This document shows positions 1 to 64,000 of a DNA stretch of 64,000 nt, one piece after another. The notes under the pieces are model-generated. The model saw nothing but the letters and a program-made list of their open reading frames with translations, was not told where the DNA came from and did no database searches. How positions within the stretch are numbered: position 1 is the stretch's first letter; every line of letters begins with the position of its first letter. The DNA comes from a virus. The DNA lies in the IMG/VR virus record IMGVR_UViG_3300044729_003379, positions 9,727 to 73,726 of that record, one strand, 5' to 3'. The position numbers and the translations under genes are program-made.

Positions 1-1
1 A

Positions 2-412
2 GCAAGCATTGATCATAAGCGTATTTTATTTGGTTCTGGGGCATTTTTGGGAGACAAACACTTTGAAGCACAAAGCAAGGCTAAGATTCCAATTGCCGAT
101 TTAAAATGGGAACCAGAATATAGGGCTTCTTCAGAAGATGCTTGTAAGGTGGATTTAATTGATTATTGCAAACAAAATATTGAACTTACCAAAACTCAAA
201 CATCTAATATTGAAGTTACGACAAGCCCCCAAGGAACTCAATCCTTTGACCTTCCTCTTCACATGAGAAAACAAAGAGGGCCAAATAGACCAAGAAAAGA
301 CTTATACTCGTCTTTGGTTCTTTTAAATTGGTGGGCAAAGGTTTATTTTGATTCCTTGGAAGTTAAAGAAGAGAAAAGGGTTGTTTCTACATTTGTTCCT
401 TTTGCTATCTGA
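2..412 (+). CDS. Terminase large subunit, C-terminal fragment (5' truncated by window)
   Basis: Frame is open from base 2; C-terminal RKDLYSSLVL resembles the terminase RNase H-like KDxYS motif; lies directly upstream of the portal. Confidence 0.7.
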   Translation, partial: ASIDHKRILFGSGAFLGDKHFEAQSKAKIPIADLKWEPEYRASSEDACKVDLIDYCKQNIELTKTQTSNIEVTTSPQGTQSFDLPLHMRKQRGPNRPRKDLYSSLVLLNWWAKVYFDSLEVKEEKRVVSTFVPFAI

Positions 413-445
413 AAGTAACTTTTAAAGTTAAAATTTCAGACTTTT

Positions 446-451
446 GTGTAA
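446..451 (+). promoter_or_regulatory. Putative late promoter motif GTGTAA (portal)
   Basis: GTGTA starts 14 nt before ATG 460; same geometry at seven other genes. Confidence 0.7.
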
Positions 452-459
452 ATGGCATT

Positions 460-2463
460 ATGCCAAGAAGATATACTAAAAAGAATAACGAGTATTGGAA
501 CAATTTGTCCAAGGCAACAATTCCGAATAATAATGAACCTCTTGTTATTGATTTTTCTCCAGAGTTGATTGGAGAAGGCTATTACGCAGAAGAAAGTGTG
601 GCTAGTAGCCGCTTATCTTCTTCTTCGGGTTCTAGAATCTCTTCAAGAAGTAATTTGATCACCTCTTCTCTTGTTAGGAAAAGATTTAAGAACATTGACG
701 ACGGACTTCTTCCTTGGGATTATTCTGCCGATGGTGTTTCTGTGAGAGATGCTATTGTTCTATCTCAAAAGGCTTATTTTAATGTTCCAGTTTACAAATC
801 AACAATTGATTTATTATCGGAATTCTCTAATTCAGAGATTTATTTTAAGAAAAATACAGGAACGGATAAAAGCAGAAAATTTGTAGAAGCTTGGTTGAAT
901 AAAATCAAAATTTATGATTTAAAAGATCAATTTTTTAGAGAGATTTATAGAAGCGGAAATGTTTTTATGCTTCATTTGGATGCAAAGGTTAATAAAGATT
1001 CTATAAAAGCCTTTAGCGAAAGCCCTTTGCCATCTCTTTCTGAAAAAAGAATCCCAGTTCGATATATAATGCTAAATCCTGCTGATATCGAAGTTACGGA
1101 GCAAATGAATTTTGGTGAATATAGTTATGCAAAGGTTTTGACAAATTTTGAAATGGCAAAACTGAAGAATCCTACGACGGAAAAAGAAAAAGAGTTATTT
1201 AACTCTTTACCGCCAGAAGTCAAAAAAGATATTCGTAATTCGGATAAAAAAGCAAACACCTTCATTGTTAATAAGGAAATTCAAATTCCTTTGGACGTTA
1301 TGAAACTGCATCCTGTTTTTTATAAGAAGCAGGATTATGAACCCTTGGCCATTCCTCCGGGTTATTCTGTTTTGGACGATATTAACAAAAAGATGGAATT
1401 GAAGAAGGTTGATCAAGCTATTGCCAGATCAATTGAAAATGTAATCTTGCTTGTTACAATGGGAGCAGAGCCTGACAAAGGAGGGATTAATCATCAAAAT
1501 CTCAAGGCGATGCAAGACATTTTTAAAAGTAAAAGTGTCGGTCGTGTTTTAGTTTCCGATTATACAACTAAAGCCGAATTCGTTATTCCTGATCTTCAAA
1601 AGGTAATGGGTAAGGAAAAGTATGAGGTTCTTAACCAAGATATTCGTGAAGGATTAAATAATATTTTACTTGGAGAAAGTAAGTATGCCGATACAGAAAT
1701 TAAATTAAAGATCTTTCTTCAAAGAATCGAAGATGTAAGAGAGAGATTTTTTAAAGACTTTTTACAACAAGAAGTTGATAGAATTTGTGAAATCATGGGG
1801 TTAAAAAAACCGCCGCGTCTTGAATTCAAGAGAACGGATGCCCTTAATTATTCTGAAATGCAAAGACTTATTGCTAGAATGGTTGAGCTTGGAATTCTCA
1901 CTCCTCAAGAAGGTATGGACGTTATTGACAAGGGTGTTTTTCCAAATGCCGACGAACTTGGTTCAGAACAACAAAATTTTGTGGATCAAAGAAAGAAGGG
2001 ATTTTGGTCTCCATTGGCTCTTGGTGGTTCTATTGGAGAAGTTGATGGAGAATCCTCTAATAAATCAACACAACAATCTCAAAATCCAACAGTTTCTGCC
2101 CCAACGGGCGGTAGACCAACTGGAACTGGTGTTGAAAAACAAAGCCAAGCCCATTTTGCCGTTGACGCTATTAAGGCTTCCGTTGAAACCATTTCAAAGT
2201 TTCAAAAACAAGCCGAAAACCTTTACAAGGAAAAGCTTTCGCTCAAAAAACTTAGTAAGGATAAAAAGGATTTAATTTACGATATTTCCTTAGCCATTAT
2301 ACAGGGTTGCGATAAGAACAAGTGGAATGATAAATTAAATGAAGTCATTGTAAATCCATCAATTCTTGCTTCATTAAGTGTAAACCCCAAAATATTAGAT
2401 ATATCTAATGAACACGAATTATCATTAGAAGCATCTAGTATCTTATATCATTCAACAATTTAA
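460..2463 (+). CDS. Portal protein
   Basis: 667 aa, between terminase and protease; portal-like segments (FFREIYRSGNVF, LVSDYTTKAEFVIPD) and a low-complexity GGRP tail. Confidence 0.8.
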   Translation: MPRRYTKKNNEYWNNLSKATIPNNNEPLVIDFSPELIGEGYYAEESVASSRLSSSSGSRISSRSNLITSSLVRKRFKNIDDGLLPWDYSADGVSVRDAIVLSQKAYFNVPVYKSTIDLLSEFSNSEIYFKKNTGTDKSRKFVEAWLNKIKIYDLKDQFFREIYRSGNVFMLHLDAKVNKDSIKAFSESPLPSLSEKRIPVRYIMLNPADIEVTEQMNFGEYSYAKVLTNFEMAKLKNPTTEKEKELFNSLPPEVKKDIRNSDKKANTFIVNKEIQIPLDVMKLHPVFYKKQDYEPLAIPPGYSVLDDINKKMELKKVDQAIARSIENVILLVTMGAEPDKGGINHQNLKAMQDIFKSKSVGRVLVSDYTTKAEFVIPDLQKVMGKEKYEVLNQDIREGLNNILLGESKYADTEIKLKIFLQRIEDVRERFFKDFLQQEVDRICEIMGLKKPPRLEFKRTDALNYSEMQRLIARMVELGILTPQEGMDVIDKGVFPNADELGSEQQNFVDQRKKGFWSPLALGGSIGEVDGESSNKSTQQSQNPTVSAPTGGRPTGTGVEKQSQAHFAVDAIKASVETISKFQKQAENLYKEKLSLKKLSKDKKDLIYDISLAIIQGCDKNKWNDKLNEVIVNPSILASLSVNPKILDISNEHELSLEASSILYHSTI

Positions 2464-2467
2464 TAAA

Positions 2468-3973
2468 ATGTGGACAGAAGAATCAAACTCAAATTTATCT
2501 ACTAAAATTGCTGGTTCAATTCGCGTAATTGATTCTAGTGAGTTTAAAAAATACGGAATTACAGAACAATCTGTTGCTTCTGCTAGAAAAACCTTAATGC
2601 CCCCTTCTTTTGATGTAGAGAAGAATATTGACGTTCTTCCTGTTGTTTTTAATTTGGCTGTAGTAAACCGATTTAACGAAAACGATGACGCAATTAAGAC
2701 TTCCGTTGCAATGGAGTTGGTAAAACAATTTATCAATAAACCCATCAACATTGAACACATGAAGGATAAAATTGTTGGGCATATTATAAATGCTTCTTTT
2801 TCTGACAAACAACCAGAATACGAATATAACGAAATCGAAGCTTACAAAGACAGGAAAGACCCATTCTATATTTCCGCTGCTGGAATTATTTATCGTCATA
2901 TTTTTCCAAAATTAGCCGATGAAATTGTTGAAGCCTCTAACGAAAAAAGCGAAAAATATCAAAGCTTATCAACTTCTTGGGAAGTTGGTTTTAGAAATTA
3001 TACATTAGGAATCGGAGAAGGTTCTTTAGAAGAAGTTGAAGAACTGTCAGAAGAAGATGAATCTTATTCTAGTCTAAAAGATAATTTAAAGGCATATGGA
3101 GGAACTGGATATTCCAATAAAGGAAGAGTCAGAAGAATAATTAATGGTCCTGTTTATGGATTAGGCGTTGGTATTACTACTTCTCCTGCCGCAAATGTTA
3201 AGGGCGTTTATATAATGTTAGAGGAAGAAGAAAACCAAGAAGAAAACGAAGATAATATGGAAAATGAAAAAGAAAATGATATTAATAATAATGATTCTAT
3301 TTCCCAAGAACATAAAAAATATGTAAAAGCTAACAAACCATCTCTTTCAATGGACGAAAATCAGTTTAACCAACTTATCGCGAAGCTTGAAGAAGCCAAA
3401 GCTTCTTCAGAAATCGCCCTTCAGATCAAAAAAGTGTTTGATCAACAGACCGAATGGCAATCAAAAGCCGAGGCTGCTCAAAAAGATCTTGATTCGACCC
3501 GTTCGGAACTTGAGTCCATCAAAAACGAATTTAAACAAACTGCGGAAGAACTTGAATCTCTCAAGAGAGATCTTGAAGCTAAAGCCGCTGCTGAACTTTT
3601 CAATTCCAGAATCCAAACCATTCTTGAGAAATACGAACTGACCGAAGCTCAAGAGAAGGTTGTTATCGAAGATATCAAAAATCTTGATTCAAGCGAAGCC
3701 TCTTTCGAGAAGTTTCAAGAAAAGGCTGAAATTATTTTCTCCAAACAAAGCAAAGAGGCTCTTGCCTCTCTTGAAGAAGCAAAAAGAGCCGAAATTGAAA
3801 AGGCCGCAGAAAAACTCTTAGAATCCAAGGCTTCTACCTCCGAAGAAACCTTAGAACTTAAAACAGAAGAAGCGGAAGCCTCTTCTCTCCCCAACAACAC
3901 TGGAGAAGGTTCTCAAGAACTCACTCTCTTAGACAGAATTAAAAAAACCGGACTTCAAGTTTCAACCAACTAA
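2468..3973 (+). CDS. Prohead protease fused to coiled-coil scaffolding domain
   Basis: N-terminal FINKPINIEH / IVGHI / STSWEVGF / TSPAANV protease-like motifs; acidic linker; helical E/K-rich C-terminal half; synteny. Confidence 0.7.
   Translation: MWTEESNSNLSTKIAGSIRVIDSSEFKKYGITEQSVASARKTLMPPSFDVEKNIDVLPVVFNLAVVNRFNENDDAIKTSVAMELVKQFINKPINIEHMKDKIVGHIINASFSDKQPEYEYNEIEAYKDRKDPFYISAAGIIYRHIFPKLADEIVEASNEKSEKYQSLSTSWEVGFRNYTLGIGEGSLEEVEELSEEDESYSSLKDNLKAYGGTGYSNKGRVRRIINGPVYGLGVGITTSPAANVKGVYIMLEEEENQEENEDNMENEKENDINNNDSISQEHKKYVKANKPSLSMDENQFNQLIAKLEEAKASSEIALQIKKVFDQQTEWQSKAEAAQKDLDSTRSELESIKNEFKQTAEELESLKRDLEAKAAAELFNSRIQTILEKYELTEAQEKVVIEDIKNLDSSEASFEKFQEKAEIIFSKQSKEALASLEEAKRAEIEKAAEKLLESKASTSEETLELKTEEAEASSLPNNTGEGSQELTLLDRIKKTGLQVSTN
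3300..3327 (+). promoter_or_regulatory. Putative internal late promoter TTTCCCAAG-N13-TGTAAA for a nested scaffold protein (ATG 3350)
   Basis: Identical bipartite motif with identical spacing at 8674-8701 upstream of the tail tube gene. Confidence 0.55.
3350..3973 (+). CDS. Nested in-frame scaffolding protein (MDENQFNQL...)
   Basis: In-frame ATG at the start of the coiled-coil region, preceded by a promoter-like motif. Confidence 0.5.
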   Translation: MDENQFNQLIAKLEEAKASSEIALQIKKVFDQQTEWQSKAEAAQKDLDSTRSELESIKNEFKQTAEELESLKRDLEAKAAAELFNSRIQTILEKYELTEAQEKVVIEDIKNLDSSEASFEKFQEKAEIIFSKQSKEALASLEEAKRAEIEKAAEKLLESKASTSEETLELKTEEAEASSLPNNTGEGSQELTLLDRIKKTGLQVSTN

Positions 3974-3997
3974 TACAAAATTTAACTAATAACTACT

Positions 3998-4612
3998 ATG
4001 GCACAGCAAATTACTCGCTTACTCCCTAATCGCTCCTACGCGGAAGCCGATGTGATCAACTCGTATGCTTTAGACGCAAATTCTGGCGAAGCTGGAACTT
4101 TCGTTAAAGTGTCCTCTGCAAACCTTTCCGATGATCCTGTCGTGTATGGCAACTTCGGTCCATTCGCCAACACTCTTGGCAATGCCACTTCGCAATATCC
4201 TTATGCTACTCAAAGAGTTGTTGCGACCTCTGGAACCGGGGACGCTGGACAAGTTGTTGGCATGATTCTTAGAGACGTTCGCCAATTTGATGAAAATGGT
4301 GAAAATCTTCTTTATTATCCCGCCAAAAAGTTTGATCTCCAGTGTGTTCTTTCTGGTGAAGCAAATCCAATTCTTGCTCGCGGCGTTGTCGAAATTAATG
4401 CTCGCGGTCTCGCTGGTGGCGTTTGCCCCGGTGTCGGTCACGCTGCGGTTCTCGCGGCTAATGGTAGGGTTACTGGGGTTGCTTACTCCTCTCTCACCAC
4501 TGAACAAAGAAATGCTGTGGTCGGAACCTTTATTGGAACTGGTCTCAGAGAGAGTCAACAAAATACAGACTTCGCTGCTGGTGCTTATGCCAGACTTAAG
4601 TTCTCCGTGTAA
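3998..4612 (+). CDS. Capsid decoration/cement protein
   Basis: 204 aa, G/A/V-rich, immediately upstream of the major capsid gene, highly-expressed-type codon usage. Confidence 0.55.
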   Translation: MAQQITRLLPNRSYAEADVINSYALDANSGEAGTFVKVSSANLSDDPVVYGNFGPFANTLGNATSQYPYATQRVVATSGTGDAGQVVGMILRDVRQFDENGENLLYYPAKKFDLQCVLSGEANPILARGVVEINARGLAGGVCPGVGHAAVLAANGRVTGVAYSSLTTEQRNAVVGTFIGTGLRESQQNTDFAAGAYARLKFSV

Positions 4613-4641
4613 TCTTAACCAATATAAACTAACAATTTAAA

Positions 4642-5769
4642 ATGAAAATTCGTATTCAAGAAACCCCAGAACAAATCGAGCTTATTAAGGCTTGCGCCTC
4701 TAAGGATAAGCTGGTCGCGGAGGAAGCAAAAGCTGCTGTTGCAGATTTAGTCGGACCCGTTATCAGTGAAGTTATCAATAACGCTCCTACTGTTTCGAAT
4801 CTTTACTCAACCCTTCCATTTAGCGAAGATGACAATCTTTCGATTGCACTGGACCTCTTCCACGACGTTACTGATGAAGATTACATCAGAATTCACTCTC
4901 AATCTGTCGCTGGTGGACTTAGCTCAAACGAGCTTTTCCCTGCCCATGACGAACTTAAGTTTAAGACTTACTCGCTTGATAGCGCAGTTTCTCTTGATAA
5001 AAAGTATCTTCGTAAAGGTAGAAGCATCGATCTTTCGAAGGTTTTCACTAGAATGGCCCAAGAGTTTCTTCTTAAGCAAGAAAAGACTTCCATCAACCAA
5101 CTTTTAGGTGCGCTTCTTGCTGCGGATACTAAAGTGAATGGAACCGCTGCTGCTGGTAATCACATTATCGATTCCACTACGGGCGATCAACTTCAACTTG
5201 ACGACTTTAATCGTCTCATCACTCTTTCCAAGCGTCTTTGGAGTTCTTTCTCCAGCGGCACTCCCGTTAGCGGTGTGAATGTTGGGATCACTGATCTTCT
5301 TGTTTCTCCCGAAATGGTTGAAGAACTCAGAAACATGGCTTACAACCCAGTCAATACTCGTCCGGGTTCTATCACAACTTCGGGTGCTACGGCGATTCCC
5401 GCTTCTGACGAAATGAGAAGCCAACTCATGAGTCAAGCTGGTCTCCCAACCTTCTTCGGTATCGGAATTATTGAAATTCTCGAAATGGGTATCGGTCAAA
5501 GATACAACAAGATTTTCGCCGCCCTTAATACGGCTGCTGGAAGTCCAGTTACCTTCACTCAAGCTTCTGATGAGATCGTTGTCGGTATCGACAGATCGAA
5601 AGAAGCCCTTCTTAGACCCGCTATTCGCGAAGAGGGTGTGTCTACTGAAGTCAGCGTTCAAGTCGATGATCAGTATGTTGCTCGCCAAAACAAGCTTGGC
5701 TGGTATGGAAAGATCAACGAAGGACGTATTATCATCGAAGATCGCGTGTTAACTGGTATCATCGTGTAA
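4642..5769 (+). CDS. Major capsid protein
   Basis: 375 aa, after scaffold and decoration genes, biased codons, ITDLLVSPE and C-terminal GWYG..EGR..ED HK97-like patterns, followed by a terminator. Confidence 0.8.
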   Translation: MKIRIQETPEQIELIKACASKDKLVAEEAKAAVADLVGPVISEVINNAPTVSNLYSTLPFSEDDNLSIALDLFHDVTDEDYIRIHSQSVAGGLSSNELFPAHDELKFKTYSLDSAVSLDKKYLRKGRSIDLSKVFTRMAQEFLLKQEKTSINQLLGALLAADTKVNGTAAAGNHIIDSTTGDQLQLDDFNRLITLSKRLWSSFSSGTPVSGVNVGITDLLVSPEMVEELRNMAYNPVNTRPGSITTSGATAIPASDEMRSQLMSQAGLPTFFGIGIIEILEMGIGQRYNKIFAALNTAAGSPVTFTQASDEIVVGIDRSKEALLRPAIREEGVSTEVSVQVDDQYVARQNKLGWYGKINEGRIIIEDRVLTGIIV

Positions 5770-5800
5770 GATTATTGGTGCCATAATATTCCTCACAAAC

Positions 5801-5825
5801 GGCTCACCTTTTAGGTGGGCCTTTT
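5801..5825 (+). terminator. Rho-independent terminator
   Basis: GGCTCACCT-ttt-AGGTGGGCC stem followed by TTTT. Confidence 0.8.
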
Positions 5826-5864
5826 GTGCTTTAAAAGCAAACAAAAAAACACTATAATTAGTAT

Positions 5865-6245
5865 ATGAAAAAACCTAAGAAAAAAGACGAAGTTGAAATG
5901 ACTGACGGAAAAAAGAGAAAAACGAAGACCAGAGAAGAACAAGAAAAAGAACTTCAAGAACTTGAAGAAATTCTTCAAACAGGAAAATACAATCCATATG
6001 GCACGACTAATGCAGAAACCTTTCAAAAGAAGCTTTCTGAAATGACTCTGGATGAACTTCGTCTTTTATCTTCAAGAGTCGGAATTACGCCTATTTCCAG
6101 AGAAAGCGTCTTGAGAGAACAACTTATGGAATCATTTAATGATTTTATCAGAAGATCAAGACAAAACATCTCTGGCCCAAATACCGCTCCTGATATAAAC
6201 CATCCAGCAATAAAGGACATTAGACACTTAATTGACACTATTTAA
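5865..6245 (+). CDS. Hypothetical protein (possible small helical nucleic-acid-binding domain)
   Basis: 126 aa ORF with own TTTAAA-17-TATAAT promoter; LSEMTLDELRLLS resembles Rho-N/HeH-like helices. Confidence 0.55.
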   Translation: MKKPKKKDEVEMTDGKKRKTKTREEQEKELQELEEILQTGKYNPYGTTNAETFQKKLSEMTLDELRLLSSRVGITPISRESVLREQLMESFNDFIRRSRQNISGPNTAPDINHPAIKDIRHLIDTI

Positions 6246-6260
6246 GTGTAATTTCTCTAT

Positions 6261-6776
6261 ATGAATGAATTGGGTTCTATCGCCGCAGATATAGTAACAT
6301 ATAGTTTTCCTGATGACACAGGAAGATTTCCTGTTTCTTATATTTCTGGTTGGTTGCAAACCCACATAGGAGATTTAAACTCTCTTACTCATGAAGAATT
6401 TTATGTAGATAGCACTGGTGGAATTGGTCCTAGTGGACTACTTTCTCAAGAAAAATCTATTTTCATGGCTTTATATGAGATTGATTATTATCAAAGATCC
6501 GCAAGAGAATCTTTGAGAGGAATCATTTGGGGAGGGTCTTCTTCTGCTGCTGATTCAATTGTCATGGTTAGAGAAGGAGATTCAACAATTCAAAAGGTTT
6601 CAAAGGCCACTATCTCTAAGAGTTTTATTGAATTTTCTAAGGATGCTCAGGAAAGGTTGGACAATCTAATTTTCCAGTATAATTCTATGAAAACTAATCC
6701 AACCTCTTTGGCTGGAGAAGACGGTATTGAGTTTTCTGAAGGGATAGATTCTTATGATCCAAGAAGGGGATATTAA
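6261..6776 (+). CDS. Putative head-tail adaptor/neck protein
   Basis: Synteny after the capsid gene; GTGTAA motif 15 nt upstream. Confidence 0.5.
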   Translation: MNELGSIAADIVTYSFPDDTGRFPVSYISGWLQTHIGDLNSLTHEEFYVDSTGGIGPSGLLSQEKSIFMALYEIDYYQRSARESLRGIIWGGSSSAADSIVMVREGDSTIQKVSKATISKSFIEFSKDAQERLDNLIFQYNSMKTNPTSLAGEDGIEFSEGIDSYDPRRGY

Positions 6777-6778
6777 TT

Positions 6779-7216
6779 ATGGCTTCTTTTTTTTCTGATG
6801 CAGAAAAACTTTCTATAGATGGTCTTTTTAACGACCTTCACGATACATTTAAAACGATTATTTATGTTTTCGTTGAAGAAGCTTCTTCTGTTTTATCAGA
6901 TACAGATTACAATCCTTTATATAATAGAATAGGAAATCAATCTAGAACTTCCGCAGATATTATTAGGGTAAAACACGAAATAGAAGCAAGGGTTTATTAC
7001 CCACCCTCGACCCAAGAAGAAAGACTGCCAGATGTTATGCTTCCTTCTTCTGATGATAAATGCAGAATAAAAATTGCAGCTAACGACTATGAAATAGTTA
7101 AAAGGGCTTCTGTAATAGAAGTGGATGGGGAAAATTACAAAATAGATTCAAAATCTTCTCCGATTGGTCCCTTCTCAATAAATTACGTCCAAGTAATGCT
7201 TCAAAGAATCGCTTAA
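6779..7216 (+). CDS. Putative head closure/stopper protein
   Basis: 145 aa, beta-rich with IEVDGENYKI pattern; synteny. Confidence 0.5.
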   Translation: MASFFSDAEKLSIDGLFNDLHDTFKTIIYVFVEEASSVLSDTDYNPLYNRIGNQSRTSADIIRVKHEIEARVYYPPSTQEERLPDVMLPSSDDKCRIKIAANDYEIVKRASVIEVDGENYKIDSKSSPIGPFSINYVQVMLQRIA

Positions 7217-7809
7217 TGAGAAACAAGATATCAGTATCTATCAATAGATCTCTTCTTACTTCTGCAATGACAGAAGGAAGAAATGGCAAATCTGTTTCTC
7301 GTTTAATAAGAAATCAATGGCAAACAAAAATAGAAGAAGCCCAGCGGCAAATGATTTCTTCTTACGAAGAAAATTCTATTACTAAAGAAATAGATAGTGG
7401 ACCCACTGCCTCCAACACTTCTCAAACGTTAAATGGCAAAGGAAACTTATTTTCTTTCATTGGCTTTCCAGAAGGAAGTAATCCAACAGAAGAGGTTAAA
7501 AATATCTTAAGAAACAAGATAAACTTTATTGTAAAACCCTTATCAAACGGAAAGTTTTCTATACAAATCCAAGCTCCAACAAAACAAGAGATTTATAACG
7601 TAAGTCCTATTCCTTGGAACCCCGGAAGAAGTTGGGTAGATGCTATAGAGAAAGGTATTTCTGGTCTTGGTAGTTATGTTTATAAGCCTTCGGAAATTTC
7701 TCGTTCTGGAACAGGTATTCAAGTAAAAAATTCCGTAGGAGGTCGTTTTGCTAATAGAAGTTATATCTCTACAATTTTAAAAGAATTTGAAAGAAACATC
7801 TCAAAATGA
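7216..7809 (+). CDS. Putative neck/tail completion protein
   Basis: Synteny in the neck cluster. Confidence 0.4.
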   Translation: MRNKISVSINRSLLTSAMTEGRNGKSVSRLIRNQWQTKIEEAQRQMISSYEENSITKEIDSGPTASNTSQTLNGKGNLFSFIGFPEGSNPTEEVKNILRNKINFIVKPLSNGKFSIQIQAPTKQEIYNVSPIPWNPGRSWVDAIEKGISGLGSYVYKPSEISRSGTGIQVKNSVGGRFANRSYISTILKEFERNISK

Positions 7810-8672
7810 AAGCACAATTTGCAACAGAACTAGCTTCTTCTTTTTATTTATGGCTTGAAAACAAGTTGTTGTTGCCAAATTTTAAGGCGTATGCAACGAA
7901 CAAGTCAAATTCCTTTTCATATGTCTCTTCTTTTATTGATGTGCCAAGTGGATATGCGGCTTATCAAGGTAAATTTAGACAATTGGTTGCCGATCAATCT
8001 GTTGATGTGCCTAATTCTGGAATTTTTGTGAATGGTTCTTTTGTTTCTGGTAACGCACCAAATCTTTATATAGACTACGATAATGGAAGAGTTGTTTTTC
8101 CTTTGAATTCTGGAACAGGGCTAACTGTAACAGCAAACAATACAATTAAAGAAGTAAATACTTATTTTACAGAAGATGACGAAGAACAAATTATTGTGAC
8201 AAGTGATTTCATCGATTCTTCTGAAACTTCAAGCACCAACCTCTTCTCTAAAACAAAAAAGAGAGACGAAAAGACATTTATACTTCCTGCTTGTTTTGTT
8301 AGATTTATAAATAACGAAAATGAAGAATTCTCATTTGGTGGAGAAGAAAAAACCACATCAAGAATTCAAGTCATAGTAATGGCCTTTGACAATGCAACAT
8401 TAGACAATCTCCTTTCTTTATTAGCGGACTCTGTAAGAGAATGCATTACAAGAGTTCCTTATGAACAGTTTCCTTATGGAAGATTTTTTGATGTAAAATC
8501 TTTTCCCTATTCTTATTCAAACTTTATTTCAAATTATACCTCAAAATCATATATTGAAAGTGTAAATACATCTAAAATAAATAGTTCAGTTGTGCTGAAT
8601 AAATACAACAAAGACGTTTTAGTGGGGTTAGTTGATTTTGATATTTCAACTTATCGATTCCCCCGCCTTTAA
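7806..8672 (+). CDS. Putative tail terminator/completion protein
   Basis: Directly precedes the tail tube; LPACFV...FSFGG pattern. Confidence 0.5.
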   Translation: MKAQFATELASSFYLWLENKLLLPNFKAYATNKSNSFSYVSSFIDVPSGYAAYQGKFRQLVADQSVDVPNSGIFVNGSFVSGNAPNLYIDYDNGRVVFPLNSGTGLTVTANNTIKEVNTYFTEDDEEQIIVTSDFIDSSETSSTNLFSKTKKRDEKTFILPACFVRFINNENEEFSFGGEEKTTSRIQVIVMAFDNATLDNLLSLLADSVRECITRVPYEQFPYGRFFDVKSFPYSYSNFISNYTSKSYIESVNTSKINSSVVLNKYNKDVLVGLVDFDISTYRFPRL

Positions 8673-8673
8673 T

Positions 8674-8701
8674 TTTCCCAAGTCGGGTTTTATACTGTAA
8701 A
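8674..8701 (+). promoter_or_regulatory. Putative late promoter TTTCCCAAG-N13-TGTAAA (tail tube)
   Basis: Same motif and spacing as 3300-3327. Confidence 0.55.
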
Positions 8702-8729
8702 GACTTATAACTCATACCCCTTTTAAATC

Positions 8730-9905
8730 ATGTCTTCCCGTGTTAGAAAAATTTCCGCAAACAAAGCTGTTTACGCCACAAAAACAGGAGTTTTTGTCCA
8801 CGCAAGCAGCGGTATTGAAGCAACTCAGCTTCACAGAATTAACAATTTTACTTTCGAAGTTGATATCGCGGGTTCTCGACAAGATATTAGAGAATTCGGT
8901 CAGCTTGCTCGTATCGGTTCTTTGATTAATTCCGATCTTACTCCCACTTGTTCTTTTGATTACTACTTGACTGACGGGGAAAACGAATCCCATCTTGGAT
9001 TCGAAATTAAAAACTCTATTGTTGCTAACGCGGCTTCTGTTCAAGGTATTTCTGGTATTCTTACCGAAGACCCAAGATATAGAGAAAGAAATATTTTCAT
9101 CGCTACGGTTGGTGAGGGTAAGGATGCTTTTGATGCCGATTCTTGGGCCAGCGAAACAGAAATTGATGTTGTTGGATTTGGAAATGCTTTCATTACCGAT
9201 TACACCGTTGATCTTTCGGTTGGCGAAATTCCAACCGCTAGCGTTTCCTACGATTGTGGCAACATTCAATTCTATACTGGAAACAGCACCGGATTAGCCA
9301 ATCCGTCAATTAAAGCTTCGAACGGCGCTCCTGCCGATAACGGTTTAATTGGTCTTCCTGTTCCTAATTCTGGAAACTCCTTGGTTGACGTTTTAAGAGC
9401 GGGTCAAATTGAAGTTAACCTTTCTTCTGCAACCGCACTTGGTATTGGTGGGGTTGATCTCGCCACGCTTCACCCTCAGTCGGTTTCTATTTCGGTTCCT
9501 CTTGCCAGAGAACCCCTTGAAGAGTTGGGTGCGGTCCTTCCTTATGCGAGACCTCTCACCTTCCCAATTGACGTTACCCTCTCTGTTAGCGCCATTACTT
9601 CAAATCAAACAGAGGGTAATATCGCCGCCCTTTTAACTGGTTGTGGTGGTCAAGAGACGAGAGACATTCGCGTTACTCTTAAGGATAGATGTGATAGTTC
9701 TACCTCAAGACTCGTTTACATCTTAAAAGATGCGGTTCTTGATTCTCAGAACTTCTCACAAGATCTAGACGGCAATGAAACCGTGGACTTACAGTTCTCG
9801 GCCCAAATCGGTGGAGCCAATACTCAAACGGCTGGTATTTTCATGAGCGGTTCCTACAACCTTGCAAATGGAAGCATCTTAAATCCAACTCGTTATACGC
9901 TGTAA
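8730..9905 (+). CDS. Major tail (tube) protein
   Basis: 391 aa, beta-rich with internal duplication (RQDIREFGQ / REPLEELGA), biased codons, followed by a terminator, upstream of chaperones and tape measure. Confidence 0.7.
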   Translation: MSSRVRKISANKAVYATKTGVFVHASSGIEATQLHRINNFTFEVDIAGSRQDIREFGQLARIGSLINSDLTPTCSFDYYLTDGENESHLGFEIKNSIVANAASVQGISGILTEDPRYRERNIFIATVGEGKDAFDADSWASETEIDVVGFGNAFITDYTVDLSVGEIPTASVSYDCGNIQFYTGNSTGLANPSIKASNGAPADNGLIGLPVPNSGNSLVDVLRAGQIEVNLSSATALGIGGVDLATLHPQSVSISVPLAREPLEELGAVLPYARPLTFPIDVTLSVSAITSNQTEGNIAALLTGCGGQETRDIRVTLKDRCDSSTSRLVYILKDAVLDSQNFSQDLDGNETVDLQFSAQIGGANTQTAGIFMSGSYNLANGSILNPTRYTL

Positions 9906-9933
9906 TAAAATAGCTAAACCAATTTTTGGTTTG

Positions 9934-9960
9934 AAGGCTCGCCAAGCGAGCCTTTTTTTT
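9934..9960 (+). terminator. Rho-independent terminator
   Basis: AAGGCTCGC-caa-GCGAGCCTT followed by a T tract. Confidence 0.85.
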
Positions 9961-9974
9961 GTGTATATATCAAT

Positions 9975-10457
9975 ATGACGGGACAATACATTGGATTTCA
10001 CAATCAAAATTTTGCTGGCACGGCATCTATAACGGTGCAAGTTCCTGATAGTGGTTTTTCTCTTAAATTTGGAAGAGTTGGGTCTTGGGCTTCTCCTCCT
10101 TATGATCCATTTGTTGAAGTTGTTTCTTTTTCTGGATACAGTGGATATTTGTTTGATCAAAGAGGAAACATGGTTGGGGGTTATTTAAAGGGGGATCAGT
10201 TTGATTTGGAGTTTGACGTTTTTTACGGTAGTGGTCAACTCAATAGAATGTCTTACAAAATAAACAATGTTTTAATTGCTAACAACATACCAATTAATTC
10301 TGGTGACGTATTTATTGACGCGGTTATCTTCGAAGACTATGGCGATCAAAACAATCTATTTATGCCAATGAAATTTGAAACAGGTTCTCCAACAGCAATT
10401 GCTGGTAATACTGGATTGTATTTATTAGCCGATGGTTTTTATTTAGTTGGTTCTTGA
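9975..10457 (+). CDS. Putative virion structural protein
   Basis: GTGTAT motif 14 nt upstream; beta-rich and S/T-G rich. Confidence 0.5.
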   Translation: MTGQYIGFHNQNFAGTASITVQVPDSGFSLKFGRVGSWASPPYDPFVEVVSFSGYSGYLFDQRGNMVGGYLKGDQFDLEFDVFYGSGQLNRMSYKINNVLIANNIPINSGDVFIDAVIFEDYGDQNNLFMPMKFETGSPTAIAGNTGLYLLADGFYLVGS

Positions 10458-10482
10458 TTTTTAATCAAAAAGAAGATATAAT
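10454..10482 (+). promoter_or_regulatory. Sigma70-type promoter
   Basis: TTGATT-17-TATAAT, 9 nt before ATG 10492. Confidence 0.65.
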
Positions 10483-10491
10483 ATTGTATAT

Positions 10492-11262
10492 ATGAAAGAT
10501 TTATACTCGTTTACGGTTTCTATTGTTTCTCCTATTTCTAAAAAGAAGGAGAAGGTTGAGGTTGTCATCAAGAAGCCCAATCATTCGATGATTGAAAACG
10601 CGGAATTCTTTTATGCATCAAAGTTTAACGAGTATTTGAATGCAGGATTTCTTTCGAAAGCAATGGTTCAGAAAAAGCTTTCTGATCTTGGTGGTATCCT
10701 TGGAAAGGGAGAAGAAGAAAACATCACCAATGAAATTACTAATATCTTTGATGCCCAAAGGATTGTGGAATTCTTCTCTTCTTCAAAAGAAGCGGATCTT
10801 TCGGAAGAACAAAAAAGTAAACTCGATAAAGCAAAGAAGCTCATCGCCAAATCAAGAAAGACTTTGACGGAATATAATGTTCATGCCGCATCTATGTTTA
10901 ATCAAACGGCAGATGTTAAAGCTCAAGAGAAATTAATTAAGTGGTTTGCCCTTTTCTGTTCTTTTTACAGAGAGACTGTTGGAGATAAAACTAATGATTT
11001 CGAAATCTTCGAAGGGGCGACTCTTAAGGAAAAGGAAGAGTTTTACAACAAAATTCTTGACGAAGAATTTGACCAATCTGATGTTGATTTGAACAGAAAG
11101 GCTTTAATTATTGGAGAAGCCGCGAGAACAATTGGTCAAGTTATTGCTATTTGGTATAATGGATTAGGGTCTGACCAGAAAGAAATCAAGAGACAACTTG
11201 ATGCTTTAGAAAAAGAAGAAGAGCTTAATGAGGATATTATTAACAGCATTACCGATGAATGA
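10492..11262 (+). CDS. Putative tail assembly chaperone
   Basis: Helical, charged; between tail tube and tape measure. Confidence 0.5.
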   Translation: MKDLYSFTVSIVSPISKKKEKVEVVIKKPNHSMIENAEFFYASKFNEYLNAGFLSKAMVQKKLSDLGGILGKGEEENITNEITNIFDAQRIVEFFSSSKEADLSEEQKSKLDKAKKLIAKSRKTLTEYNVHAASMFNQTADVKAQEKLIKWFALFCSFYRETVGDKTNDFEIFEGATLKEKEEFYNKILDEEFDQSDVDLNRKALIIGEAARTIGQVIAIWYNGLGSDQKEIKRQLDALEKEEELNEDIINSITDE

Positions 11263-12125
11263 AAGACATTCATTATATTCTTCTTGCTGAAATAGTTCAA
11301 AAATATTCAGTATTAGAGCTTCCCAAAAAAAGCATATACTTCAAGCATCCTTCTTTAAAAGATTCGTTCAGAGAAGCCTTGGGAAGGAAAGAGTTTCTAA
11401 AGGAAGCCGAAATGATCGGCTTGAAAAGCCGCGAAGAACTTTTAAATGTGGCTTATCAAAGCGGTCGTTGGACAAAGGAAAAGGATGCCCTTCTTGATGA
11501 TCTTGAGTTTGCTATTAATAGCAGAAACAAAGTTCTCAAAAAGATAGAAGACAATAACATGAAAAAAGAAATCCTTTCTCAAATTGAGAGGGATTCGACA
11601 GAATTAAATGCTTTATCGAAAGAAAAAAGGGCATTGACTTCTGCTTCAAAAGAGGTTTTCATAGAACAAAAACTGATTAAAAAAAGCTTTTCTTCAAGGC
11701 TCTTTTATGATTTAGATTTCTTGGAACCAATTGATATTGAAGACTTGAACGCTTGTTACAACCAATATATAGAAAAGGTTGTATCTTTGAGTGATCGCGA
11801 TAATTTGTTATGGGTTTCTTTTATTCCTGATTTTATTGATTTGTTTATTTTCAATACAGATGTATCTTGTATTTTCGACGAAAAGGGTATAAATCTAACA
11901 ATTTTCCAAAAGAACGTTTTGTCTTATGGTAGTCTTCTTGTAACAAAGCTTAGAAACAGCTATAATATGCCAGATTCCATAAGGAATAATCCCATAAAAA
12001 TATACGAGTGGAGCGAAGGTTCTTCTAAGTCGAAAAGTGTAGATGACTCTGACTTTAACATTAGAGAAAAGGTTAAGAAGTCCGGTGGATTGGAAAAAAT
12101 GAAACCCGAGGACAAATTGACATAA
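11259..12125 (+). CDS. Putative tail assembly chaperone 2
   Basis: ATGA overlap with the previous gene; immediately before the tape measure. Confidence 0.45.
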   Translation: MKDIHYILLAEIVQKYSVLELPKKSIYFKHPSLKDSFREALGRKEFLKEAEMIGLKSREELLNVAYQSGRWTKEKDALLDDLEFAINSRNKVLKKIEDNNMKKEILSQIERDSTELNALSKEKRALTSASKEVFIEQKLIKKSFSSRLFYDLDFLEPIDIEDLNACYNQYIEKVVSLSDRDNLLWVSFIPDFIDLFIFNTDVSCIFDEKGINLTIFQKNVLSYGSLLVTKLRNSYNMPDSIRNNPIKIYEWSEGSSKSKSVDDSDFNIREKVKKSGGLEKMKPEDKLT

Positions 12126-12155
12126 CAAAACATTACATAAAGTGTAATGTAGTGT

Positions 12156-15100
12156 ATGGCAACGGCTCCAGTTAATGTAAATGCCAATTTAAACTTTAAT
12201 CCACAAAGTTTAAATGCAGCAAGTAGGCAGGTTCAATCTGCCTTTGGGAATATTAATATTCCCACCAAACCTCTTGCGGCGTTTAATAATTCTTTAGGAA
12301 GAATTACTGGACAAGCCTCTGAATTTGACAAATCAATCAATGCAGCTACTGCGCGTGTGTTCGCCTTCGGCGCGGCTGTTACCATCATTAATGGTATCTC
12401 CTCTTCTTTTAAATCTCTTGTTTCGGCGACGATAGAGGTTGAAAAGAGAATCACTGAAATTGGGGCAGTTCTTCAAACAACATCTTCCCAATTAAATGAA
12501 TTCAAAAATGAAATTTTCGATGTTGCCAAAAATACTGGTCAAGCATTTTCTACCGTAGCCGACGCTGCTCAAGAATTAGCAAGACAGGGTTTGTCGGCAG
12601 AAGAAACAGCGAAAAGATTAAATGCCTCGCTTATCTTAACAAGAATTTCTGGATTGGATGCAGAAGATTCTGTTAAAGCTTTAACTTCGGCTATTAACGG
12701 ATTTGCTTCCGCTGGTTTATCTGCTGAACAAATTGTTAATAAATTGGTTGCCGTCGATACGGCCTTTGCCGTTTCCGCGAAAGACCTTGCAGACGGTTTC
12801 TCCCGCGCAGGTTCTACCGCAGAAGATGCTGGGGTTTCTTTTGATGAACTTCTTGGCTTAATTACTTCCGTTCAACAAACGACTGCGAGAGGTGGTGCCG
12901 TTATTGGCAACGCCTTTAAATCTATTTTTGCAAGACTTTCAAGAGGAACCGTTATTGAAGATTTGAAAGCCCTTGGTGTTGAAATTGATCAAAGTCAAAC
13001 AGGTGTTCAAAAATTACAAGCCCTCGCAACGGCTCTTCAAGGGATTTCTGATCCGACTCAAGCTAATGCAATTAAAGAACTTGCTGGTGGAGTTTTCCAA
13101 ATTAACGTTGTTTCTGCTGCTTTAAAAGATTTATCAAATGAATCTTCTATTTTTGCACAAGCATCAAGAACGGCTGGAGAAGCTTCAAATGAAGCCTTCC
13201 AGAAAAATGCTGAATTGAATAAAACATTAGCTGCTCAATTTAATTCCTTAATTCAAGGATTAACTGAGTTGGGTTCGAAGATCGGGGATCTTTCTATTGC
13301 TCCTGTTATAGAAAAACTCCTCACGGGGGCAAATCAACTTATCGAAATCTTAAACAAGGTTTTCGATCCAGAGCAAGGCAACAAATTCATTCAAGGGTTT
13401 TTTAAAGGAATTGGTAATTTCTTGGCTGGTCCGGGTTTGATTTTGATTTCTGCGGCTTTCTTTAAATTGTTTCAACTTGTGGCCAAGTTTGCAAAGGAAG
13501 GTATTTCAGACTTGTTTAAAATTGGAACCGAACAAGAGAAGATTAAAAATATTGAAGCAGGAATCGTCTCCCTTCTTCAAAAAGACGCTAATTTAAGACA
13601 GGTTCTTGCTAGTGCAACTGCTACTCAAGCCCAAAAAGAACAAGCAGTTATCAACGCTATTAAACAAGAAAATATTCTCTTGACTCAACAGCAACAGATA
13701 TTAAATAGTATTGCTTCTGCTGCAAGAACCGCTGGTGTTGGAGGATTTACTCCTAGTGGTGGGTTTTCTAAACGAAGTGGTAAAGGTAAATTTGCTGCTG
13801 GGTTTATGGAAGAAGAGGCAATGGCCAAGGCTTTAGGTGCTTCTAGTTCTGTAAAAGCCAAATATGGAAAAGGAACAATTGATGGACAAAAGTTCATCAT
13901 GAATAATCAAGAGGTTGAAATTCCAAACTTTGGTGGTGGAAAAGATAGTGCGGTTATTCCTACTTATGCTAGTGGTTTTGTTCCGAATTTTAATAAAAGG
14001 CCAAGACCTGTAAAAGTATCTTATAATCAACCATTAACAAAAAATGAAATAGAAGAATTTGGTATTAAAAAAGACGAGATCGACAGCTTTAACAAAAAAA
14101 TTAATTCTTTATCTGGCAAGTCATGGACATCACTTGATAATATCACGAAGAATAGCAAAAATCAAACAGATATAGCTGCGGCAAAAATTCTTTTAGCAAG
14201 AAGAGGCAAACAAAAAGAACAGAATCTGGAACAAGCTTTTGTTGGCTCTGCATTAAAACCATTAGATATAATGGCTCCAGAATTTGGATATTTAATTCCA
14301 GAATTCAAAAGATCACAGGAAATCGACCCAACCCAAAAATATAATACAAAAGATAAATGGAAGGGTAAGGTGGTTCATTTTAATTTATTAAACACACCTC
14401 TTCGCGGACCTTTTCCAGAAAAAATAATAGAATCAGAAAATAAAGATGAAGACATAGCTGATTCTGTTATGAACAAGATAATTAGCGAAACCGTAAAATA
14501 TGCCGACAAAATTGGCGATCCAATATTTCAAACGCCTAATTTAAGCGCAATAAAAAAGGGTCTTGGAGAAGGAGGCAATAGAGGTGCTTATGGAGCCGTT
14601 CTAGGCGCTGCTGGTGCAGCATTTGAAGCAGCTATGGTAGCTGGGCTAGGTATTGATAATGCAAATGTGCCAAAACTTGGAGAAGCAGATTTTGATGTTG
14701 AAAATGTTTCTCCTTCGTTAGAAAAGTTATTCAATATATCAAATATATCTAGGGCAGATTTTAAAGTGAAAGACTCAGAAACGGGTATTTCAAGTTTCGG
14801 AAGAAAGATTTTAAATACAGGAAAATATAATAATGTTTTAAAAGATTATCTAAATTTACCAGACGAAAACGAAAAAGAAACTTCCAAAAGGCCAAGAAAG
14901 AAGAACAGGACAAGAGCATCTGGTTTCATCCCAAATTTTAACTCCTTAAACAAAGGAGTTCCTATTTCTCAAATTCGCGCACATTTTGATGAATTCGGAA
15001 ATCCAATTGCCGTAACCAATAAACGAGATGAACCAAATGGATTAAAAGATGCAATAAAGAGAGAGAAAAGAGGGGAGAGTATGTTTGCTGGGGGTTTTAT

Positions 15101-17975
15101 TCCTAACTTTGCCGTTCCTAAAAAGGTTAAATTAAAATCGAGAAATGCAGGACAGGCAACAGGGGTTCCAGAAGAAAGTGGTGGAGTTTTTGGCAAAAGC
15201 GCGGTAACTGGATTAGCTATTTCTTCTCTTATTTCTGTTGGAATAAATCCTCTTACTGAATCTTTAAAAATAAGCTCAGAACAAATCCAAAAAGAAATAG
15301 ATAAAAGAGACGAGTTAAATTCAAAATTAGATGAAGAGAAGCAAAAAGAAAAGCAAGACCCGTCTGTAATTAAGGATTTAGAAAAACAGATTGAATCTTT
15401 GAATAAGTCTGTTTCAACAATGGAGTCAACAAATGCCTCTATAGAAAAAACGGTTGGGACAATCGCTGGGGTTGCTAATATTGCATCAACGTTAAGTGGG
15501 TTTATTGATTTTAAAAAATCATTTACAAAAATAGGCCCAGCTTTATCAAGAGGCGCTCCTAGCCTCGGATTAGCTGCGGCAGGTGGCGCTGGCGGTGCTG
15601 GTGGTGCTGCTGCTGGGACAGGATTGCTTGGGGTTGGTGCTGGAACTGTTGTTGGTTTAGGCGCTGCTGCTTTAGCTGTAGGAGTCGGGATCGGAGAGGC
15701 GATTAAATTTGTGGTAGGTTCAGAAATTGAAAAAGCAGAACAAAAAGCCAATGCCCCATTTCAAAAAGCTAGAGAAATGTCTGGCGTTGGTTTTAGAGCA
15801 GAAAGATTTGCTCAAAAACAAAAAGAACTTGCCGATTTACAAAGACAACGCCAAGAATTAGATCAACAAAGAGTTGATATTAAAAATTCAGTAAATAGAA
15901 CGGTTGTAAATCCTTATGCAGAAAGAGAGATTTTCGATAAAACAAACATCTTAGGAACAGAAGGAATTGTCGATTTTACTAAAGAAGTTAATTCCTTGTC
16001 TCAAGGAATGGATGATATTTCAAAAATGCAAATGTCTAGAAAACCTCAGACTTTGCAGGGAGAAATAAGAACAGCAAGAATGTTTAGCGATAAACAATTT
16101 GAAAGACAAAAAGAAGAAAGATCCTTAGAATTTAGAAGCAAGCAAGTTTCTTCTTCTCTTGAATCTGGAAAGATTCTTGAACAATTAATTCCAAAGAAAG
16201 TTGATATTCCTACAAATGTTACCGATGATGTTTTAAAGGGTTTAGAAAAACAATTATCTGAGGAATCTCAGAAGTTCCAAGATACAGAAAAGGTTTCAAA
16301 ATTGGGTTCAGAAATTCAAAAATTATATGGAGATTTGGCTAAGATTCCTTATGGAATTAGAGATCCAAAATTTAATGAAGAAGTCGCTCTTAAACAAAAA
16401 CAAATAGAAGTAAAAACAGAACAACAAAGAAAAGAATCAGTAAAACCATTACTAGCAGAAAGCGATGAAAAAAGAATAGCTGATCTCCAAAAACAAATCG
16501 AAGCAAGAAAATCTGTCGAAACAAGAAAACAAGCTGAGTCCAGAAAAACTGGATTAATGCAAGATGTTACAAAATCATTCGGTAATTTATTGAATATTGA
16601 TTTTAATAAATTTAAGAACTCTGATGGTAACTTTACGTCGCAATCTATAAACGATTTTTCTGCGGCACAAAAAGATGCACTCAAAGACCTTGATAGCAAA
16701 GTTGCTTCTTTGGAAGCAGCCTTGGGCGAAACAGCAACGGAAGATCAAAAGAAAACAAACGCAGAATTTATACAAAAGTATAAAGAAAACGCACAACAAT
16801 TAGCAAAAGACCAATCAGACGCCTTTAGACAAGCTTCAATTGCTGATTTTCAAAATAGACAAAATATATTAAGACAAGAACAGGAGCTTCTCAATAAATT
16901 TATTGATGATTTTAATGCCAGCTTCGGACAAAATCTTGATTCGGTAATTTCTAGCTTAGATAATCTCAGAAATGCAACACCAATTGCTCAGGCTAGAGAT
17001 TTCTCTATAGGAAAGATTGGACAGGGAAGTATTACTAGAAAACCCGGAAGTGCAACTTTAGGGGGTGGAACCTTGGGTCAAAGGTCAGACATTTTTGCAT
17101 CTAGACTTAACACAGTTAAACAGTTTGAAAGCCAATTTTCTCAATCTCAATTATCTGGATTGCTTGACCCAGTTCAACAAGCCAAGTTTAGAAGTAATTT
17201 AGCTGGACAAACATTGGGTGGTGGATCAGTTTCTGCCATACAACAGGACTTAATCACACCAGCGGCCCAACAATTAATTGGAAAAGACGGAGTTCTTTCT
17301 CAGGTTTCTAAAACAGCAAACGCAGGTGCATTAAATCAAGGCGCAGGTTTACAGCTTGAAAACCTTATCAAAGGATTAAAGGGGTTAGCTGGACAGACTA
17401 AAGATAACTCCCTTCTTCAAAAAATATCTGAACTCGAAAAACTTAGAGGAGGAAGTGCTTCTGATATTGTCAGCGGAATTTCTGGACTTGATCTTGATAA
17501 ATTCAAATCTCTTGGAGAATCTGGTCAATTATCTGGTCAACAGCTTCAAATAGAAGCCTTATCTGGCATAACTGGTTTGGGGAAAATGTTAAACGGAGAA
17601 GCCCTTCTTAATGAACAGCAAAAGTTAACACAATCTAATCAAGAATTAACAAAGGCAATTCAATCATTAAGCGATTTCCTCAAAGAAAGAGGGCTTAGTC
17701 CTCTTGACGAAAAGGGAAATGTTAAATCTCCATCTATTGAAGTTGTTGAATCAGAGGAAGCAAATAAAGAGCAAATTGCCGCAATTAAACAAAAGGCGAA
17801 AGAACTCGATGACGCGATTATTATTGCTACTCAAAGTGTTCGTTCTTCAAAAGACGCCTATATAGAGGCTTCTAAAGCATATTCTGCGCTTGTTCAAAAT
17901 ATAACAAATAATCCAATTCCATCAGGAAAACCGGGTTCTACTGGAGAACCAGATCCGAATACGCAACCAAGATAA
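12156..17975 (+). CDS. Tail tape measure protein (TP901-type core)
   Basis: 1939 aa; A/G-rich helical N-terminus with ELARQG, AGVSFDELLG and GNAFKSIFAR motifs; hydrophobic segments; GTGTAA 14 nt upstream. Confidence 0.9.
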   Translation: MATAPVNVNANLNFNPQSLNAASRQVQSAFGNINIPTKPLAAFNNSLGRITGQASEFDKSINAATARVFAFGAAVTIINGISSSFKSLVSATIEVEKRITEIGAVLQTTSSQLNEFKNEIFDVAKNTGQAFSTVADAAQELARQGLSAEETAKRLNASLILTRISGLDAEDSVKALTSAINGFASAGLSAEQIVNKLVAVDTAFAVSAKDLADGFSRAGSTAEDAGVSFDELLGLITSVQQTTARGGAVIGNAFKSIFARLSRGTVIEDLKALGVEIDQSQTGVQKLQALATALQGISDPTQANAIKELAGGVFQINVVSAALKDLSNESSIFAQASRTAGEASNEAFQKNAELNKTLAAQFNSLIQGLTELGSKIGDLSIAPVIEKLLTGANQLIEILNKVFDPEQGNKFIQGFFKGIGNFLAGPGLILISAAFFKLFQLVAKFAKEGISDLFKIGTEQEKIKNIEAGIVSLLQKDANLRQVLASATATQAQKEQAVINAIKQENILLTQQQQILNSIASAARTAGVGGFTPSGGFSKRSGKGKFAAGFMEEEAMAKALGASSSVKAKYGKGTIDGQKFIMNNQEVEIPNFGGGKDSAVIPTYASGFVPNFNKRPRPVKVSYNQPLTKNEIEEFGIKKDEIDSFNKKINSLSGKSWTSLDNITKNSKNQTDIAAAKILLARRGKQKEQNLEQAFVGSALKPLDIMAPEFGYLIPEFKRSQEIDPTQKYNTKDKWKGKVVHFNLLNTPLRGPFPEKIIESENKDEDIADSVMNKIISETVKYADKIGDPIFQTPNLSAIKKGLGEGGNRGAYGAVLGAAGAAFEAAMVAGLGIDNANVPKLGEADFDVENVSPSLEKLFNISNISRADFKVKDSETGISSFGRKILNTGKYNNVLKDYLNLPDENEKETSKRPRKKNRTRASGFIPNFNSLNKGVPISQIRAHFDEFGNPIAVTNKRDEPNGLKDAIKREKRGESMFAGGFIPNFAVPKKVKLKSRNAGQATGVPEESGGVFGKSAVTGLAISSLISVGINPLTESLKISSEQIQKEIDKRDELNSKLDEEKQKEKQDPSVIKDLEKQIESLNKSVSTMESTNASIEKTVGTIAGVANIASTLSGFIDFKKSFTKIGPALSRGAPSLGLAAAGGAGGAGGAAAGTGLLGVGAGTVVGLGAAALAVGVGIGEAIKFVVGSEIEKAEQKANAPFQKAREMSGVGFRAERFAQKQKELADLQRQRQELDQQRVDIKNSVNRTVVNPYAEREIFDKTNILGTEGIVDFTKEVNSLSQGMDDISKMQMSRKPQTLQGEIRTARMFSDKQFERQKEERSLEFRSKQVSSSLESGKILEQLIPKKVDIPTNVTDDVLKGLEKQLSEESQKFQDTEKVSKLGSEIQKLYGDLAKIPYGIRDPKFNEEVALKQKQIEVKTEQQRKESVKPLLAESDEKRIADLQKQIEARKSVETRKQAESRKTGLMQDVTKSFGNLLNIDFNKFKNSDGNFTSQSINDFSAAQKDALKDLDSKVASLEAALGETATEDQKKTNAEFIQKYKENAQQLAKDQSDAFRQASIADFQNRQNILRQEQELLNKFIDDFNASFGQNLDSVISSLDNLRNATPIAQARDFSIGKIGQGSITRKPGSATLGGGTLGQRSDIFASRLNTVKQFESQFSQSQLSGLLDPVQQAKFRSNLAGQTLGGGSVSAIQQDLITPAAQQLIGKDGVLSQVSKTANAGALNQGAGLQLENLIKGLKGLAGQTKDNSLLQKISELEKLRGGSASDIVSGISGLDLDKFKSLGESGQLSGQQLQIEALSGITGLGKMLNGEALLNEQQKLTQSNQELTKAIQSLSDFLKERGLSPLDEKGNVKSPSIEVVESEEANKEQIAAIKQKAKELDDAIIIATQSVRSSKDAYIEASKAYSALVQNITNNPIPSGKPGSTGEPDPNTQPR

Positions 17976-17978
17976 CAA

Positions 17979-19511
17979 ATGCCTCTTTTCGTTACAAAAA
18001 TCAATTCAGAATCTACTGATGTAAATTTTACATACCTCAACGGAGAGTCTATTTGGGGTTATGTGATTTCGTCGAGTTATGAATTCGATATTTCAGACAC
18101 TACCTATACAGATGGTGACGATATTTTATACGAAGGAAAAGATGCGTTAGATAGGGTTTATTTGAACCAAAATATCGTTGGCAAAATAGGATCGAACGAA
18201 ATAATAAATGGATTAGTTACCTCTATTTCTTATCCAGAAACTCCAAGCGTAGGAAGAACAACTGCCTCTATTTCTATTCAAGAAAGAAAGAGGGTTGATT
18301 CTCACGGTGCCTTGGAAAGCGTTATCAACAACATTCCTTCTCCCCAAGATGTTGAATCTTTTAGTGAAACTTTTTCTTTTGAACGAAGTGAAAACTCTTA
18401 TTCTAGGACTAGGAACGTTTCTTTAAAATACAAACAAGATGCTGGCCATTTCTTTTTGGACAAAGCCAAGATTTTTGTGCAAAATATGTTTTTCGAATCT
18501 AGACCGTCATTTGGGTATCAGAATGATGGTATTTCTGAAAATGCAAGATTCAATCTTAATTTAAAACCAATCTTTACAGAAGAAATTGATTTATTAAATA
18601 AAGAGATTTCTTTTTCAGAAACGGTCAACACCAATAGGATTAATTTACAAAACCTATCTTCCGAGTCTGTTAAGATAAATCAAAGCACAGACGAAAATGG
18701 ATACAAAAGTAAAACCTACACAGCAACATTGAAGGCTTTGCAGGAACCGCTTGAATCCAATATAAACAATATCATCAAAACGTTTGTAGACGAAGTTTAC
18801 CAAGAAAATTCAGCCGAATTCAAATATCCAGTATCCATTAGTAAAACCCTTAATTCTGATGGGGGAACTGCTGAAGTCTCTGTTTCTTTTAATAGTAATC
18901 CTAGTTTGAATTCAATTACCAATGCATTATATACGGTTTCTAAAACAAGAGAAGGAGAATGGGATGAATACTCATTTTCGATGACGATAAAATCAAAAGG
19001 TATTTCTAATTTCTCTGCATTTATAAATGCCAAAAATTATTGGATACAAAATAAAGATATTGGATTAACAAAAGTTCTTTCTTTATTTCCAGAAGCCGCC
19101 TCTTTTTCTTTATATGAAAAAAGTATAAAGGTTTCTTTTGACGAATTCAATAGAACGGTTCAACACGATGTTGTTTATACTACTAATCCAGATTATCAAT
19201 CAAATGGAAACATTTTAAAACAAGCCATAACGGTTTCTGATCAAAAAGGGGTGGAGAGATTTGCAATTGTTCCTATTTTAGGAGAAAGGGAATTGTTAAG
19301 GAGGAGAGCTAATTCAAAAACACTTTCTTCTCGTTCTGTAAATGTGACAATGACTTCTAAGGATTTAAAATCGTTAGAATCTCAAGCCTTGACAATTGCC
19401 CAATCTTATGTTCCTACCGCTGCTTATTATTACATTAGTAATAAAACTACAAAATTTGACCCCATTAATGGTGTATCTACAGCTACAGTGAACTTCGATT
19501 ATTTTGATTAA
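17979..19511 (+). CDS. Putative tail tip/baseplate protein
   Basis: S/T-rich beta protein directly after the tape measure. Confidence 0.5.
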   Translation: MPLFVTKINSESTDVNFTYLNGESIWGYVISSSYEFDISDTTYTDGDDILYEGKDALDRVYLNQNIVGKIGSNEIINGLVTSISYPETPSVGRTTASISIQERKRVDSHGALESVINNIPSPQDVESFSETFSFERSENSYSRTRNVSLKYKQDAGHFFLDKAKIFVQNMFFESRPSFGYQNDGISENARFNLNLKPIFTEEIDLLNKEISFSETVNTNRINLQNLSSESVKINQSTDENGYKSKTYTATLKALQEPLESNINNIIKTFVDEVYQENSAEFKYPVSISKTLNSDGGTAEVSVSFNSNPSLNSITNALYTVSKTREGEWDEYSFSMTIKSKGISNFSAFINAKNYWIQNKDIGLTKVLSLFPEAASFSLYEKSIKVSFDEFNRTVQHDVVYTTNPDYQSNGNILKQAITVSDQKGVERFAIVPILGERELLRRRANSKTLSSRSVNVTMTSKDLKSLESQALTIAQSYVPTAAYYYISNKTTKFDPINGVSTATVNFDYFD

Positions 19512-21085
19512 TGTCAAAAGAAATTTCATACGGAAATTACACATTTCCTCATCCATACCCTTTTTTGGGTATTAGTCATGAACCAGTTATTGTTAGTGGG
19601 GTTCTTGATCATAGTATTCTTACAGCTTCTCTTGTTGGAGAGTTAACTGGATGTAACTTAACCAGTTTAAAAAGGCAAAAGGATAATTTGATTTTGGCAT
19701 TATCGACGGGTTTTCAAACTCTTATTGTTGGGGAAAAGACGTATAGTTATGCACAACCTGTTTCTGTTTCTTTTTCTTCTTCAAATATAAGGAACACACT
19801 TCCTTATTCAATTGATTTTACAATACAAAACGAGACTGACTTTTCTCAATTTTACGGAATAAGAGACCCAATTGATACTTGGTCTTTTAACGAAGCAGAA
19901 GATAGAACCGTTTCTGCGGTTCATACCGTAAGTGCCTACGGAAATAAAATCACAGGAGATTCTTTTACCAATGCATCTAATTTTGTGAATTCAAGAACAA
20001 CTGGATTCGATATAAATTTGGCTAGTTTTTTTTCTGGCAAATCTCCAATTTTAATCAGCAAGAACGAAGAAATAAACAGATTTGAAAACTTTTACTCTGT
20101 TGTTGAGAATTGGAAGTGTTCTATTTCTCCGAATGATTTTGATAAACAAGATAGTATAGTTAGAGCAAATTGTTCAATTAATTACGACCAAGATGGAGTG
20201 TTGAACATTTCTGTGAATGGAACAATTGAAGGTGGAATTAGCGGTTCCGCATCTACTGGGTATTTTACAGACAGTGACGCAAAACTGTTTGCACAAAATG
20301 CGCTAGCTAATTGTAAGAGTGAAATTGAAAATGATTTATATGGATTACTTTTTACAAGCGCGACAAGTAATTCTTATGATATAGATACTGGAAATAACTC
20401 AATTTCCTTCTCTTATGAATTTTCCAACGCCCATGATATAAGACCAACCGGGGTTTTGCATGATTATTCTTCTTCTGTTTCTGCCAATAAAGATTCTTCC
20501 GAAATAACAGTTTCAACACAAGGAAGAGTTTATTACAAAGGTTTAAATAATCAAGTTACTGGTTCTAGTCCAGAACTCGAAACTAAGTTTCAAATGGTAA
20601 ATGCTTATTTTAGTGGGGTAAATCCATTTATTCAATCGTTTTATACTCATGATTTATTCATAACAAATATTACTGATTATTCTTTATTGCCTCTTAACGC
20701 TTCCGTCAGATCCCTAAATGTGACGAAAGACCCATTTTCTCCTTCTATTGATTACGATTATACTTATTCTAATTTTATTGATTTCTTTTCTGGAAATCTT
20801 TTAAACCCAAGTATTTCTATAAATACAGAACAGGAATATTCAAAACACGCAATTCAACAAACTGTAGATAATTCTTTTGCAGTCCAAAGAATCTATACAT
20901 CGAACAAAAAGGTTTCTGTATCTGTTAATGGGCAAATTCCTAGTGGTAAAAATGTAAATACAGTTGTAAATATTGTAAGCGGATACATTAAAAACTATTC
21001 GGTTCCAAATGGATTTTTGACAGAAAACTCTATAGAAACAGGAAACGGACAACTTGCGATGAGTCAATCATTTTTCTTTAAATAA
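19511..21085 (+). CDS. Putative tail tip/baseplate protein
   Basis: Beta-rich, composition like the previous ORF; translationally coupled. Confidence 0.5.
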   Translation: MSKEISYGNYTFPHPYPFLGISHEPVIVSGVLDHSILTASLVGELTGCNLTSLKRQKDNLILALSTGFQTLIVGEKTYSYAQPVSVSFSSSNIRNTLPYSIDFTIQNETDFSQFYGIRDPIDTWSFNEAEDRTVSAVHTVSAYGNKITGDSFTNASNFVNSRTTGFDINLASFFSGKSPILISKNEEINRFENFYSVVENWKCSISPNDFDKQDSIVRANCSINYDQDGVLNISVNGTIEGGISGSASTGYFTDSDAKLFAQNALANCKSEIENDLYGLLFTSATSNSYDIDTGNNSISFSYEFSNAHDIRPTGVLHDYSSSVSANKDSSEITVSTQGRVYYKGLNNQVTGSSPELETKFQMVNAYFSGVNPFIQSFYTHDLFITNITDYSLLPLNASVRSLNVTKDPFSPSIDYDYTYSNFIDFFSGNLLNPSISINTEQEYSKHAIQQTVDNSFAVQRIYTSNKKVSVSVNGQIPSGKNVNTVVNIVSGYIKNYSVPNGFLTENSIETGNGQLAMSQSFFFK

Positions 21086-22416
21086 TGAATAAAGCTTTTG
21101 AAAATTTAATAGATGCTTATGTCTTTGGTTCCACTGGCACATTGATGTTATATTACGATATGAACACCTTTGGAGTCGAAAATGGTAGTGGATATGTAAA
21201 AAACGTATCTCCATCATCTACGGTTGGATACAATAATGCCTTTCTGGATTCTGGAAAGAACACGGGAATGTTCAGAAGTGGCAATTATAGCGGCTGCAAT
21301 TTGGCATATTCTAAACTTACAATTGATTCATTTAATAATGGCTTTTTAAATACAGGAAACACAGATTGGTATGCTACTTTTCTATTTTCATTTACCAAAA
21401 CACACCAAGAGGATGGAGTTTTATTTGGATGCTTAAATAAAGATACTATTGATTATTATGGACTTTCTGGAACCTATGGAAGGGGATTTAATATTGGAGT
21501 TAATGATAGAAATCAATTATTTTTCCAAGGTATAGATTTTGAACAAGGACCATATATCATAACATCAGATTCTTTTGAATTAGCAAATAAAAATCTGTGT
21601 TCTGTAGTTATAAATCCAAGTAACGTTTCTTTTGGTTATTATGATTTAGGTTCTGATCGTTTTTATGAACAAACAAAAATAACAAATATTAATATTGAAA
21701 ATATTTTTAGTAACGAGAAATTTTATATTGGAGGTTCTAATTTTTATTATAAAAATCCTTCTTTTAGTGGTTATATTGATAATTTTGCAATATTATCTGG
21801 TGATTATCATCCAAGCACATTGAAATCGTTAATGTCTGGATTTGTATCAATGGAGATTATTGATACTGGTTCTCTAGATTTTTCTTCTTTAATAACTGGA
21901 TATGAAATAGAAATAATACAGGAAACAGGTATAACAGGTTATGTTGCAACTTTAACTGGTTCTAAGAATTTATATACTACTGGTTATTTTTTTGAAAGAG
22001 TTCCCATCTCCTCTTCTAATAGCACACCAATTGTTGAAGGAAATAGAATTATAACTGGTTATTCTTTAGCAAATGGAATTATTTACAATGAAGAAATTGG
22101 AAATATTTATGTTACTGATCAATACGTTACATCTGGAAACGATGCACACGCAACACTTGGTTTAATATCTGAACTATTGACATTTCAAACTGGTGGAAAA
22201 ACATTATTGAAATATAAAGTTAATCAGACAGGTGTTTTACCTCTTTATAGACTTGATGCATTAACTGGTTTTATTGGTCCTACTGGTTTATCAATTGATC
22301 CATTAACACAACAACAATTTATAGAAGGAAGCACTGGATATGATTATGTTCTTAATACAGGATTAATGAATGAATATCAACACAATTACATTTACTATCT
22401 AAGCGAAAGATTATGA
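21085..22416 (+). CDS. Tail-associated protein with LamG/concanavalin-like domain
   Basis: FYIGG...FSGYIDNFAI is the LamG-like C-terminal signature; TG-rich C-terminal half. Confidence 0.6.
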   Translation: MNKAFENLIDAYVFGSTGTLMLYYDMNTFGVENGSGYVKNVSPSSTVGYNNAFLDSGKNTGMFRSGNYSGCNLAYSKLTIDSFNNGFLNTGNTDWYATFLFSFTKTHQEDGVLFGCLNKDTIDYYGLSGTYGRGFNIGVNDRNQLFFQGIDFEQGPYIITSDSFELANKNLCSVVINPSNVSFGYYDLGSDRFYEQTKITNINIENIFSNEKFYIGGSNFYYKNPSFSGYIDNFAILSGDYHPSTLKSLMSGFVSMEIIDTGSLDFSSLITGYEIEIIQETGITGYVATLTGSKNLYTTGYFFERVPISSSNSTPIVEGNRIITGYSLANGIIYNEEIGNIYVTDQYVTSGNDAHATLGLISELLTFQTGGKTLLKYKVNQTGVLPLYRLDALTGFIGPTGLSIDPLTQQQFIEGSTGYDYVLNTGLMNEYQHNYIYYLSERL

Positions 22417-23129
22417 TAGAATACTATTTAAATACAGGAGTCGAAGATGACTCAGACAACTATTACAGAAATACTCAATTATCTAATGCGAGTGTTTTTA
22501 TTGATTCTAATAATAAATTTATAAATCAAGTTTATGCAGATGGACAGACTCTTTTAGAGGACGATGTTACAGAAACATCGTTAAGCACTTCAATTAAAAC
22601 TTATACGCATAGTGGTGATTTTTATATTGATTCCTTTTCTTTAAAAAATTCTGGTGATTATTATAATTTTGAAGGCATTGAAACAGTAAATTATGACATA
22701 ATGCAATCTGGAAAAAGACCATTCTTTGAATCTGATAATTTTAATAATTTATTGAATGGATTTGCAAATAAAATTGCTGGACAAGTAAGTGGAGATCTAT
22801 TTTTTATTAATGGAATTAAATTAATAAGTGGTATTCATTATTATGTTCATAATGGAATTTTTGAGTGGAATGATGGTAATCCAACATCTTTAGAACTCAG
22901 TGGAATAATGTTTTCTATGCCAAATAATTTTGATGTTATCATAACTGGTCAGTATGACATATATAATCAAAATTTTAAAATAGGAACAACAGTTGCCTAT
23001 TTAAATGGTGTAAGATTATATCAAGATGATTTATTGGAAACATCAACAATAAATACTCTAATAAATACAGGAATTGAAGCAAAAATAAGATTCTCACCAA
23101 AGAGACAAGAACAAATTATCTTCTTTTGA
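22413..23129 (+). CDS. Putative virion structural protein
   Basis: Repeated FINGIKL / YLNGVRL beta motifs common in phage tail proteins. Confidence 0.5.
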   Translation: MIEYYLNTGVEDDSDNYYRNTQLSNASVFIDSNNKFINQVYADGQTLLEDDVTETSLSTSIKTYTHSGDFYIDSFSLKNSGDYYNFEGIETVNYDIMQSGKRPFFESDNFNNLLNGFANKIAGQVSGDLFFINGIKLISGIHYYVHNGIFEWNDGNPTSLELSGIMFSMPNNFDVIITGQYDIYNQNFKIGTTVAYLNGVRLYQDDLLETSTINTLINTGIEAKIRFSPKRQEQIIFF

Positions 23130-23132
23130 ATT

Positions 23133-25700
23133 ATGCCTAATTATGTAAATAACGCACCTTTGGGTTCTGCTTTTGGCGGAAAAATAGCTACATTAAATTA
23201 TAACTATTCTCCAAACGAGGGTCCATCTTCAGCAACAATTACAATAGTTAGTGAAAATAATAGATATATAGAACCTATTCTTCTTTCTAATTTTAATATT
23301 CCAATTTTAAATATTCCAATGGTGATTGTTGAGGTTCAATATAATGACGACAGCACAGCAAGAACATTACAAATAGAATTGATTGATAAAACCTCTTTAT
23401 ATCTTGATACTAATTTAATTCTTGTTAATGGTGTTCATTCATCAGGTGTAGAAGGTAATTCTAGCTCTTCAAATTCTTTTCATTTTTATCCAAAAACAAC
23501 AGGAACAATTAATAATAATTCATTTGGTAATAAGGGAAGGCTTTCTATAACTTCGGGAGGAAGTGGTGGAAGAAATTGTAGGTATATAGGTGGACTTAGA
23601 AGCACAGTAAAAGTTTCATCTGCTTGGGATGGGGATACCCAATTATTTAAAAATAATACACAACCATATACAACAGTTGTTTTTCAAGACAATAAATTCA
23701 GACAAGATTTAAGTGGAAAAAAAGCAGGTTCAATACTTCCAATTTTTCAAAAATTTGGAGATACTAGCAATTTTGAAGTTTCAAATGAATGGGGCTATAC
23801 TTTTAATCAATTATGTAATAATATTTCTATTCCAATAAGGAATAAACCAAATATTAACGATAATTATTATTTTAATCAAGCTGGAACATGTAGATCTGTA
23901 TTATCTGGTGTTCTTTCTTCTTTAGGAAAGAGTTTTTACATTAATCCTTTTGATGGAAGTATAAATATCATTGATAATGGTTTTATTAATCAGATTAATA
24001 GAACATTATCTTTAAAATATACTTCTTTACTCAAAGAGTCTTTTTCTGATAATTCTATTACATCTATAAATATAAAAAAGTCATGTAAAGAAACCACAGG
24101 AAGACATACTGTATTAACTGGTTCTTATGAAAACAATGTAGATAAATCAGGAGGTGGGGGTTCTGGAGATACAAATATTCCAGATAAACCACAATATAGA
24201 ACATTTTATAAATATTCAAATGTTGACGTTATTTCTCCAAGTGAAAGAAAGTTTTTCCAAAAAATACTTCCTTTGTTTTGGTTTAATTTTTCACAAAGAT
24301 CTGTTGATGATTTTATTTATGCATTAGCAAAATTAGAAGATCCTACTACTTGGTCAGAAAAAAGTGGTGATGAATCAATTTATTCTGGAAATACAGATTC
24401 TAATGGAAACACCATGATAGATAAAACAAATCCAAAAGCAACTTTAAGACCTTCTGATTTAAATAAATCTGGAGAAGATTTAGAGGCTTTATTAAGTTCT
24501 GAATATATAAGCATAATGTTGGAAAATATTTCAAGCGGAAATATTCCAGACAAATTTGATTTAAATCAAGAGATTGATATATACCCAAATACTAGAAGAG
24601 CAAAAGTTGGAGAAAATTTTACACTTAATGCTGCTGCTGTTTCTCCTTATGAAAAAATATCACCATATATTGAAGGTATAAACATGGCTTTATTTACTCT
24701 TCATGTTACTAAACCAATTTCAAAGAAAAAAGCCCTATCTATGAATTGGGCAAGTCCATCTAGTGGGCAAAAAGACCCAATTAATAATAATATAAAAATA
24801 GCTGGTCCATATGCATCTGATACAAAAATATCAGATATTCCAGAATTAGCTCCATTAAATTTTATTCTTTCTAGATTTGGAAAAGAAACAAAAATAACAA
24901 TAGGTAAAATGGCAAAAGATGCTGCTGGAAATTTTAGATCTAACCAATCTGGAGATGTTTCAACAGGTTATCATTTTATAGCAATAAAAGACATTGCTGC
25001 TATTCTTCCTAAGAATTTAGGAACAATTCCAAATGACATTATTAAATCTATTGAAATGAATGTTTTTTCAAGCGCACCAATAAATGAAAGTTCAACTGGT
25101 CCTATTTTGGCTCTAACAAAAAGAGGACAAACAAGTATAAAAAATATCGCAGAAAAAAATGCTCAAATATTTCAAGAAATTGTTGACAATATAAGAAGGT
25201 CTACAAATACAAATTTTAGAATTCCATATACTAAACTAGATGAAAATGACGCTTCTTATGAATATCCAGATAATACAGCATCTGAACCAGAATTACCAGA
25301 GGTAAAATCAATAAGAACAATACCAACAAAGCAACCAACATCTGGAGATGCTGGTATGACAAAAATTGAATTAGATACTTACCAAGGTTCAATAGAAGAT
25401 CTTAGTTATATTGATGATAGTTTCTTTAAAGAAACTCCGGGTCCATCTTTTGAAGCTTCAATTACTTTTTTTAGACCTCCAATAAAATCTGATTTAGATG
25501 TTTTTTCTGGTTTGTCTTCAATTTCTTGCTCATTTAAAGGAGATGGAGTAGAGACTAATGTTTCATATAGCACTAGAAATTATTTAAACATGGATAAATC
25601 TTTAGTTCAACAGCTTACAAGAGGAAGCTCTATTCCTGCTCCAAGATTTGGTCCAAATTTTATAAATAAACCAGCATTTATAAAAAATAGAAAATCATAA
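23133..25700 (+). CDS. Putative tail tip/hub protein
   Basis: 855 aa, last gene of the tail operon; N-terminal hub-like pattern (GTCRSVLSGVLSSLG.SFY). Confidence 0.45.
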   Translation: MPNYVNNAPLGSAFGGKIATLNYNYSPNEGPSSATITIVSENNRYIEPILLSNFNIPILNIPMVIVEVQYNDDSTARTLQIELIDKTSLYLDTNLILVNGVHSSGVEGNSSSSNSFHFYPKTTGTINNNSFGNKGRLSITSGGSGGRNCRYIGGLRSTVKVSSAWDGDTQLFKNNTQPYTTVVFQDNKFRQDLSGKKAGSILPIFQKFGDTSNFEVSNEWGYTFNQLCNNISIPIRNKPNINDNYYFNQAGTCRSVLSGVLSSLGKSFYINPFDGSINIIDNGFINQINRTLSLKYTSLLKESFSDNSITSINIKKSCKETTGRHTVLTGSYENNVDKSGGGGSGDTNIPDKPQYRTFYKYSNVDVISPSERKFFQKILPLFWFNFSQRSVDDFIYALAKLEDPTTWSEKSGDESIYSGNTDSNGNTMIDKTNPKATLRPSDLNKSGEDLEALLSSEYISIMLENISSGNIPDKFDLNQEIDIYPNTRRAKVGENFTLNAAAVSPYEKISPYIEGINMALFTLHVTKPISKKKALSMNWASPSSGQKDPINNNIKIAGPYASDTKISDIPELAPLNFILSRFGKETKITIGKMAKDAAGNFRSNQSGDVSTGYHFIAIKDIAAILPKNLGTIPNDIIKSIEMNVFSSAPINESSTGPILALTKRGQTSIKNIAEKNAQIFQEIVDNIRRSTNTNFRIPYTKLDENDASYEYPDNTASEPELPEVKSIRTIPTKQPTSGDAGMTKIELDTYQGSIEDLSYIDDSFFKETPGPSFEASITFFRPPIKSDLDVFSGLSSISCSFKGDGVETNVSYSTRNYLNMDKSLVQQLTRGSSIPAPRFGPNFINKPAFIKNRKS

Positions 25701-26555
25701 TATCCAAGAGTTTTCAGTTTTTTCAATTTCTTGAAAGTTATGATTTAAGAAGTGATATCTATAAAAGTTTTTCCAAACTCTGTGCGAGTTTATAAATGTT
25801 TTAAAAGTATCATAATCCATTTCTTTCAAGAAATAAATGAATCCTTTTAGAGATTCTAAGCTATTTGTATCAAAACCCTTTGAAACAGCTTCGCTTCTAA
25901 TAAACTGTCTTATCATTTCTGCTCTTTGAAATTGCTCAAATTGATTTTCCAATCCCAAAAGCAAATGATTTGATCTTCCATAAATCCAAGCGTATTTAGC
26001 TTCATGATTTATTTTGTTATCAAAAGGTCTACCTCCCTCTTCTCCATCTTTTATTCTCCAAGTGATTTCTTTCTTACTTTCATCGTGGGTGTTTTTGATA
26101 TCTATAGCCTGTTGTTGTGCGCCTACTAAACCCCAATGAGGACTTCCATTAAAAACCATAGAATCATTCCATTTGAAGGCAAAACCCTTTCCATAATTAA
26201 AAATAGACTTTATTCCATTGAAATCGTGGGCATAAATCCACTCTTTTATGTTTCTTGCCCATTTTTGATTAATTCTTTCCATAGAATCCCTCAAGATGAA
26301 CCAATCACCGTTCTTCATTGGCCCTTCTCGTAAGAAAGTATTCATCTGTAGGTCGTGATCGTTCGTCCAAGGTCTCAGGATGACAGAACCCGCTCCCTTT
26401 CTTTCTTGAAGCAATTTATAACAAGCATCGTCCTCATTGAAATCTCGACTATCATATCCAAAGATTAATCCATCAACATATTCCCAAATCGGGTCTGTTA
26501 ATTCTTTGATATTTTGGTATTCATTTTTATTTGTAATTCCACAAAGATAAATCAT
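25695..26555 (-). CDS. Glycosyltransferase family 2-like protein
   Basis: GT-A pattern WFILRDSMERI (variant of LDADE) and F.G.PHW; likely start MIYLCG at 26555. Confidence 0.55.
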   Translation of the reverse strand: MIYLCGITNKNEYQNIKELTDPIWEYVDGLIFGYDSRDFNEDDACYKLLQERKGAGSVILRPWTNDHDLQMNTFLREGPMKNGDWFILRDSMERINQKWARNIKEWIYAHDFNGIKSIFNYGKGFAFKWNDSMVFNGSPHWGLVGAQQQAIDIKNTHDESKKEITWRIKDGEEGGRPFDNKINHEAKYAWIYGRSNHLLLGLENQFEQFQRAEMIRQFIRSEAVSKGFDTNSLESLKGFIYFLKEMDYDTFKTFINSHRVWKNFYRYHFLNHNFQEIEKTENSWIL

Positions 26556-26557
26556 AA

Positions 26558-27346
26558 TCAATCCTCCCAATATTTAAAAACGTGGTCTTTCCATCCAAAC
26601 GGAACTTCTCCGTTTTCTGGCCAATTTCCAGAAATAGCCTTTTCCCATTGCTCATCGCTTAGTGGGGGAAAAGAGTATTTTTCTTTTGGAGTTTTTAAAC
26701 AGATGAGTTGTTTGGTGTCTGTTCTGTGTTTCCACATTGATCCGTCTGGATTTGTTCTAATGCTCCACTTTCCTCTATCTATAAATGGTGGGACTTTTTG
26801 GGAGCCGATTTCATATGTAACAGAAATATAAGAAAGGCCACGCTCTTCGATGTTTTCTTGAACGCATTGTTCAGTCCATTTTATATGATCCCAAGGACCG
26901 GGACCACCAATGCTTTTTGGAATACTGTTATAAAAATCTACAGAAATAAACTGCGCCCTCTCACTGTATTTACCGTGTCCTTGATCTCCTGAGAGGTCGA
27001 TGTGTGAAATTTTATATTTCTGTAATAGATTTTCAAATTCTTCTATTTCTTTTTGTGTTATTTTTGTATAGAGAAGATGATCAACTTGAATATAAAATGC
27101 GTATTTGCTTTTGCATTGAGCAAATAATTGTATTGTTCCTGCTCCACAACCAACATTTGTTGTGTTATTAATTACCTCATCTTGATCCGACAACAACCCT
27201 TCTTCTTTAAAAGAGTCTGCATATCTTTCCCCGCCATTATTTAATATGGTAATCTTCTTGTCAAACAAGGCGTTTACTTTTAACGAAAACAACAAATCTC
27301 TCAATTCATTTTCTCTATTAAAATCAAGAATTAATATTTCAGTCAT
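26558..27346 (-). CDS. Glycosyltransferase family 2
   Basis: ILILDFNR..L..LL.SL, ITILNNG, N.G.GAG and KYAFYIQVD GT2 motifs. Confidence 0.7.
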   Translation of the reverse strand: MTEILILDFNRENELRDLLFSLKVNALFDKKITILNNGGERYADSFKEEGLLSDQDEVINNTTNVGCGAGTIQLFAQCKSKYAFYIQVDHLLYTKITQKEIEEFENLLQKYKISHIDLSGDQGHGKYSERAQFISVDFYNSIPKSIGGPGPWDHIKWTEQCVQENIEERGLSYISVTYEIGSQKVPPFIDRGKWSIRTNPDGSMWKHRTDTKQLICLKTPKEKYSFPPLSDEQWEKAISGNWPENGEVPFGWKDHVFKYWED

Positions 27347-27761
27347 CAGATTTTTCTCTTTTAAACAATGGGCCAGATAAGTCTACTGATATTCCATTTT
27401 TTTCTATTTTAGTTGGCTTGTCGTGAAAGTGTTTTACTTTATTTTTCTTTTGATAATCGTCAAAATACTTTCTTTTAACAGGATCTTCGTGACCAAGTTT
27501 GTCCTTTCTTTTTTCAGAAAGTTCTTTAGAAGCATCCCACAAATCTCCAACAGTTCCTTTTCTTCTTCCGGTAATTTCTGTTGCTTTATTTAAATCAAAT
27601 GGATTGATTGTTCCAATTCTTTCTGCGCTAACTTGGGGTGCGGTTAAAACTCTCTTCCACTCCAATCCTTCTTCATCAAAATATTCGTGTTTGTCATTCA
27701 TTCTTTGAATGACTTCTACATACTCGTCTTTGTTTGGGTGCTTGTAGATATAGGTTGGCAT
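27339..27761 (-). CDS. FmdB-like small protein
   Basis: MPTYIY N-terminus and EVIQRM / WKRVL pattern of the FmdB zinc-ribbon family, but cysteines are absent. Confidence 0.5.
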   Translation of the reverse strand: MPTYIYKHPNKDEYVEVIQRMNDKHEYFDEEGLEWKRVLTAPQVSAERIGTINPFDLNKATEITGRRKGTVGDLWDASKELSEKRKDKLGHEDPVKRKYFDDYQKKNKVKHFHDKPTKIEKNGISVDLSGPLFKREKSDD

Positions 27762-28867
27762 TATAATTGTTTTGCAATGTTTAAAATGCTATTGACTGTT
27801 TTTTCGTATGTGAAAAATTCGCGAAGTTCTTTTCCGCTATCTTCTTTGTAATTATTTAAAAAGATATCTTCAGATTCTTTGATTGCGGCAGAAATAGATT
27901 CTGGTTTAAAGTAATGAAAACAACCTTGGTTATATTCCATTCCACGATGGAAGAAAACCCCATCATAACATTCTTCGATTCCACTCGGTTCAAGTTTAAT
28001 TAAATTTGAATTACTAAATTCGTTAACCCAATCTAGATGTGCGCCACCCAATCCGACCACACAAACCTTATTCATACAAGCAGCGTTAAAGCTTGGAAGA
28101 TTCCATCCCTCATTCCCACAACATCCAGAAAGATCAATGTCAATAGAATTAATGAATTGATTTACTTGTGAATTTGTTTCAAGAGTGGGTAGAAAGTTGA
28201 TATTACTGTAGTGCTTTCCTTCTAGGGTATTGATGATTATTTGATCAAAGGTTTCTTTTGGAAAGAAGGGGTTATTGATTAGGCATGTTAACTGATATTT
28301 GTTGTTGTTACCATAAAGCTTCAACCACTCTCTAATTACAGTCTGTGTATTTTTTCTCTTTTCTAATTTTCCACAAATTCCGAAATGAATTACGTCTGGC
28401 TTTTTTACGTCTTCAACATAAAAATCTTCATCGAAACCAAGAGGCACGAAATAAAATTTGTCTGGATTTACTTTTCCAGTCTTTAAGAAAGCGTCAATAG
28501 CTTCGGTGGAGGAAAAAATAACAGCATCTTGTTGATTTACAAGATTAATTTCTGTTTCTGTTGGCATATCAACCTCATAAAACGAGAAAAGAATTTGCTT
28601 TTTTGCAACCCTTCTTTCACAACCGTTGATATGCCAAACTTTTAAAGCGATATCTTCTGCGCTAAATTCTTTATTGAAGTTTTGTATTTTATTAACAATC
28701 TCTCTTTTGAGATTTTCATTTGCGCGATCAAAAGATTGAAAGGAAATTTGGTTTACACATTGAGGTAAACACATTGATTTTAATTCACCTCTCCTTGATA
28801 ATTCTCTTGCAATGTTGAATGTAACGTTTCCAAGAGATAGGTTATTGATTGGTCCTTCAAGAATCAT
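27761..28867 (-). CDS. Glycosyltransferase family 4 (GT-B)
   Basis: VPLGFD, GKLEKRKN and EGWNLP motifs. Confidence 0.8.
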   Translation of the reverse strand: MILEGPINNLSLGNVTFNIARELSRRGELKSMCLPQCVNQISFQSFDRANENLKREIVNKIQNFNKEFSAEDIALKVWHINGCERRVAKKQILFSFYEVDMPTETEINLVNQQDAVIFSSTEAIDAFLKTGKVNPDKFYFVPLGFDEDFYVEDVKKPDVIHFGICGKLEKRKNTQTVIREWLKLYGNNNKYQLTCLINNPFFPKETFDQIIINTLEGKHYSNINFLPTLETNSQVNQFINSIDIDLSGCCGNEGWNLPSFNAACMNKVCVVGLGGAHLDWVNEFSNSNLIKLEPSGIEECYDGVFFHRGMEYNQGCFHYFKPESISAAIKESEDIFLNNYKEDSGKELREFFTYEKTVNSILNIAKQL

Positions 28868-29433
28868 GATATTGTATCCTTTATTTCTTTTAAAATTGTT
28901 TTACCTATTTGTTCTATTCTTTGTGGCTTTAAATTAAATTGATCAGCAATGTCTATAAGCTTTCTTTCTTTTTGAAATCTTTCGTAAAAGATTTTGCAAT
29001 CTCTTTCGCAAAACTTCTTTTTCACAACGTTATCAATTATAGAGCAGATTTCCTTTTTTTCAAGCTCATGAACAATTGATTTGTTGTCTTCTATATTGTT
29101 TACATCAAGCTCTAAATCGTCAATAAATTCTTTGTCTGCCTTTTTGTTTTCTGAGGTTCTTTTTGATTTGCATTTATACTTGGTTATGTTTGCAAGCCAA
29201 GTATGAAATTGAGATTTCTCATTAGAGAAGGAGGAAATTGCATCCCAGAAAAATGAATATTTGTCTTCAAGAATTTCCTGCATCCAAAAATTCTTTCTAT
29301 TTTGAGGACAATATCTTGATACCGTGTCTACAAAAATTCCAGAGTGTCTTTCTATTAGTTCGTTAAAGGCTTCGTTGCTTTGTTCTTCCTTCGCCATTCT
29401 GACCAATTCATTGTCATCCAAATCTATAATCAT
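28864..29433 (-). CDS. RNA polymerase sigma factor (sigma70 family, regions 2 and 4 only)
   Basis: DNELV...AFNELIERH, SQFHTWL and C-terminal HTH LIDIADQFNLKPQRIEQI. Confidence 0.8.
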   Translation of the reverse strand: MIIDLDDNELVRMAKEEQSNEAFNELIERHSGIFVDTVSRYCPQNRKNFWMQEILEDKYSFFWDAISSFSNEKSQFHTWLANITKYKCKSKRTSENKKADKEFIDDLELDVNNIEDNKSIVHELEKKEICSIIDNVVKKKFCERDCKIFYERFQKERKLIDIADQFNLKPQRIEQIGKTILKEIKDTIS

Positions 29434-30041
29434 AAGAAAAATCCAATGTATTTATCTAAAATTTCCTTGCATTTTTTAGAGATCTCAGAATTCATCTTAC
29501 TTTCTTCTTCAAAAGAAGCAATAGAAATAACCTCTGACGCGGCTTTTGCCAATAATGGTTCGTTTTTCTTTTCGAATTCATTATTTGGCTTAATAGGTTT
29601 TCCGTCAATTGCTTTTCTTTTTAAATGAATATGCAATCCCTTATTTTCCTTCACCCAAAATGATTCATCTTTTTCTTCTGATGCAAATCTTAAATCACTA
29701 ACAATGCAAACGTCAATATCTGACATTGTGTTTAGTTTTTTACACAGATAATCGATCCAATATTGATTATTTGTCATGTTTCTTCTGATATTTCCATGAG
29801 CAATCAACAAGGGTCGAATTAGCTCCTTTTCTTTTGGATCTTCGGTCCAAACGGAGATTCCGTATTTTTCTTGAACAAACTCTTCAAGCTCCTGTCGGAC
29901 GCCTTCTGCAAAAGAAAATTGTTTGCATCTTAAATTTGGAAACTCCCTTCCAATATCAATTATCATTTGTCGAGTAAATGAATCTTTCCCAACTCTTGCT
30001 GGGCCAGAGAAAGCAATTATTTTTTGTTTTACTTTTTGCAT
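29430..30041 (-). CDS. Deoxynucleoside monophosphate kinase
   Basis: IIAFSGPARVGKDS P-loop, SFA, RPLLIAHG, W and VSDLRF motifs; likely start MQKVKQ at 30041. Confidence 0.8.
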   Translation of the reverse strand: MQKVKQKIIAFSGPARVGKDSFTRQMIIDIGREFPNLRCKQFSFAEGVRQELEEFVQEKYGISVWTEDPKEKELIRPLLIAHGNIRRNMTNNQYWIDYLCKKLNTMSDIDVCIVSDLRFASEEKDESFWVKENKGLHIHLKRKAIDGKPIKPNNEFEKKNEPLLAKAASEVISIASFEEESKMNSEISKKCKEILDKYIGFFL

Positions 30042-30048
30042 AATCAAA

Positions 30049-30531
30049 TTATTTACCAGTTGAACCAAAACCTCCATGCCCTCTGTTGGAGTCGGATAAT
30101 GCTGTTGCAGGATACAAGACTGATTCAACTTCTTTAAAGAAGAAGAGTTGGGCTATTTTATCTCCTTTTTTGTAAATGTATTTTTCATCGATTCTGATAT
30201 CGATACTATAAGAATTTTCCGATAGACAAAAATCAGTTTCCGAAGGTAAGTATCGGAACCTTAGTTTAATTTCCCCTCTGTAATTGTTGTCTATGATTGC
30301 AGGAGAATTAGCCAACATTAAGCGAGTGTTACTGATGCTACTTCTTGGCACAATTAATGCATGAACGTCTTTGCTTAGTGGGTTGATAAATAGATTTGTG
30401 CCATATTCGATATACCTTCTTTCTGGATCGAAAAAAGGATCTGTTGACGCCACTAGATCGTATCCAAGGTCTCCCGGCCTTGGAAGCTTGATGTTTTTGT
30501 AACCTTCTTTTAAGACAGAAATATCCTCCAT
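30049..30531 (-). CDS. dut: dUTPase (trimeric)
   Basis: GYDL, PRSS, IIDNNYRGEI, IAQL and RGHGGFGSTG motifs. Confidence 0.95.
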   Translation of the reverse strand: MEDISVLKEGYKNIKLPRPGDLGYDLVASTDPFFDPERRYIEYGTNLFINPLSKDVHALIVPRSSISNTRLMLANSPAIIDNNYRGEIKLRFRYLPSETDFCLSENSYSIDIRIDEKYIYKKGDKIAQLFFFKEVESVLYPATALSDSNRGHGGFGSTGK

Positions 30532-30536
30532 ATGGG

Positions 30537-30565
30537 AGATTAGTATAGTTTTAGCAAAAAGTCAA
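30537..30565 (-). promoter_or_regulatory. Sigma70-type promoter of the dut-kinase-sigma-GT operon
   Basis: Minus strand TTGACT-17-TAATCT, 5 nt before the dut ATG. Confidence 0.55.
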
Positions 30566-30598
30566 GAAGTTTTTTCAGAAAAATAATTAATTTTTTAC

Positions 30599-30627
30599 TT
30601 GACAAACCCAAAAATATCCCATATAAT
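30599..30627 (+). promoter_or_regulatory. Perfect consensus sigma70 promoter
   Basis: TTGACA (30599)-17-TATAAT (30622) with an upstream AT tract. Confidence 0.8.
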
Positions 30628-30845
30628 ACGTCACATAGACGACGTAAATGTTACGTCGTAACAGTTACGTCGTAACAGTTACGATACTATATAATATATT
30701 TATGTTGCGAGCTTGCGAGCAACATGGTAGCGAACGAAGAGAGCTACCATAATACGTCACAACGACGACGTAACGTATACGACGCATCGTTACGTCTATG
30801 TAACGTAATTGCGTCGTATAAATTGAAAAATAAGATTTTTCAATT
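30623..30845. repeat. Repeat and hairpin cluster, candidate replication origin or structured ncRNA
   Basis: 25-bp direct repeats, tandem 14-bp palindromic units, GA-mismatch hairpins and a long inverted repeat (see findings). Confidence 0.7.
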
Positions 30846-30896
30846 TTTCTCTTTACAAATCGGACTTTTTATTGTAAGATAGGTGACGCCTAAATT

Positions 30897-31886
30897 ATGA
30901 AAGAAAAGAAGAGGGATTTGTTTGTTGAACGCGCCCATTTTAAACCATTCGATTATCCTGAGTGTGAACAGTTTTGTGATGCAATTAACGAGTCTTATTG
31001 GACGCACAAAGAATGGTCCTTTTCCCAAGATGTTCAACAGTTTCACATAGAACTTGATGATTATCAAAGAGAGATTATTAAGAAGTGTCTCCTTCTTATT
31101 TCTCAGGTAGAAGTTTCTGTCAAAACTTTTTGGGGCAATCTGTATAGACACGTTCCTCTTCCAGAAATTAACATGGTCGGGGCAACATTTTCGGAAAGCG
31201 AGGTCCGTCATGAAAGAGCATATTCCCACCTTCTTGAAAAACTGGGCCTCAACGAAGAATTTGAAAAGATTTACGATATTCCAGCCGTAATTGACAGACA
31301 CAATTACTTGAAAAGATACAAAGACTATTCTAACGCCAGATTAGAAGAAAAGTTTCTAAAATCAATCATCCTTTTTTCTTTATTCATTGAAAACGTGTCC
31401 TTGTTTTCTCAGTTCTTCATCATTATGTCTTTTAATAAACACAGAAAGATGTTGAAAGATATCAACAATGCTGTCGCCGCGACAAGCAAAGAAGAAGCAA
31501 TTCATGGAGCCTTCGGTAGTTGGTTGATTAACCAAATCAAAGAAGAACACCCCGAATTTTTTACGGACGAACTTAAATCAATGATTGAAAATTATTGTTT
31601 AAAAGCTTTTACCGCTGAAGAAAAGGTTCTTGATTGGATTTTTGATCAAGGAGATTCTGATTTCATTAAAAAAGACCAAGTTAAGGAATTTATCAAAAAT
31701 AGATTAAATTATTCCTTGACAGGAATAGGTCTTAACGCTATATTCGAAGTAGACAAAGAAGTTATCAATAAAACAAAGTGGTTTGATGAAGAATTGTTAA
31801 GCGATGTTCATGTTGACTTTTTCGACCAAAGACCAACCGCATATTCAAGAAAAAACAAATCAATTACCGCTGACGATCTTTTTTGA
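30897..31886 (+). CDS. nrdB: Ribonucleotide reductase class I beta subunit
   Basis: Ferritin-like ligands E72, ExxH (E102/H105), Y109, ENVSLFSQF and KEEAIH; C-terminal DFF..R...Y. Confidence 0.95.
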   Translation: MKEKKRDLFVERAHFKPFDYPECEQFCDAINESYWTHKEWSFSQDVQQFHIELDDYQREIIKKCLLLISQVEVSVKTFWGNLYRHVPLPEINMVGATFSESEVRHERAYSHLLEKLGLNEEFEKIYDIPAVIDRHNYLKRYKDYSNARLEEKFLKSIILFSLFIENVSLFSQFFIIMSFNKHRKMLKDINNAVAATSKEEAIHGAFGSWLINQIKEEHPEFFTDELKSMIENYCLKAFTAEEKVLDWIFDQGDSDFIKKDQVKEFIKNRLNYSLTGIGLNAIFEVDKEVINKTKWFDEELLSDVHVDFFDQRPTAYSRKNKSITADDLF

Positions 31887-31906
31887 TTTTTTAGATTTTA
31901 ATTATT

Positions 31907-33553
31907 ATGAGCAAGATTCAGTGGTTAAACAAACCTGCAAAGATTTTCCTTAAAAATGGATACCTAGAAGAAGAAGAATCCCCGGAACTAAGGATCGAAG
32001 ATTTGGTAAAAACTGCTAAAAATATTTTAGGAGATTTTTGGGATGCCGATCAATTTTTGGAAAACATTGAGGCGGGAGATTATTTGTTTTCGACTCCAGT
32101 TTGGGCTAATTTTGGAAGAAAAAGGGGATTGCCGATTTCTTGTTTCAATAGCTATTTAAGCGATACAATGGATTCAATTCTTTTTAATCTTGCAGAGGTC
32201 GCGACAATGACCAAGAATGGAGGTGGAACCAGCGGTTATTTTGGAGAATTACGTCCTCGCGGAGCGGCCATTTCTTCTGGTGGGAAGTCGGATGGAGTGG
32301 TCAATTTCATGAGACTCTTTGATACGGCGATGATAACATGCAAGCAAGCATCTATTCGTCGGGGGGTAATGGGATGTTATTTACCGATTGATCACGGAGA
32401 TATTAATGAATTTTTAAAGATCAAACAAGAAGGAAGCCCAATTCAAGATCTGTTTACCGGAGTTTGCGTTACAGACGAATTCATGAAGGGAATGATCGAT
32501 GGCGACAAAAAGAAAAGAGATGTTTGGGCTAAGGTTTTAAAGAGCAGATCCGAAGTTGGAATGCCCTATATCTTCTTTACAGACAATGCTAATAAAGGAG
32601 CGCCGAAAGTTTATAAAGATAAGGGCAGGAAAATTCATGGAAGCAATGTCTGCTCGGAAATAATGCTTTCTTCCAACGAAGAAGAATCTTTTGTATGTTG
32701 TTTATCTTCAATGAATTTACTCAATTATGATAGATGGAAAGATACAAATGCTGTTGAATTACTGGCGTATTTTTTGGACGCAGTTTTGACTGAATTTATT
32801 AACAAAGCCAAAGACATTCATTTTATGGAAAGGTCTGTAAGGTTCGCGGAAAATCAGAGGGCCATTGGTATTGGAGCAACGGGTTGGCACTCCCTACTTC
32901 AAAGCAAAATGATTGCTTTTGAGTCCCTTGAAGCGCAGATGCTTAATTGTGAGATTTTCGAGACGATGAATAAACAGTCTCTTGAGGCTTCCAAAAAGGC
33001 GGCAAAACAATTAGGGGAGCCAGAGATGCTGAAAGGGTATGGAGAAAGATGGGCGACTCGTCATGCAGTAGCCCCAAACACCTCTTCGGCATTTATTTTA
33101 GGTCAAGGATCGCAATCTATTGAGCCGTTCAAGTCGAATTATTATGTAAAGGATTTGGCCAAATTTAAATACACATTTAAAAACCCTTATCTAGAAAAAG
33201 TCCTAGAAGAAAAAGGACTTAATATAGACGAAACTTGGGACTCAATTCTCCTTAAGAATGGATCGGTTCAACACCTCCCCTTCTTGTCTCAACATGAAAA
33301 AGATGTTTTTAGGACATTTACAGAAATTGGCGCGAAGGAAACCGTAATCCAAGCAGCGCAAAGACAGAAGTATATTGATCAGGGACAAAGCTTGAATCTT
33401 ATGATCCCCCCCGATACGACGACTAAAGATATCAATTCCCTCATTATTTTTGCTTGGGAGAGCGGAATTAAGAGTTTATATTATCAACACAGCACAAATG
33501 CGGCACAAGCTTTCTACAGAAAGCTAAACGAGTGTAGTAATTGTGAAGGGTAA
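31907..33553 (+). CDS. nrdA: Ribonucleotide reductase class I alpha subunit (no ATP cone)
   Basis: ISCF, GGGTS, NVCSE active site, APN.SS, DQGQSLN, KSLYY and C-terminal CxxC. Confidence 0.95.
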   Translation: MSKIQWLNKPAKIFLKNGYLEEEESPELRIEDLVKTAKNILGDFWDADQFLENIEAGDYLFSTPVWANFGRKRGLPISCFNSYLSDTMDSILFNLAEVATMTKNGGGTSGYFGELRPRGAAISSGGKSDGVVNFMRLFDTAMITCKQASIRRGVMGCYLPIDHGDINEFLKIKQEGSPIQDLFTGVCVTDEFMKGMIDGDKKKRDVWAKVLKSRSEVGMPYIFFTDNANKGAPKVYKDKGRKIHGSNVCSEIMLSSNEEESFVCCLSSMNLLNYDRWKDTNAVELLAYFLDAVLTEFINKAKDIHFMERSVRFAENQRAIGIGATGWHSLLQSKMIAFESLEAQMLNCEIFETMNKQSLEASKKAAKQLGEPEMLKGYGERWATRHAVAPNTSSAFILGQGSQSIEPFKSNYYVKDLAKFKYTFKNPYLEKVLEEKGLNIDETWDSILLKNGSVQHLPFLSQHEKDVFRTFTEIGAKETVIQAAQRQKYIDQGQSLNLMIPPDTTTKDINSLIIFAWESGIKSLYYQHSTNAAQAFYRKLNECSNCEG

Positions 33554-33555
33554 TT

Positions 33556-33753
33556 ATGAAAATCTTATCAAGCAATTCAGTAAAACTTTGTCCGTGCAAT
33601 CCTAAAAACAATTGCCCAGAGGTAATTCTTTTGGAAAATGGATGGATTCAAATTAAAGACGATTTTGGTTCTTCTGTAAAAATGACCCTTGAAGAAGCAA
33701 AGGAAATCTCAGAAGCTTTGGCGTTTTTACAAAAAGAATCAAATGAAAAGTAA
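33556..33753 (+). CDS. Small hypothetical protein (DUF397-like pattern)
   Basis: CPEV......IQIKDD pattern. Confidence 0.45.
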   Translation: MKILSSNSVKLCPCNPKNNCPEVILLENGWIQIKDDFGSSVKMTLEEAKEISEALAFLQKESNEK

Positions 33754-34063
33754 ATTAGCATTAGTAATTTTACTATTTTTGTTCTCATTAACAGTTTATT
33801 GCGAAGACAGTAAGGAACAGAAGTTAGCAAAAGAAATATCTACAGGAATAGAGGAAACAACAAAAGAAATCGGAGATGGAAGATTTGTTTTGATTTCATT
33901 TATTAATGGAAGCATTGAAATAATCCAACCGATTAAGCCTCAAAAAGAGTGGACGAAGGAATACAAGCAAGCTCTTGAAGAGAAGATAGAATCTACAATT
34001 AAAAGAGGTGGAATTGTTTTTCAATTACTTCAATTAAAAGAAAAGCAAGGAAAGTTGATTTAA
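33743..34063 (+). CDS. Secreted/membrane-anchored hypothetical protein
   Basis: MKSKLALVILLFLFSLTVYC signal peptide from ATG 33743. Confidence 0.55.
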   Translation: MKSKLALVILLFLFSLTVYCEDSKEQKLAKEISTGIEETTKEIGDGRFVLISFINGSIEIIQPIKPQKEWTKEYKQALEEKIESTIKRGGIVFQLLQLKEKQGKLI

Positions 34064-34356
34064 TGAAAGATTTTGTTGAATCTGTATTATTTTTTGTTGG
34101 GGCTTCTTTCATTCTAAAATATGGCGCTCCAACAAAATTTATAAGAACCTTTTTTTCTAGGTGGAAATGGGGTTCTGATTTGTTTTCCTGTGGGCTTTGT
34201 TTAGGAACATGGGTCGGAATATTTTCGATTCCAATGCTTTATAAGGAAATTAATTGGTGGATGATACCATTTATTTCTGCTATTGTTTCTTGGTTTGCGG
34301 ATTTATTTTCAATGTTTCTTGTTAAGATTATGAATTCTTACCAAGTTGATATTTGA
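34063..34356 (+). CDS. Membrane protein (DUF1360-like)
   Basis: LFSCGLCLGTWVG CxxC motif between TM helices. Confidence 0.55.
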   Translation: MKDFVESVLFFVGASFILKYGAPTKFIRTFFSRWKWGSDLFSCGLCLGTWVGIFSIPMLYKEINWWMIPFISAIVSWFADLFSMFLVKIMNSYQVDI

Positions 34357-35411
34357 ATTCTTCCCCACATATTATCACCTGTTGCGATATATAAGAAACG
34401 ACCACTATAGGCAACTCGACCCCTTTCTCCAGTAGATGTAGAAGTTGTTGGGACATATCTAGTGCAATTATTTGAAGATAAAAATGTCATTCCATCACAA
34501 AAGTCAGTTGTGCTTTTGAATGTTTTTTCACCAGAAATTTCCTGTATTCCTGTTCTGTAAACAGGAAGAGAGGAATCTATTGCATTATTAATAGTAGCTA
34601 AAGCTCCTCCTGTATAAGTATTAAATCTTGTATTTGTTACATAATTTCCAGTAACAAAGCCACTTATTTGACTTGTTTTCGTATTTAAATCAAAGAAGGT
34701 AACTGCATTTTGTCCAGTAATGACTACTGTATTATTAAATACAGCACCACCAGAAGCAGACACAGATGCACAAGAAAGAGCGCCTGTAGCCGTTATCGTT
34801 GTTCCAACTAATAAGCTAGAAGCAATAGATACACTTGTTCCATAAACAGAATTTCCACAAAAAATATTACCAGTTACATTTAAAGAATTTCCTACAGACA
34901 AAGAACTAGAAAAATAAGCAGCATTATCGACAAAAAATCCTCCTGTAAAATCAAAAATAACAGAATTTTCAGCTATACTTGATTTATAATTTGATGTAGA
35001 ATCTGCAAAAACAAAAGATCCATTATGATTAACGGCGATATTTTTTCCAGCACAAAGAGAATTACTTACACTGTTTATATCAGAAGACTGACCAAACAAC
35101 ATGATATTATTTTCTCCATAAACAGTAGAATTAGAAGCAGAAAGAATAATGCAATTATTTCCAGATACTATATTGTTTGATCCTGCAAAAATTCTGTTTC
35201 CATTTTCATAATTAAAGATATTATTTGTGTCATTTGGGTATATGACAGGCATATCATTAACCTTAAGCGTCCCATCAAAATTAAAGTCGCCAGTAAGAGT
35301 TTCTGGTAGATAGAAATTAAAAGAATTAATACCAGATTCAATAACTAAATTACCAGAAGGGGTAATCATTTCATATGGTTCATATTGTTCTGGCTTAATC
35401 CTGTTTTTCAT
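34338..35411 (-). CDS. Fibre/spike-like virion protein
   Basis: Beta-helix-like repeats; C-terminal PTTSTSTGERGRVAY...LYIATGDNMWGRI typical of phage fibre ends; GTGTA motif upstream. Confidence 0.6.
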   Translation of the reverse strand: MKNRIKPEQYEPYEMITPSGNLVIESGINSFNFYLPETLTGDFNFDGTLKVNDMPVIYPNDTNNIFNYENGNRIFAGSNNIVSGNNCIILSASNSTVYGENNIMLFGQSSDINSVSNSLCAGKNIAVNHNGSFVFADSTSNYKSSIAENSVIFDFTGGFFVDNAAYFSSSLSVGNSLNVTGNIFCGNSVYGTSVSIASSLLVGTTITATGALSCASVSASGGAVFNNTVVITGQNAVTFFDLNTKTSQISGFVTGNYVTNTRFNTYTGGALATINNAIDSSLPVYRTGIQEISGEKTFKSTTDFCDGMTFLSSNNCTRYVPTTSTSTGERGRVAYSGRFLYIATGDNMWGRIQISTW

Positions 35412-35457
35412 TTGAAAAAATACACAAATTTCTTATATTCTGAAAAGGTAATACACT

Positions 35458-36015
35458 ATGATTTACACCATTTACAAACCAAATAAGAATATTAATGGAG
35501 GATTGGCAACTTTTCGCGTTAAAAAGCAAAAAGAAGAAAAGGATTGGAAATCGACTCTTTTTATTGAATTGCTTAAGCAGAATTCTTGGAATAGCGAAAA
35601 ACATACAGGAACATTTGACAAGGAAACAAGAAAGTTTATTACCCTAAGCGTCTCTGAAGCTGGAGAGTTTATCAATACATTCAAAACATTTATCCCATTT
35701 TCATCCTTTCACAAAACAACTAAAGGTTCTTCTTCTATTTCTTTAATTCCTTATGAATGGAATAGAACGGTTAATGGAAAAGAATACAAGACAACCTGTT
35801 TTGGACTTTCTGTAAAGTCTAATAATGTTGAATACAAAATTCCGATTACTCCGGGAGAAGCTCAGGCTTTGGTTCTTCTTTTAGAGCATTTTGTTAAAGA
35901 AAGCGCAGCCCTTCTTCTCAAGGAGGAAGAAAATAGAAGAAAAGAAGGGAATACGATAAGCAAAGAAAAAGAGACTCAAGAAGAAGAACTTTCCGAAGCA
36001 GATGTTCCATTTTAA
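35458..36015 (+). CDS. Putative single-stranded DNA-binding protein, Whirly-like fold
   Basis: Whirly-like motif series and acidic ...EADVPF C-terminus. Confidence 0.6.
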   Translation: MIYTIYKPNKNINGGLATFRVKKQKEEKDWKSTLFIELLKQNSWNSEKHTGTFDKETRKFITLSVSEAGEFINTFKTFIPFSSFHKTTKGSSSISLIPYEWNRTVNGKEYKTTCFGLSVKSNNVEYKIPITPGEAQALVLLLEHFVKESAALLLKEEENRRKEGNTISKEKETQEEELSEADVPF

Positions 36016-37925
36016 TGAATAAAAAAAGGAAAATCTTATTTTGGTCTAATGGTAGCTCCTTGAAAACAGGATTTGGAGCTAACGTAAGAAACATATTAAA
36101 AACTCTTCATAAAGATCCTGATCTTGAGGTTTATGAAGCGTCAAATGGTTTTCCTCTTAATAAAGAAATCAAGACCCCGTGGAAGTCCTTTGGAACTTAT
36201 CCGGTTGATCAGGGTGTTTTAAATGAGATCAACGGAGACGAAGGAAAGAAAAGATTAGCTTATTATGGCAATTATGCCATAGATAAAATTATTGAAGAAG
36301 TTAAGCCAGACGTTATTTTTGGAATCGAGGATATTTGGGCATTTGATATTGCAAAAAAGAAGTGGCATGGAAATGTTCCATTTGTTGCGTGGATTACTGT
36401 TGATTCATTGCCAATTTTAGAACAGGCGAAAATTCTCCACTCAAAGAGCGACAAGTTTTTGGTTTGGGCGACATTTGCCGAAGAACAAATGAAGAAGGAT
36501 GGGTATGATGTAGAAACCCTACATGGGGCAATCGATTATTCTTCTTTCTTTCCTCTTTCTCCAGAAACAAAAAAGAATCTTAGACAAAATGTAGGAATAC
36601 AAGATTCTGATTTTGTTATTGGTTTTGTTTTTAAAAATCAATTGAGGAAATCTGTTCCAAACTTATTGGATGGATTTAAAAGATTTAAAGAAAAATGCCC
36701 AAAAAACATCAATCCAAAACTTCTTTTACATACAGAATGGGAAAGAGACGGGAATTGTTGGGATATAGAATCATACATTAAAGAGAAAGGTATTGACAAA
36801 AAAGATGTTTTAACAACGTATATTTGCGACAAATGCAATAGATATCATATCTTGCCTTATCAAGGGTCTGGTCTTGACTGTCCATTTTGTTCTTCTCAAA
36901 AAAGCTTTGGTCCTAAAAGAGGGATGGTTTCTGTTTCAGAAAAACAATTAAATGAAATTTATAATGTTATGGACGTTTATTGCCACCCCTTTACAAGTGG
37001 TGGACAAGAGTTACCCATTCAAGAAGCAAAAGCCGCAGGTTTGATTACTTTAGTTACGGAATATTCTTGTGGAACTGATTCATGCTATCCAGAACAAGGA
37101 GGTCTTCCTCTTTCTTGGCACGAATATAGAGAACCTTTTACAAATTTCATCAAGGCGACAACTGATCCAGAATCCATTTGTAAAAATTTGTTAACCGTTT
37201 TAAATATGTCAGAAACGGAAAAACAACAAATGATTGAAAATGCAATAACGCATGTCAACAACAATTTCTCAATAGAGAAAATCTGCCAAAGAATTAAAGA
37301 AATTGCTTTTGAATTTCCAGAATGTAAATGGGACTTCGATTTTACTGAAAAACAAACAAATCCAGATTATGTTCCAGACAACTCTATCGAGGTAGATGAA
37401 GAGTGGCTTATAGATGCTTTTTATGGGATTTTTGGAAAGAAATTCAAGAAAACAGAATACGATATTATAGAAAATACTAAGTTAATCAAAAAGGACGGCA
37501 GAGATTCTGTTCTTGAATATTTAAAACAACACGCAATTAAATTAAATCTTGATTTAAAATTAAAACAAACATCATTGGCGGATATTCTTGGAGAAGAAGA
37601 TAAAGACAGAAGAATTGCTATTATAATCCCAGAGTCTGCTGGAGACGTTTTAATGATAAACGGATTAATGGAAGGTTTAAAAAACTTATACCCAGACGAC
37701 AATATCTACGTCTTTACAAAACCTGAGTTCTTCTGTATGATTGATGATAACCCGTTTGTTCATCGCGTGTTGCCGTTTAGAAATGGACTTGATAATCTAT
37801 TATATTTAGAAGGAATAGGAAATCACGAAGGATTTTTTAGAATGGCTTTCTTGCCACATGTAGGAAGTCAAAAATATCTAAACTATCTACACAATGGCCA
37901 AGACATCAATGCTTTCAATATTTAA
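36015..37925 (+). CDS. GT4 glycosyltransferase with zinc ribbon and C-terminal GT9 N-lobe
   Basis: TGFG, NQLRK, LNEIYNVMD, GQELPIQEAKAAG; CxxC...CxxC insert; C-terminal SAGDVL...LKNLYP...NPFVHRV. Confidence 0.8.
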   Translation: MNKKRKILFWSNGSSLKTGFGANVRNILKTLHKDPDLEVYEASNGFPLNKEIKTPWKSFGTYPVDQGVLNEINGDEGKKRLAYYGNYAIDKIIEEVKPDVIFGIEDIWAFDIAKKKWHGNVPFVAWITVDSLPILEQAKILHSKSDKFLVWATFAEEQMKKDGYDVETLHGAIDYSSFFPLSPETKKNLRQNVGIQDSDFVIGFVFKNQLRKSVPNLLDGFKRFKEKCPKNINPKLLLHTEWERDGNCWDIESYIKEKGIDKKDVLTTYICDKCNRYHILPYQGSGLDCPFCSSQKSFGPKRGMVSVSEKQLNEIYNVMDVYCHPFTSGGQELPIQEAKAAGLITLVTEYSCGTDSCYPEQGGLPLSWHEYREPFTNFIKATTDPESICKNLLTVLNMSETEKQQMIENAITHVNNNFSIEKICQRIKEIAFEFPECKWDFDFTEKQTNPDYVPDNSIEVDEEWLIDAFYGIFGKKFKKTEYDIIENTKLIKKDGRDSVLEYLKQHAIKLNLDLKLKQTSLADILGEEDKDRRIAIIIPESAGDVLMINGLMEGLKNLYPDDNIYVFTKPEFFCMIDDNPFVHRVLPFRNGLDNLLYLEGIGNHEGFFRMAFLPHVGSQKYLNYLHNGQDINAFNI

Positions 37926-37928
37926 ATC

Positions 37929-39056
37929 ATGCACCTTTCAACTTTATACGCTAGAGACTTAGGGGTTTTTCCGAGTAAACCTATAATTAAAGAACACTTC
38001 TTTCCACTTCCTTGTGAAAAATATATTACATTTCACAACTCTGAAAAAATTCAATCAAAATCTTATTCTTACTGGACAGAGGTTTTTGATATTCTAAAGA
38101 AATACCTAGACCCTTTTGGGATTAAAATCGTCCAAGTAGGAGCCAAGGAAGATAAGAAAGTAGAGGGTGTTCATTATTACTTGAACAACACGACGTTTAA
38201 GCAATCATTTTTCATTATAAAAAACGGACTTCTTCATCTTGGGATAGATTCAAGTCCCGCACATATTGCTTCCGCATATAATAAACCAACGGTTTCAATC
38301 TATGCACATACATACGCAAATACCTGTTTTCCATTATGGAATGAAAATAAGATAATGATAGAACCAGAGAGAGGAAGAACCAAGCCTTCCTTTTCTTTAG
38401 TTGAAAACCCAAAAACGATTGACAAGATTGAACCGGAAGTAATAGTTCAAGCAACACTTAATCTATTGGGAATAAATCAAACAATTACATATAGAACATT
38501 AAACATTGGAAAGTTTTTCCTAGACAAAGAGATCAATGTAATTCCAGACGAAATCGTTCCGCAGGTAGATGTTGACAACGCATCAATAAATATTCGTTTA
38601 GACATGATTCATGACGAGTCTTTCTTGATCAAGTTCTTAAATAAGAATAGTTGCAATATAAACATTTATTGCTCAAATCCGATAGAAAATACAAAAGTTT
38701 TAATGTCTTATAAATCTAAGATTAATAAGATTAATTATTATTCCAATGCGTTTAATGCAGATTTTGTTTATTTTTTAACATCAAACGTTTTCGATTTAAA
38801 ACTGCTTTGCACTTCGCCAGATTCTTTAAACGAACAACGATTGAATTTCTTTGATCACGAAATTGATTTATTTGACTTGGTTAAAATCTCACAGGAAAAT
38901 AAATCAAAGTATTTCGAATTAGTTAAAAATGGTATAAAAATCAAAACAGGCAGAATTTATGTAAAGGGCCAAGAGCAATTTAAAACCATAGGAGAAAATT
39001 TCGATGATTGGAAATTTTGGCTTGACTTTGATCACATGATGGTTTATAATGAGTAA
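37929..39056 (+). CDS. GT9 (heptosyltransferase-like) C-lobe protein
   Basis: KSYSYW, IVQVG and LGIDSSPAHIASAYNKPTVSIY GT9 signature. Confidence 0.75.
   Translation: MHLSTLYARDLGVFPSKPIIKEHFFPLPCEKYITFHNSEKIQSKSYSYWTEVFDILKKYLDPFGIKIVQVGAKEDKKVEGVHYYLNNTTFKQSFFIIKNGLLHLGIDSSPAHIASAYNKPTVSIYAHTYANTCFPLWNENKIMIEPERGRTKPSFSLVENPKTIDKIEPEVIVQATLNLLGINQTITYRTLNIGKFFLDKEINVIPDEIVPQVDVDNASINIRLDMIHDESFLIKFLNKNSCNINIYCSNPIENTKVLMSYKSKINKINYYSNAFNADFVYFLTSNVFDLKLLCTSPDSLNEQRLNFFDHEIDLFDLVKISQENKSKYFELVKNGIKIKTGRIYVKGQEQFKTIGENFDDWKFWLDFDHMMVYNE
39022..39050 (+). promoter_or_regulatory. Sigma70-type promoter
   Basis: TTGACT-17-TATAAT, 8 nt before ATG 39059. Confidence 0.7.
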
Positions 39057-39058
39057 TT

Positions 39059-39823
39059 ATGGCATCAAAAAAATCTACCGTAGATAATTCCTTTGGACCC
39101 AATCTTTATAAAAGAGACGATAATGGGTTGCTTGAAAACATTCAATACCATTTTAACGAAGACGGAAGCGTTAATTGGAGAAAGATGATCAGCGATGAAC
39201 ATCTTTATGTTAACAAAGATAGATTTCCAGATGGAAATGTTCCAAATTCCGTAGATGGGCTTGATGATTCAAAATTAATTATCAAGCTTTCTGGAATTAA
39301 AGAATTAGCTAAATTAAGGGGTTTTAGTGATGTTTCTTATCAGGTCAAGGGGGAGAGATTTAACCCAGTAGTCGTTTGTAGTATTCGCTTCATTCCAAAC
39401 TATGAGACAGGATTTAAGGAGGTTTGCTTTCAAGATGTCGCGGCGGCTTCTTCTGAGAACACAGATTCCTTTGGTCAAAGATTTCTTGAATCAATTGCAA
39501 CAAACAGAGCATTTGTTCGATGTGTTCGGAATTTCTTAAATATTCATATTGTTGGACAAGATGAGTTGCCCAAGGGAGACGGCAAACCCAACGCCATTCA
39601 AGAAATCAAATACGGAATGGGTCCGCTTGATACTCTACATAATTCTCTTTCTTTAATTGGAATTTCTGATTTTGATGGATTTCAAGAACTATTAAGAGGA
39701 TTTTGGAAGGATGGGTTATACAAAAACCCAGAAGTAAAAAACTGGAGTAGATTTGAAGATATTCCACCAAAAGAATGTAGAACACTAATCTCCATCATAA
39801 AAGGTGCAAAAATTGGATTTTAA
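39059..39823 (+). CDS. Putative Rad52/Sak-like single-strand annealing protein
   Basis: GIKELA..RG, beta strands, then SIATNRAFVRCVRNFLNI...DEL resembling the Rad52-superfamily helix. Confidence 0.45.
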   Translation: MASKKSTVDNSFGPNLYKRDDNGLLENIQYHFNEDGSVNWRKMISDEHLYVNKDRFPDGNVPNSVDGLDDSKLIIKLSGIKELAKLRGFSDVSYQVKGERFNPVVVCSIRFIPNYETGFKEVCFQDVAAASSENTDSFGQRFLESIATNRAFVRCVRNFLNIHIVGQDELPKGDGKPNAIQEIKYGMGPLDTLHNSLSLIGISDFDGFQELLRGFWKDGLYKNPEVKNWSRFEDIPPKECRTLISIIKGAKIGF

Positions 39824-40606
39824 ATGAACTTTTTTGATCAAAGAAATCCAAACAAATACCTTCATATAAAGAGTCTCTTGACTCCTTATAATATCTGGAG
39901 TTCAATAACCTGTCCAGATAAACTTACTCTAAAGAGATACGGAAGAAAAGATGGCAGTTACGTTTTACTAAAAGAACTCACAGAAGAAAAAAAAGATCTA
40001 TATTGTCTTTCTTATGGAATTGGAAATGATCCTTTTGGAGTTTCTTTTGAACAGGAGATAATTAAACACGTTAAAGAAGTTCATATGTTCGACGGTTCAA
40101 TAGAAAAACCGCCAATAGAACTTTGCGATAAAATGTTTTTTCATCCAGTTTATTTGGATAAACAAAATTTCAAGCAACACATTTTAGATGAAAAAGATAT
40201 TATCCTAAAAATGGATATAGAAGGAAATGAGTATGATTGGTTGACAGATGAAAATTTAGACATCATTTCAAATCAGGTTTCTCAGTTTTGTGTAGAAATT
40301 CATTCTTTAATACAAGAGGTTCCCGATGGATGGGTTTTAGAATCAGCAATTCAAGACGCGAAGAAAAATCCAGATAAAATTGTTGAATTTTTAAGAAAAT
40401 TAAATGATCGATTTACAATTGTTCACATACATGGAAATAATCATAGTCCTTTGTATGGAGATCTTCCTGATTGTTTAGAAATTACATATATAAATAATTC
40501 ATTAATCTCTAAAAAAGAAAAGAGATTTGAGTCTTTCCCAATTATTGGGATGGATGAACCAAATTTAGATTATAGACAAGATTATACGTTAAATTGGTGG
40601 ATTTAA
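39824..40606 (+). CDS. SAM-dependent methyltransferase (FkbM-related)
   Basis: RYG..DGSY, SYGIG..SFE, LKMDIEGNEY, Q...EIH and HIHGNN motifs. Confidence 0.75.
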   Translation: MNFFDQRNPNKYLHIKSLLTPYNIWSSITCPDKLTLKRYGRKDGSYVLLKELTEEKKDLYCLSYGIGNDPFGVSFEQEIIKHVKEVHMFDGSIEKPPIELCDKMFFHPVYLDKQNFKQHILDEKDIILKMDIEGNEYDWLTDENLDIISNQVSQFCVEIHSLIQEVPDGWVLESAIQDAKKNPDKIVEFLRKLNDRFTIVHIHGNNHSPLYGDLPDCLEITYINNSLISKKEKRFESFPIIGMDEPNLDYRQDYTLNWWI

Positions 40607-40607
40607 T

Positions 40608-41663
40608 ATGAAAGCTTTAATTACAGGAGTTACAGGCCAAGATGGAAGTTTTATGGCGGACTTCCTTCTTAAAAATACAAACCTTGACGTTATTGGAACG
40701 GCAAGAAGACTAAGCGTTCCAAACCACGAAAATATCAAACACTTGAAAGATGAAAAAAGATTCCGCCTAATTGATTTAGATGTAACTGATAGCGAAAATA
40801 TTTCAGAAGTTATTCAAAAAGAAAAACCAGATTATTTTATCAACTTTGCCGCGAATTCTTTTGTTGGCAACAGTTGGTCAATGCCAGTAAACCACATGCA
40901 AACAAACTGTATTGCTGTTTTGCATCAGTTGGAGGCTATTAAAAAACATGCTCCGCATTGTAGGTATTACAATGCGGGTTCTTCTGAGCAGTTTGGTGAC
41001 GTTAACTATTGTCCACAAGACATTAATCACCCATTTAAACCAAGGTCTCCATACGGAGTAGCAAAAAGCGCAGCCCATCATTTGGTAAAGGTTTATAGGG
41101 AATCTTTTGATCTTTACGCAGTTCAAGGAATCCTATTTAATCACGAAGGAATTAGAAGAGGGGAAGAATTTGTTACTAGAAAGATAACAAAAAATGTTGC
41201 AAGAATTTATCATTCAATAAAAAACGGACAACCCTTTTCTCCACTTAAAGTTGGCAACATCTTCTCAGAAAGAGATTGGAGTGACGCGGAGGATTTTGTT
41301 GAAGGAATTTGGTTAATGTTAAACCAAGAAAAACCAAAGGATTACATCCTGTCTTCAAACGAATGCTACCAAATAAAAGAATTTATAGAATTGGCATTTA
41401 GTGCGGCAAAAATAGAAGGACAGTGGGTTGGTCTTGGGGAGAACATGAAATATATAATTCCAAATTATATTTTAGAGATCAGCAACTTAAATAGTCTTGT
41501 TTTAGTTGAAATCGATAAAGATTTTTATAGACCAGCAGAGGTTGATATCCTTTTAGGAGATTCAACTCCAGCAAGAGAAGAGCTTGGGTGGAAACCAAAA
41601 ACCTGTTTTTATGATTTGGTAAAAAAGATGGTTGACAACGACATAAAACAGTATATAATATGA
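40608..41663 (+). CDS. gmd: GDP-mannose 4,6-dehydratase
   Basis: ALITGVTGQDGS, SSE.FG, PRSPYGVAK, GILFNHE, FVTRKIT, RDW and YRPAEVDILLGD. Confidence 0.95.
   Translation: MKALITGVTGQDGSFMADFLLKNTNLDVIGTARRLSVPNHENIKHLKDEKRFRLIDLDVTDSENISEVIQKEKPDYFINFAANSFVGNSWSMPVNHMQTNCIAVLHQLEAIKKHAPHCRYYNAGSSEQFGDVNYCPQDINHPFKPRSPYGVAKSAAHHLVKVYRESFDLYAVQGILFNHEGIRRGEEFVTRKITKNVARIYHSIKNGQPFSPLKVGNIFSERDWSDAEDFVEGIWLMLNQEKPKDYILSSNECYQIKEFIELAFSAAKIEGQWVGLGENMKYIIPNYILEISNLNSLVLVEIDKDFYRPAEVDILLGDSTPAREELGWKPKTCFYDLVKKMVDNDIKQYII
41632..41659 (+). promoter_or_regulatory. Sigma70-type promoter of the replication operon
   Basis: TTGACA-16-TATAAT, 7 nt before ATG 41667. Confidence 0.65.
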
Positions 41664-41666
41664 TAT

Positions 41667-42002
41667 ATGTCGAAGTCTCCTACGTTCTTCCAAGAGCGAA
41701 AGAATTTTATATCCCGTATGATCAAGCCGGGATCAAAAGTTCTCTATGCTAGAGAACAAAAGTTTGCTAAACAAATATTTGAAGAATGGCCTGTTGACTT
41801 TTTAAATAAAGTTAAACCTCCATTTGAAATGAATTCTATTGGTTGGTTTATAACCAAAGAAGGAAAAAAGTATTTGAAATTAAAACTCATGGAGTTTAAT
41901 TATAAACCAGAATCCGCCGAAATTATCAAAGGATACGAAAAAGTTGGCGAAGATTGGAACGGAGAATTCACAAGAAAATCATTAAGAAAGTTTTTATCAT
42001 AA
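41667..42002 (+). CDS. Hypothetical protein
   Basis: 111 aa ORF with own promoter. Confidence 0.6.
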   Translation: MSKSPTFFQERKNFISRMIKPGSKVLYAREQKFAKQIFEEWPVDFLNKVKPPFEMNSIGWFITKEGKKYLKLKLMEFNYKPESAEIIKGYEKVGEDWNGEFTRKSLRKFLS

Positions 42003-42003
42003 C

Positions 42004-43074
42004 ATGGATACATCAAAAAAACAATTAGAAAACTTCCTAAACAAAAACAAAAGCGATCACTTTAATTTCCAAGATACAATTAATTGGATTTGTCCAACTG
42101 GTTCTTTATTATTTGATTCGCAATTAGGAGGAGGTTATAAGCCGGGAGCTTATAAAGTCAATGGAGCTTCTTTTGCTGGAAAGACGCATTGTGTCTTAAA
42201 TTGCATCAAGAATGCGCTTGATATAATTCCTAAAGCAAAGGGCTTATGGATTGATGCAGAAGGAAGGCTTGACAAAGATATTAAAGAAAGGGCAGGTATT
42301 AGCTTTGTTTATGATGCCTCTGAATGGGAAGTTGGAACCTGTTTTGTTCTTCAAACAAACATTTTCGAAACAGCAATCAACTTAATTAATGATCTTGTAA
42401 AAAATAACGTTGATGATAATAGGTATATTATGTGCATCGATTCCATGGACTGTCTGATTAGAAGAGATGATGAATCAAAGACAGCAGAAGAGGCAGGAAA
42501 AGTTGGAGCAGCCGGATTGTTAACATCTTTGATGTTTAAAAAGGCAAACCTTGTCCTTAATAAGAAGGGTCATTGTTTGTTCATGATTAATCAATTAAGA
42601 TCATCGATTGATGTTAGCCAATATACTCCGAAGGATCAAAATGCGAGCGTTGGAGGGGGTGGAACAAACGCACCAGTTCACGCGGCTAATCAAATTTGGA
42701 ATTTCTTAGGAAGAACAAAGAGTTCTACAATCTTTGATGGAGATACAACTCTTGGACATTATTGTAGGATTAAAATCTCTAAGGGGGTTCAAGAAAGAAC
42801 AGATGTGAGCATTAGCTATCCAGTTCGTCATGGAAGAAAGGGAGGAACATCTGTTTGGAAAGAATATGAAATTATAGACCTCCTTCTTCAATGGGGATTT
42901 CTTGAAAAGAAAGGTTCATGGATTAATTCTGATTCAGAGCTTACCAAGTTTCTTGGAGAAGAATTTAAGGCACAAGGCATGACAAAAACTTATCAAATGT
43001 TGGAAGAAGATACTGGTTTGTGCGGAAAAATGGAAGAGTTCTGTAAAGAAAACATTTTCGATAAAATGAAATGA
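42004..43074 (+). CDS. recA: RecA/UvsX-like recombinase
   Basis: TGSLLFD..LGGG, Walker A GASFAGKT, WIDAEG, IDS, INQLR and GGG motifs. Confidence 0.85.
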   Translation: MDTSKKQLENFLNKNKSDHFNFQDTINWICPTGSLLFDSQLGGGYKPGAYKVNGASFAGKTHCVLNCIKNALDIIPKAKGLWIDAEGRLDKDIKERAGISFVYDASEWEVGTCFVLQTNIFETAINLINDLVKNNVDDNRYIMCIDSMDCLIRRDDESKTAEEAGKVGAAGLLTSLMFKKANLVLNKKGHCLFMINQLRSSIDVSQYTPKDQNASVGGGGTNAPVHAANQIWNFLGRTKSSTIFDGDTTLGHYCRIKISKGVQERTDVSISYPVRHGRKGGTSVWKEYEIIDLLLQWGFLEKKGSWINSDSELTKFLGEEFKAQGMTKTYQMLEEDTGLCGKMEEFCKENIFDKMK

Positions 43075-43472
43075 TTTTTAAAAATCACAGAGGAAAAGAA
43101 ATTAAGGTAGCAAAAGCCAATAAATATAAGATTGATTGGGACTCTGGTTGCCGTTCTAAAATACAAAAACAAGTAAAGGACATTTTATACAAATATTGGA
43201 AAGGAGATTTGGTCTACGAAGAATTTCCTGTGGCTGGAACAAGATTAACGCTTGACTTTTACAATGCTTCGTGCAATATTGCGATAGAAGTCGATGGAAT
43301 GCAGCATTATCAGTATAATGAATTCTTTCACAATAAAAATAGAAACAATTTTTTGGAACAATTAAAAAGAGATGATTTTAAAGAGAGTTTTTGTTCAACA
43401 AATTCAATTACTCTTTATAGAATTAGAGAAGACAAAAACGTGCAAGAACAAATAAACAATTTAAAACTATGA
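43071..43472 (+). CDS. DUF559/Vsr-like endonuclease
   Basis: LDFY...IAIEVDGMQHY...RDDFK..FC. Confidence 0.75.
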   Translation: MIFKNHRGKEIKVAKANKYKIDWDSGCRSKIQKQVKDILYKYWKGDLVYEEFPVAGTRLTLDFYNASCNIAIEVDGMQHYQYNEFFHNKNRNNFLEQLKRDDFKESFCSTNSITLYRIREDKNVQEQINNLKL

Positions 43473-43714
43473 ATAATGAAGAAGAGGAAGATGGAAATGA
43501 TGAACTTGAGGTTTTTTCCGAATCTCTATTATGTAAAATTTATGATAGCACAGGGAACAAGAGAGGATGCAATAAGGGATTCTTGATGTTCATGGTAAAC
43601 CACAATGGAGAGATTATTTATGTGTCAAAGTTCTCAGACACGGTAACACAAATTGCTTTAACAGAAACCGCTAAAAAAATCCTGTTAGAAGAAGATTTCC
43701 AAGAAGATGATTAA
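43469..43714 (+). CDS. Hypothetical protein
   Basis: Coupled ORF within the operon. Confidence 0.55.
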   Translation: MNNEEEEDGNDELEVFSESLLCKIYDSTGNKRGCNKGFLMFMVNHNGEIIYVSKFSDTVTQIALTETAKKILLEEDFQEDD

Positions 43715-45248
43715 GTCGTTCGAATTAGAAAGAAAGGTTTTATCTGGGCTTTTACAGCACCCAAAATCTTGGTCTGAAGTTTCAACTTTCTTGGTTGAAG
43801 AAGACTTCTACGCTGAAGACAGCAAGGTTCATATAACCTTGTTTAAGATGATTAGGAATGCATTAAATAGTAAAGAAGCTATTGATGACACCATTCTGAT
43901 TGATCGTCTAGCCAGACTCAATACGACTTTTCCAGATTCTATTGATCGAGACGAATACATTAGGTCTTTGGTTTTCAATAAAATTTCAACAGATGTTTTC
44001 TTAAACTCAGTCAAAGAGCTTAAAAAATACACCTTCAAACGAAAGGCTTTAAACATTTGTAATAAAATAGAACAATTCACAAAAACAGTAGACCCATCAA
44101 AACCCTATTCTTTTATTGTAGAAGAAATTGATAGAATTTACAATAATGATATTCGTGGATTTGAAATGGGAGAAGCCAAACTTGTAAATTTGGCCAAGAT
44201 TGCAGAAGAGATTATTGAAGACAGGGGAGACAATCCACCAGAAGAAGTTGGGGCAATGGGTCCATTCCCAACCATTAATAAAATTTATGGTTCTCTTGTG
44301 AGGCCGGGGAACTGCACTTGTTTTGCCGCTAGAGCTAAAAGTGGAAAAACCACGTTAATGATAGATATGTTATTGAAGATCTCTTACGAAAATAAGTTGC
44401 CGATTCTGCATTTCGATAATGGGGAAATGAGTGAAGAGGAACTCGTTTTTAGAATGGTCTCTGGAATATCTGGTGTTCCCGTTTATCTTCTTGAAAGTGG
44501 CAAATGGAGAACTCACGGATACAAGGATCTTTCCGCCAAGGAAGTCGTTAGCCGTGTTCGGGCGGTATGGGAAAGAATGAAGGGTATCACGATTCTTTAT
44601 GAGAACGTAGCAGGAATGACATCGGAAGAGATGGTCTCCCTTCTTAAAAGAATTTACTTTTCAGAAATTGGAAGAGGCAATCCTCTCATCTTTTCCTTTG
44701 ACTATCTCAAGACAGATTTCAACAATCTAGGAAAAGGTTCTGATTGGGCTTTTGTTGGAAAACTACTCCACCATTTTAAACAAACAATTAGCAGAGAACT
44801 CAAATTCGACGGTAAACCAACAGTAGCTATGGTAACGTCTGTTCAAACAAACAGGTCTGGCATTGTTACAAATAGAAATTCGGATACAGTTGTCGATGAC
44901 GAAAGCGTTATTGCGTTATCTGACAACATCATTCAATTCGTTTCTCACCTATTCCTTCTTAGGAAGAAGACAATGGATGAAATTGTTGAAGAAGGACCAG
45001 AGTTTGGCACCCACAAGTTAAAATGCTTGGCAGCAAGACATTTAGGAGAAGATTCTTTTGGTCACATTAATCCTGTTGATTGGGTTGATGGTAGCAAAAA
45101 AGATAATTGGATCAACTTAAAATTTGACAACTTTAATGTTGAAGAAAAGGGCGATGCTCGCGATATTATTAGAGCAATAAACGGAGAAGATGTTGGAGCA
45201 ATTAGATCAATGGGGGCAGAAAATGAACTTCCAGAATCTTTAAGATGA
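43707..45248 (+). CDS. dnaB: Replicative DNA helicase (DnaB family)
   Basis: N-terminal ERKVLSGLL...DFY; Walker A ARAKSGKT; GEMS; DYL; Q.NR. Confidence 0.9.
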   Translation: MIKSFELERKVLSGLLQHPKSWSEVSTFLVEEDFYAEDSKVHITLFKMIRNALNSKEAIDDTILIDRLARLNTTFPDSIDRDEYIRSLVFNKISTDVFLNSVKELKKYTFKRKALNICNKIEQFTKTVDPSKPYSFIVEEIDRIYNNDIRGFEMGEAKLVNLAKIAEEIIEDRGDNPPEEVGAMGPFPTINKIYGSLVRPGNCTCFAARAKSGKTTLMIDMLLKISYENKLPILHFDNGEMSEEELVFRMVSGISGVPVYLLESGKWRTHGYKDLSAKEVVSRVRAVWERMKGITILYENVAGMTSEEMVSLLKRIYFSEIGRGNPLIFSFDYLKTDFNNLGKGSDWAFVGKLLHHFKQTISRELKFDGKPTVAMVTSVQTNRSGIVTNRNSDTVVDDESVIALSDNIIQFVSHLFLLRKKTMDEIVEEGPEFGTHKLKCLAARHLGEDSFGHINPVDWVDGSKKDNWINLKFDNFNVEEKGDARDIIRAINGEDVGAIRSMGAENELPESLR

Positions 45249-46258
45249 CCGATTATGGATCAATTTTAAGAAACATAGGCTATAATCTGATCGATAGGGG
45301 TTCTTATTGGCAGACAAACGCTATCTTCCGCAATGGAGACAACAAAACATCAATCAGAATTTACAAAGACACCGGAGTTTGGAGCGACTTTGTTGAAGGA
45401 AACAAACCTCTCCCATTCGAAACATTACTAAAGAAAACATTAAAGACAAATGATGTATCAAAATACATAGAACAACAAAATACGTCATTTACCTTTTACA
45501 AAAAAATAGATAAACTTTTGAAAGAAGAAAAAACATTTCACGATAGTTGCTTAAAAAAACTATTACCAGACAGGCACTATTTTGAGTCAAGAGGCATCCC
45601 TAGTTGGGTTCAAGAAGAATACCAATGCGGGTTGGCAACTTCTGGCAAGCTATATCAACGCATCGTTTTTCCAGTTAGGAGAAATGATGGGAAAATACAT
45701 GGATTCATTGGCAGAAAGGTTGTAGACAACAAACCAGAATCTCCAAAGTGGTTGAATTTTGGAAAAACCTGTGATTGGTTTTATCCATATTTTTCTGTAG
45801 AAGGCGTTGAGGAACAAATAGAAGAAGAAAAGAGGGTTTTTGTAATAGAATCTATCGGAGATTCTATGTCTTTATATAGATCGGGTGTAAAGAACAACAT
45901 CGTTTGTTTTACAAACAATATTAAACCAAAAATAACATCGAGATTATCAAATCTTTCGGTAGATATTGTTTTATCATTAAATAATGATTCTGGCCAAAAC
46001 AGAGGATTCGACGGGGCTTTGGCAAGTTTTATAAAACTTGCTGATACAATCGATTTAGAAAGAATATGGTTTTGTCCACCTCCAGTTGAAGATTTTGGAA
46101 TGATGAATGATCAACAAATTCGTGAATGGAGAAGTTCTTTAGATTTTTCAAATTCTTCGAAGGAGTCTCTTCTTCAATTGATTGGTTATGCTCCAAAAGC
46201 AAAACTTGCAGCAAACTTGCTTCCAAAATTAAAGAAAATAGAAAAAAGCTTGGAATGA
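45245..46258 (+). CDS. dnaG: DNA primase (DnaG/TOPRIM)
   Basis: YFESRGI, RIVFPV, GFIGR, PKW.N and TOPRIM VIESIGD; follows the helicase. Confidence 0.8.
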   Translation: MTDYGSILRNIGYNLIDRGSYWQTNAIFRNGDNKTSIRIYKDTGVWSDFVEGNKPLPFETLLKKTLKTNDVSKYIEQQNTSFTFYKKIDKLLKEEKTFHDSCLKKLLPDRHYFESRGIPSWVQEEYQCGLATSGKLYQRIVFPVRRNDGKIHGFIGRKVVDNKPESPKWLNFGKTCDWFYPYFSVEGVEEQIEEEKRVFVIESIGDSMSLYRSGVKNNIVCFTNNIKPKITSRLSNLSVDIVLSLNNDSGQNRGFDGALASFIKLADTIDLERIWFCPPPVEDFGMMNDQQIREWRSSLDFSNSSKESLLQLIGYAPKAKLAANLLPKLKKIEKSLE

Positions 46259-47307
46259 AGAACTATTTGTCTGCATCAAAGATCAAAAAACTACAAGAAT
46301 GTAGTTGGCAATATTATTGTCGTTATATATTGAAACTTCCAGACGACTCCAATGACGGAGCAAAAATGGGATCGATTTGTCATAATGTTTTTGAATATCT
46401 TGGAAAAGATAAACATAAAAGACATTTCAATAAAATAATTAAAGCCGAAACAATTAAGGGAAGTGAAGTTGTCAGTAGATATGTAAATATTTGTGCCAAT
46501 AAAGAAAGTGTCAATTCAGAGACCCACCTTACTTTAATTGATAAAATGATTTTAGAAGGACTCAAGTATGATTTCTATGGAAAGAAACTTGGAAAACCAA
46601 TTGAAGCCTTGTCTGAAATTGACTTCGATTTAACGATAGACGAGAAAGATAAGAAATACAGAATCGTTGGATTTATTGATAAGTTGTTCTTATATAAGAA
46701 TGGAGCGGTTATAATCCGAGACTTCAAAAGTTCAAAGAAGAAGTTTGAGGGAAAGGAAGTTTATGATAACGTGCAAGACTTGATGTATAGACTTGCCGTT
46801 AAAAAGCTATACCCAGAACATTATAATCCAAAGATGGAATTCGTCTTTCTTCAATTTTCATGTGAAAATGGAGACGGTATTATTGAAACACCTAGCGTTT
46901 GCGATAAAGAATTAGAAGGTTTTGAATATTTCCTTACAGACGTTCAAAATGTCGTTGATCATTTTGACGAAAAGATAGCCACACAAAACATGGCCTATGA
47001 CAAAGGTTATGTAAACAAGGACCAAGGTTTCTCAGGAAGATTAGTTTGTGGAAGATCAGATCATCCAGAAGAAAAGAAAATAGATGGAACGAACAAATGG
47101 TATTGCAGAATGAAGTTCCCCTTCTTTTATTGGGTTTTATTAGACGAAAAAAATAACATAATCAATTCTGCAAAAACTGAGGAAGAATTGGGTTTTCCTG
47201 CAAAAAACCAGAGAATAGAAAAAAGATTCTACAAGGGATGCCCTAAGTTTAAATTTCTTGAATACTCTCAAGAAATGAATATGAAAGCAAAAAACGAAGG
47301 ATTTTAA
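46255..47307 (+). CDS. PD-(D/E)XK nuclease (RecB/AddB/Cas4-like exonuclease)
   Basis: LSASKI...C...YY, G...H..FE, GFIDKL, IRDFKS and Q...Y; likely start MKNYLS at 46255. Confidence 0.85.
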   Translation: MKNYLSASKIKKLQECSWQYYCRYILKLPDDSNDGAKMGSICHNVFEYLGKDKHKRHFNKIIKAETIKGSEVVSRYVNICANKESVNSETHLTLIDKMILEGLKYDFYGKKLGKPIEALSEIDFDLTIDEKDKKYRIVGFIDKLFLYKNGAVIIRDFKSSKKKFEGKEVYDNVQDLMYRLAVKKLYPEHYNPKMEFVFLQFSCENGDGIIETPSVCDKELEGFEYFLTDVQNVVDHFDEKIATQNMAYDKGYVNKDQGFSGRLVCGRSDHPEEKKIDGTNKWYCRMKFPFFYWVLLDEKNNIINSAKTEEELGFPAKNQRIEKRFYKGCPKFKFLEYSQEMNMKAKNEGF

Positions 47308-47317
47308 CAAAAAATAC

Positions 47318-47345
47318 TTGACTTCCTAAAGAAAGATGGTATTAT
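47318..47345 (+). promoter_or_regulatory. Sigma70-type promoter
   Basis: TTGACT-16-TATTAT, 7 nt before ATG 47353. Confidence 0.6.
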
Positions 47346-47352
47346 TTCGTAT

Positions 47353-47631
47353 ATGAAAATCTCTGAATATAAAATTGCTCGCGCAAAACTCTACATGACA
47401 GAGGACGATAAGAAAGTCCTTGAAGAACAAATTAAGGAAAACAAAATTTCACCAGAAATGAAAAGCCGTTTGGATTCTTTGATTTTTAGACTACTTCCAA
47501 AACGTCTTCGTAGAAAGAATGGGTGTTTCGGAAGCCCCGGCCTCAATCGAAAAGAAAAGAGAAAGAAATTAATTCAACAAAAGATTCAAGAAATCGTTGA
47601 TCAACAAAAAGAAGAAGAGTCTAAAGAATGA
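47353..47631 (+). CDS. Hypothetical basic protein
   Basis: 92 aa ORF with own promoter. Confidence 0.6.
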   Translation: MKISEYKIARAKLYMTEDDKKVLEEQIKENKISPEMKSRLDSLIFRLLPKRLRRKNGCFGSPGLNRKEKRKKLIQQKIQEIVDQQKEEESKE

Positions 47632-48293
47632 TTCCTATTTTTAAGTCTCATTTTTCTATCGGAAGATCTATTCTTAATTTAGAAAAGATTTTCGAATACG
47701 ATCAAGACAAGATCGTATTGGTAGAAGATTCTATGGCTAGTTTTCGTAAGGCCAAAAAGACGGCCCTTAAAGCAAAAAAAAGATTCATATTTGGTCTTCG
47801 GTTGGAAGTAAAAAGCGACGGCGACAGCAGCAAGTTGATCTTCTTCGCGAAAAGCAATAAGGGAATAGATTCTCTTCGCCGTATTTATACGAAAACGTTC
47901 ACCGAACAAAATGGGGTTTACCAATTAAACAAAGAGGATCTTCAAGAGATAGAAATTGCTGTTCCATTTTATGACTCTTTTTTGCATAAGTCTATTCATA
48001 ATTTTGGTTGCTTTGAATTAGATTTACCGGAAAACGTTACTTTTTTTGTTGAGAGAAATAATCATCCGTTTGATTTTCAAATAGAAAATGCAATCAACAA
48101 ATTTGGAGGAAAAACTGTTTTAGTAAAGTCCATCTTTTACGACAAGAAAGAAGATTTCAAAGCCTTTCAATTTTGTAAAGCAATTTGTAATAGAAAAATA
48201 GGTAGGTCTCCCGTATTTAACAGGCCAGAATTAGAAGAATGTTCTAGTGATGAATTTTGTTGGGAGTCCTTGCAAGAATATAGCAAGCAATAG
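47628..48293 (+). CDS. Stand-alone PHP domain of DNA polymerase III alpha
   Basis: KSHFS.G.SI, FIFGLRL and LIFFAKSNKG..SL match the DnaE N-terminal PHP domain; metal ligands look degenerate. Confidence 0.7.
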   Translation: MIPIFKSHFSIGRSILNLEKIFEYDQDKIVLVEDSMASFRKAKKTALKAKKRFIFGLRLEVKSDGDSSKLIFFAKSNKGIDSLRRIYTKTFTEQNGVYQLNKEDLQEIEIAVPFYDSFLHKSIHNFGCFELDLPENVTFFVERNNHPFDFQIENAINKFGGKTVLVKSIFYDKKEDFKAFQFCKAICNRKIGRSPVFNRPELEECSSDEFCWESLQEYSKQ

Positions 48294-48311
48294 TAAACGT
48301 GTTTTTAATTT

Positions 48312-48572
48312 ATGAATATTACGAAAACCCAATGGAAGGGACTGCAAAAAGAATGGTTCGATTGCGAATACGCGGCCATGCAACCTGTGGACGCGGTGCG
48401 TATGCGGTTGACCAACGAAACCAACGAGGTCGAGCGGCTGGCAAACGGAATTGCGCTGGCGCTGCACAAAAATCGACACTTGGCGGATGGCGATAATTGC
48501 ACACTCATCGACTTAAAGCGACTGGTCCCAGACTGGGAAGCGCGTCTGTTTTATCTTCTGCCTAACAATTAG
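48312..48572 (+). CDS. GC-rich hypothetical protein, cassette-like
   Basis: Codon usage (CTG, GCG, CGG) differs from neighbours; stop lies inside an attC-like hairpin. Confidence 0.55.
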   Translation: MNITKTQWKGLQKEWFDCEYAAMQPVDAVRMRLTNETNEVERLANGIALALHKNRHLADGDNCTLIDLKRLVPDWEARLFYLLPNN

Positions 48573-48611
48573 ATCAGACTTCCAAAGGATAGTCTGTATC
48601 GAAAGTTCCAG
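48560..48611 (-). mobile_element. attC-like recombination site
   Basis: AAC/GTT ends, imperfect hairpin with two bulged bases 6 bp apart, minus-strand end GTTAGGC matches GTTRRRY. Confidence 0.5.
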
Positions 48612-48669
48612 ATTGTAAAGTTTGTAGAAAAAAGTCTTGACAACAGCAAAATTTGTGATACATCATATC

Positions 48670-49149
48670 ATGAATATACACAATACAATTTTAACCTCAG
48701 TTAAAGATCAAGATGATTATGGGTGTTTTGAATTCGAAACAAAGAAATTCTCAGACTTGTCTAAAGTTGAGCTACAATCTATTTTGAATTACATTCTTAG
48801 TCTTAATATAGATCAAGAAACAATTCTCAACAGAAACGGCTTTTATTCCTTAGAACAGGTCAAAGAGAAGAAGGGGTTGAAGTTCACAAATAAAGACGAT
48901 ATTTTCTACAGAAGGAATTATAATTTTGAAAAAATTACTCTTGGCAAAAAATTAAACGACTATCAATTAGAAGAACTCAGTCAGTGGAAACAGGTCTTTG
49001 TTTTAGTTGAAATGCCTAAAGAAATCAAAGATCAACTTGAAGTTTTCGAACAAAAGAAAAAGGAAAAGAAAAAGAAATTAGAAGAAGCCAAGAAAACAAG
49101 AGAAATAAAAAAGGCCAAAAAACTTCTAGAGCAATATGGGGAAAAATAA
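48670..49149 (+). CDS. Hypothetical protein
   Basis: ATG 48670 downstream of TTGACA (48637); lysine-rich C-terminus. Confidence 0.6.
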   Translation: MNIHNTILTSVKDQDDYGCFEFETKKFSDLSKVELQSILNYILSLNIDQETILNRNGFYSLEQVKEKKGLKFTNKDDIFYRRNYNFEKITLGKKLNDYQLEELSQWKQVFVLVEMPKEIKDQLEVFEQKKKEKKKKLEEAKKTREIKKAKKLLEQYGEK

Positions 49150-49150
49150 A

Positions 49151-49528
49151 ATGACATTATACGCAATTATAATCAAAGATACTCAAGAACTTTTAAACCC
49201 CAAAACATTTAAAAGTTATTGGAAAAATTATGGTAATAATAGTTTATATGGATGGAGGGTTCCAAAAAAAGTTTATGATTCCATTGGAAGAGCTAAAGCT
49301 GGATTTTCTCATGTTCCAGAAGAAATGAAAGATAAATTAGCCATCGCAGAATTTAAGATTTCAGACATTCTTATTGAAGGGACGGAATTAAAAAAGATTC
49401 AAGATGAAAAAAAAGAAAGGCAAGAAAAAGAAAGGGAGCAGAGAAATTTGAGATATAAATTAGAAAGAGCAGAAAAAGAATTAAAACAAGCCGAAGAAAA
49501 TCTGAGGAATCTTCTTGACAAATCATAA
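49151..49528 (+). CDS. Hypothetical protein with C-terminal coiled coil
   Basis: Likely start MTLYAII. Confidence 0.6.
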   Translation: MTLYAIIIKDTQELLNPKTFKSYWKNYGNNSLYGWRVPKKVYDSIGRAKAGFSHVPEEMKDKLAIAEFKISDILIEGTELKKIQDEKKERQEKEREQRNLRYKLERAEKELKQAEENLRNLLDKS

Positions 49529-49547
49529 GAAAGCATTATATTGAATC

Positions 49548-49913
49548 ATGCCATGTAACTGCGATCATTTAAAGGCAACCCAACTTGAGGTTGAAACCAG
49601 CAAAGTAGCCTGTCTTTTGGGAGAACTAAGAGGGGTTAAAATTAATAAACATTCTTGGGAGGGATACCACCCAGATGTTTACGGAAATGTTGATAAGAAA
49701 CTAGCCGATAAACTTACGAAGGAACTTTGTTCAATCCTTCAAAAAGAAGACGTTTCAAAATATAGTCTCGAAATGCAAATTTGGTGGAGAGACCACCAAG
49801 AGGCTGATAGAAAGAGAATTGAGAAAGAGTTTAAAGAAAAAAAAGACAAAGAAGCAAAAAACAAAGCATTATCAAAATTGTCCGAATACGAGAAAAGGCT
49901 TTTGGGACTATGA
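49548..49913 (+). CDS. Hypothetical protein
   Basis: MPC...LC...WWRDHQEAD pattern; own promoter TTGACA-16-TATATT. Confidence 0.65.
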   Translation: MPCNCDHLKATQLEVETSKVACLLGELRGVKINKHSWEGYHPDVYGNVDKKLADKLTKELCSILQKEDVSKYSLEMQIWWRDHQEADRKRIEKEFKEKKDKEAKNKALSKLSEYEKRLLGL

Positions 49914-50107
49914 AATTAAATCTGACAATCTTAATTATCTCGTTGGCTTTAACAGGATGTGAACGTCCAACAACCCAACAAAGATGCAATCATAAATTCT
50001 CAAATTGGGGAGAACCAATTACTCATACAAATTGGAATGGATCAATTTCTAAACAATTTAGATCGTGTTCTTTGTGTGGAGAGGCAGAAAGTCGAATGAT
50101 TTTTTAA
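49910..50107 (+). CDS. Small lipoprotein with C/H zinc-ribbon-like motif
   Basis: Lipobox LTGC; CNH...CSLC. Confidence 0.55.
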   Translation: MKLNLTILIISLALTGCERPTTQQRCNHKFSNWGEPITHTNWNGSISKQFRSCSLCGEAESRMIF

Positions 50108-50134
50108 TTTTGGAACATCAAATAGAAAAAGACA

Positions 50135-51436
50135 ATGCTCACGAATAAATTAGATAATCCAAACTATCGAGCCAAGATCGTTAAGATTGATCGACTTGAG
50201 CCTCATCCAAATGCAGATAAACTGCAAATTACTGTTGTAGATTTCCAACGCATTATTGTTGGAATTGATACAAAGATTGGTGATTTGTTTGTATATTTTC
50301 CATTAGAGTCTCAGATTAATGATGAATTTATTTCATTTTTTAATGGGTATTCTGATGCAGAATCTAATTTGGATAAAACCAAGAAGGGATTCTTTGGAAA
50401 GAAGGGAAGAGTTAAGGCGACCAGACTGAGGGGAGAAATTAGCGAGGGATACCTTCATCCCCTTTCTTCTTTCAATACATTTCTTGCCGAAAAAGGCGTC
50501 AAATTCCAAGCTACCGAAAATAATATTGGAACCGAATTTGATTCAGTTGGTGACTTGTTGATTTGCCAAAAATATATCATCAAACAAAAAGGAGAACCGG
50601 GATCAAGAAAACAAAAAGAAGCAAAGGTCTTAGAAAGACTTGTCGAGGGTCAGTTGCGTCTTCACGCAGATACAGAAGCCCTTAAAAAGAATATGCATAA
50701 GATTAATCCTGATGATTTTATTTCAATTTCTTATAAAATGCATGGGTGTAATTTTACTTTTGCAAAAGTTCTTTGCAAAAAGAAGTTGAACATTTTCGAG
50801 AAGATTCTCAAAAAATGCGGCGTTAATATTGTTGATAAAGAATACGATTGGTGTGCTGCGAGCCGCAGGGTCGTGAAAAATATCGAAGGAGAAAAAGAGC
50901 ATCAACACTTTTATTCTTATGATGTTTGGACAGAAGCGATGCACAAAATCAAAGACAAAATCCAAAATGGATACACTTTGTATGGAGAGATTGTTGGGCA
51001 TCTTCCCTCTGGATCAGCAATTCAGGGATTATATGATTATGGTTGTAAACCAAATGAATACAAAATCTTTGTGTTCAGAATAACTTATACGACGCCTGAT
51101 GGCAGCGTGATTGAACTTACCCGCCCTCAAATCGATAGATATTGTGCCAAATATGAACTAGAGACCACCCCTCTTTTTTACTACGGTCGCGCAGAGGGGG
51201 TTTATCCCGAACTGGATGTAAAAGAACATTGGCACGAAAACTTCTTAAACAATCTTATTAGAGATTATAATGAGAAGGACTGCTTCATGTGCCGCAATAA
51301 AGTTTCAGAAGAAGGGGTGGTATTGGCAAAAGACGGCTTGACATTTGAAGCTTTCAAGCTTAAGAGTATTAGATTTCTTGAAGAAGAAACAAAGCTACTA
51401 GATAAGGAACAAACAAATATCGAAGATGAGAATTGA
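50135..51436 (+). CDS. RNA ligase (DRB0094/Rnl5-like)
   Basis: N-terminal PHPNADKL OB-like domain and LRGEISEG; motif I KMHG.N, III YGEI, IIIa FVF, IV EGVV, V FKLKS. Confidence 0.85.
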   Translation: MLTNKLDNPNYRAKIVKIDRLEPHPNADKLQITVVDFQRIIVGIDTKIGDLFVYFPLESQINDEFISFFNGYSDAESNLDKTKKGFFGKKGRVKATRLRGEISEGYLHPLSSFNTFLAEKGVKFQATENNIGTEFDSVGDLLICQKYIIKQKGEPGSRKQKEAKVLERLVEGQLRLHADTEALKKNMHKINPDDFISISYKMHGCNFTFAKVLCKKKLNIFEKILKKCGVNIVDKEYDWCAASRRVVKNIEGEKEHQHFYSYDVWTEAMHKIKDKIQNGYTLYGEIVGHLPSGSAIQGLYDYGCKPNEYKIFVFRITYTTPDGSVIELTRPQIDRYCAKYELETTPLFYYGRAEGVYPELDVKEHWHENFLNNLIRDYNEKDCFMCRNKVSEEGVVLAKDGLTFEAFKLKSIRFLEEETKLLDKEQTNIEDEN

Positions 51437-51728
51437 ATTGCCAAAGTTATTTGAAGAACCCGTTTTCGTTGACTTTGATGTTGATGAAAAGAAGAGAAGA
51501 ATTTATTTCACTTGGGATTTCGGAATGACAGAAGATTTTTCACTTGATATGATCTTCTTGGGTATCTACAGAATTGACGACCCGACGAAAAAGGTCATTA
51601 GACTTTGCGAATATGATTTAAACCATGCATTTGAGCATTTGCAAGAAGATCCAAATTATAGAGCTTATCATTGGGCGCTTTATGGAAATCTAAAAGATAG
51701 AAAGTGGATTAAGAATGATTCCCTATAA
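51426..51728 (+). CDS. Hypothetical protein
   Basis: Coupled ORF. Confidence 0.55.
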   Translation: MRIELPKLFEEPVFVDFDVDEKKRRIYFTWDFGMTEDFSLDMIFLGIYRIDDPTKKVIRLCEYDLNHAFEHLQEDPNYRAYHWALYGNLKDRKWIKNDSL

Positions 51729-52332
51729 TCAAAAATACTGCATCTTTGACTTCGAAACAGAGGGGTTGAATTTGAAATATAGTCGCCCTTGGGAATTGTC
51801 TTACATTCTAACAAGTGGATCGAAAGTAGAAAAACAGGAACAAATCTACATCGATATTCCTGATTTAAATTTGTCGAAGGAAATCATTGAACTAACCTCT
51901 TTCGATAAACAAAAATATGAAGCCAAAAAGGTTATTCCAGAAACGGCTTGGAAAAAGTTTTCGAAATACCTCTTTGATCAAGACTACATTTTAGTTGGGC
52001 AAAACATCTTAAGATTTGACGTTTATATGATTAAGATCTTGGCTGATATTGTGAATGAACCTCTGGACTTTTCTTTCATGAACAGAATGCTTGATACCCG
52101 CCCTCTTTACCTTTCTTATAAAGAAGGGTTGGATAGGCCAAAAAACTCTTCTCTTTTAGAGTGGCAATACAAAATTCTTAACGACAGAACCATTAAAACA
52201 AAATCAAGCCAATTAACAATGCTTAAAGCTTTTGGGATAGATTTCGACAAAAATCTCTTGCACGATGCCCTTTATGATTGTAAAATGAGCTTGGAAATTT
52301 TCCTTCAACTTAAAAAAACACTAAAACTATGA
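51715..52332 (+). CDS. DEDDh 3'-5' exonuclease (DNA polymerase III epsilon-like)
   Basis: DFETEG, GQN...FD, LDT and HDALYD motifs. Confidence 0.9.
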   Translation: MIPYNQKYCIFDFETEGLNLKYSRPWELSYILTSGSKVEKQEQIYIDIPDLNLSKEIIELTSFDKQKYEAKKVIPETAWKKFSKYLFDQDYILVGQNILRFDVYMIKILADIVNEPLDFSFMNRMLDTRPLYLSYKEGLDRPKNSSLLEWQYKILNDRTIKTKSSQLTMLKAFGIDFDKNLLHDALYDCKMSLEIFLQLKKTLKL

Positions 52333-52604
52333 CAGTATACGAAGCAAGAAAACAGGGCTACAAAGTTAGAGTTAATCACGTTAGAGACCTAGAGTATATT
52401 CTAGACCCAAATAGTCTAGAGGGACCATACATTAAAGCCTTCCCAGTTGTTTCTCCAAAAGGAGGTAAGACAGTTGTTGAAGTCAGAGACCTAGAAGGTA
52501 ATGAAAAATTTGGAGTAGCTTATTGCCACAAACAAGACAATTATAACAAGAAGATCGGAACCAAATTAGCTCTCGAAAGAGCATTGTCTCCTCTAAACGA
52601 TTGA
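52329..52604 (+). CDS. Small hypothetical protein
   Basis: G.A.C...D.YN..IG..LA..RA motif common in phages. Confidence 0.6.
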   Translation: MTVYEARKQGYKVRVNHVRDLEYILDPNSLEGPYIKAFPVVSPKGGKTVVEVRDLEGNEKFGVAYCHKQDNYNKKIGTKLALERALSPLND

Positions 52605-52607
52605 CGC

Positions 52608-55163
52608 ATGTTTGAAGATTTTTCAGACTACGATGACTGCGAACCCGCTGGACTTGAATTGCCAAAAATTCATTTATCAGATGAAATGCTTCAAAGTCTT
52701 GATTTGCAAAAGGACGCTTCTTCGAAAGAAATCTTGAGCAGATTAATTAGACTTGGCATTCAAAAAAAGGGTATCGATAAACTTCCAAATAAACAAGAAT
52801 ATTTCGCAAGAGCTAAACAAGAGCTAGATACTTTCGAAGAATTGGGTTTTACTGATTATATTCTGTTAAATTGGGATATTGTCAAATTTGCCAAAGAATC
52901 CAACATTCCAGTTGGAGAAGGAAGAGGAAGTGCCGCCGGAAGTCTAGTATTGTATCTTTTAGATGTTGTAGAAAAAGACCCTCTGCAACACAGCCTTTTC
53001 TTTGAAAGATTTGTCAGTAAAAATAGAGCAAAGAAGATAACAGACAAACATGGCAAGGTGTTTCTCGACGGGTCTTTGGCTCCAGACGTAGATACAGACG
53101 TATCTTATGATCAAAGACAATTGGTGATTGAATATATTGAAAATACACATGTAGGAAAAACATCCAAAATCCTTACATTCAACACCCTTTCTTCAAAACT
53201 TCTAATCAAAGAAGCTGTCAAATATTTCGACAATTCTTCAGAAGAAGAGGCAAACAGAATCTCTTCCATGATTCCCAAAGAACATGGCATTGTTTCTTCT
53301 TTACAGAAAGCAAAAGAAACAGAGGGAGAGTTTCAAGAATGGTGCAACAAGAATCTTAAGATTTTTAATATTGCCAAAAAAATTGAAGGCTTAAACAAAA
53401 ATACAGGAGTTCACCCATCCGGTATTGCTATTTGTTCCCAAAACATCAAAAACGTTGTCCCTCTACAATTGACAAAAGAAGGAGAACTGATCTCTGGATA
53501 TGAGATGGATGACGTTGCGGATTTGATGGTTAAGTTTGATATCTTGGGACTTAGAACCCTTACTATCGCAGATAAGTGTTGCGAAAAAATTGGAATAAAA
53601 CTTTCTGATATCGATTCTGAAGACCCATTTATTTATGAAGTCTTACAGGATTTCAATCATCCTTGTGGGTTGTTTCAAATTTCTGCTGACACAAACTTTG
53701 AAGTAACAAGAGCAGTAAAACCTGATAATTTATCAGAACTGTCTGACGTTGTTGCTTTGGCTAGACCGGGAGCGTTGGACTATGTTGATCAATATGTCCA
53801 GAATAAAAATGCGCCTAGAGATCTAGATTTGCATAGAGAGTTGGATGCTATCCTTTCTTCTACAAAAAACACAATTTTGTATCAAGAGCAGTTGATGAAA
53901 ATTGCGAATAAGGTTTTCGGTTTGTCTCTTGAAGATGCCGAAACTTTAAGAAGAATTGTCGGGAAGAAGAAGGTGGACGAAATGCCAGCATGGAGGGATA
54001 AGATTTTTGACGCTGGAGCAAAAAGCGGGTTATCAGATGATATTTGCGAATTCTACTGGAATAGTTTGGAAGCAAGTGCAAATTATAGCTTCAACAAATC
54101 TCACAGTATTTGTTATGCATCTCTTGCTGCAAAAACAGTATATTTAAAATACAAATATCCTCAACAATTTTTCTGTTCAATTTTAGAAGTAGCAGAATTT
54201 GAGCCAGAACCGTTAAAGGTTATTGCCGAAGTTTGTAAAGAACTTCCTTATTTTGGAATTGAATTACTCCCCCCTAGTTTAGAGAAATCGGAAATGAATT
54301 TCTCTATCGAAGATAGAAATATTAGATATGGTCTTTCCTGCATCAAGGGAATCTCCGAAAAGAGTAAAGAGAGGTTGAAAGACTTCATGGAGAAAAAGCC
54401 ATCCAACAAGCTTGAAGTGTTCCAAGCCGCTCATGAGGCAAAGATCAATATCGCCGCCCTGTCGTCACTTATCTACGCAGGAACGCTTGGTCTAGTCAAT
54501 CGTTCGCGAACCGTTCTTGAATCACAGGCTTTTAATCTTCTTACCGAAAGAGAGAAGAGAAACTTCCTCAAATTAGGAGAAAGATATGGTTTTGATATAT
54601 TGAATGCTTACGCTTCCGCACATAAGGATAAAGTAATAGCTGATGATGGCAAACTTCTTATCAAGGATTCAAGATTCGAAACATTCAAATCAAAAATTCA
54701 ACCATTCAAAGAGTTATTTTTTGAGAATAAAAAGCATGAAAAATTATCGATTTGGTGGTTTGAAAAAAGACTCTTGGGGTATTCGTTTACCCACAAGTTA
54801 AAGGATTGTTTCGATTCTATTTCTGATTTGGTTGATTTGAAATCTGCAATAGAAGATAGAAATAGGGAACGATTTAAATTTGTTGCACAAATTGATGATT
54901 TCTTTATTAAGAAGTCTAGAAATGGAGCAAAATATGCAAAGATAGAATTCTCTGATGATTTTGGGTTATTAACCGGACTCATCGGAGATTTTGGTGACAG
55001 AGAAAACTTGACAAACTTCCTTTTATCGAATAAATTAGACAAGGAACAAATCGTTGTAGCGAATGGCTCTTTCTCAAGAGATGGGGAAACAGTTTTTATC
55101 GAAACAATGAGATGTATCAGCGAAAAAGTCTATACCAAATTAAAACAACTGAATGAAAAATAA
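52608..55163 (+). CDS. dnaE: DNA polymerase III alpha subunit lacking PHP domain
   Basis: GRGSAAGSL, FERF, PDVDTD, HPSG, KFDILGL, YQEQ, FNKSH, IRYGL and a C-terminal OB fold. Confidence 0.95.
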   Translation: MFEDFSDYDDCEPAGLELPKIHLSDEMLQSLDLQKDASSKEILSRLIRLGIQKKGIDKLPNKQEYFARAKQELDTFEELGFTDYILLNWDIVKFAKESNIPVGEGRGSAAGSLVLYLLDVVEKDPLQHSLFFERFVSKNRAKKITDKHGKVFLDGSLAPDVDTDVSYDQRQLVIEYIENTHVGKTSKILTFNTLSSKLLIKEAVKYFDNSSEEEANRISSMIPKEHGIVSSLQKAKETEGEFQEWCNKNLKIFNIAKKIEGLNKNTGVHPSGIAICSQNIKNVVPLQLTKEGELISGYEMDDVADLMVKFDILGLRTLTIADKCCEKIGIKLSDIDSEDPFIYEVLQDFNHPCGLFQISADTNFEVTRAVKPDNLSELSDVVALARPGALDYVDQYVQNKNAPRDLDLHRELDAILSSTKNTILYQEQLMKIANKVFGLSLEDAETLRRIVGKKKVDEMPAWRDKIFDAGAKSGLSDDICEFYWNSLEASANYSFNKSHSICYASLAAKTVYLKYKYPQQFFCSILEVAEFEPEPLKVIAEVCKELPYFGIELLPPSLEKSEMNFSIEDRNIRYGLSCIKGISEKSKERLKDFMEKKPSNKLEVFQAAHEAKINIAALSSLIYAGTLGLVNRSRTVLESQAFNLLTEREKRNFLKLGERYGFDILNAYASAHKDKVIADDGKLLIKDSRFETFKSKIQPFKELFFENKKHEKLSIWWFEKRLLGYSFTHKLKDCFDSISDLVDLKSAIEDRNRERFKFVAQIDDFFIKKSRNGAKYAKIEFSDDFGLLTGLIGDFGDRENLTNFLLSNKLDKEQIVVANGSFSRDGETVFIETMRCISEKVYTKLKQLNEK

Positions 55164-57378
55164 ACAAATTGAACTTCTCTTAAATCTTTCCAACGAAACT
55201 GCTGAAAAATATTCTCTTGGAGAAATTGATGAAGATGTTTTTTTTAATTCATTGTTAAACAGTCAAAGTCTTGGCATCGAAAGTATCTTTAAATGTTTAG
55301 AATTAAACTACCAAGATATTGTTAAATTTTCAAAGGCAATTATCTTTGAAAAAGAAATTAAAGGAACAAATAAAGAATTAACACAAAATGTTTTAACTTT
55401 GCTTGAAGAAGCTTTTCGCTTTTCAAAGGAAAGAGAAATTGATATTTGTTTTGTTTCTATGCTTCGTATGTTCTTTTTGCTTGAATATGGTCAGATTGTA
55501 AAAACGATTCTTACCTCAATGAAGAAAGAAGAGGTGGTTGCAGTTTGTGATTCGTTTCTTTATGATGAATCCGATATTTTTCCCATCCAACTAAAGCATA
55601 ATGAAGATGAAATTTCTTTTGGCGATTTTTCAAACAAAATCTTCTTAAAGAAGAATGAAGAAGACCCAATTTTATCAAGATTTGCTGAGAATCTTAATTT
55701 GAAAGCTTTAAATGGAGAGTTCGACAATCTTATTCAGTTCAATGATATTATTGATGAACTAACTACCGTTCTTTGCAAGCAGAAAAAGCCAAATGCAATT
55801 CTAATTGGACCTGCTGGTGGAGGAAAAACAAGTAATGTCGAATTGCTTGCTAAAAAAATAGTAGAAGGAACTGCACCAGAACTTCTTTTAGACAAAGTTA
55901 TTTATAGCGTAAGTCTTTCTGACATGGTTGCCGGGACTCAATTTAGAGGACAGTTTGAAGAAAGATTGAAAGAATTTACAACACACGCAAAGAAGTGTTC
56001 CAATTTGATTTTGTTTATTGATGAAATTCATACATTGGTCGGCGCTGGTGGTTCTCGTCAAAACGATCTTGATGCGAGCAACATCTTGAAACCCGCCTTA
56101 GCTAGAGGGGAAATCTCCTGTATTGGAGCTACAACAATCAATGAATATAACAGGGTTATCAAGAAGGATACGGCTTTAGATAGGCGTTTCGAGAGGATTA
56201 TTGTAAATCCCCCTTCTTTTTATAAAATGCAAGAGATTTTGCCACAAATAATCTCTTTCTATGAAAAGTTCCATAGCACTAAATATTCAAAGGAATTTGT
56301 GGAAAACCTGATTCCAATGTGCGAGAAATATATGCCTAATCGACATTATCCAGACAAAGCTGTTGATATTATTGATTATTGTGGAGCATTGGCTAAGGTT
56401 GATTTTTGGAGACTTTCCCCGGAAATCAAAGAAATGGCTGAAACTGCCCAAAAGACAGGAAAAGAAGAAGATGCTCTAAAGCTTGAAGAAATGATGAACA
56501 AGTGGGGTGAGAAAATGATTTTTGACGAATCAGAAGTTACAATAGACGTTTTAAGAGCTTATTTTGATAAAAAGGTAAACTTCCTACATCAAAAAGAAAA
56601 CATCAAGAATCTCCCTTCTTTCTTAAAGGAAAGGATCGTTGGTCAAGACTCTTTTATTGATACATTTATTAAAAACCTCAACACATCAAGTTTGGGAATT
56701 GAAGCCCTAAATAAGAATAAGGCTCCGACTGTATTTTGTATATATGGTGAAAAGAATAATGGTAGATCGTTTTTTTGCTCAACCATTGCAGATTTCATCA
56801 AAATGAACAATGGCCTCGTCTTTGAATATAACGGTCTTGAATTTGATGCCATAGAAAAGGTTATTTCATCTGACGCAGATGGAAATTCTCTTGCCCAAAG
56901 AGCATCGATTTCCCCAAATAGCGTAATAATCATTGACGACTTTGACAAAATCAACGAAAAACAATGCGGAGTTGGGTTTAGACAAATCTTCAAAGAAGGA
57001 AGGATAACAAAGAGTGATGGTGAAATTTCAGATTTTTCAAATATGATATTCATTATTTCTGCTCCTTCCAAGTCTTCTGGACTTCTTGGATTTGGTATTG
57101 AGAACAAAAATGATCAAGTAATGATTGATCAAGATTTGAGTAAATTTGTTTCTTATCAGATTAAGTTAGAAAACATTTCACTTGAATCCTTGAGAAAAAT
57201 AGCAAGTGATTCTCTTACCAGAATTTCAAAAAATCTTGCGGAAAAAGGAATCTCCTTTTGTTATCCAACTCTTCAAGAGATTGAGGCAATTTCTGAACAA
57301 GCTTTTATTACAGAAAATAAAATAAAAACCTTGGAAAATAAGATTCAAGAACTTCTTAGAGAAAGAGGATTAATCTAA
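55153..57378 (+). CDS. ClpA/ClpC-like AAA+ chaperone
   Basis: D1 Walker A GPAGGGKT, AGTQFRGQFEER, FIDEIH, LKPALARG, GATT, RRF and PDKA.D; degenerate D2. Confidence 0.9.
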   Translation: MKNKQIELLLNLSNETAEKYSLGEIDEDVFFNSLLNSQSLGIESIFKCLELNYQDIVKFSKAIIFEKEIKGTNKELTQNVLTLLEEAFRFSKEREIDICFVSMLRMFFLLEYGQIVKTILTSMKKEEVVAVCDSFLYDESDIFPIQLKHNEDEISFGDFSNKIFLKKNEEDPILSRFAENLNLKALNGEFDNLIQFNDIIDELTTVLCKQKKPNAILIGPAGGGKTSNVELLAKKIVEGTAPELLLDKVIYSVSLSDMVAGTQFRGQFEERLKEFTTHAKKCSNLILFIDEIHTLVGAGGSRQNDLDASNILKPALARGEISCIGATTINEYNRVIKKDTALDRRFERIIVNPPSFYKMQEILPQIISFYEKFHSTKYSKEFVENLIPMCEKYMPNRHYPDKAVDIIDYCGALAKVDFWRLSPEIKEMAETAQKTGKEEDALKLEEMMNKWGEKMIFDESEVTIDVLRAYFDKKVNFLHQKENIKNLPSFLKERIVGQDSFIDTFIKNLNTSSLGIEALNKNKAPTVFCIYGEKNNGRSFFCSTIADFIKMNNGLVFEYNGLEFDAIEKVISSDADGNSLAQRASISPNSVIIIDDFDKINEKQCGVGFRQIFKEGRITKSDGEISDFSNMIFIISAPSKSSGLLGFGIENKNDQVMIDQDLSKFVSYQIKLENISLESLRKIASDSLTRISKNLAEKGISFCYPTLQEIEAISEQAFITENKIKTLENKIQELLRERGLI

Positions 57379-58020
57379 TTCTCCCCTTTTTCTCAAAAAT
57401 CCTAAATAATGAATAATATCTCCATGAGAATTCATTACAGGAAAACAGTGAGATTCTAACAATAGAACGTCTCCATCAACCGTTTCCATGATAATATCAA
57501 AAGATATTTCCCTTCCTTCTTCAAAAGCCCCCTCCCAATTTTCTTGAATTTTTTGGGTAAAACGTTTCCATCCAAATCCCATTAATTCTTCTTTGCTGCA
57601 ACCAATCATCCGACAATAACATCTATTTACTGCAAAAATAAAGCCATTTTTATTACATTTAAATATAGCTTTATCTCCATTTTCATTTGCAATATTCATT
57701 TCCATTTCAATAATTGAAATTTTGGAATCAATTCTATTAATTGAATCTTTAATAGAGTGACCATGATTTGGTTGGAATTCTTTTGAAATAATATCAATAG
57801 ATGTAAATACATCTTTTAAATATGCAACCCCTTTATTTAATGAAGTTAAAATTGGAAAGAATAGTTTACTCCATATAAAAAAAATAGCAGTAAAAGTTGT
57901 TGAAATTAAAATAATAGATTTAGAAATAGCATCAATACTCATTTCATATATAAAATATTGTGCAAAAACCATTGCTGCTAAAATTATTATAAAAATAAAA
58001 ATTAAAATGCTATTTCTCAT
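57370..58020 (-). CDS. Membrane protein with C-terminal PAS domain
   Basis: Two TM helices, PNHGHSIKDSINRID linker, PAS pattern IF....G....VN..YC.M.G...EEL.G.GW. Confidence 0.7.
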   Translation of the reverse strand: MRNSILIFIFIIILAAMVFAQYFIYEMSIDAISKSIILISTTFTAIFFIWSKLFFPILTSLNKGVAYLKDVFTSIDIISKEFQPNHGHSIKDSINRIDSKISIIEMEMNIANENGDKAIFKCNKNGFIFAVNRCYCRMIGCSKEELMGFGWKRFTQKIQENWEGAFEEGREISFDIIMETVDGDVLLLESHCFPVMNSHGDIIHYLGFLRKRGELD

Positions 58021-58036
58021 TTTGTAAATTTACACG

Positions 58037-58069
58037 AAAAAAGGGAGGCTTTTGCCTCCCATTTTTTTT
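58037..58069. terminator. Rho-independent terminator (bidirectional geometry)
   Basis: A6-GGGAGGC-tttt-GCCTCCC-a-T8. Confidence 0.8.
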
Positions 58070-58092
58070 GTCTTTAATTATTTTTGTTTTTG

Positions 58093-58305
58093 TTAATTAA
58101 CACGAACAGTCTTTCCAGCAACAGTAATAGAATGAATCGAATTCTTAGAAAGTTTACGAACTTGATCTGAATTTCGATCCCAGACGTTAACATATGCAGG
58201 AGTAACACTCACAAGTTGAGCATTAATATTTTCACCCTTAATGGTTTCGATTCCGAAGAAACGCCCACGAAGGCCCGACAGTGTATTTTGCAATTGATTT
58301 CTCAT
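58093..58305 (-). CDS. Small hypothetical protein (possible Sm/SH3-like barrel)
   Basis: 70 aa; own promoter TTGACT-16-TATAAT and own terminator. Confidence 0.6.
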   Translation of the reverse strand: MRNQLQNTLSGLRGRFFGIETIKGENINAQLVSVTPAYVNVWDRNSDQVRKLSKNSIHSITVAGKTVRVN

Positions 58306-58359
58306 ATGTAAATATTATAGCATGTCTATGTAGAAAGTCAAGCGATTTTTGACAAAATT

Positions 58360-59190
58360 TTAGTTTACAAGAGCAATGCTAAACTCAGCATCAACATGTC
58401 CATTATTTGCATTAGCTGAAACAATATCTAATTTAATATCTGTTTTTGGAAGAAGCTTAATAGGAAAGGTAAGAAATCTTTCTACAGCGTCCGTAGTTCC
58501 AAAAGCATTTGAAGTTTGAGTTCTAAAGATTTTGCCAAATTCCCTTGTTTTTATTTTAGCATTAAAATTATGAGAAGAACTGCCATCAAAATGAGCAGAC
58601 ATTCCATAAGAAACTAAATAGCCTGTATAATTAGCGGGAATAGTATAAACAGCCATTAATGATTGGTTATCATTTGCATTAATTAGTAAGTAATTATAAA
58701 CGACATTTCCACTTGGATGAATATTAACATTGCCAAGAAAATTAGTAGAACTATTATTATATGCTCCAAAAACTCTTGCCCACTTACCTATGGTATTTAC
58801 ATAGCCTGTTCCATTTAAATTTCCTGTCCAAGATTTTATTAAAAAGTTCTCATCCAAACCTTCTATTACTACTTGTTGCGTATCTGCATTGTTTGTAGAA
58901 TGTATTTGAATACCCGTTCCTACATCTGGAGGAAATACATACGAAGAAGAACCTAACCAAACAGTTTCTGGAGAAGAATCAGAAGCAGAACTATCTACAT
59001 CTTCATTGCATCCAAGTTGTCTTACAAAAGCAGACGCCGATTCAATTGCTGATTGAGAATTTAAGTTTGTTTGTTTTGTTTGTGGAACCCATTTTTCAAG
59101 TTGTTTGTCATAAATATAATTAAAAGGAATATTATTATTCCTATTAGGGCTAATTTCCCAAGCATCTTCTATATCAATAGGGATTGACAT
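58360..59190 (-). CDS. Putative virion structural protein
   Basis: G.N.DVD....ETVW....Y..P pattern; GTGTAA motif 14 nt upstream. Confidence 0.5.
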   Translation of the reverse strand: MSIPIDIEDAWEISPNRNNNIPFNYIYDKQLEKWVPQTKQTNLNSQSAIESASAFVRQLGCNEDVDSSASDSSPETVWLGSSSYVFPPDVGTGIQIHSTNNADTQQVVIEGLDENFLIKSWTGNLNGTGYVNTIGKWARVFGAYNNSSTNFLGNVNIHPSGNVVYNYLLINANDNQSLMAVYTIPANYTGYLVSYGMSAHFDGSSSHNFNAKIKTREFGKIFRTQTSNAFGTTDAVERFLTFPIKLLPKTDIKLDIVSANANNGHVDAEFSIALVN

Positions 59191-59244
59191 AAAAATCTTT
59201 ACACTTTTATTTGAAATTAAGAAAATTGTCTCATATAATTAGAC

Positions 59245-59421
59245 ATGAGCGGAAAAAGAGGTAAAGAAATTAAAAAAATCATAGGTTTTGATAAAACAAA
59301 TCCTCTTTTAAAGAGAGTTTATAAAAGACTCAAAAAGCACTATAATAAAATTCCTGCCAAGCAAAAAAGATTTTTCCTTGACAATTTATCAAACAATGCT
59401 ATAATCAACACATATGAGTGA
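59245..59421 (+). CDS. Small basic hypothetical protein (58 aa, not in ORF track)
   Basis: MSGKRGKEIKKIIGFDKTNPLLKRVYKRLKKHY...; TTGAAA-17-TATAAT 5 nt upstream. Confidence 0.6.
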   Translation: MSGKRGKEIKKIIGFDKTNPLLKRVYKRLKKHYNKIPAKQKRFFLDNLSNNAIINTYE

Positions 59422-59680
59422 TACTAAAAAAACAGATTGGAGAGAAAGAGAAATTGGCGCTCTTTGGCTTAAGGAAACGTCTAAGGGAGACAAGTTTTTC
59501 TCTGGAACAATTGATGGAAAAAAGGTTTCCATTTGGAAAAATAAGTTCTATGAAGAAGGTAGCGATCAACCTCGTTATCGCGTTTATAGAGATGAACTAC
59601 AGCAAACTTCTAATGCTGCTTCAAAGCCAACACCGAAAAAGATCGTTCAAGAAGATGATTCTCCAGACATTCCCTTTTGA
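59414..59680 (+). CDS. DUF736-like putative ssDNA-binding protein
   Basis: EIGALW.K....G..F.SG.I...N......QP.YRVY and C-terminal DDSPDIPF; promoter TTGACA-16-TATAAT with TG extension. Confidence 0.6.
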   Translation: MSDTKKTDWREREIGALWLKETSKGDKFFSGTIDGKKVSIWKNKFYEEGSDQPRYRVYRDELQQTSNAASKPTPKKIVQEDDSPDIPF

Positions 59681-59865
59681 TGACTGACGAAACAAAAATT
59701 AAGTCTTTAATTTTTGACGGACTCCTATGTGGTTTAACGCATCAGGAGTCTCTTTTTATTATTGATACGTTTCTTAGACAACAAGCAGATTCCATTTACG
59801 AAAAACTAAGTGTAGAAGAAATGGAAGAAATACTATTAAAATATGAAGATAAAGAATCAAATTAA
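59677..59865 (+). CDS. Hypothetical protein
   Basis: ATGA-coupled ORF. Confidence 0.45.
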   Translation: MMTDETKIKSLIFDGLLCGLTHQESLFIIDTFLRQQADSIYEKLSVEEMEEILLKYEDKESN

Positions 59866-59929
59866 TGACTCTTTTTCTTTATATGAAAAAATTAAAGTCT
59901 ATCTTCTTATAAAAAAATCCTTAAAAACA

Positions 59930-60160
59930 ATGAATACTTCTAAACTAGCCTCTCGTAAATTATGGGTTACTATCGGTGGAGCAACGCTTGTTAGCGTTTC
60001 TACTGCAATCCTTCTGTCAATGGGTGTTTCTGAAGAAGCAACAACTCAATTAGTCGGTTGGGTAGCTAAAATTATCTTAGGATATGCTGGCGCTCAAGGT
60101 CTTGTTGATGTGGCTTCTGCGATTCAAACAGGCAAGAATATGGCCAAAAATTCTGATTAA
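59930..60160 (+). CDS. Putative holin
   Basis: KLASRKLW start, two hydrophobic helices, Y...QGLVD; followed by a terminator; likely start ATG 59930. Confidence 0.55.
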   Translation: MNTSKLASRKLWVTIGGATLVSVSTAILLSMGVSEEATTQLVGWVAKIILGYAGAQGLVDVASAIQTGKNMAKNSD

Positions 60161-60181
60161 TAATCCAAACTAAATTCCGAT

Positions 60182-60216
60182 AAACCCTACTCAATTTTTT
60201 TGGGTAGGGTTTTTTT
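60182..60216 (+). terminator. Rho-independent terminator
   Basis: AAACCCTACTCAA...TTGGGTAGGGTTT followed by a T tract. Confidence 0.8.
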
Positions 60217-60230
60217 GTGTATAAAAGTGT

Positions 60231-61823
60231 ATGTCCACATATAATCTATTTTTGTCTGCGTCAGACGCCGATACTGCAATTACTAGATCTCATAGATTGT
60301 TTCACGATCAAGGATTAACAGGCGTTAATTTAAATCTGTATGGGGCAAACATCAATCATTGGGGAACAATTAATTCTACTGCACTTAATATAACAGGAGA
60401 TATTGGAGAGCCTTCTTACATTAAACAATTAACTGGTGGTATAAGAGTTAATGGGCAGTCAGAATTTCAGTCAATAATTGGAGGCATAAGAGTTCAAGGA
60501 ACATCATATATTCAATCTTTAACTGGTGGTCTTAATATTAATGGAAACATTTCTTCGGCTGGAAACATTTCCAATGTTGGAAATATATTAAATAATGGCT
60601 CAGTTACGATTAATGGTGGAACAAGGATTACTGGTGTTACAAATATAACTGGTGCAACAAATATTATTGGCAACACTTACATTAAAGGAAACTTCTTTAA
60701 TGAAGGAACAACTGCAACAATAAGAGCAACAACAACTGCTATTTCTGGAAACACCCTTAATTTAAATGGCACAACCCTCAATTCTACATTTACAAATTTC
60801 AATCTTGGAGCTACAGCTTTAAACATTAACGCACAAACCCAAATACAAGGAAACACCAATGTTAATGGAACCCTATCTGTAAACGGAGTTCCCATTACTA
60901 ATTCCAATATAACAAATGTTTCGAATTACTTTCTTACAGGAGGCGAATGTGTAGAAGCAATAAATGTTGGGGGAGGAGTTATTCAAGGAAGATATGCAGA
61001 CTATGATCTTGTTTCAGCAAACGAAGGAAGTCCTACTGGGGTGGCAAGAGGAGAATATGCCATAGACCTTCAGATGGTAAGACAAAACACCTCACAGGTT
61101 GCAGCCGCTTCTGGAAGTGCAATATTAGGTGGCAGATGGAATGCCACTAAAAGAAGCACTTCTCAAGGTGATTGGGCAACCGTTGTTGGTGGGTTGGCAA
61201 ATACGGGGCTTGGGCCAATATCGGTTATATTGGGAGGAAGTCAAAATGAAACAAGTTCGTATGCGGAACATTCAGTTGTTTTTGGAAACAGAGCTGTATC
61301 ATACAATGATAATGAACTAGCTCAAGGAAATGGTTCTGTGTATGGTTATCAAAGAACTTGGCTTGTAGGAAATGGAAGCCTTAATACAGATGGGATTAAT
61401 TTTGGTTCTGGGATATTTAATTGGGATCAAACAAACTTTTCTTATCCATACATATTAGCGGCTCCAAATAAAAGTATAAGCTTTTTTCTAAAAGGTTATG
61501 GGGTAATAAGTGGACCCAATACTGGTGTAATTTTAATGGAAGGAATTGGTTTCGCAGACGCTAATAATTTTTATGTTACAACAACTAGATCTCTTGGGGT
61601 TGGAGTTTCTTCAAATATTGTTTTTTTTACAGGTTCTAGAGAATCTGCTCCTTGGGCGGCTACTAATACTGCTTTTAAATTAGGTATTTGTAGTAATTCT
61701 GCTATTGGTGCAACATTTTCTGTTGCTGTAGATACTATTTCAAATAATCCCCTTCCAGAAGAAGACACAGGATTATTTGCAGCTATTGATCTTAATCAAA
61801 ATCTTGATGTGTTATTTTCATAA
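60231..61823 (+). CDS. Tail fibre/spike-like protein
   Basis: N/T/G/I-rich beta-helix repeats, RGEYAIDLQ and GG..N repeats; GTGTAT motif upstream. Confidence 0.65.
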   Translation: MSTYNLFLSASDADTAITRSHRLFHDQGLTGVNLNLYGANINHWGTINSTALNITGDIGEPSYIKQLTGGIRVNGQSEFQSIIGGIRVQGTSYIQSLTGGLNINGNISSAGNISNVGNILNNGSVTINGGTRITGVTNITGATNIIGNTYIKGNFFNEGTTATIRATTTAISGNTLNLNGTTLNSTFTNFNLGATALNINAQTQIQGNTNVNGTLSVNGVPITNSNITNVSNYFLTGGECVEAINVGGGVIQGRYADYDLVSANEGSPTGVARGEYAIDLQMVRQNTSQVAAASGSAILGGRWNATKRSTSQGDWATVVGGLANTGLGPISVILGGSQNETSSYAEHSVVFGNRAVSYNDNELAQGNGSVYGYQRTWLVGNGSLNTDGINFGSGIFNWDQTNFSYPYILAAPNKSISFFLKGYGVISGPNTGVILMEGIGFADANNFYVTTTRSLGVGVSSNIVFFTGSRESAPWAATNTAFKLGICSNSAIGATFSVAVDTISNNPLPEEDTGLFAAIDLNQNLDVLFS

Positions 61824-62848
61824 TGTTTGAAAAGAAAATAATAATGTGCGGTCTTGCTAATAATAAGACTTCTTTAGGAGAAGTTTTTAGGAGGGAAATT
61901 GATTGTTTTAAAAGTTTTTCAAATCCAGACGTTTTTGATTTACAAGAGTTTGCACATACAAATACAGCAAAGATTGATCTATTCCCACAATATAAGGGAC
62001 CATTTAATCACGATATTAAATATTTTCATCCACCATTTGGATTATATAATAATATAAAAAAACAAACAAATCCTCTCCCAAGAGATGTTAATAAGAAAAA
62101 GATTGGTTATTTTGTTTGGGAAAGCTCAGAATTACATCAATTTCAACAAGAGGTTCTACAAGATTTTGATGAAATATGGACAGCAAGCCATTATTGCAAA
62201 GATATTTTTTCTCAATATATCGATGAAAAACTTATAAGGATAATACCCCACCCCATTGTTTTTCCAAAAAAACCTAAAAAATATGCAAAATTTACAATTT
62301 TAATTATTGGAAACATATCATCAAATATTGATAGAAAGAATTTTGAAGCAAATTTAAAAGTTGCAAAAATAATAAGTAAAAAATATAAAAATATCAATAT
62401 AATTTTAAAAACGACAACATTTAATTCTGAAGAAAAGAAGAAGCTTAAAGAGCTTGTTGCTGGTTATAGGCTTAAAATAATAGATGATTATTTGTCAATA
62501 GAAAATGTTCAAAAATTAATTGGAAAATGTCACATGATTTTGTCTTTGCATCGTTCAGAAGGGTTTGGGTTAACGTTGGCAGAGGCATTATCTGTTGGAA
62601 CAATTCCTGTTGCAACTGGATATTCTGGAAATCTTGAGTTTATGAAAAACAAGGAAACCCTTGTTGATTATACTTTGGTAGATGTTAAAGATAATTATTT
62701 CAAAGGACAATGGGCAGAACCAAATATAGATGATTGTATTGACAAAATCGATAATATAATAAAAAGAGGAACAACAATTGATTCTATACAATTTTTGTCA
62801 TATTCAAATATTTCCAAACTTATATTAGAAACCTTACAAAATGATTGA
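61823..62848 (+). CDS. Glycosyltransferase family 4
   Basis: GYFVWE, DEIWTAS, RKN, SLHRSEGFGLTLAEA, ATGYSGNLEF and WAEP. Confidence 0.85.
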   Translation: MFEKKIIMCGLANNKTSLGEVFRREIDCFKSFSNPDVFDLQEFAHTNTAKIDLFPQYKGPFNHDIKYFHPPFGLYNNIKKQTNPLPRDVNKKKIGYFVWESSELHQFQQEVLQDFDEIWTASHYCKDIFSQYIDEKLIRIIPHPIVFPKKPKKYAKFTILIIGNISSNIDRKNFEANLKVAKIISKKYKNINIILKTTTFNSEEKKKLKELVAGYRLKIIDDYLSIENVQKLIGKCHMILSLHRSEGFGLTLAEALSVGTIPVATGYSGNLEFMKNKETLVDYTLVDVKDNYFKGQWAEPNIDDCIDKIDNIIKRGTTIDSIQFLSYSNISKLILETLQND

Positions 62849-63509
62849 TTTTAATAAATTATTATTTAGAGACAGGACTAGCGATGAAAACGTTTTCAAT
62901 AATGTATTCAAAAAAAATGAATACAATTTGAAAGAATTACCAGAAGAAAGCGTGGTTATAGATATTGGGGCGCATATTGGTAGTTTTTCTTTAAAAGCAT
63001 TTGAAATGGGTTCTCGTAATATTTTTGCATTTGAAGCCAATACGCATAATTCATTAATATGTAAATACAATTGCGAACCATATAATATAAAAGTTTTTAA
63101 TAAAGCTATTAGGGGGAATAAAAAAATGGCATTTGTTTCGAGCCGTTTTAATAGAAAAGACTTACCCGAAATTATTAATTATGGAGGACTGAGTATTGCT
63201 TTGGGTAATGACATCGAAGTAATAACTTTAGAAGAAGTCTTATCTTCCGTTGGGGGGAAAATAGATGTTTTAAAATTAGATTGTGAAGGCTCCGAATATC
63301 CTATTATTTTTGAATCAAACAAAAATGTATTTAATAATATCAAAAGCATAATTGGAGAAATTCACCCCGGTTCATTGCCAATAAATTTTTGCGAAGGCTT
63401 TATAAATAGTGCAAGTAATTTTGAACAATATTTACAAGAACAAGGGTATGAAACAAACTTTAAAGTTAATCCAGAAAACGGTTTCGGACATTTCTTTTGT
63501 TTTAAATAA
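62841..63509 (+). CDS. FkbM family methyltransferase
   Basis: VIDIGAHIGSFS, AFEA, LKLDCEGSEY and GEIH. Confidence 0.9.
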   Translation: MIDFNKLLFRDRTSDENVFNNVFKKNEYNLKELPEESVVIDIGAHIGSFSLKAFEMGSRNIFAFEANTHNSLICKYNCEPYNIKVFNKAIRGNKKMAFVSSRFNRKDLPEIINYGGLSIALGNDIEVITLEEVLSSVGGKIDVLKLDCEGSEYPIIFESNKNVFNNIKSIIGEIHPGSLPINFCEGFINSASNFEQYLQEQGYETNFKVNPENGFGHFFCFK

Positions 63510-63511
63510 AG

Positions 63512-64000
63512 ATGAACTATTTAGTATATACCCCCTATAGATGCGGGTCTAGTTTTTTAACGAGACTAATACAAAAAAACCTTAACGAAAGGAGCGTCAT
63601 CTTCTTAAAAGATATAAACAAAAACACCCAACAAGAGGATTTCTTAATAAAAGGACATAGAGAGGATCTTTCTATTCTTGGAAACAGAAAAATAGATTAT
63701 TTGTTCACCTCTATAAGAAAGCCTACGGATATTTTTATTTCTGCATTTTTTAAAGACATAAAAGAGAAAGATTATCCTTATTATTACCCTAACGATATTT
63801 GTAAAGAAAATACAAAGGATATGATGGATTTTTTTCTTTCTATTCCTTGGGAAGATTATGAGTGGTTATCTTATGAATTTAATTTTAAACAAATTGAAAA
63901 CTTAACTTCGATAAATTTGTGGCAAGAAGATTTTGATAAAAACAGGGGATTTAATAAATTCGTTAAAAAAGACACAACATTAATTGCGACAACTCATGAG
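63512..64000 (+). CDS. Putative sulfotransferase (3' truncated; not in ORF track)
   Basis: MNYLVYTPYRCGSSFL (5'-PSB loop), IKGH, SIRKPTDIFISAF (3'-PB motif); frame open to window end. Confidence 0.6.
   Translation, partial: MNYLVYTPYRCGSSFLTRLIQKNLNERSVIFLKDINKNTQQEDFLIKGHREDLSILGNRKIDYLFTSIRKPTDIFISAFFKDIKEKDYPYYYPNDICKENTKDMMDFFLSIPWEDYEWLSYEFNFKQIENLTSINLWQEDFDKNRGFNKFVKKDTTLIATTHE

Follow-up and report, generated by a model that had tools for sequence, protein, structure and literature searches.

Ser-Gly and Thr-Gly enrichment in distal-tail and fibre proteins of an uncultured phage lineage with a conserved set of predicted glycosyltransferases

The question raised by this locus is whether the serine and threonine residues that so often precede glycine in its tail proteins are acceptors for sugars added by the phage's own enzymes. 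The window analysed here is a stretch of 64,000 nucleotides (positions 9,727 to 73,726 of IMG/VR record IMGVR_UViG_3300044729_003379) and represents about half of the roughly 145-kb genome of an uncultured aquatic tailed phage. Judged from their sequences, this phage and hundreds of relatives carry a conserved set of sugar-adding enzymes alongside tail proteins rich in Ser-Gly and Thr-Gly pairs (SG and TG, collectively [ST]G). A sequence-only reading had proposed that these pairs are an O-glycosylation sequon giving a methylated or sulfated, deoxyhexose-containing coat.

The dipeptide bias is real and acts at the protein level. Five unrelated distal-tail or fibre proteins have a 2- to 4-fold excess of Ser-Gly and Thr-Gly, with TG the more enriched pair. 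Significance was assessed protein by protein with shuffle tests that compare observed and expected [ST]G counts. The tail protein encoded at 21085-22416 (+), with a predicted N-terminal ConA/LamG-like jelly roll and long C-terminal beta ribbons, has [ST]G at 25 of its 49 glycines (8.8 expected, ratio 2.83, p 0.0002), exactly as an earlier hand count had it. Equally exact was the count of about 17 sites for the fibre-like protein under the late motif at 34338-35411 (-), which has 17 among 34 glycines (ratio 2.18, p 0.0004) and shows a weak match to the beta-roll family PF21300 (18.7 bits, below the threshold of 30). The recurrence of the bias that had been suggested thus stands for this ORF, and it extends to the 238-aa tail protein at 22413-23129 (+), where S or T precedes nine of 18 glycines (2.8 expected, p 0.0006; family ratio 2.5-3.0). 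It also stands for the 160-aa late protein at 9975-10457 (+), which lies directly after the tail-tube-like gene, has a GTGTAT motif of its own and, upstream, a terminator-like hairpin, and shows the strongest excess (8 of 21 glycines, 2.5 expected, p 0.001; family SG 2.64, TG 3.38). The same suggestion fails for 60231-61823 (16 against 13.9, p 0.29) and 7806-8672 (5 against 2.2, p 0.05), neither of which is significant. An ORF not named in that reading, 19511-21085 (+), encodes a baseplate hub/Dit-like protein with repeated tube-fold modules and has 16 sites (6.9 expected, p 0.0004). The 855-aa tail protein at 23133-25700 (+) has a weaker excess than the other significant ORFs (20 against 11.1, ratio 1.8, p 0.003), and it is not kept in homologues (ratios 0.92-1.0).

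Within the window, the bias is limited to virion proteins of the distal tail and fibres. Shuffles of the head proteins and tape measure give no significant [ST]G excess, and the capsid candidate and tail-tube-like protein lack the bias. Replication enzymes, as had been surmised, are free of it: their ratios are about 1 or lower, and pooled non-structural proteins give 1.01 for TG and 0.82 for SG. The bias is not a DNA motif, because the signal is confined to the [ST]G codon phase and is written in mixed codons.

Enrichment is kept in four families across 122 related loci (42 + 80), and the enriched families are mutually non-homologous. All 115 homologues of the 21085 protein have ratios of 1.65-3.15. 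The gene divergent from the operon of SSB and glycosyltransferase (GT) genes, which in the window is 34338-35411, keeps this pairing in most relatives and is enriched in 54 of 70 loci. The core flanks of distant relatives contain further strongly enriched, fibre-sized ORFs (for example, 63 sites against 24.9, p 2e-15) that have no BLAST match to proteins of the window. The 1500-1800-aa fibre ORFs of one relative are not enriched. Phage tail proteins in general do not show such a bias: of 86 structural proteins from T4, lambda, SPP1, S-CBS4 and the AT-rich marine phage HTVC008M, not one combines a ratio above 2.1 with p below 0.005.

The bias always co-occurs with a predicted enzymatic core. 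Its first member, at 36015-37925 (+), appears to join a GT4 domain, which bears an invariant CxxC-x14-CxxC (zinc-ribbon) insert, to a C-terminal GT9 N-lobe. The second, at 37929-39056 (+), provides the GT9 C-lobe (donor-binding, GIDSSPAHIASA), after which come some 220 aa without an assigned fold, and a conserved 254-aa protein at 39059-39823 (+) is always the downstream partner of both. These genes form a tightly packed operon of what are predicted to be soluble GT-B enzymes. The GT4 domain scores below the Pfam cut-off here, and PF00534 is annotated on many of the more than 3000 known homologues of the protein; its GT9 segment maps to residues 9-66 of the GT9 chain 3tov, and the C-lobe exceeds Pfam's cut-off (32-33 versus 22 bits). 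Core GT genes are found in 34-39 of 42 and 76-80 of 80 related loci. Every relative carries the core, which leaves no GT-less one for comparison, and the gene order is inherited and not independent across relatives; both points count against reading the co-occurrence as support for the acceptor proposal. A link had instead been proposed between the bias and a GT at 25695-26555. This GT-A-like accessory protein (25695-26570, -), an ESM-feature lead with no Pfam match, proves to be sporadic: five of 13 related records lack its gene. One of these is a 147-kb genome, 100% complete, in which the homologues nevertheless keep the bias.

The best reading, to which we give a probability of roughly 0.4, is that [ST]G is a cytoplasmic O-glycosylation acceptor. 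The core enzymes would act in the cytoplasm upon folded or folding virion proteins and attach a sugar to the Ser or Thr hydroxyl within short [ST]-Gly loops, much as TibC and AAH, which are GT9-like, add heptose to Ser in the ...NSGG... loops of autotransporters. Enzymes of a variable island and of the late GT4-FkbM block might then lengthen the glycan and methylate it, differently from strain to strain. Proteins that need to stay unmodified (17979-19511, tape measure and capsid) would avoid or lack the pair.

TibC and AAH are bacterial autotransporter heptosyltransferases that act on TibA and AIDA-I and modify Ser, not Thr; TibC, a single chain that forms a dodecamer, modifies Ser-313 in QNSGG (PMC4358343). 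The phage core resembles them in having a GT-B enzyme of the heptosyltransferase type, predicted to be soluble and cytoplasmic, and an inserted four-Cys metal finger, and the proposed phage reaction would be analogous to their O-glycosylation of many Ser within the short loops of a surface protein rich in beta structure. However, the phage GT9 is divided between two proteins and joined to a GT4, it is this GT4 that carries the four-Cys insert, and the putative substrates are tail proteins rather than autotransporters. The restriction of TibC and AAH to Ser, set against a phage signal that is stronger for TG, argues against a TibC-like reaction. A GT9 profile search finds the LPS heptosyltransferases WaaF and WaaC as closest and does not reach TibC. 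WaaC/WaaF are the best sequence matches of both the C-lobe (1psw, E 0.0014; PF01075, 32-33 bits) and the N-lobe segment, but they are single-chain enzymes that act on lipid A-Kdo at the membrane, and no other LPS-core genes were seen in the phage.

The protein at 19511-21085 and its paralogue at 17979-19511 (+; hhalign 95%, E 3e-8) reveal how freely the pair comes and goes. Orthologues of the former carry 1 to 26 sites, at which Ser and Thr interchange, and those of the latter 0 to 8, mostly 0-3. The family ratios are 2.16 and 0.40, and in the paralogue, which is rich in DG and NG, S or T precedes none of 22 glycines. Because of these ranges, the fold does not dictate the bias. A structure model of the 19511 protein places 14-15 of the 16 sites in predicted loops, turns or helix caps. 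The span of 1-26 sites among orthologues of one fold, the constant co-occurrence with the GT4-GT9 core and the TibC precedent all favour the acceptor reading. Against it count invariant Thr residues in predicted beta ribbons, depletion of Asn-Gly and Asp-Gly (NG and DG), and the unenriched capsid and largest fibres, so that the evidence pulls both ways.

A serious rival, doubtful as it is, takes [ST]G for an ordinary structural motif of turns or beta-bulges (an ST-turn, then Gly) that stays unmodified, the GTs serving, for example, the host envelope. Tail families would then favour it over NG and DG, pairs that are perhaps chemically unstable over the long life of a virion. Where orthologues of the 19511 protein have few [ST]G sites, the matching columns carry SS, NS, NN or DS, which are other Asx/ST-turn formers. 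NG and DG vary inversely with [ST]G: of the five enriched families, four have NG at 0.36-0.96 and the 22413 family, with eight members, has it at 1.75, while DG is at 0.39-0.78 in every one; the depleted paralogue has NG at 1.23 and DG at 1.83. This reciprocal depletion fits an exchange of turn-forming residues. In the 21085 family, 11 of 25 sites keep a conservation of 90% or more in homologues as distant as 26% identity. These conserved sites lie in predicted extended ribbons, before aromatic or aliphatic residues. Four sites, in predicted long ribbons, are invariant or near-invariant Thr (42-44 of 44 sequences), with a single Ser at only one of them, and one further site exchanges Thr for Val or Ile; the fixed Thr and the Thr/Val/Ile site look structural. 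A turn motif does not readily explain, however, why the same fold occurs with 0-2 or 24-26 sites, why the bias is common to five unrelated folds, or why it is missing from T4, lambda, SPP1, S-CBS4 and HTVC008M. Moreover, other glycines number 16-28 in 19511 orthologues and about 20-26 in site-rich members; the roughly 20 extra glycines come almost only as [ST]G units, and replacing N/D with S/T cannot supply so many.

The position of the core GT genes, within an SSB/replication operon and without a late motif, counts against virion proteins as their substrates. These genes share the operon with those for SSB, a RecA-like protein, DnaB and primase. A conserved GT-B/GT4-like gene that accompanies the core, 27761-28867 (-), formerly listed as a third GT4 and GT1-like via homologues only (21-23 bits, below cut-off), adjoins sigma-like, dNMP-kinase-like and dUTPase genes. 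Both settings would suit conserved GT-B enzymes that glycosylate phage DNA, as in T-even phages, with virion proteins uninvolved. This is nonetheless very improbable. A search for a thymidylate-synthase-type (ThyA) hydroxymethylase in the window's record, a complete relative and an 89%-complete relative found none; a Tet/JBP search was also empty, though its control stayed silent. In addition, GMD, FkbM methyltransferases and a GT9 module typically belong to glycan synthesis and not to base glycosylation. Scarcely more probable is that [ST]G is otherwise modified, for instance by a kinase, or is read by another trans-acting factor such as a ClpB-like AAA+ chaperone. The motif does behave as a selected unit across unrelated folds, and the phage encodes unusual lineage-specific proteins, among them a ClpB-like AAA+ protein (55153-57378) and a PAS protein. 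However, neither a kinase nor any other modifying enzyme was found, and we know of no system that uses an [ST]G motif for another modification or factor.

The glycan toolkit described earlier is mostly real. Firm assignments are the GDP-mannose 4,6-dehydratase (GMD; 40608-41663, +; 343 bits), a GT4 (61823-62848, +; 48.8 bits) and an FkbM-family methyltransferase (62841-63509, +; 43.6 bits). A second FkbM-like protein (39824-40606, +), an accessory one, is borderline at 22.4 versus 22.7 bits, and an accessory GT2-like protein (26558-27346, -) is a weak match (18 versus 23.3 bits) present in one of 13 related records. The supposed sulfotransferase, an ORF with an N-terminal YRCGSSF loop that is truncated at the contig end (63512-64000, +), matches no family; this identity is unconfirmed, and a sulfated coat finds no support. 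A deoxyhexose in the glycan likewise finds no support beyond what GMD alone would suggest. In relatives the GMD gene anchors the strain-variable sugar island, which accompanies the core and holds methyltransferases and further GTs. The accessory enzymes stressed earlier (the 25695 GT, the late GT4-FkbM block and GMD) are sporadic.

In the late block, the translational coupling that had been noticed is confirmed. A GTGTAT motif lies 14 nt before the start of the Gly/Asn/Thr-rich, fibre-like gene at 60231-61823 (+), whose stop is overlapped by the GT4 start (TAATG), and the GT4 gene is in turn overlapped by the FkbM gene. The fibre itself is not enriched (ratio 1.15). The virion could be glycosylated at other acceptors, such as this fibre via the late GT4-FkbM block, with [ST]G unrelated. 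The overlap of the GT4 start with the fibre stop and the accessory enzymes, which differ between strains in the way that receptor-facing structures do, would agree with this, but it is unlikely: the lineage-wide conservation and on/off behaviour of the motif are left unexplained, and the late GT4 occurs in none of 13 relatives, so that only this phage among them has the block, whereas the bias is universal.

Other viruses offer partial parallels to the acceptor reading. Phage GTs of mycobacteriophages (cluster F, with two GT genes; cf. PMC11256854) are thought to decorate their own virion proteins in the cytoplasm. Their enzymes are unrelated to those of the window, and the capsid and tail-tube subunits that they modify contrast with the unbiased counterparts here; to our knowledge, no dipeptide sequon has been described for them. 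The Ser-Gly xylosylation of proteoglycans, an analogy drawn earlier, likewise has an acceptor Ser followed by Gly. It depends on an unrelated eukaryotic Golgi enzyme and on acidic flanks, whereas the phage pair uses Thr as much as Ser and has hydrophobic flanks. Chlorovirus PBCV-1 uses GMD, soluble GTs and sugar methyltransferases to make a strain-specific methylated glycan without host membrane machinery. The phage appears to encode the same three kinds of enzyme and might place its glycan on a structural protein as well, although PBCV-1 is a eukaryotic virus whose unrelated enzymes build N-linked glycans at atypical Asn sequons of the major capsid protein.

The excess of Ser-Gly and Thr-Gly dipeptides ([ST]G) that the sequence-only reading had counted by hand in structural proteins of this phage is real, and it is stronger than that reading could see. 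Its counts were exact: 25 of 49 glycines in 21085-22416, where 8.8 [ST]G are expected, and 17 of 34 in 34338-35411. When each protein is shuffled 5000 times, the excess has a p value of 0.0002 for 21085-22416, 0.0004 for both 19511-21085 and 34338-35411, 0.0006 for 22413-23129, 0.001 for 9975-10457 and 0.003 for 23133-25700; the values are 0.05 for 7806-8672 and 0.29 for 60231-61823. None of the 22 glycines in 17979-19511 is preceded by Ser or Thr, and the same test finds head proteins, the tape measure and all replication proteins unremarkable. TG occurs at 2.15 times and SG at 1.36 times expectation in the structural pool, and the corresponding values in the non-structural pool are 1.01 and 0.82. 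Thr is as frequent as Ser at the sites, and no extended sequence logo surrounds them beyond mild hydrophobic flanks.

Several simple sources of this bias can be rejected. A DNA-level motif is one of them, as the hexamers are mixed. Codons at [ST]G sites are mixed as well, and of the possible codon phases only the one that reads as [ST]G is enriched in the nucleotide word [CG]TGG, so that the signal resides in the protein and not in the DNA. Generic tail-protein composition fares no better. A comparison set of 86 structural proteins, including baseplate, Dit/Tal and long fibre proteins, from T4, lambda, SPP1, S-CBS4 and HTVC008M gives pooled ratios of observed to expected [ST]G of 1.0-1.26, and none of the 86 combines a ratio above 2.1 with p < 0.005. 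Ratios for T4 and lambda proteins span 0-2.3, none with p < 0.02. The pooled ratio is 1.04 for S-CBS4 and SPP1 and 1.26 for the AT-rich marine pelagiphage HTVC008M. S-CBS4 carries its own glycosyltransferase (GT) cluster in its head module, yet shows no [ST]G bias.

The bias is a lineage trait of particular protein families, named here by the window start of their member. Pooled over 42 related IMG/VR loci, [ST]G ratios are 2.16, 2.24, 3.03 and 2.14 for the 19511, 21085, 22413 and 34338 families, respectively, and 0.98, 0.92 and 0.40 for the tape measure, 23133 and 17979 families. All 115 database homologues of 21085 keep a ratio of 1.65-3.15, down to 29% identity. Genome-wide scans of two relatives, the complete G007 (146,905 bp with direct terminal repeats) and a 118-kb genome, find an excess only in homologues of 9975, 21085, 22413 and 34338, in an unannotated 214-aa ORF and, in one genome each, in homologues of 19511 and 7806. 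In the same two genomes the capsid candidate has a ratio of 0.3-0.8 and fibre ORFs of 1500-1800 aa have 1.1-1.3. G+C content was rejected as the cause, since the fewest sites of any 19511 orthologue are found in the relative whose G+C is highest (0.405).

Common ancestry of the enriched proteins was likewise rejected. The enriched families are mutually non-homologous, with hhalign probabilities below 2% for all pairs except 17979/19511. The members of this exceptional pair, one depleted and the other enriched, are paralogues over ~400 residues (hhalign 95%, E 3e-8). They are encoded by the adjacent genes 17979-19511 and 19511-21085, are each ~520 aa long and are made of repeated tube-fold modules; together they probably form a hetero-oligomeric baseplate hub/Dit. 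The first avoids [ST]G and is rich in DG and NG, whereas the second accumulates [ST]G.

The new element here is the dipeptide signal and its on/off behaviour, which is seen within the 19511 family. Orthologues carry between 1 and 26 [ST]G sites, while their other glycines number 16-28 (about 20-26 in site-rich members), so that extra glycines arrive almost only as [ST]G units. Where site-rich members read [ST]G, at 22 columns, the residues of site-poor members are SS, NS, NN, NA, LK or QA, and Ser and Thr exchange freely at these columns. In a tree from a quick search, rooted on the paralogue, basal clades have 22-26 sites and nested clades have 12-19 and then 1-4. The fold does not demand [ST]G. 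The 19511 model (pLDDT 79) strings together strand-strand-helix modules, and its fold matches, to phage baseplate hub, Dit and Hcp proteins, are weak but agree with one another. By its DSSP string, 14-15 of the 16 sites fall in turns of hairpins, in loops between strand and helix or at helix caps.

The main rival to a sugar-based explanation is that [ST]G is a structural turn motif. The 21085 protein supplies part of the case for it. Its AlphaFold2 model (pLDDT 74) has an N-terminal ConA/LamG-like jelly roll and a C-terminal half of long beta ribbons. Fold matches are lectin-like at TM ~0.3, the top PDB entries being the lectin-like subdomain of a clostridial neurotoxin binding domain and laminin G, which has no bearing on toxicity. 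Within the family, conservation reaches 90% or more at 11 of the 25 [ST]G sites; Thr is invariant at T271 and T394, T284 is Thr in 43 and T291 in 42 of 44 sequences, and one site swaps Thr with Val or Ile. The conserved sites lie in predicted ribbons and are followed by Tyr, Phe, Ile or Val, and this part of the pattern looks structural. The invariant-Thr ribbon sites support a turn motif, as does a reciprocal behaviour of other dipeptides: NG ratios are 0.36-0.96 in four of five enriched families and DG ratios 0.39-0.78 in all five, compared to 1.23 and 1.83 in the depleted paralogue. However, a turn motif explains neither the range of 1 to 26 sites within one fold nor the absence of bias in other phages; we hold it somewhat less probable than the glycosylation reading given below.

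Phage-encoded GTs are linked to the structural genes. A conserved core consists of three adjacent genes: 36015-37925 (636 aa), 37929-39056 and 39059-39823, which encodes a 254-aa partner. Residues 32-148 of the 37929-39056 protein match positions 107-231 of the GT9 family PF01075 with 32-33 bits (cut-off 22), corresponding to the C-terminal, donor-binding Rossmann lobe. The GT9 motif GxDSxxxHxAxA reads GIDSSPAHIASA in this protein, and its family profile matches WaaF (1psw, E 0.0014). The two GT9 Rossmann lobes do not share one polypeptide here. A segment resembling the N-lobe (IIIPESAGDVLM) is found at the C-terminus of the preceding GT4 protein, 36015-37925, and its profile matches residues 9-66 of the GT9 chain 3tov weakly (E 0.09). 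The 37929-39056 protein starts at the GT9 linker, so the GT9 is divided between two proteins.

More than 3000 homologues of the GT4 protein are known, and PF00534 is annotated on many of them; the protein's own PF00534 score is 21 bits against a cut-off of 26.4, and its family profile matches BshA (5d00). Inside the GT4 domain is a zinc-ribbon-like insert, CxxC-x14-CxxC (C271, C274, C289, C292), whose four Cys are kept in 28 of 28 family members. Searches of PDB sequences with single GT proteins by phmmer gave no useful match. Of 42 loci, 34-39 have homologues of the three core genes next to the tail module; of a further 80, collected with the GT4 profile, 76-80 have them, and the GT9 split is retained equally often there. 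No relative lacking the core is found among those examined. In 79 of 80 loci the GT operon opens with an SSB-like gene (35458-36015 in the window; weak Whirly match, E 0.0012, below cut-off).

Enriched genes commonly neighbour the core. In G007 and in the 89%-complete relative G002, the core operon is flanked by the tail-tip module on one side and by a divergent fibre gene on the other. The gene divergent from the SSB-GT operon is enriched at p < 0.01 in 54 of 70 loci (pooled ratio 2.13), and the window has the same pairing. In more distant core-bearing phages, 33 of 573 unannotated ORFs flanking the core have p < 0.001, and fibre-sized ones with no BLAST match to the window are strongly enriched, with 63 sites against 24.9 expected (p 2e-15; 5566-8052 of locus L105) and 38 against 11.7 (p 6e-14; 9190-10995 of locus L130). 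Another large ORF of this kind near the core, 4846-8100 of locus L128, likewise without BLAST similarity to the window, has 67 against 29.3. These associations are not independent events, because gene order is inherited.

The late motif proposed from sequence alone gains support from the placement of GTGTAW, which has 38 copies on both strands of the window and lies 14-15 nt before the starts of 460, 6261, 9975, 12156, 34338 (minus strand), 57370 (minus), 58360 (minus) and 60231. One of these genes, 57370-58020, encodes a PAS domain. A terminator-like GC hairpin and T-run precede 9975, 57370 and 60231. No such motif precedes the core GTs, which sit tightly among replication genes and so are probably made earlier.

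The glycan genes that had been read as a full toolkit are of uneven standing. Firm assignments are the GMD 40608-41663 (PF16363, 342.9 bits over positions 1-332 of 332), the GT4 61823-62848 (PF00534, 48.8 bits, cut-off 26.4), which overlaps the stop codon of the late fibre gene 60231, the FkbM 62841-63509 next to it and the GT9 C-lobe. Weaker are the GT1-like 27761 family (PF00534, 21-23 bits, below cut-off), 26558-27346 (GT2, PF00535, 18 bits, cut-off 23.3) and 25695-26570. The last has no Pfam match; its ESM features resemble (0.95) viral clusters of which 54% carry PF00535, and by that lead alone it is GT-A-like. The ORF called sulfotransferase-like, 63512-63997, is cut by the contig end and has a P-loop-like YRCGSSF motif, with no sulfotransferase or other Pfam family found at E up to 0.1. 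GMD is the sole pointer to a 'deoxyhexose', as neither a GDP-sugar reductase nor an epimerase was seen.

None of the accessory GTs tracks the bias. Of 13 records, 8 contain the 25695 GT, 1 the 26558 GT2 and 0 the late GT4, and a link of the bias to any of them was rejected on this ground. The complete G007 lacks the 25695 GT, to which the bias had been tied, and its 21085 and 22413 homologues are still enriched, at ratios of 2.2 and 2.9; the refuting test that the sequence-only reading had set for this enzyme thus goes against it. Its island near GMD also differs, with a methyltransferase and GT8-, GT2- and CAP59-like genes. The proposal that [ST]G is an O-glycosylation sequon is plausible but unproven, and it was wrong about which enzyme matters.

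Our best reading, to which we give a probability of about 0.4, is that the core GT4-GT9 enzymes act in the cytoplasm, where they would glycosylate distal-tail and fibre proteins on the Ser and Thr of short [ST]G loops, and that accessory enzymes would next extend and methylate the glycan. The GTs might instead act on DNA, as in T-even phages. This is unlikely because a ThyA-type hydroxymethylase (PF00303, dCMP/dUMP) is absent from the record and from the complete G007, as well as from G002, in searches where control genomes matched. A search for Tet/JBP also gave no match, but it is uninformative, as its control was equally silent.

The closest working precedent for protein glycosylation by the core enzymes is TibC/AAH. 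These soluble GT9-like enzymes have a four-Cys metal (iron) finger in the catalytic domain and heptosylate many Ser of beta-rich autotransporters (PMC4358343). TibC modifies Ser-313 in QNSGG and does not modify Thr (PMC4358343). The phage has its invariant four-Cys insert inside the GT4 domain of 36015-37925. Ser acceptors of TibC/AAH lie in strand-loop-strand motifs; sites in the phage 19511 model are mostly in loops and turns, but Thr is as frequent as Ser. Membership in the TibC/AAH family is unsupported, because a profile of 27 GT9 C-lobe proteins finds WaaF and WaaC and no TibC chain at E up to 1.

A broader proposal is more tentative, and we hold it doubtful: a two-chain GT4-GT9 complex, not known before, may use [ST]-Gly in short loops as its acceptor motif and glycosylate, in the cytoplasm, the distal tail and fibre proteins of a very large lineage of uncultured aquatic phages. 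Members would gain or shed up to ~25 sites per protein, and a variable sugar island would set a strain-specific glycan. To our knowledge, only a few phages have documented virion glycosylation. If cytoplasmic glycosylation by the core is correct, a simple motif would predict glycosylated phage proteins from metagenomes, a split GT4-GT9 enzyme would be revealed as a protein glycosyltransferase, and there would be a pointer to glycan coats at the host-recognition end of a phage group with thousands of members in lakes and oceans. Such coats would bear on host range, grazing and antibody-like recognition. Even without sugar, a dipeptide accumulated by five unrelated folds, and 1 or 26 times in one fold, is an unexplained selective signal.

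The IMG/VR record that contains these genes is linear and 73,726 bp long (CheckV completeness 51%), and the window (bases 9727-73726) has a G+C of ~0.34 and no tRNAs. A head and tail module (460-25700) that includes a 1939-aa tape measure is followed by a minus-strand block (25695-30531) with two GT-A-like, one GT-B-like, one sigma-like and one dNMP-kinase-like gene and a dUTPase. Next are the small and large subunits of a class I RNR (30897-33553), the minus-strand fibre-like gene 34338-35411 and, from 35458 on the plus strand, a tightly packed operon with SSB-like, GT, FkbM-like, GMD, RecA-like, DnaB, primase, nuclease, split Pol III alpha and ClpB-like AAA+ genes. The late fibre gene at 60231 precedes the late GT4, FkbM and the cut ORF. 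Structural proteins of the window have no match in PHROGs or Pfam, and megablast and tblastn find no isolated phage relative. ESM features of 8730-9905 (391 aa) resemble viral clusters with Phage_tube_2 or Phi812 tail-tube families, which 12-42% of cluster members carry. The tape measure, this tube-like protein and the lack of a detected sheath suggest a long non-contractile tail.

DNA polymerase III alpha is apparently split, with a PHP-domain ORF (47628-48293) ~4 kb upstream of the polymerase core/finger/HhH ORF (52608-55163), a layout that recurs in G007 and G002. The 741-aa product of 55153-57378 is a ClpB/Hsp104-like double AAA+ protein, unusual in a phage, with 39-41% identity to counterparts in the 147-kb and 118-kb relatives. 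The RNR is class I in the window phage and of the B12 type, with a class II insertion domain, in G007 (90858-92861), where it lies at the edge of the sugar island.

Follow-up and report, generated by a model that had tools for sequence, protein, structure and literature searches.

Locus and features of the element

The window analysed is a stretch of 64,000 nucleotides, bases 9727–73726 of a 73.7-kb IMG/VR virus record from an uncultured phage with 35% G + C. The record is estimated to be 51% complete, and the genome is therefore about 145 kb. The element is located in a 365-bp gap. On one side is dut, whose ATG is at 30531 on the minus strand; on the other is nrdB, on the plus strand with its ATG at 30897. 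Both identities are confirmed by Pfam; nrdA is downstream of nrdB. The gap is a strand switch: dut and the genes downstream of it form a minus-strand module, from which the plus-strand module of nrdB and nrdA diverges. Neighbouring genes encode dUTPase, a dNMP-kinase-like protein, a sigma-like protein, glycosyltransferases, NrdB and NrdA. No initiator gene is recognised among these neighbours and no transposase near the element. RecA-like, DnaB-like, DnaG-like and DnaE genes lie 11–22 kb downstream of the element (about 13 kb for the DnaB- and DnaG-like genes); the DnaG-like gene is at 45245–46258. No tRNA or tmRNA is found in the window. The first 2.3 kb of the record holds further repeat-rich non-coding DNA, which could equally be an origin. 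Relatives, obtained by NrdB-guided searches of viral and metagenome contigs, make up five lineages and are cited below by the handles L and G.

The dut promoter (30537–30565, minus strand) is composed of TTGACT (30565–30560), a 17-nt spacer and TAATCT (30542–30537), with the ATG at 30531 after 5 nt. This geometry is leaderless, likewise in G001 (TTGACT-17-TATAGT-5 nt-ATG); the dut promoter of L050 is TTGACT-16-TATACT. On the plus strand two sigma70-type promoters enclose about 225 non-coding, hairpin-dense bases. P1 (30599–30627) is TTGACA-17-TATAAT and matches the consensus at all 12 positions, so that the perfect promoter into non-coding bases reported by an earlier, sequence-only reading is borne out; its predicted start is near 30634, and no ORF lies behind it. 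P2 (30852–30880), the proximal nrdB promoter, is TTTACA-17-TAAGAT (9 of 12 positions) and is also present in L003, L050, L053, G001 and G002. The counterpart of P1 in L050 and L053 is TTGACA-17-TATACT. A consensus P1 is thus kept in three lineages, and nothing consensus-like takes its place in G001 or G002.

In a promoter census of the phage and three relatives, near-consensus promoters normally end 6–13 nt before a start codon or, in G002, before a tRNA; P1 is the exception, the next start being 270 nt away. Since the promoters of the clade abut start codons and P1 has no ORF, its product is read as non-coding. No conserved ORF is found between P1 and P2 when the window is compared with relatives. 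Coding potential was considered for ORFs at 30665–30787 (minus strand) and 30724–30882 (plus strand), with an ATG in hairpin A, and was rejected since length and sequence differ between the window and L050 and the stem substitutions are non-synonymous. No Rfam 15 family matches at or above its gathering score anywhere in the window or in the relatives; the best sub-threshold score is that of RAGATH-35 (20.5 bits, gathering score 38.9). Neither a near match to the element in the phage collection nor a close phage relative in GenBank was found.

A 25-bp direct repeat is present on the plus strand, as had been described. Copy 1, ATAATACGTCACA-NN-GACGACGTAA (30623–30647), overlaps the P1 -10 hexamer and start site; copy 2 (30749–30773) has exact 13-mer matches to it, and the extended 36-nt copies are 81% identical. 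Repetition of the start-proximal sequence 106–126 nt downstream is found in three lineages (the window; L049, 122 nt; L053, 106 nt). The tandem palindromes also named in that reading are four dyad-symmetric, iteron- or operator-like sites with 14-bp spacing and the core TACGNCGTA / TTACGTCGTAA (30637–30683), contained in a 14-nt tandem of GTTACGTCGTAACA repeated at 14-nt spacing (30637–30686). In single-stranded form the sites pair into one hairpin, about 16 bp long. At no more than one mismatch, the 11-mer palindrome TTACGTCGTAA has five matches on both strands of the 64 kb (0.53 expected), four of them at the two sites of the element; the TACGNCGTA motif is absent from the other promoters of the window. 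The AT tract that follows (30684–30702, 19 nt) is present where an AT-only spacer had been claimed and contains one C. Its counterpart TTAATAATAATATAT stands directly 5' of hairpin A in L048–L051 (15–16 nt in that group); the repeats of L053 have no adjoining AT tract.

Hairpin A (30702–30725, plus strand) is predicted by folding as ATGTTGC-GA-GC-TT-GC-GA-GCAACAT. It abuts hairpin B (30724–30750, plus strand), predicted as ATGGTAGC-GAACGAAGAGA-GCTACCAT, and the two hairpins are those first proposed. The apex of B in the window is ACGAAGA, a degenerate form with one C-G pair and a GAA loop; the canonical apex, GCGAAGC, is exact in L048–L051, G002 and L053. The nested inverted repeat (30776–30820), likewise recovered, is TATACGACGCA...TGCGTCGTATA with inner CGTTAC/GTAACG. 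Its 11-nt arms (30776–30786, 30810–30820) are 100% complementary, its DNA fold is −15.3 kcal/mol (z −5.5), and it holds degenerate TACGNCGTA sites. At 30820–30850 (plus strand) an AT-only hairpin with 12-nt, 100% complementary arms (30820–30846) is followed by the T-run TTTTCTCTTT and forms a weak terminator-like site. The terminator scan did not flag it because the stem has no G-C pairs; at the corresponding place L053 has a 12-bp, G + C-containing stem and then T7. A promoter-plus-stem-loop unit is duplicated at the two ends of the element.

The folding of the 217-nt stretch is consistent with the structure first proposed: −73.8 kcal/mol, against −48.7 ± 4.4 for shuffles (z −5.7; 0 of 200). 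The unusual CpG richness is real: observed/expected is 3.0 in the element and 0.83 genome-wide, the highest of the 250-nt windows in the 73.7-kb record. GC skew of the element is 0.04, and R-loop-favouring G-rich skew is absent. By fold z-score, palindrome count and CpG ratio the cluster of features is more than chance.

The G-A pairs had been said to form on the plus strand only. Known chemistry of tandem sheared G-A and GAA mini-hairpins supports this, and the G-A clamps of A and B are expected on the plus strand alone on that basis, not on computed energy: in nearest-neighbour folding both strands score almost equally, because the energy models give no credit to G-A pairs. In group B (L048–L051) the 5' hairpin has G-T/G-U pairs on the plus strand only, which folds there 6–7 kcal/mol better. 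CUUG-type apices in plus orientation are found in the window, L050, L053 and G002.

Conservation among relatives and recurrence outside the clade

Relatives keep the layout beside dut, hairpins A and B included, and the sequence turns over; structural conservation, on which the first proposal depended, is thus observed. The NrdB proteins of group B are 87% identical to that of the window, Dut only 56%. The order beside dut in this group is P1, 5' hairpin, AT tract, hairpin A, hairpin B, ACGTA-rich palindromes (one is TATACGACGTATA), AT hairpin and P2. A covariance model, R1, built from L049–L051 only, finds window positions 30700–30753 at 49.3 bits (E 1.4e-8), so that covariation between homologous intervals, suggested as a check, is found. 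In the R1 alignment of the window with group B, hairpin A has one compensatory pair (U-A to C-G). Hairpin B, compared in the same alignment with TTGCTAT-GAGCGAAGCGA-ATAGCAA of L050, has three compensatory pairs and one inserted pair, and the loop pattern GA-NC-GAA-GN-GA is kept. Pairs were counted from the covariance-model alignment; MAFFT alignments misaligned the 3' arm of hairpin B. R1 detects a single site in the window and likewise a single site in each relative, in agreement with motif scans of G000–G005, and no further copies of the A/B module are found in the phage genomes. Between lineages A and B stay in place, in order and in orientation, with compensatory changes; the pair therefore appears to have descended vertically under selection.

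In group C (L053/G005, L015, L052) P1 is followed by an A-like hairpin (CTTG apex), a B-like hairpin (CCA-GCGAAGC-TGG) and tandem 14-nt units with a TACGNCGTA core; the 3' part has a GCGAAGC hairpin on the other strand, the 12-bp stem with T7, and P2. The 14-nt units number 5.5 in L053 and 6.5 in L015. Three core copies are present at the 5' contig end of L052 and one in L048/L049; the motif is absent in G001, G002 and G003. The dyad-symmetric site of 9–11 bp thus keeps its sequence across lineages whose surrounding DNA is otherwise unalignable, while copy number ranges from 1 to 6.5. In L053 the dyad forms no stable RNA hairpin alone and therefore points to double-stranded DNA recognition; the features of the unit suggest that a dimeric protein binds it as duplex DNA.

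At the corresponding place, G001 and G002 (groups D and E) show long gaps rich in hairpins. In G002 the core of hairpin A is inverted and the exact GAGCGAAGCGA loop stands in a different stem. The element is missing in the more distant relatives G003 and G004, which have instead a promoter-driven structured non-coding region of about 330 nt, in which 10 of the 53 pairs predicted are compensatory. Neither of these two has the dNMP-kinase block inverted.

Outside the clade, the GAGCGAAGCGA loop recurs in Acinetobacter plasmids and in Ackermannviridae. BLAST of the group B module against plasmids recovers TTGCTGT-GAGCGAAGCGA-ACAGCAA in small Acinetobacter RepM plasmids (rep_cluster_1219); this is hairpin B of L050 with one compensatory pair. 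The hairpin cluster stands about 135 bp before four 22-bp iterons and 270–300 bp upstream of repM, and one plasmid holds three GAGCGAAGCGA copies within about 110 nt. Of 46 Ackermannviridae records, nearly all carry an identical 18-mer of the hairpin B apex, TATGAGCGAAGCGAATAG, with a stem of 3–4 bp. In Dickeya phage LIMEstone1, the one record inspected, it is located in a replication-module intergenic region, the gap from a uvsW-side ORF to the gp45 clamp gene, and adjoins an ATAAATG-CCGAAGG-CATTTAT hairpin. GAGCGAAGCGA is also part of a PCR primer for Mycobacterium intracellulare that was derived from a repeat (PMC10117815).

In Vibrio plasmid pL9064 the core of hairpin A lies in non-coding DNA upstream of the mobC and relaxase genes. 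Its 20-mer, GTNGCGAGCTTGCGAGCNAC, has at least 120 matches in bacterial genomes, about 17 being expected when estimated at equal base use from collection size. At least 19 copies belong to one Acidimicrobiales MAG, inside a multi-hairpin repeat of 125–180 nt, often at contig ends. Among the matches listed, the 20-mer has families in Verrucomicrobia/Planctomycetes, Patescibacteria, Clostridiales, Actinomadura and Myxococcota and often caps lineage-specific stems; a strict B-like motif follows hairpin A in 4 of the 122 bacterial matches listed. The outside-clade hairpin loci match no Rfam family, and no paper with the 14-mer core or its RNA form was found in the searched literature. A match to the combined A+B pattern in an HTH gene of a high-GC virus (L129) was judged low-complexity chance.

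Hairpins A (GYNGC-GA-GC-TT-GC-GA-GCNRC) and B (stem-GA-GC-GAA-GC-GA-stem) may represent undescribed and very widespread GA-clamped mini-hairpins, acting as ssDNA priming or loading signals or as recognition sites of one conserved enzyme. They would be common to large environmental phages, Ackermannviridae, small plasmids beside iterons or relaxase genes, and multi-copy repeats in at least six bacterial phyla. So broad a class is a speculative proposal and rather unlikely.

Candidate function and alternative readings

The element is tentatively read, with somewhat less than even confidence, as a promoter-driven non-coding control region that acts as a transcription-coupled replication origin or priming site. 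Host RNA polymerase from P1 would cross the repeats and help to open the short AT tract, or leave an RNA-DNA hybrid. The displaced plus strand could then fold into the GA-clamped mini-hairpins A and B, which would resist SSB and mark where the phage's DnaG-like primase and DnaB-like helicase enter or begin priming. The TACGNCGTA palindromes may bind a dimeric protein, a putative initiator or regulator, and the one site overlapping the P1 -10/start region could gate firing. The AT hairpin and T-run would end the transcript ahead of P2.

Several observations argue for the origin. P1, non-coding DNA and P2 follow one another at a divergence point as in the Ceduovirus origins, iteron-like sites spaced by 14 bp adjoin an AT tract, and A and B covary across lineages with Dut only 56% identical. 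The hairpin B motif recurs near plasmid iterons and repM and in the replication module of Ackermannviridae, and the phage encodes DnaB-like and DnaG-like proteins. The GCGAAGC mini-hairpin, far stabler in DNA than in RNA, is moreover documented where primases enter. Against an origin stand the AT tract of only about 19 bp, the lack of an adjacent initiator gene, the ACGAAGA apex of hairpin B, the lack of G-rich skew, the absence of the element from G003 and G004, and other repeat-laden non-coding regions in the genome. An RNA gene, moreover, would equally show a promoter, terminator-like hairpins, plus-strand G-U-compatible changes and CUUG apices. The origin or loading site first proposed has layout, motif recurrence and replication genes as support. 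The candidate is credible but unproven, partly supported and strengthened by analogy and by motif recurrence.

Other functions were considered and set aside. GC skew, proposed as an origin marker, follows gene strand only, both across the window and in G004, a complete relative, and is uninformative. A pac site is unlikely, as the terminal repeats of G004 are far from its nrdB region. An NrdR box or B12 riboswitch for nrdB is rejected because the element travels with dut and genes intervene before nrdB (in L048, L049, L051, L053 and G001). A type III toxin-antitoxin-like repeat RNA is rejected, the 14-nt units being too short and the window lacking a downstream gene like that of L053. The L053 gene has its own promoter and encodes a PD-(D/E)XK-like protein by motif reading.

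The main rival is a structured RNA, free-standing or cis-acting and with no replication role: a multi-hairpin P1 transcript of about 200 nt, ended by the AT hairpin and T-run. In trans it could be a protein sponge or decoy with repeated hairpins; in cis, a put-like antiterminator whose two abutting hairpins ahead of a terminator act on the transcribing polymerase. Promoter, terminator-like hairpins and covariation fit it just as well as they fit an origin. A consensus P1 in three lineages agrees with it, as does the habit of clade promoters to abut the 5' end of their product (leaderless ORF or tRNA), from which a non-coding P1 product follows. So do the compensatory pairs of A and B, the plus-strand G-T/G-U pairs and better folding of the group B 5' hairpin, the plus-oriented CUUG-type apices and the covarying region of G003 and G004. 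Among the features of a small-RNA gene, promoter and covariation are present, and the terminator is convincing in L053, whose unit closes with the 12-bp stem and T7 upstream of the following promoter; that of the window has a stem of A-T pairs only, which the scan left unflagged. Further points weigh against an RNA: no Rfam family matches; the TACGNCGTA unit is strictly dyad-symmetric, keeps its sequence and varies in copy number, as is usual for sites recognised in double-stranded DNA, and that of L053 is unable to form an RNA hairpin; a GCGAAGC apex is much less stable as RNA; in G002 the core of A runs opposite to the other hairpins; and homologues of B are found in plasmid origin regions. 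An RNA without a replication role is rather unlikely.

It is improbable that the element is a REP/MITE-like selfish or structural hairpin cluster, formed by small mobile palindromes inserted in a permissive intergenic region, its hairpins serving at most as terminators, mRNA stabilisers or promoter-cassette insulators. The excess of hairpin A 20-mers in bacteria and their accumulation in the Acidimicrobiales MAG suggest such a cluster, together with the three GAGCGAAGCGA copies of one plasmid, the mycobacterial repeat-derived primer and the inverted core of A in G002. The duplicated promoter-plus-stem-loop unit also fits, as in T4-type promoter/stem-loop cassettes. Mobility of this sort is opposed by the presence of just one copy in the window, as in every relative, the lack of a nearby transposase, the kept position, order and orientation of A and B with compensatory changes between lineages, and the rarity of a strict B-like motif after A (4 of the 122 bacterial matches listed). 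An operator array, in which a transcription factor of phage or host would recognise the TACGNCGTA palindromes and control the back-to-back promoters of the nucleotide-metabolism genes (dut promoter, P1 and P2), the hairpins being incidental terminators, would account for the perfect dyad symmetry of the sites, the site-like repeat over the P1 -10/start region in the window and group B, and the place between dut and nrdB. Most sites, however, lie 10–190 bp downstream of the start point and not over promoters, the motif is absent from the other promoters of the 64-kb window, and the covarying hairpins A and B and their recurrence at plasmid origins are left unexplained; this reading is distinctly improbable.

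Origins of large uncultured phages are almost never mapped, and the locus is a concrete, testable candidate. Its signature is a gene-less promoter, dyad iterons, an AT tract, GA-clamped mini-hairpins and a second promoter. If the motifs mark priming or loading sites, they could help to locate phage and plasmid origins and single-strand initiation signals from sequence. If the RNA reading is true, the element would be a new phage non-coding RNA with covariation support.

Comparison with known systems

REP/REPIN elements and the present hairpins are alike as short imperfect palindromes, and the hairpin A 20-mer is multi-copy in some bacterial genomes. The phages differ in a single copy at a fixed position, and no associated tyrosine transposase is seen.

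Lambda-type origins lie inside the initiator gene and have dyad-symmetric repeats with a period of about 20 bp, an AT tract of about 40 bp and transcriptional activation. The element resembles them in spaced dyad repeats followed by an AT-rich tract and palindrome downstream of a strong promoter; it differs in a period of 14 bp, an AT tract of about 19 bp and an intergenic position, with no initiator gene identified. Iteron-type arrays are recognised by at least three regularly spaced repeats kept in relatives, and about four sites are present in the window. The origin region of Acinetobacter RepM plasmids has a hairpin B homologue and two further GAGCGAAGCGA copies near four iterons. These iterons are unrelated to the sites of the element, a rep gene is present there and absent here, and the function of the plasmid hairpin is not annotated.

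Single-strand initiation signals have strand-specific hairpins with mini-hairpin caps, stable as DNA and placed where primases begin. The G4 primase site has GCGAAGC and GCGAAAGC, RSF1010 ssiA has CCGAAGG, and N4 promoters contain related hairpins (PMC13037366). The GCGAAGC mini-hairpin melts at 76.5°C as DNA, r(GCGAAAGC) at 39°C (PMC13037366). The relatives have the exact GCGAAGC and the phage has a DnaG-like primase. The window apex is ACGAAGA, and descriptions of G4 and ssiA include neither a flanking tandem G-A clamp nor an apex like the GC-TT-GC of hairpin A. These signals act on phage or plasmid single strands, whereas the element is located in a large double-stranded DNA phage.

The closest proven system is the transcription-dependent origin of Lactococcus phage c2. 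The Ceduovirus ori is the non-coding DNA that separates PE1 from PE2, the first two early promoters, in the divergent early/late gap; the origin relies on the PE1 transcript, which is non-coding, no ORF or RBS being present after PE1 (PMC7150918). The ori types (c2, bIL67, 923) are mutually dissimilar and support plasmid replication without phage proteins (PMC7150918). The succession of first promoter, non-coding DNA and second promoter at a divergence point is alike in c2 and the element. The promoter-to-promoter distance is about 330 nt in c2 (from annotation) and 225 nt in the element. No sequence similarity is apparent between them on reading; the c2 transcript region folds at z −0.17 against −5.7 for the element, and iteron-like palindromes and GA-clamped mini-hairpins, present in the element, are not reported for c2. 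Function in c2 is proven by plasmid replication assays; that of the element is putative. The likeness is an analogy and not membership, because sequence homology to the Ceduovirus ori is absent and c2 is not hairpin-dense. Ceduovirus and the present clade are alike in that the layout is kept and sequence types differ between lineages.

Gene order around the hairpin element

The block of dut, dNMP-kinase, sigma-like, 368-aa and 140-aa genes is inverted in the lineage of the window relative to the more distant relatives G003 and G004 (window 25695-30531 compared with G004:103392-106076). Homologues of the dut/dNMP-kinase block lie upstream of nrdB in G003 and G004, on the same strand as nrdB; the hairpin element, the promoter-driven non-coding stretch between dut and nrdB, therefore stands at the inversion junction. 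Genes inserted between the element and nrdB differ from lineage to lineage (L049:780-1760, L053:5520-6000 and G001:24606-25378 in three relatives). The 157-162-aa product of one inserted gene looks PD-(D/E)XK nuclease-like from motifs read by eye. Since a copy of the unit of AT hairpin plus promoter precedes each insert, promoter/stem-loop cassettes are suggested to mediate gene shuffling in this interval.

Other non-coding regions and promoters

In G003 and G004, a promoter-driven non-coding region of about 330 nt heads the dNMP-kinase gene block on the minus strand (L037:15150-15510 = G003:35150-35525; L044:6850-7242 = G004:106850-107242). Compensatory changes between the two genomes affect 10 of its 53 predicted pairs. 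A search of the region against Rfam gave no match, even at E≤1. The region is a candidate new structured RNA.

Upstream of the window in the same record, G000:C1:1-2300 is a second repeat-laden non-coding area. At the contig start, a 36-nt repeat stands in three tandem copies. The area further contains runs of TATATCGC, a palindrome, TGTTCAA-N-TTGAACA, that occurs four times, and a AACTCGTTCATTTTCAACGAGTTAC hairpin that occurs three times. A small gene is duplicated at about 1600-1780 and 2840-3000 of G000:C1. The area is a candidate origin or regulatory site, alternative to the dut-nrdB hairpin element.

In the phage and in its relatives, only 6-13 nt separate near-consensus sigma70 promoters from the start codon (window 39022, 41632, 49515, 58341 on the minus strand, and 59378; dut promoter, 30537-30565). 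Many genes, including dut, thus appear to be expressed from leaderless mRNAs. In the relative G002, one such promoter directly drives a tRNA.

Hairpin motifs in bacteria, plasmids and other phages

The 20-mer GTNGCGAGCTTGCGAGCNAC of hairpin A (30702-30725) is widespread in bacteria, with at least 120 matches in genome contigs. It is multi-copy in an Acidimicrobiales MAG, inside a 125-180-nt multi-hairpin repeat. In PVC bacteria, Clostridiales, Patescibacteria (where it lies near tRNAs) and further groups, it caps stems specific to the lineage. No Rfam family was matched by the bacterial loci, and a literature search found no mention of the 20-mer.

Three GAGCGAAGCGA motifs occur in small RepM plasmids (Acinetobacter ursingii plasmid NZ_CP089049.1, L252:600-960; also L255), and one of the motifs lies within a hairpin nearly identical to phage hairpin B (30724-30750). 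Four 22-bp iterons follow about 135 bp downstream, and then repM; no feature is annotated at the motif cluster. The 18-mer TATGAGCGAAGCGAATAG is present in 46 Ackermannviridae records. In the single record inspected, Dickeya phage LIMEstone1 (HE600015.1, about 86490-86590; L253:590-680), it adjoins a hairpin capped by CCGAAGG and lies between a uvsW-side ORF and the gp45 clamp gene.
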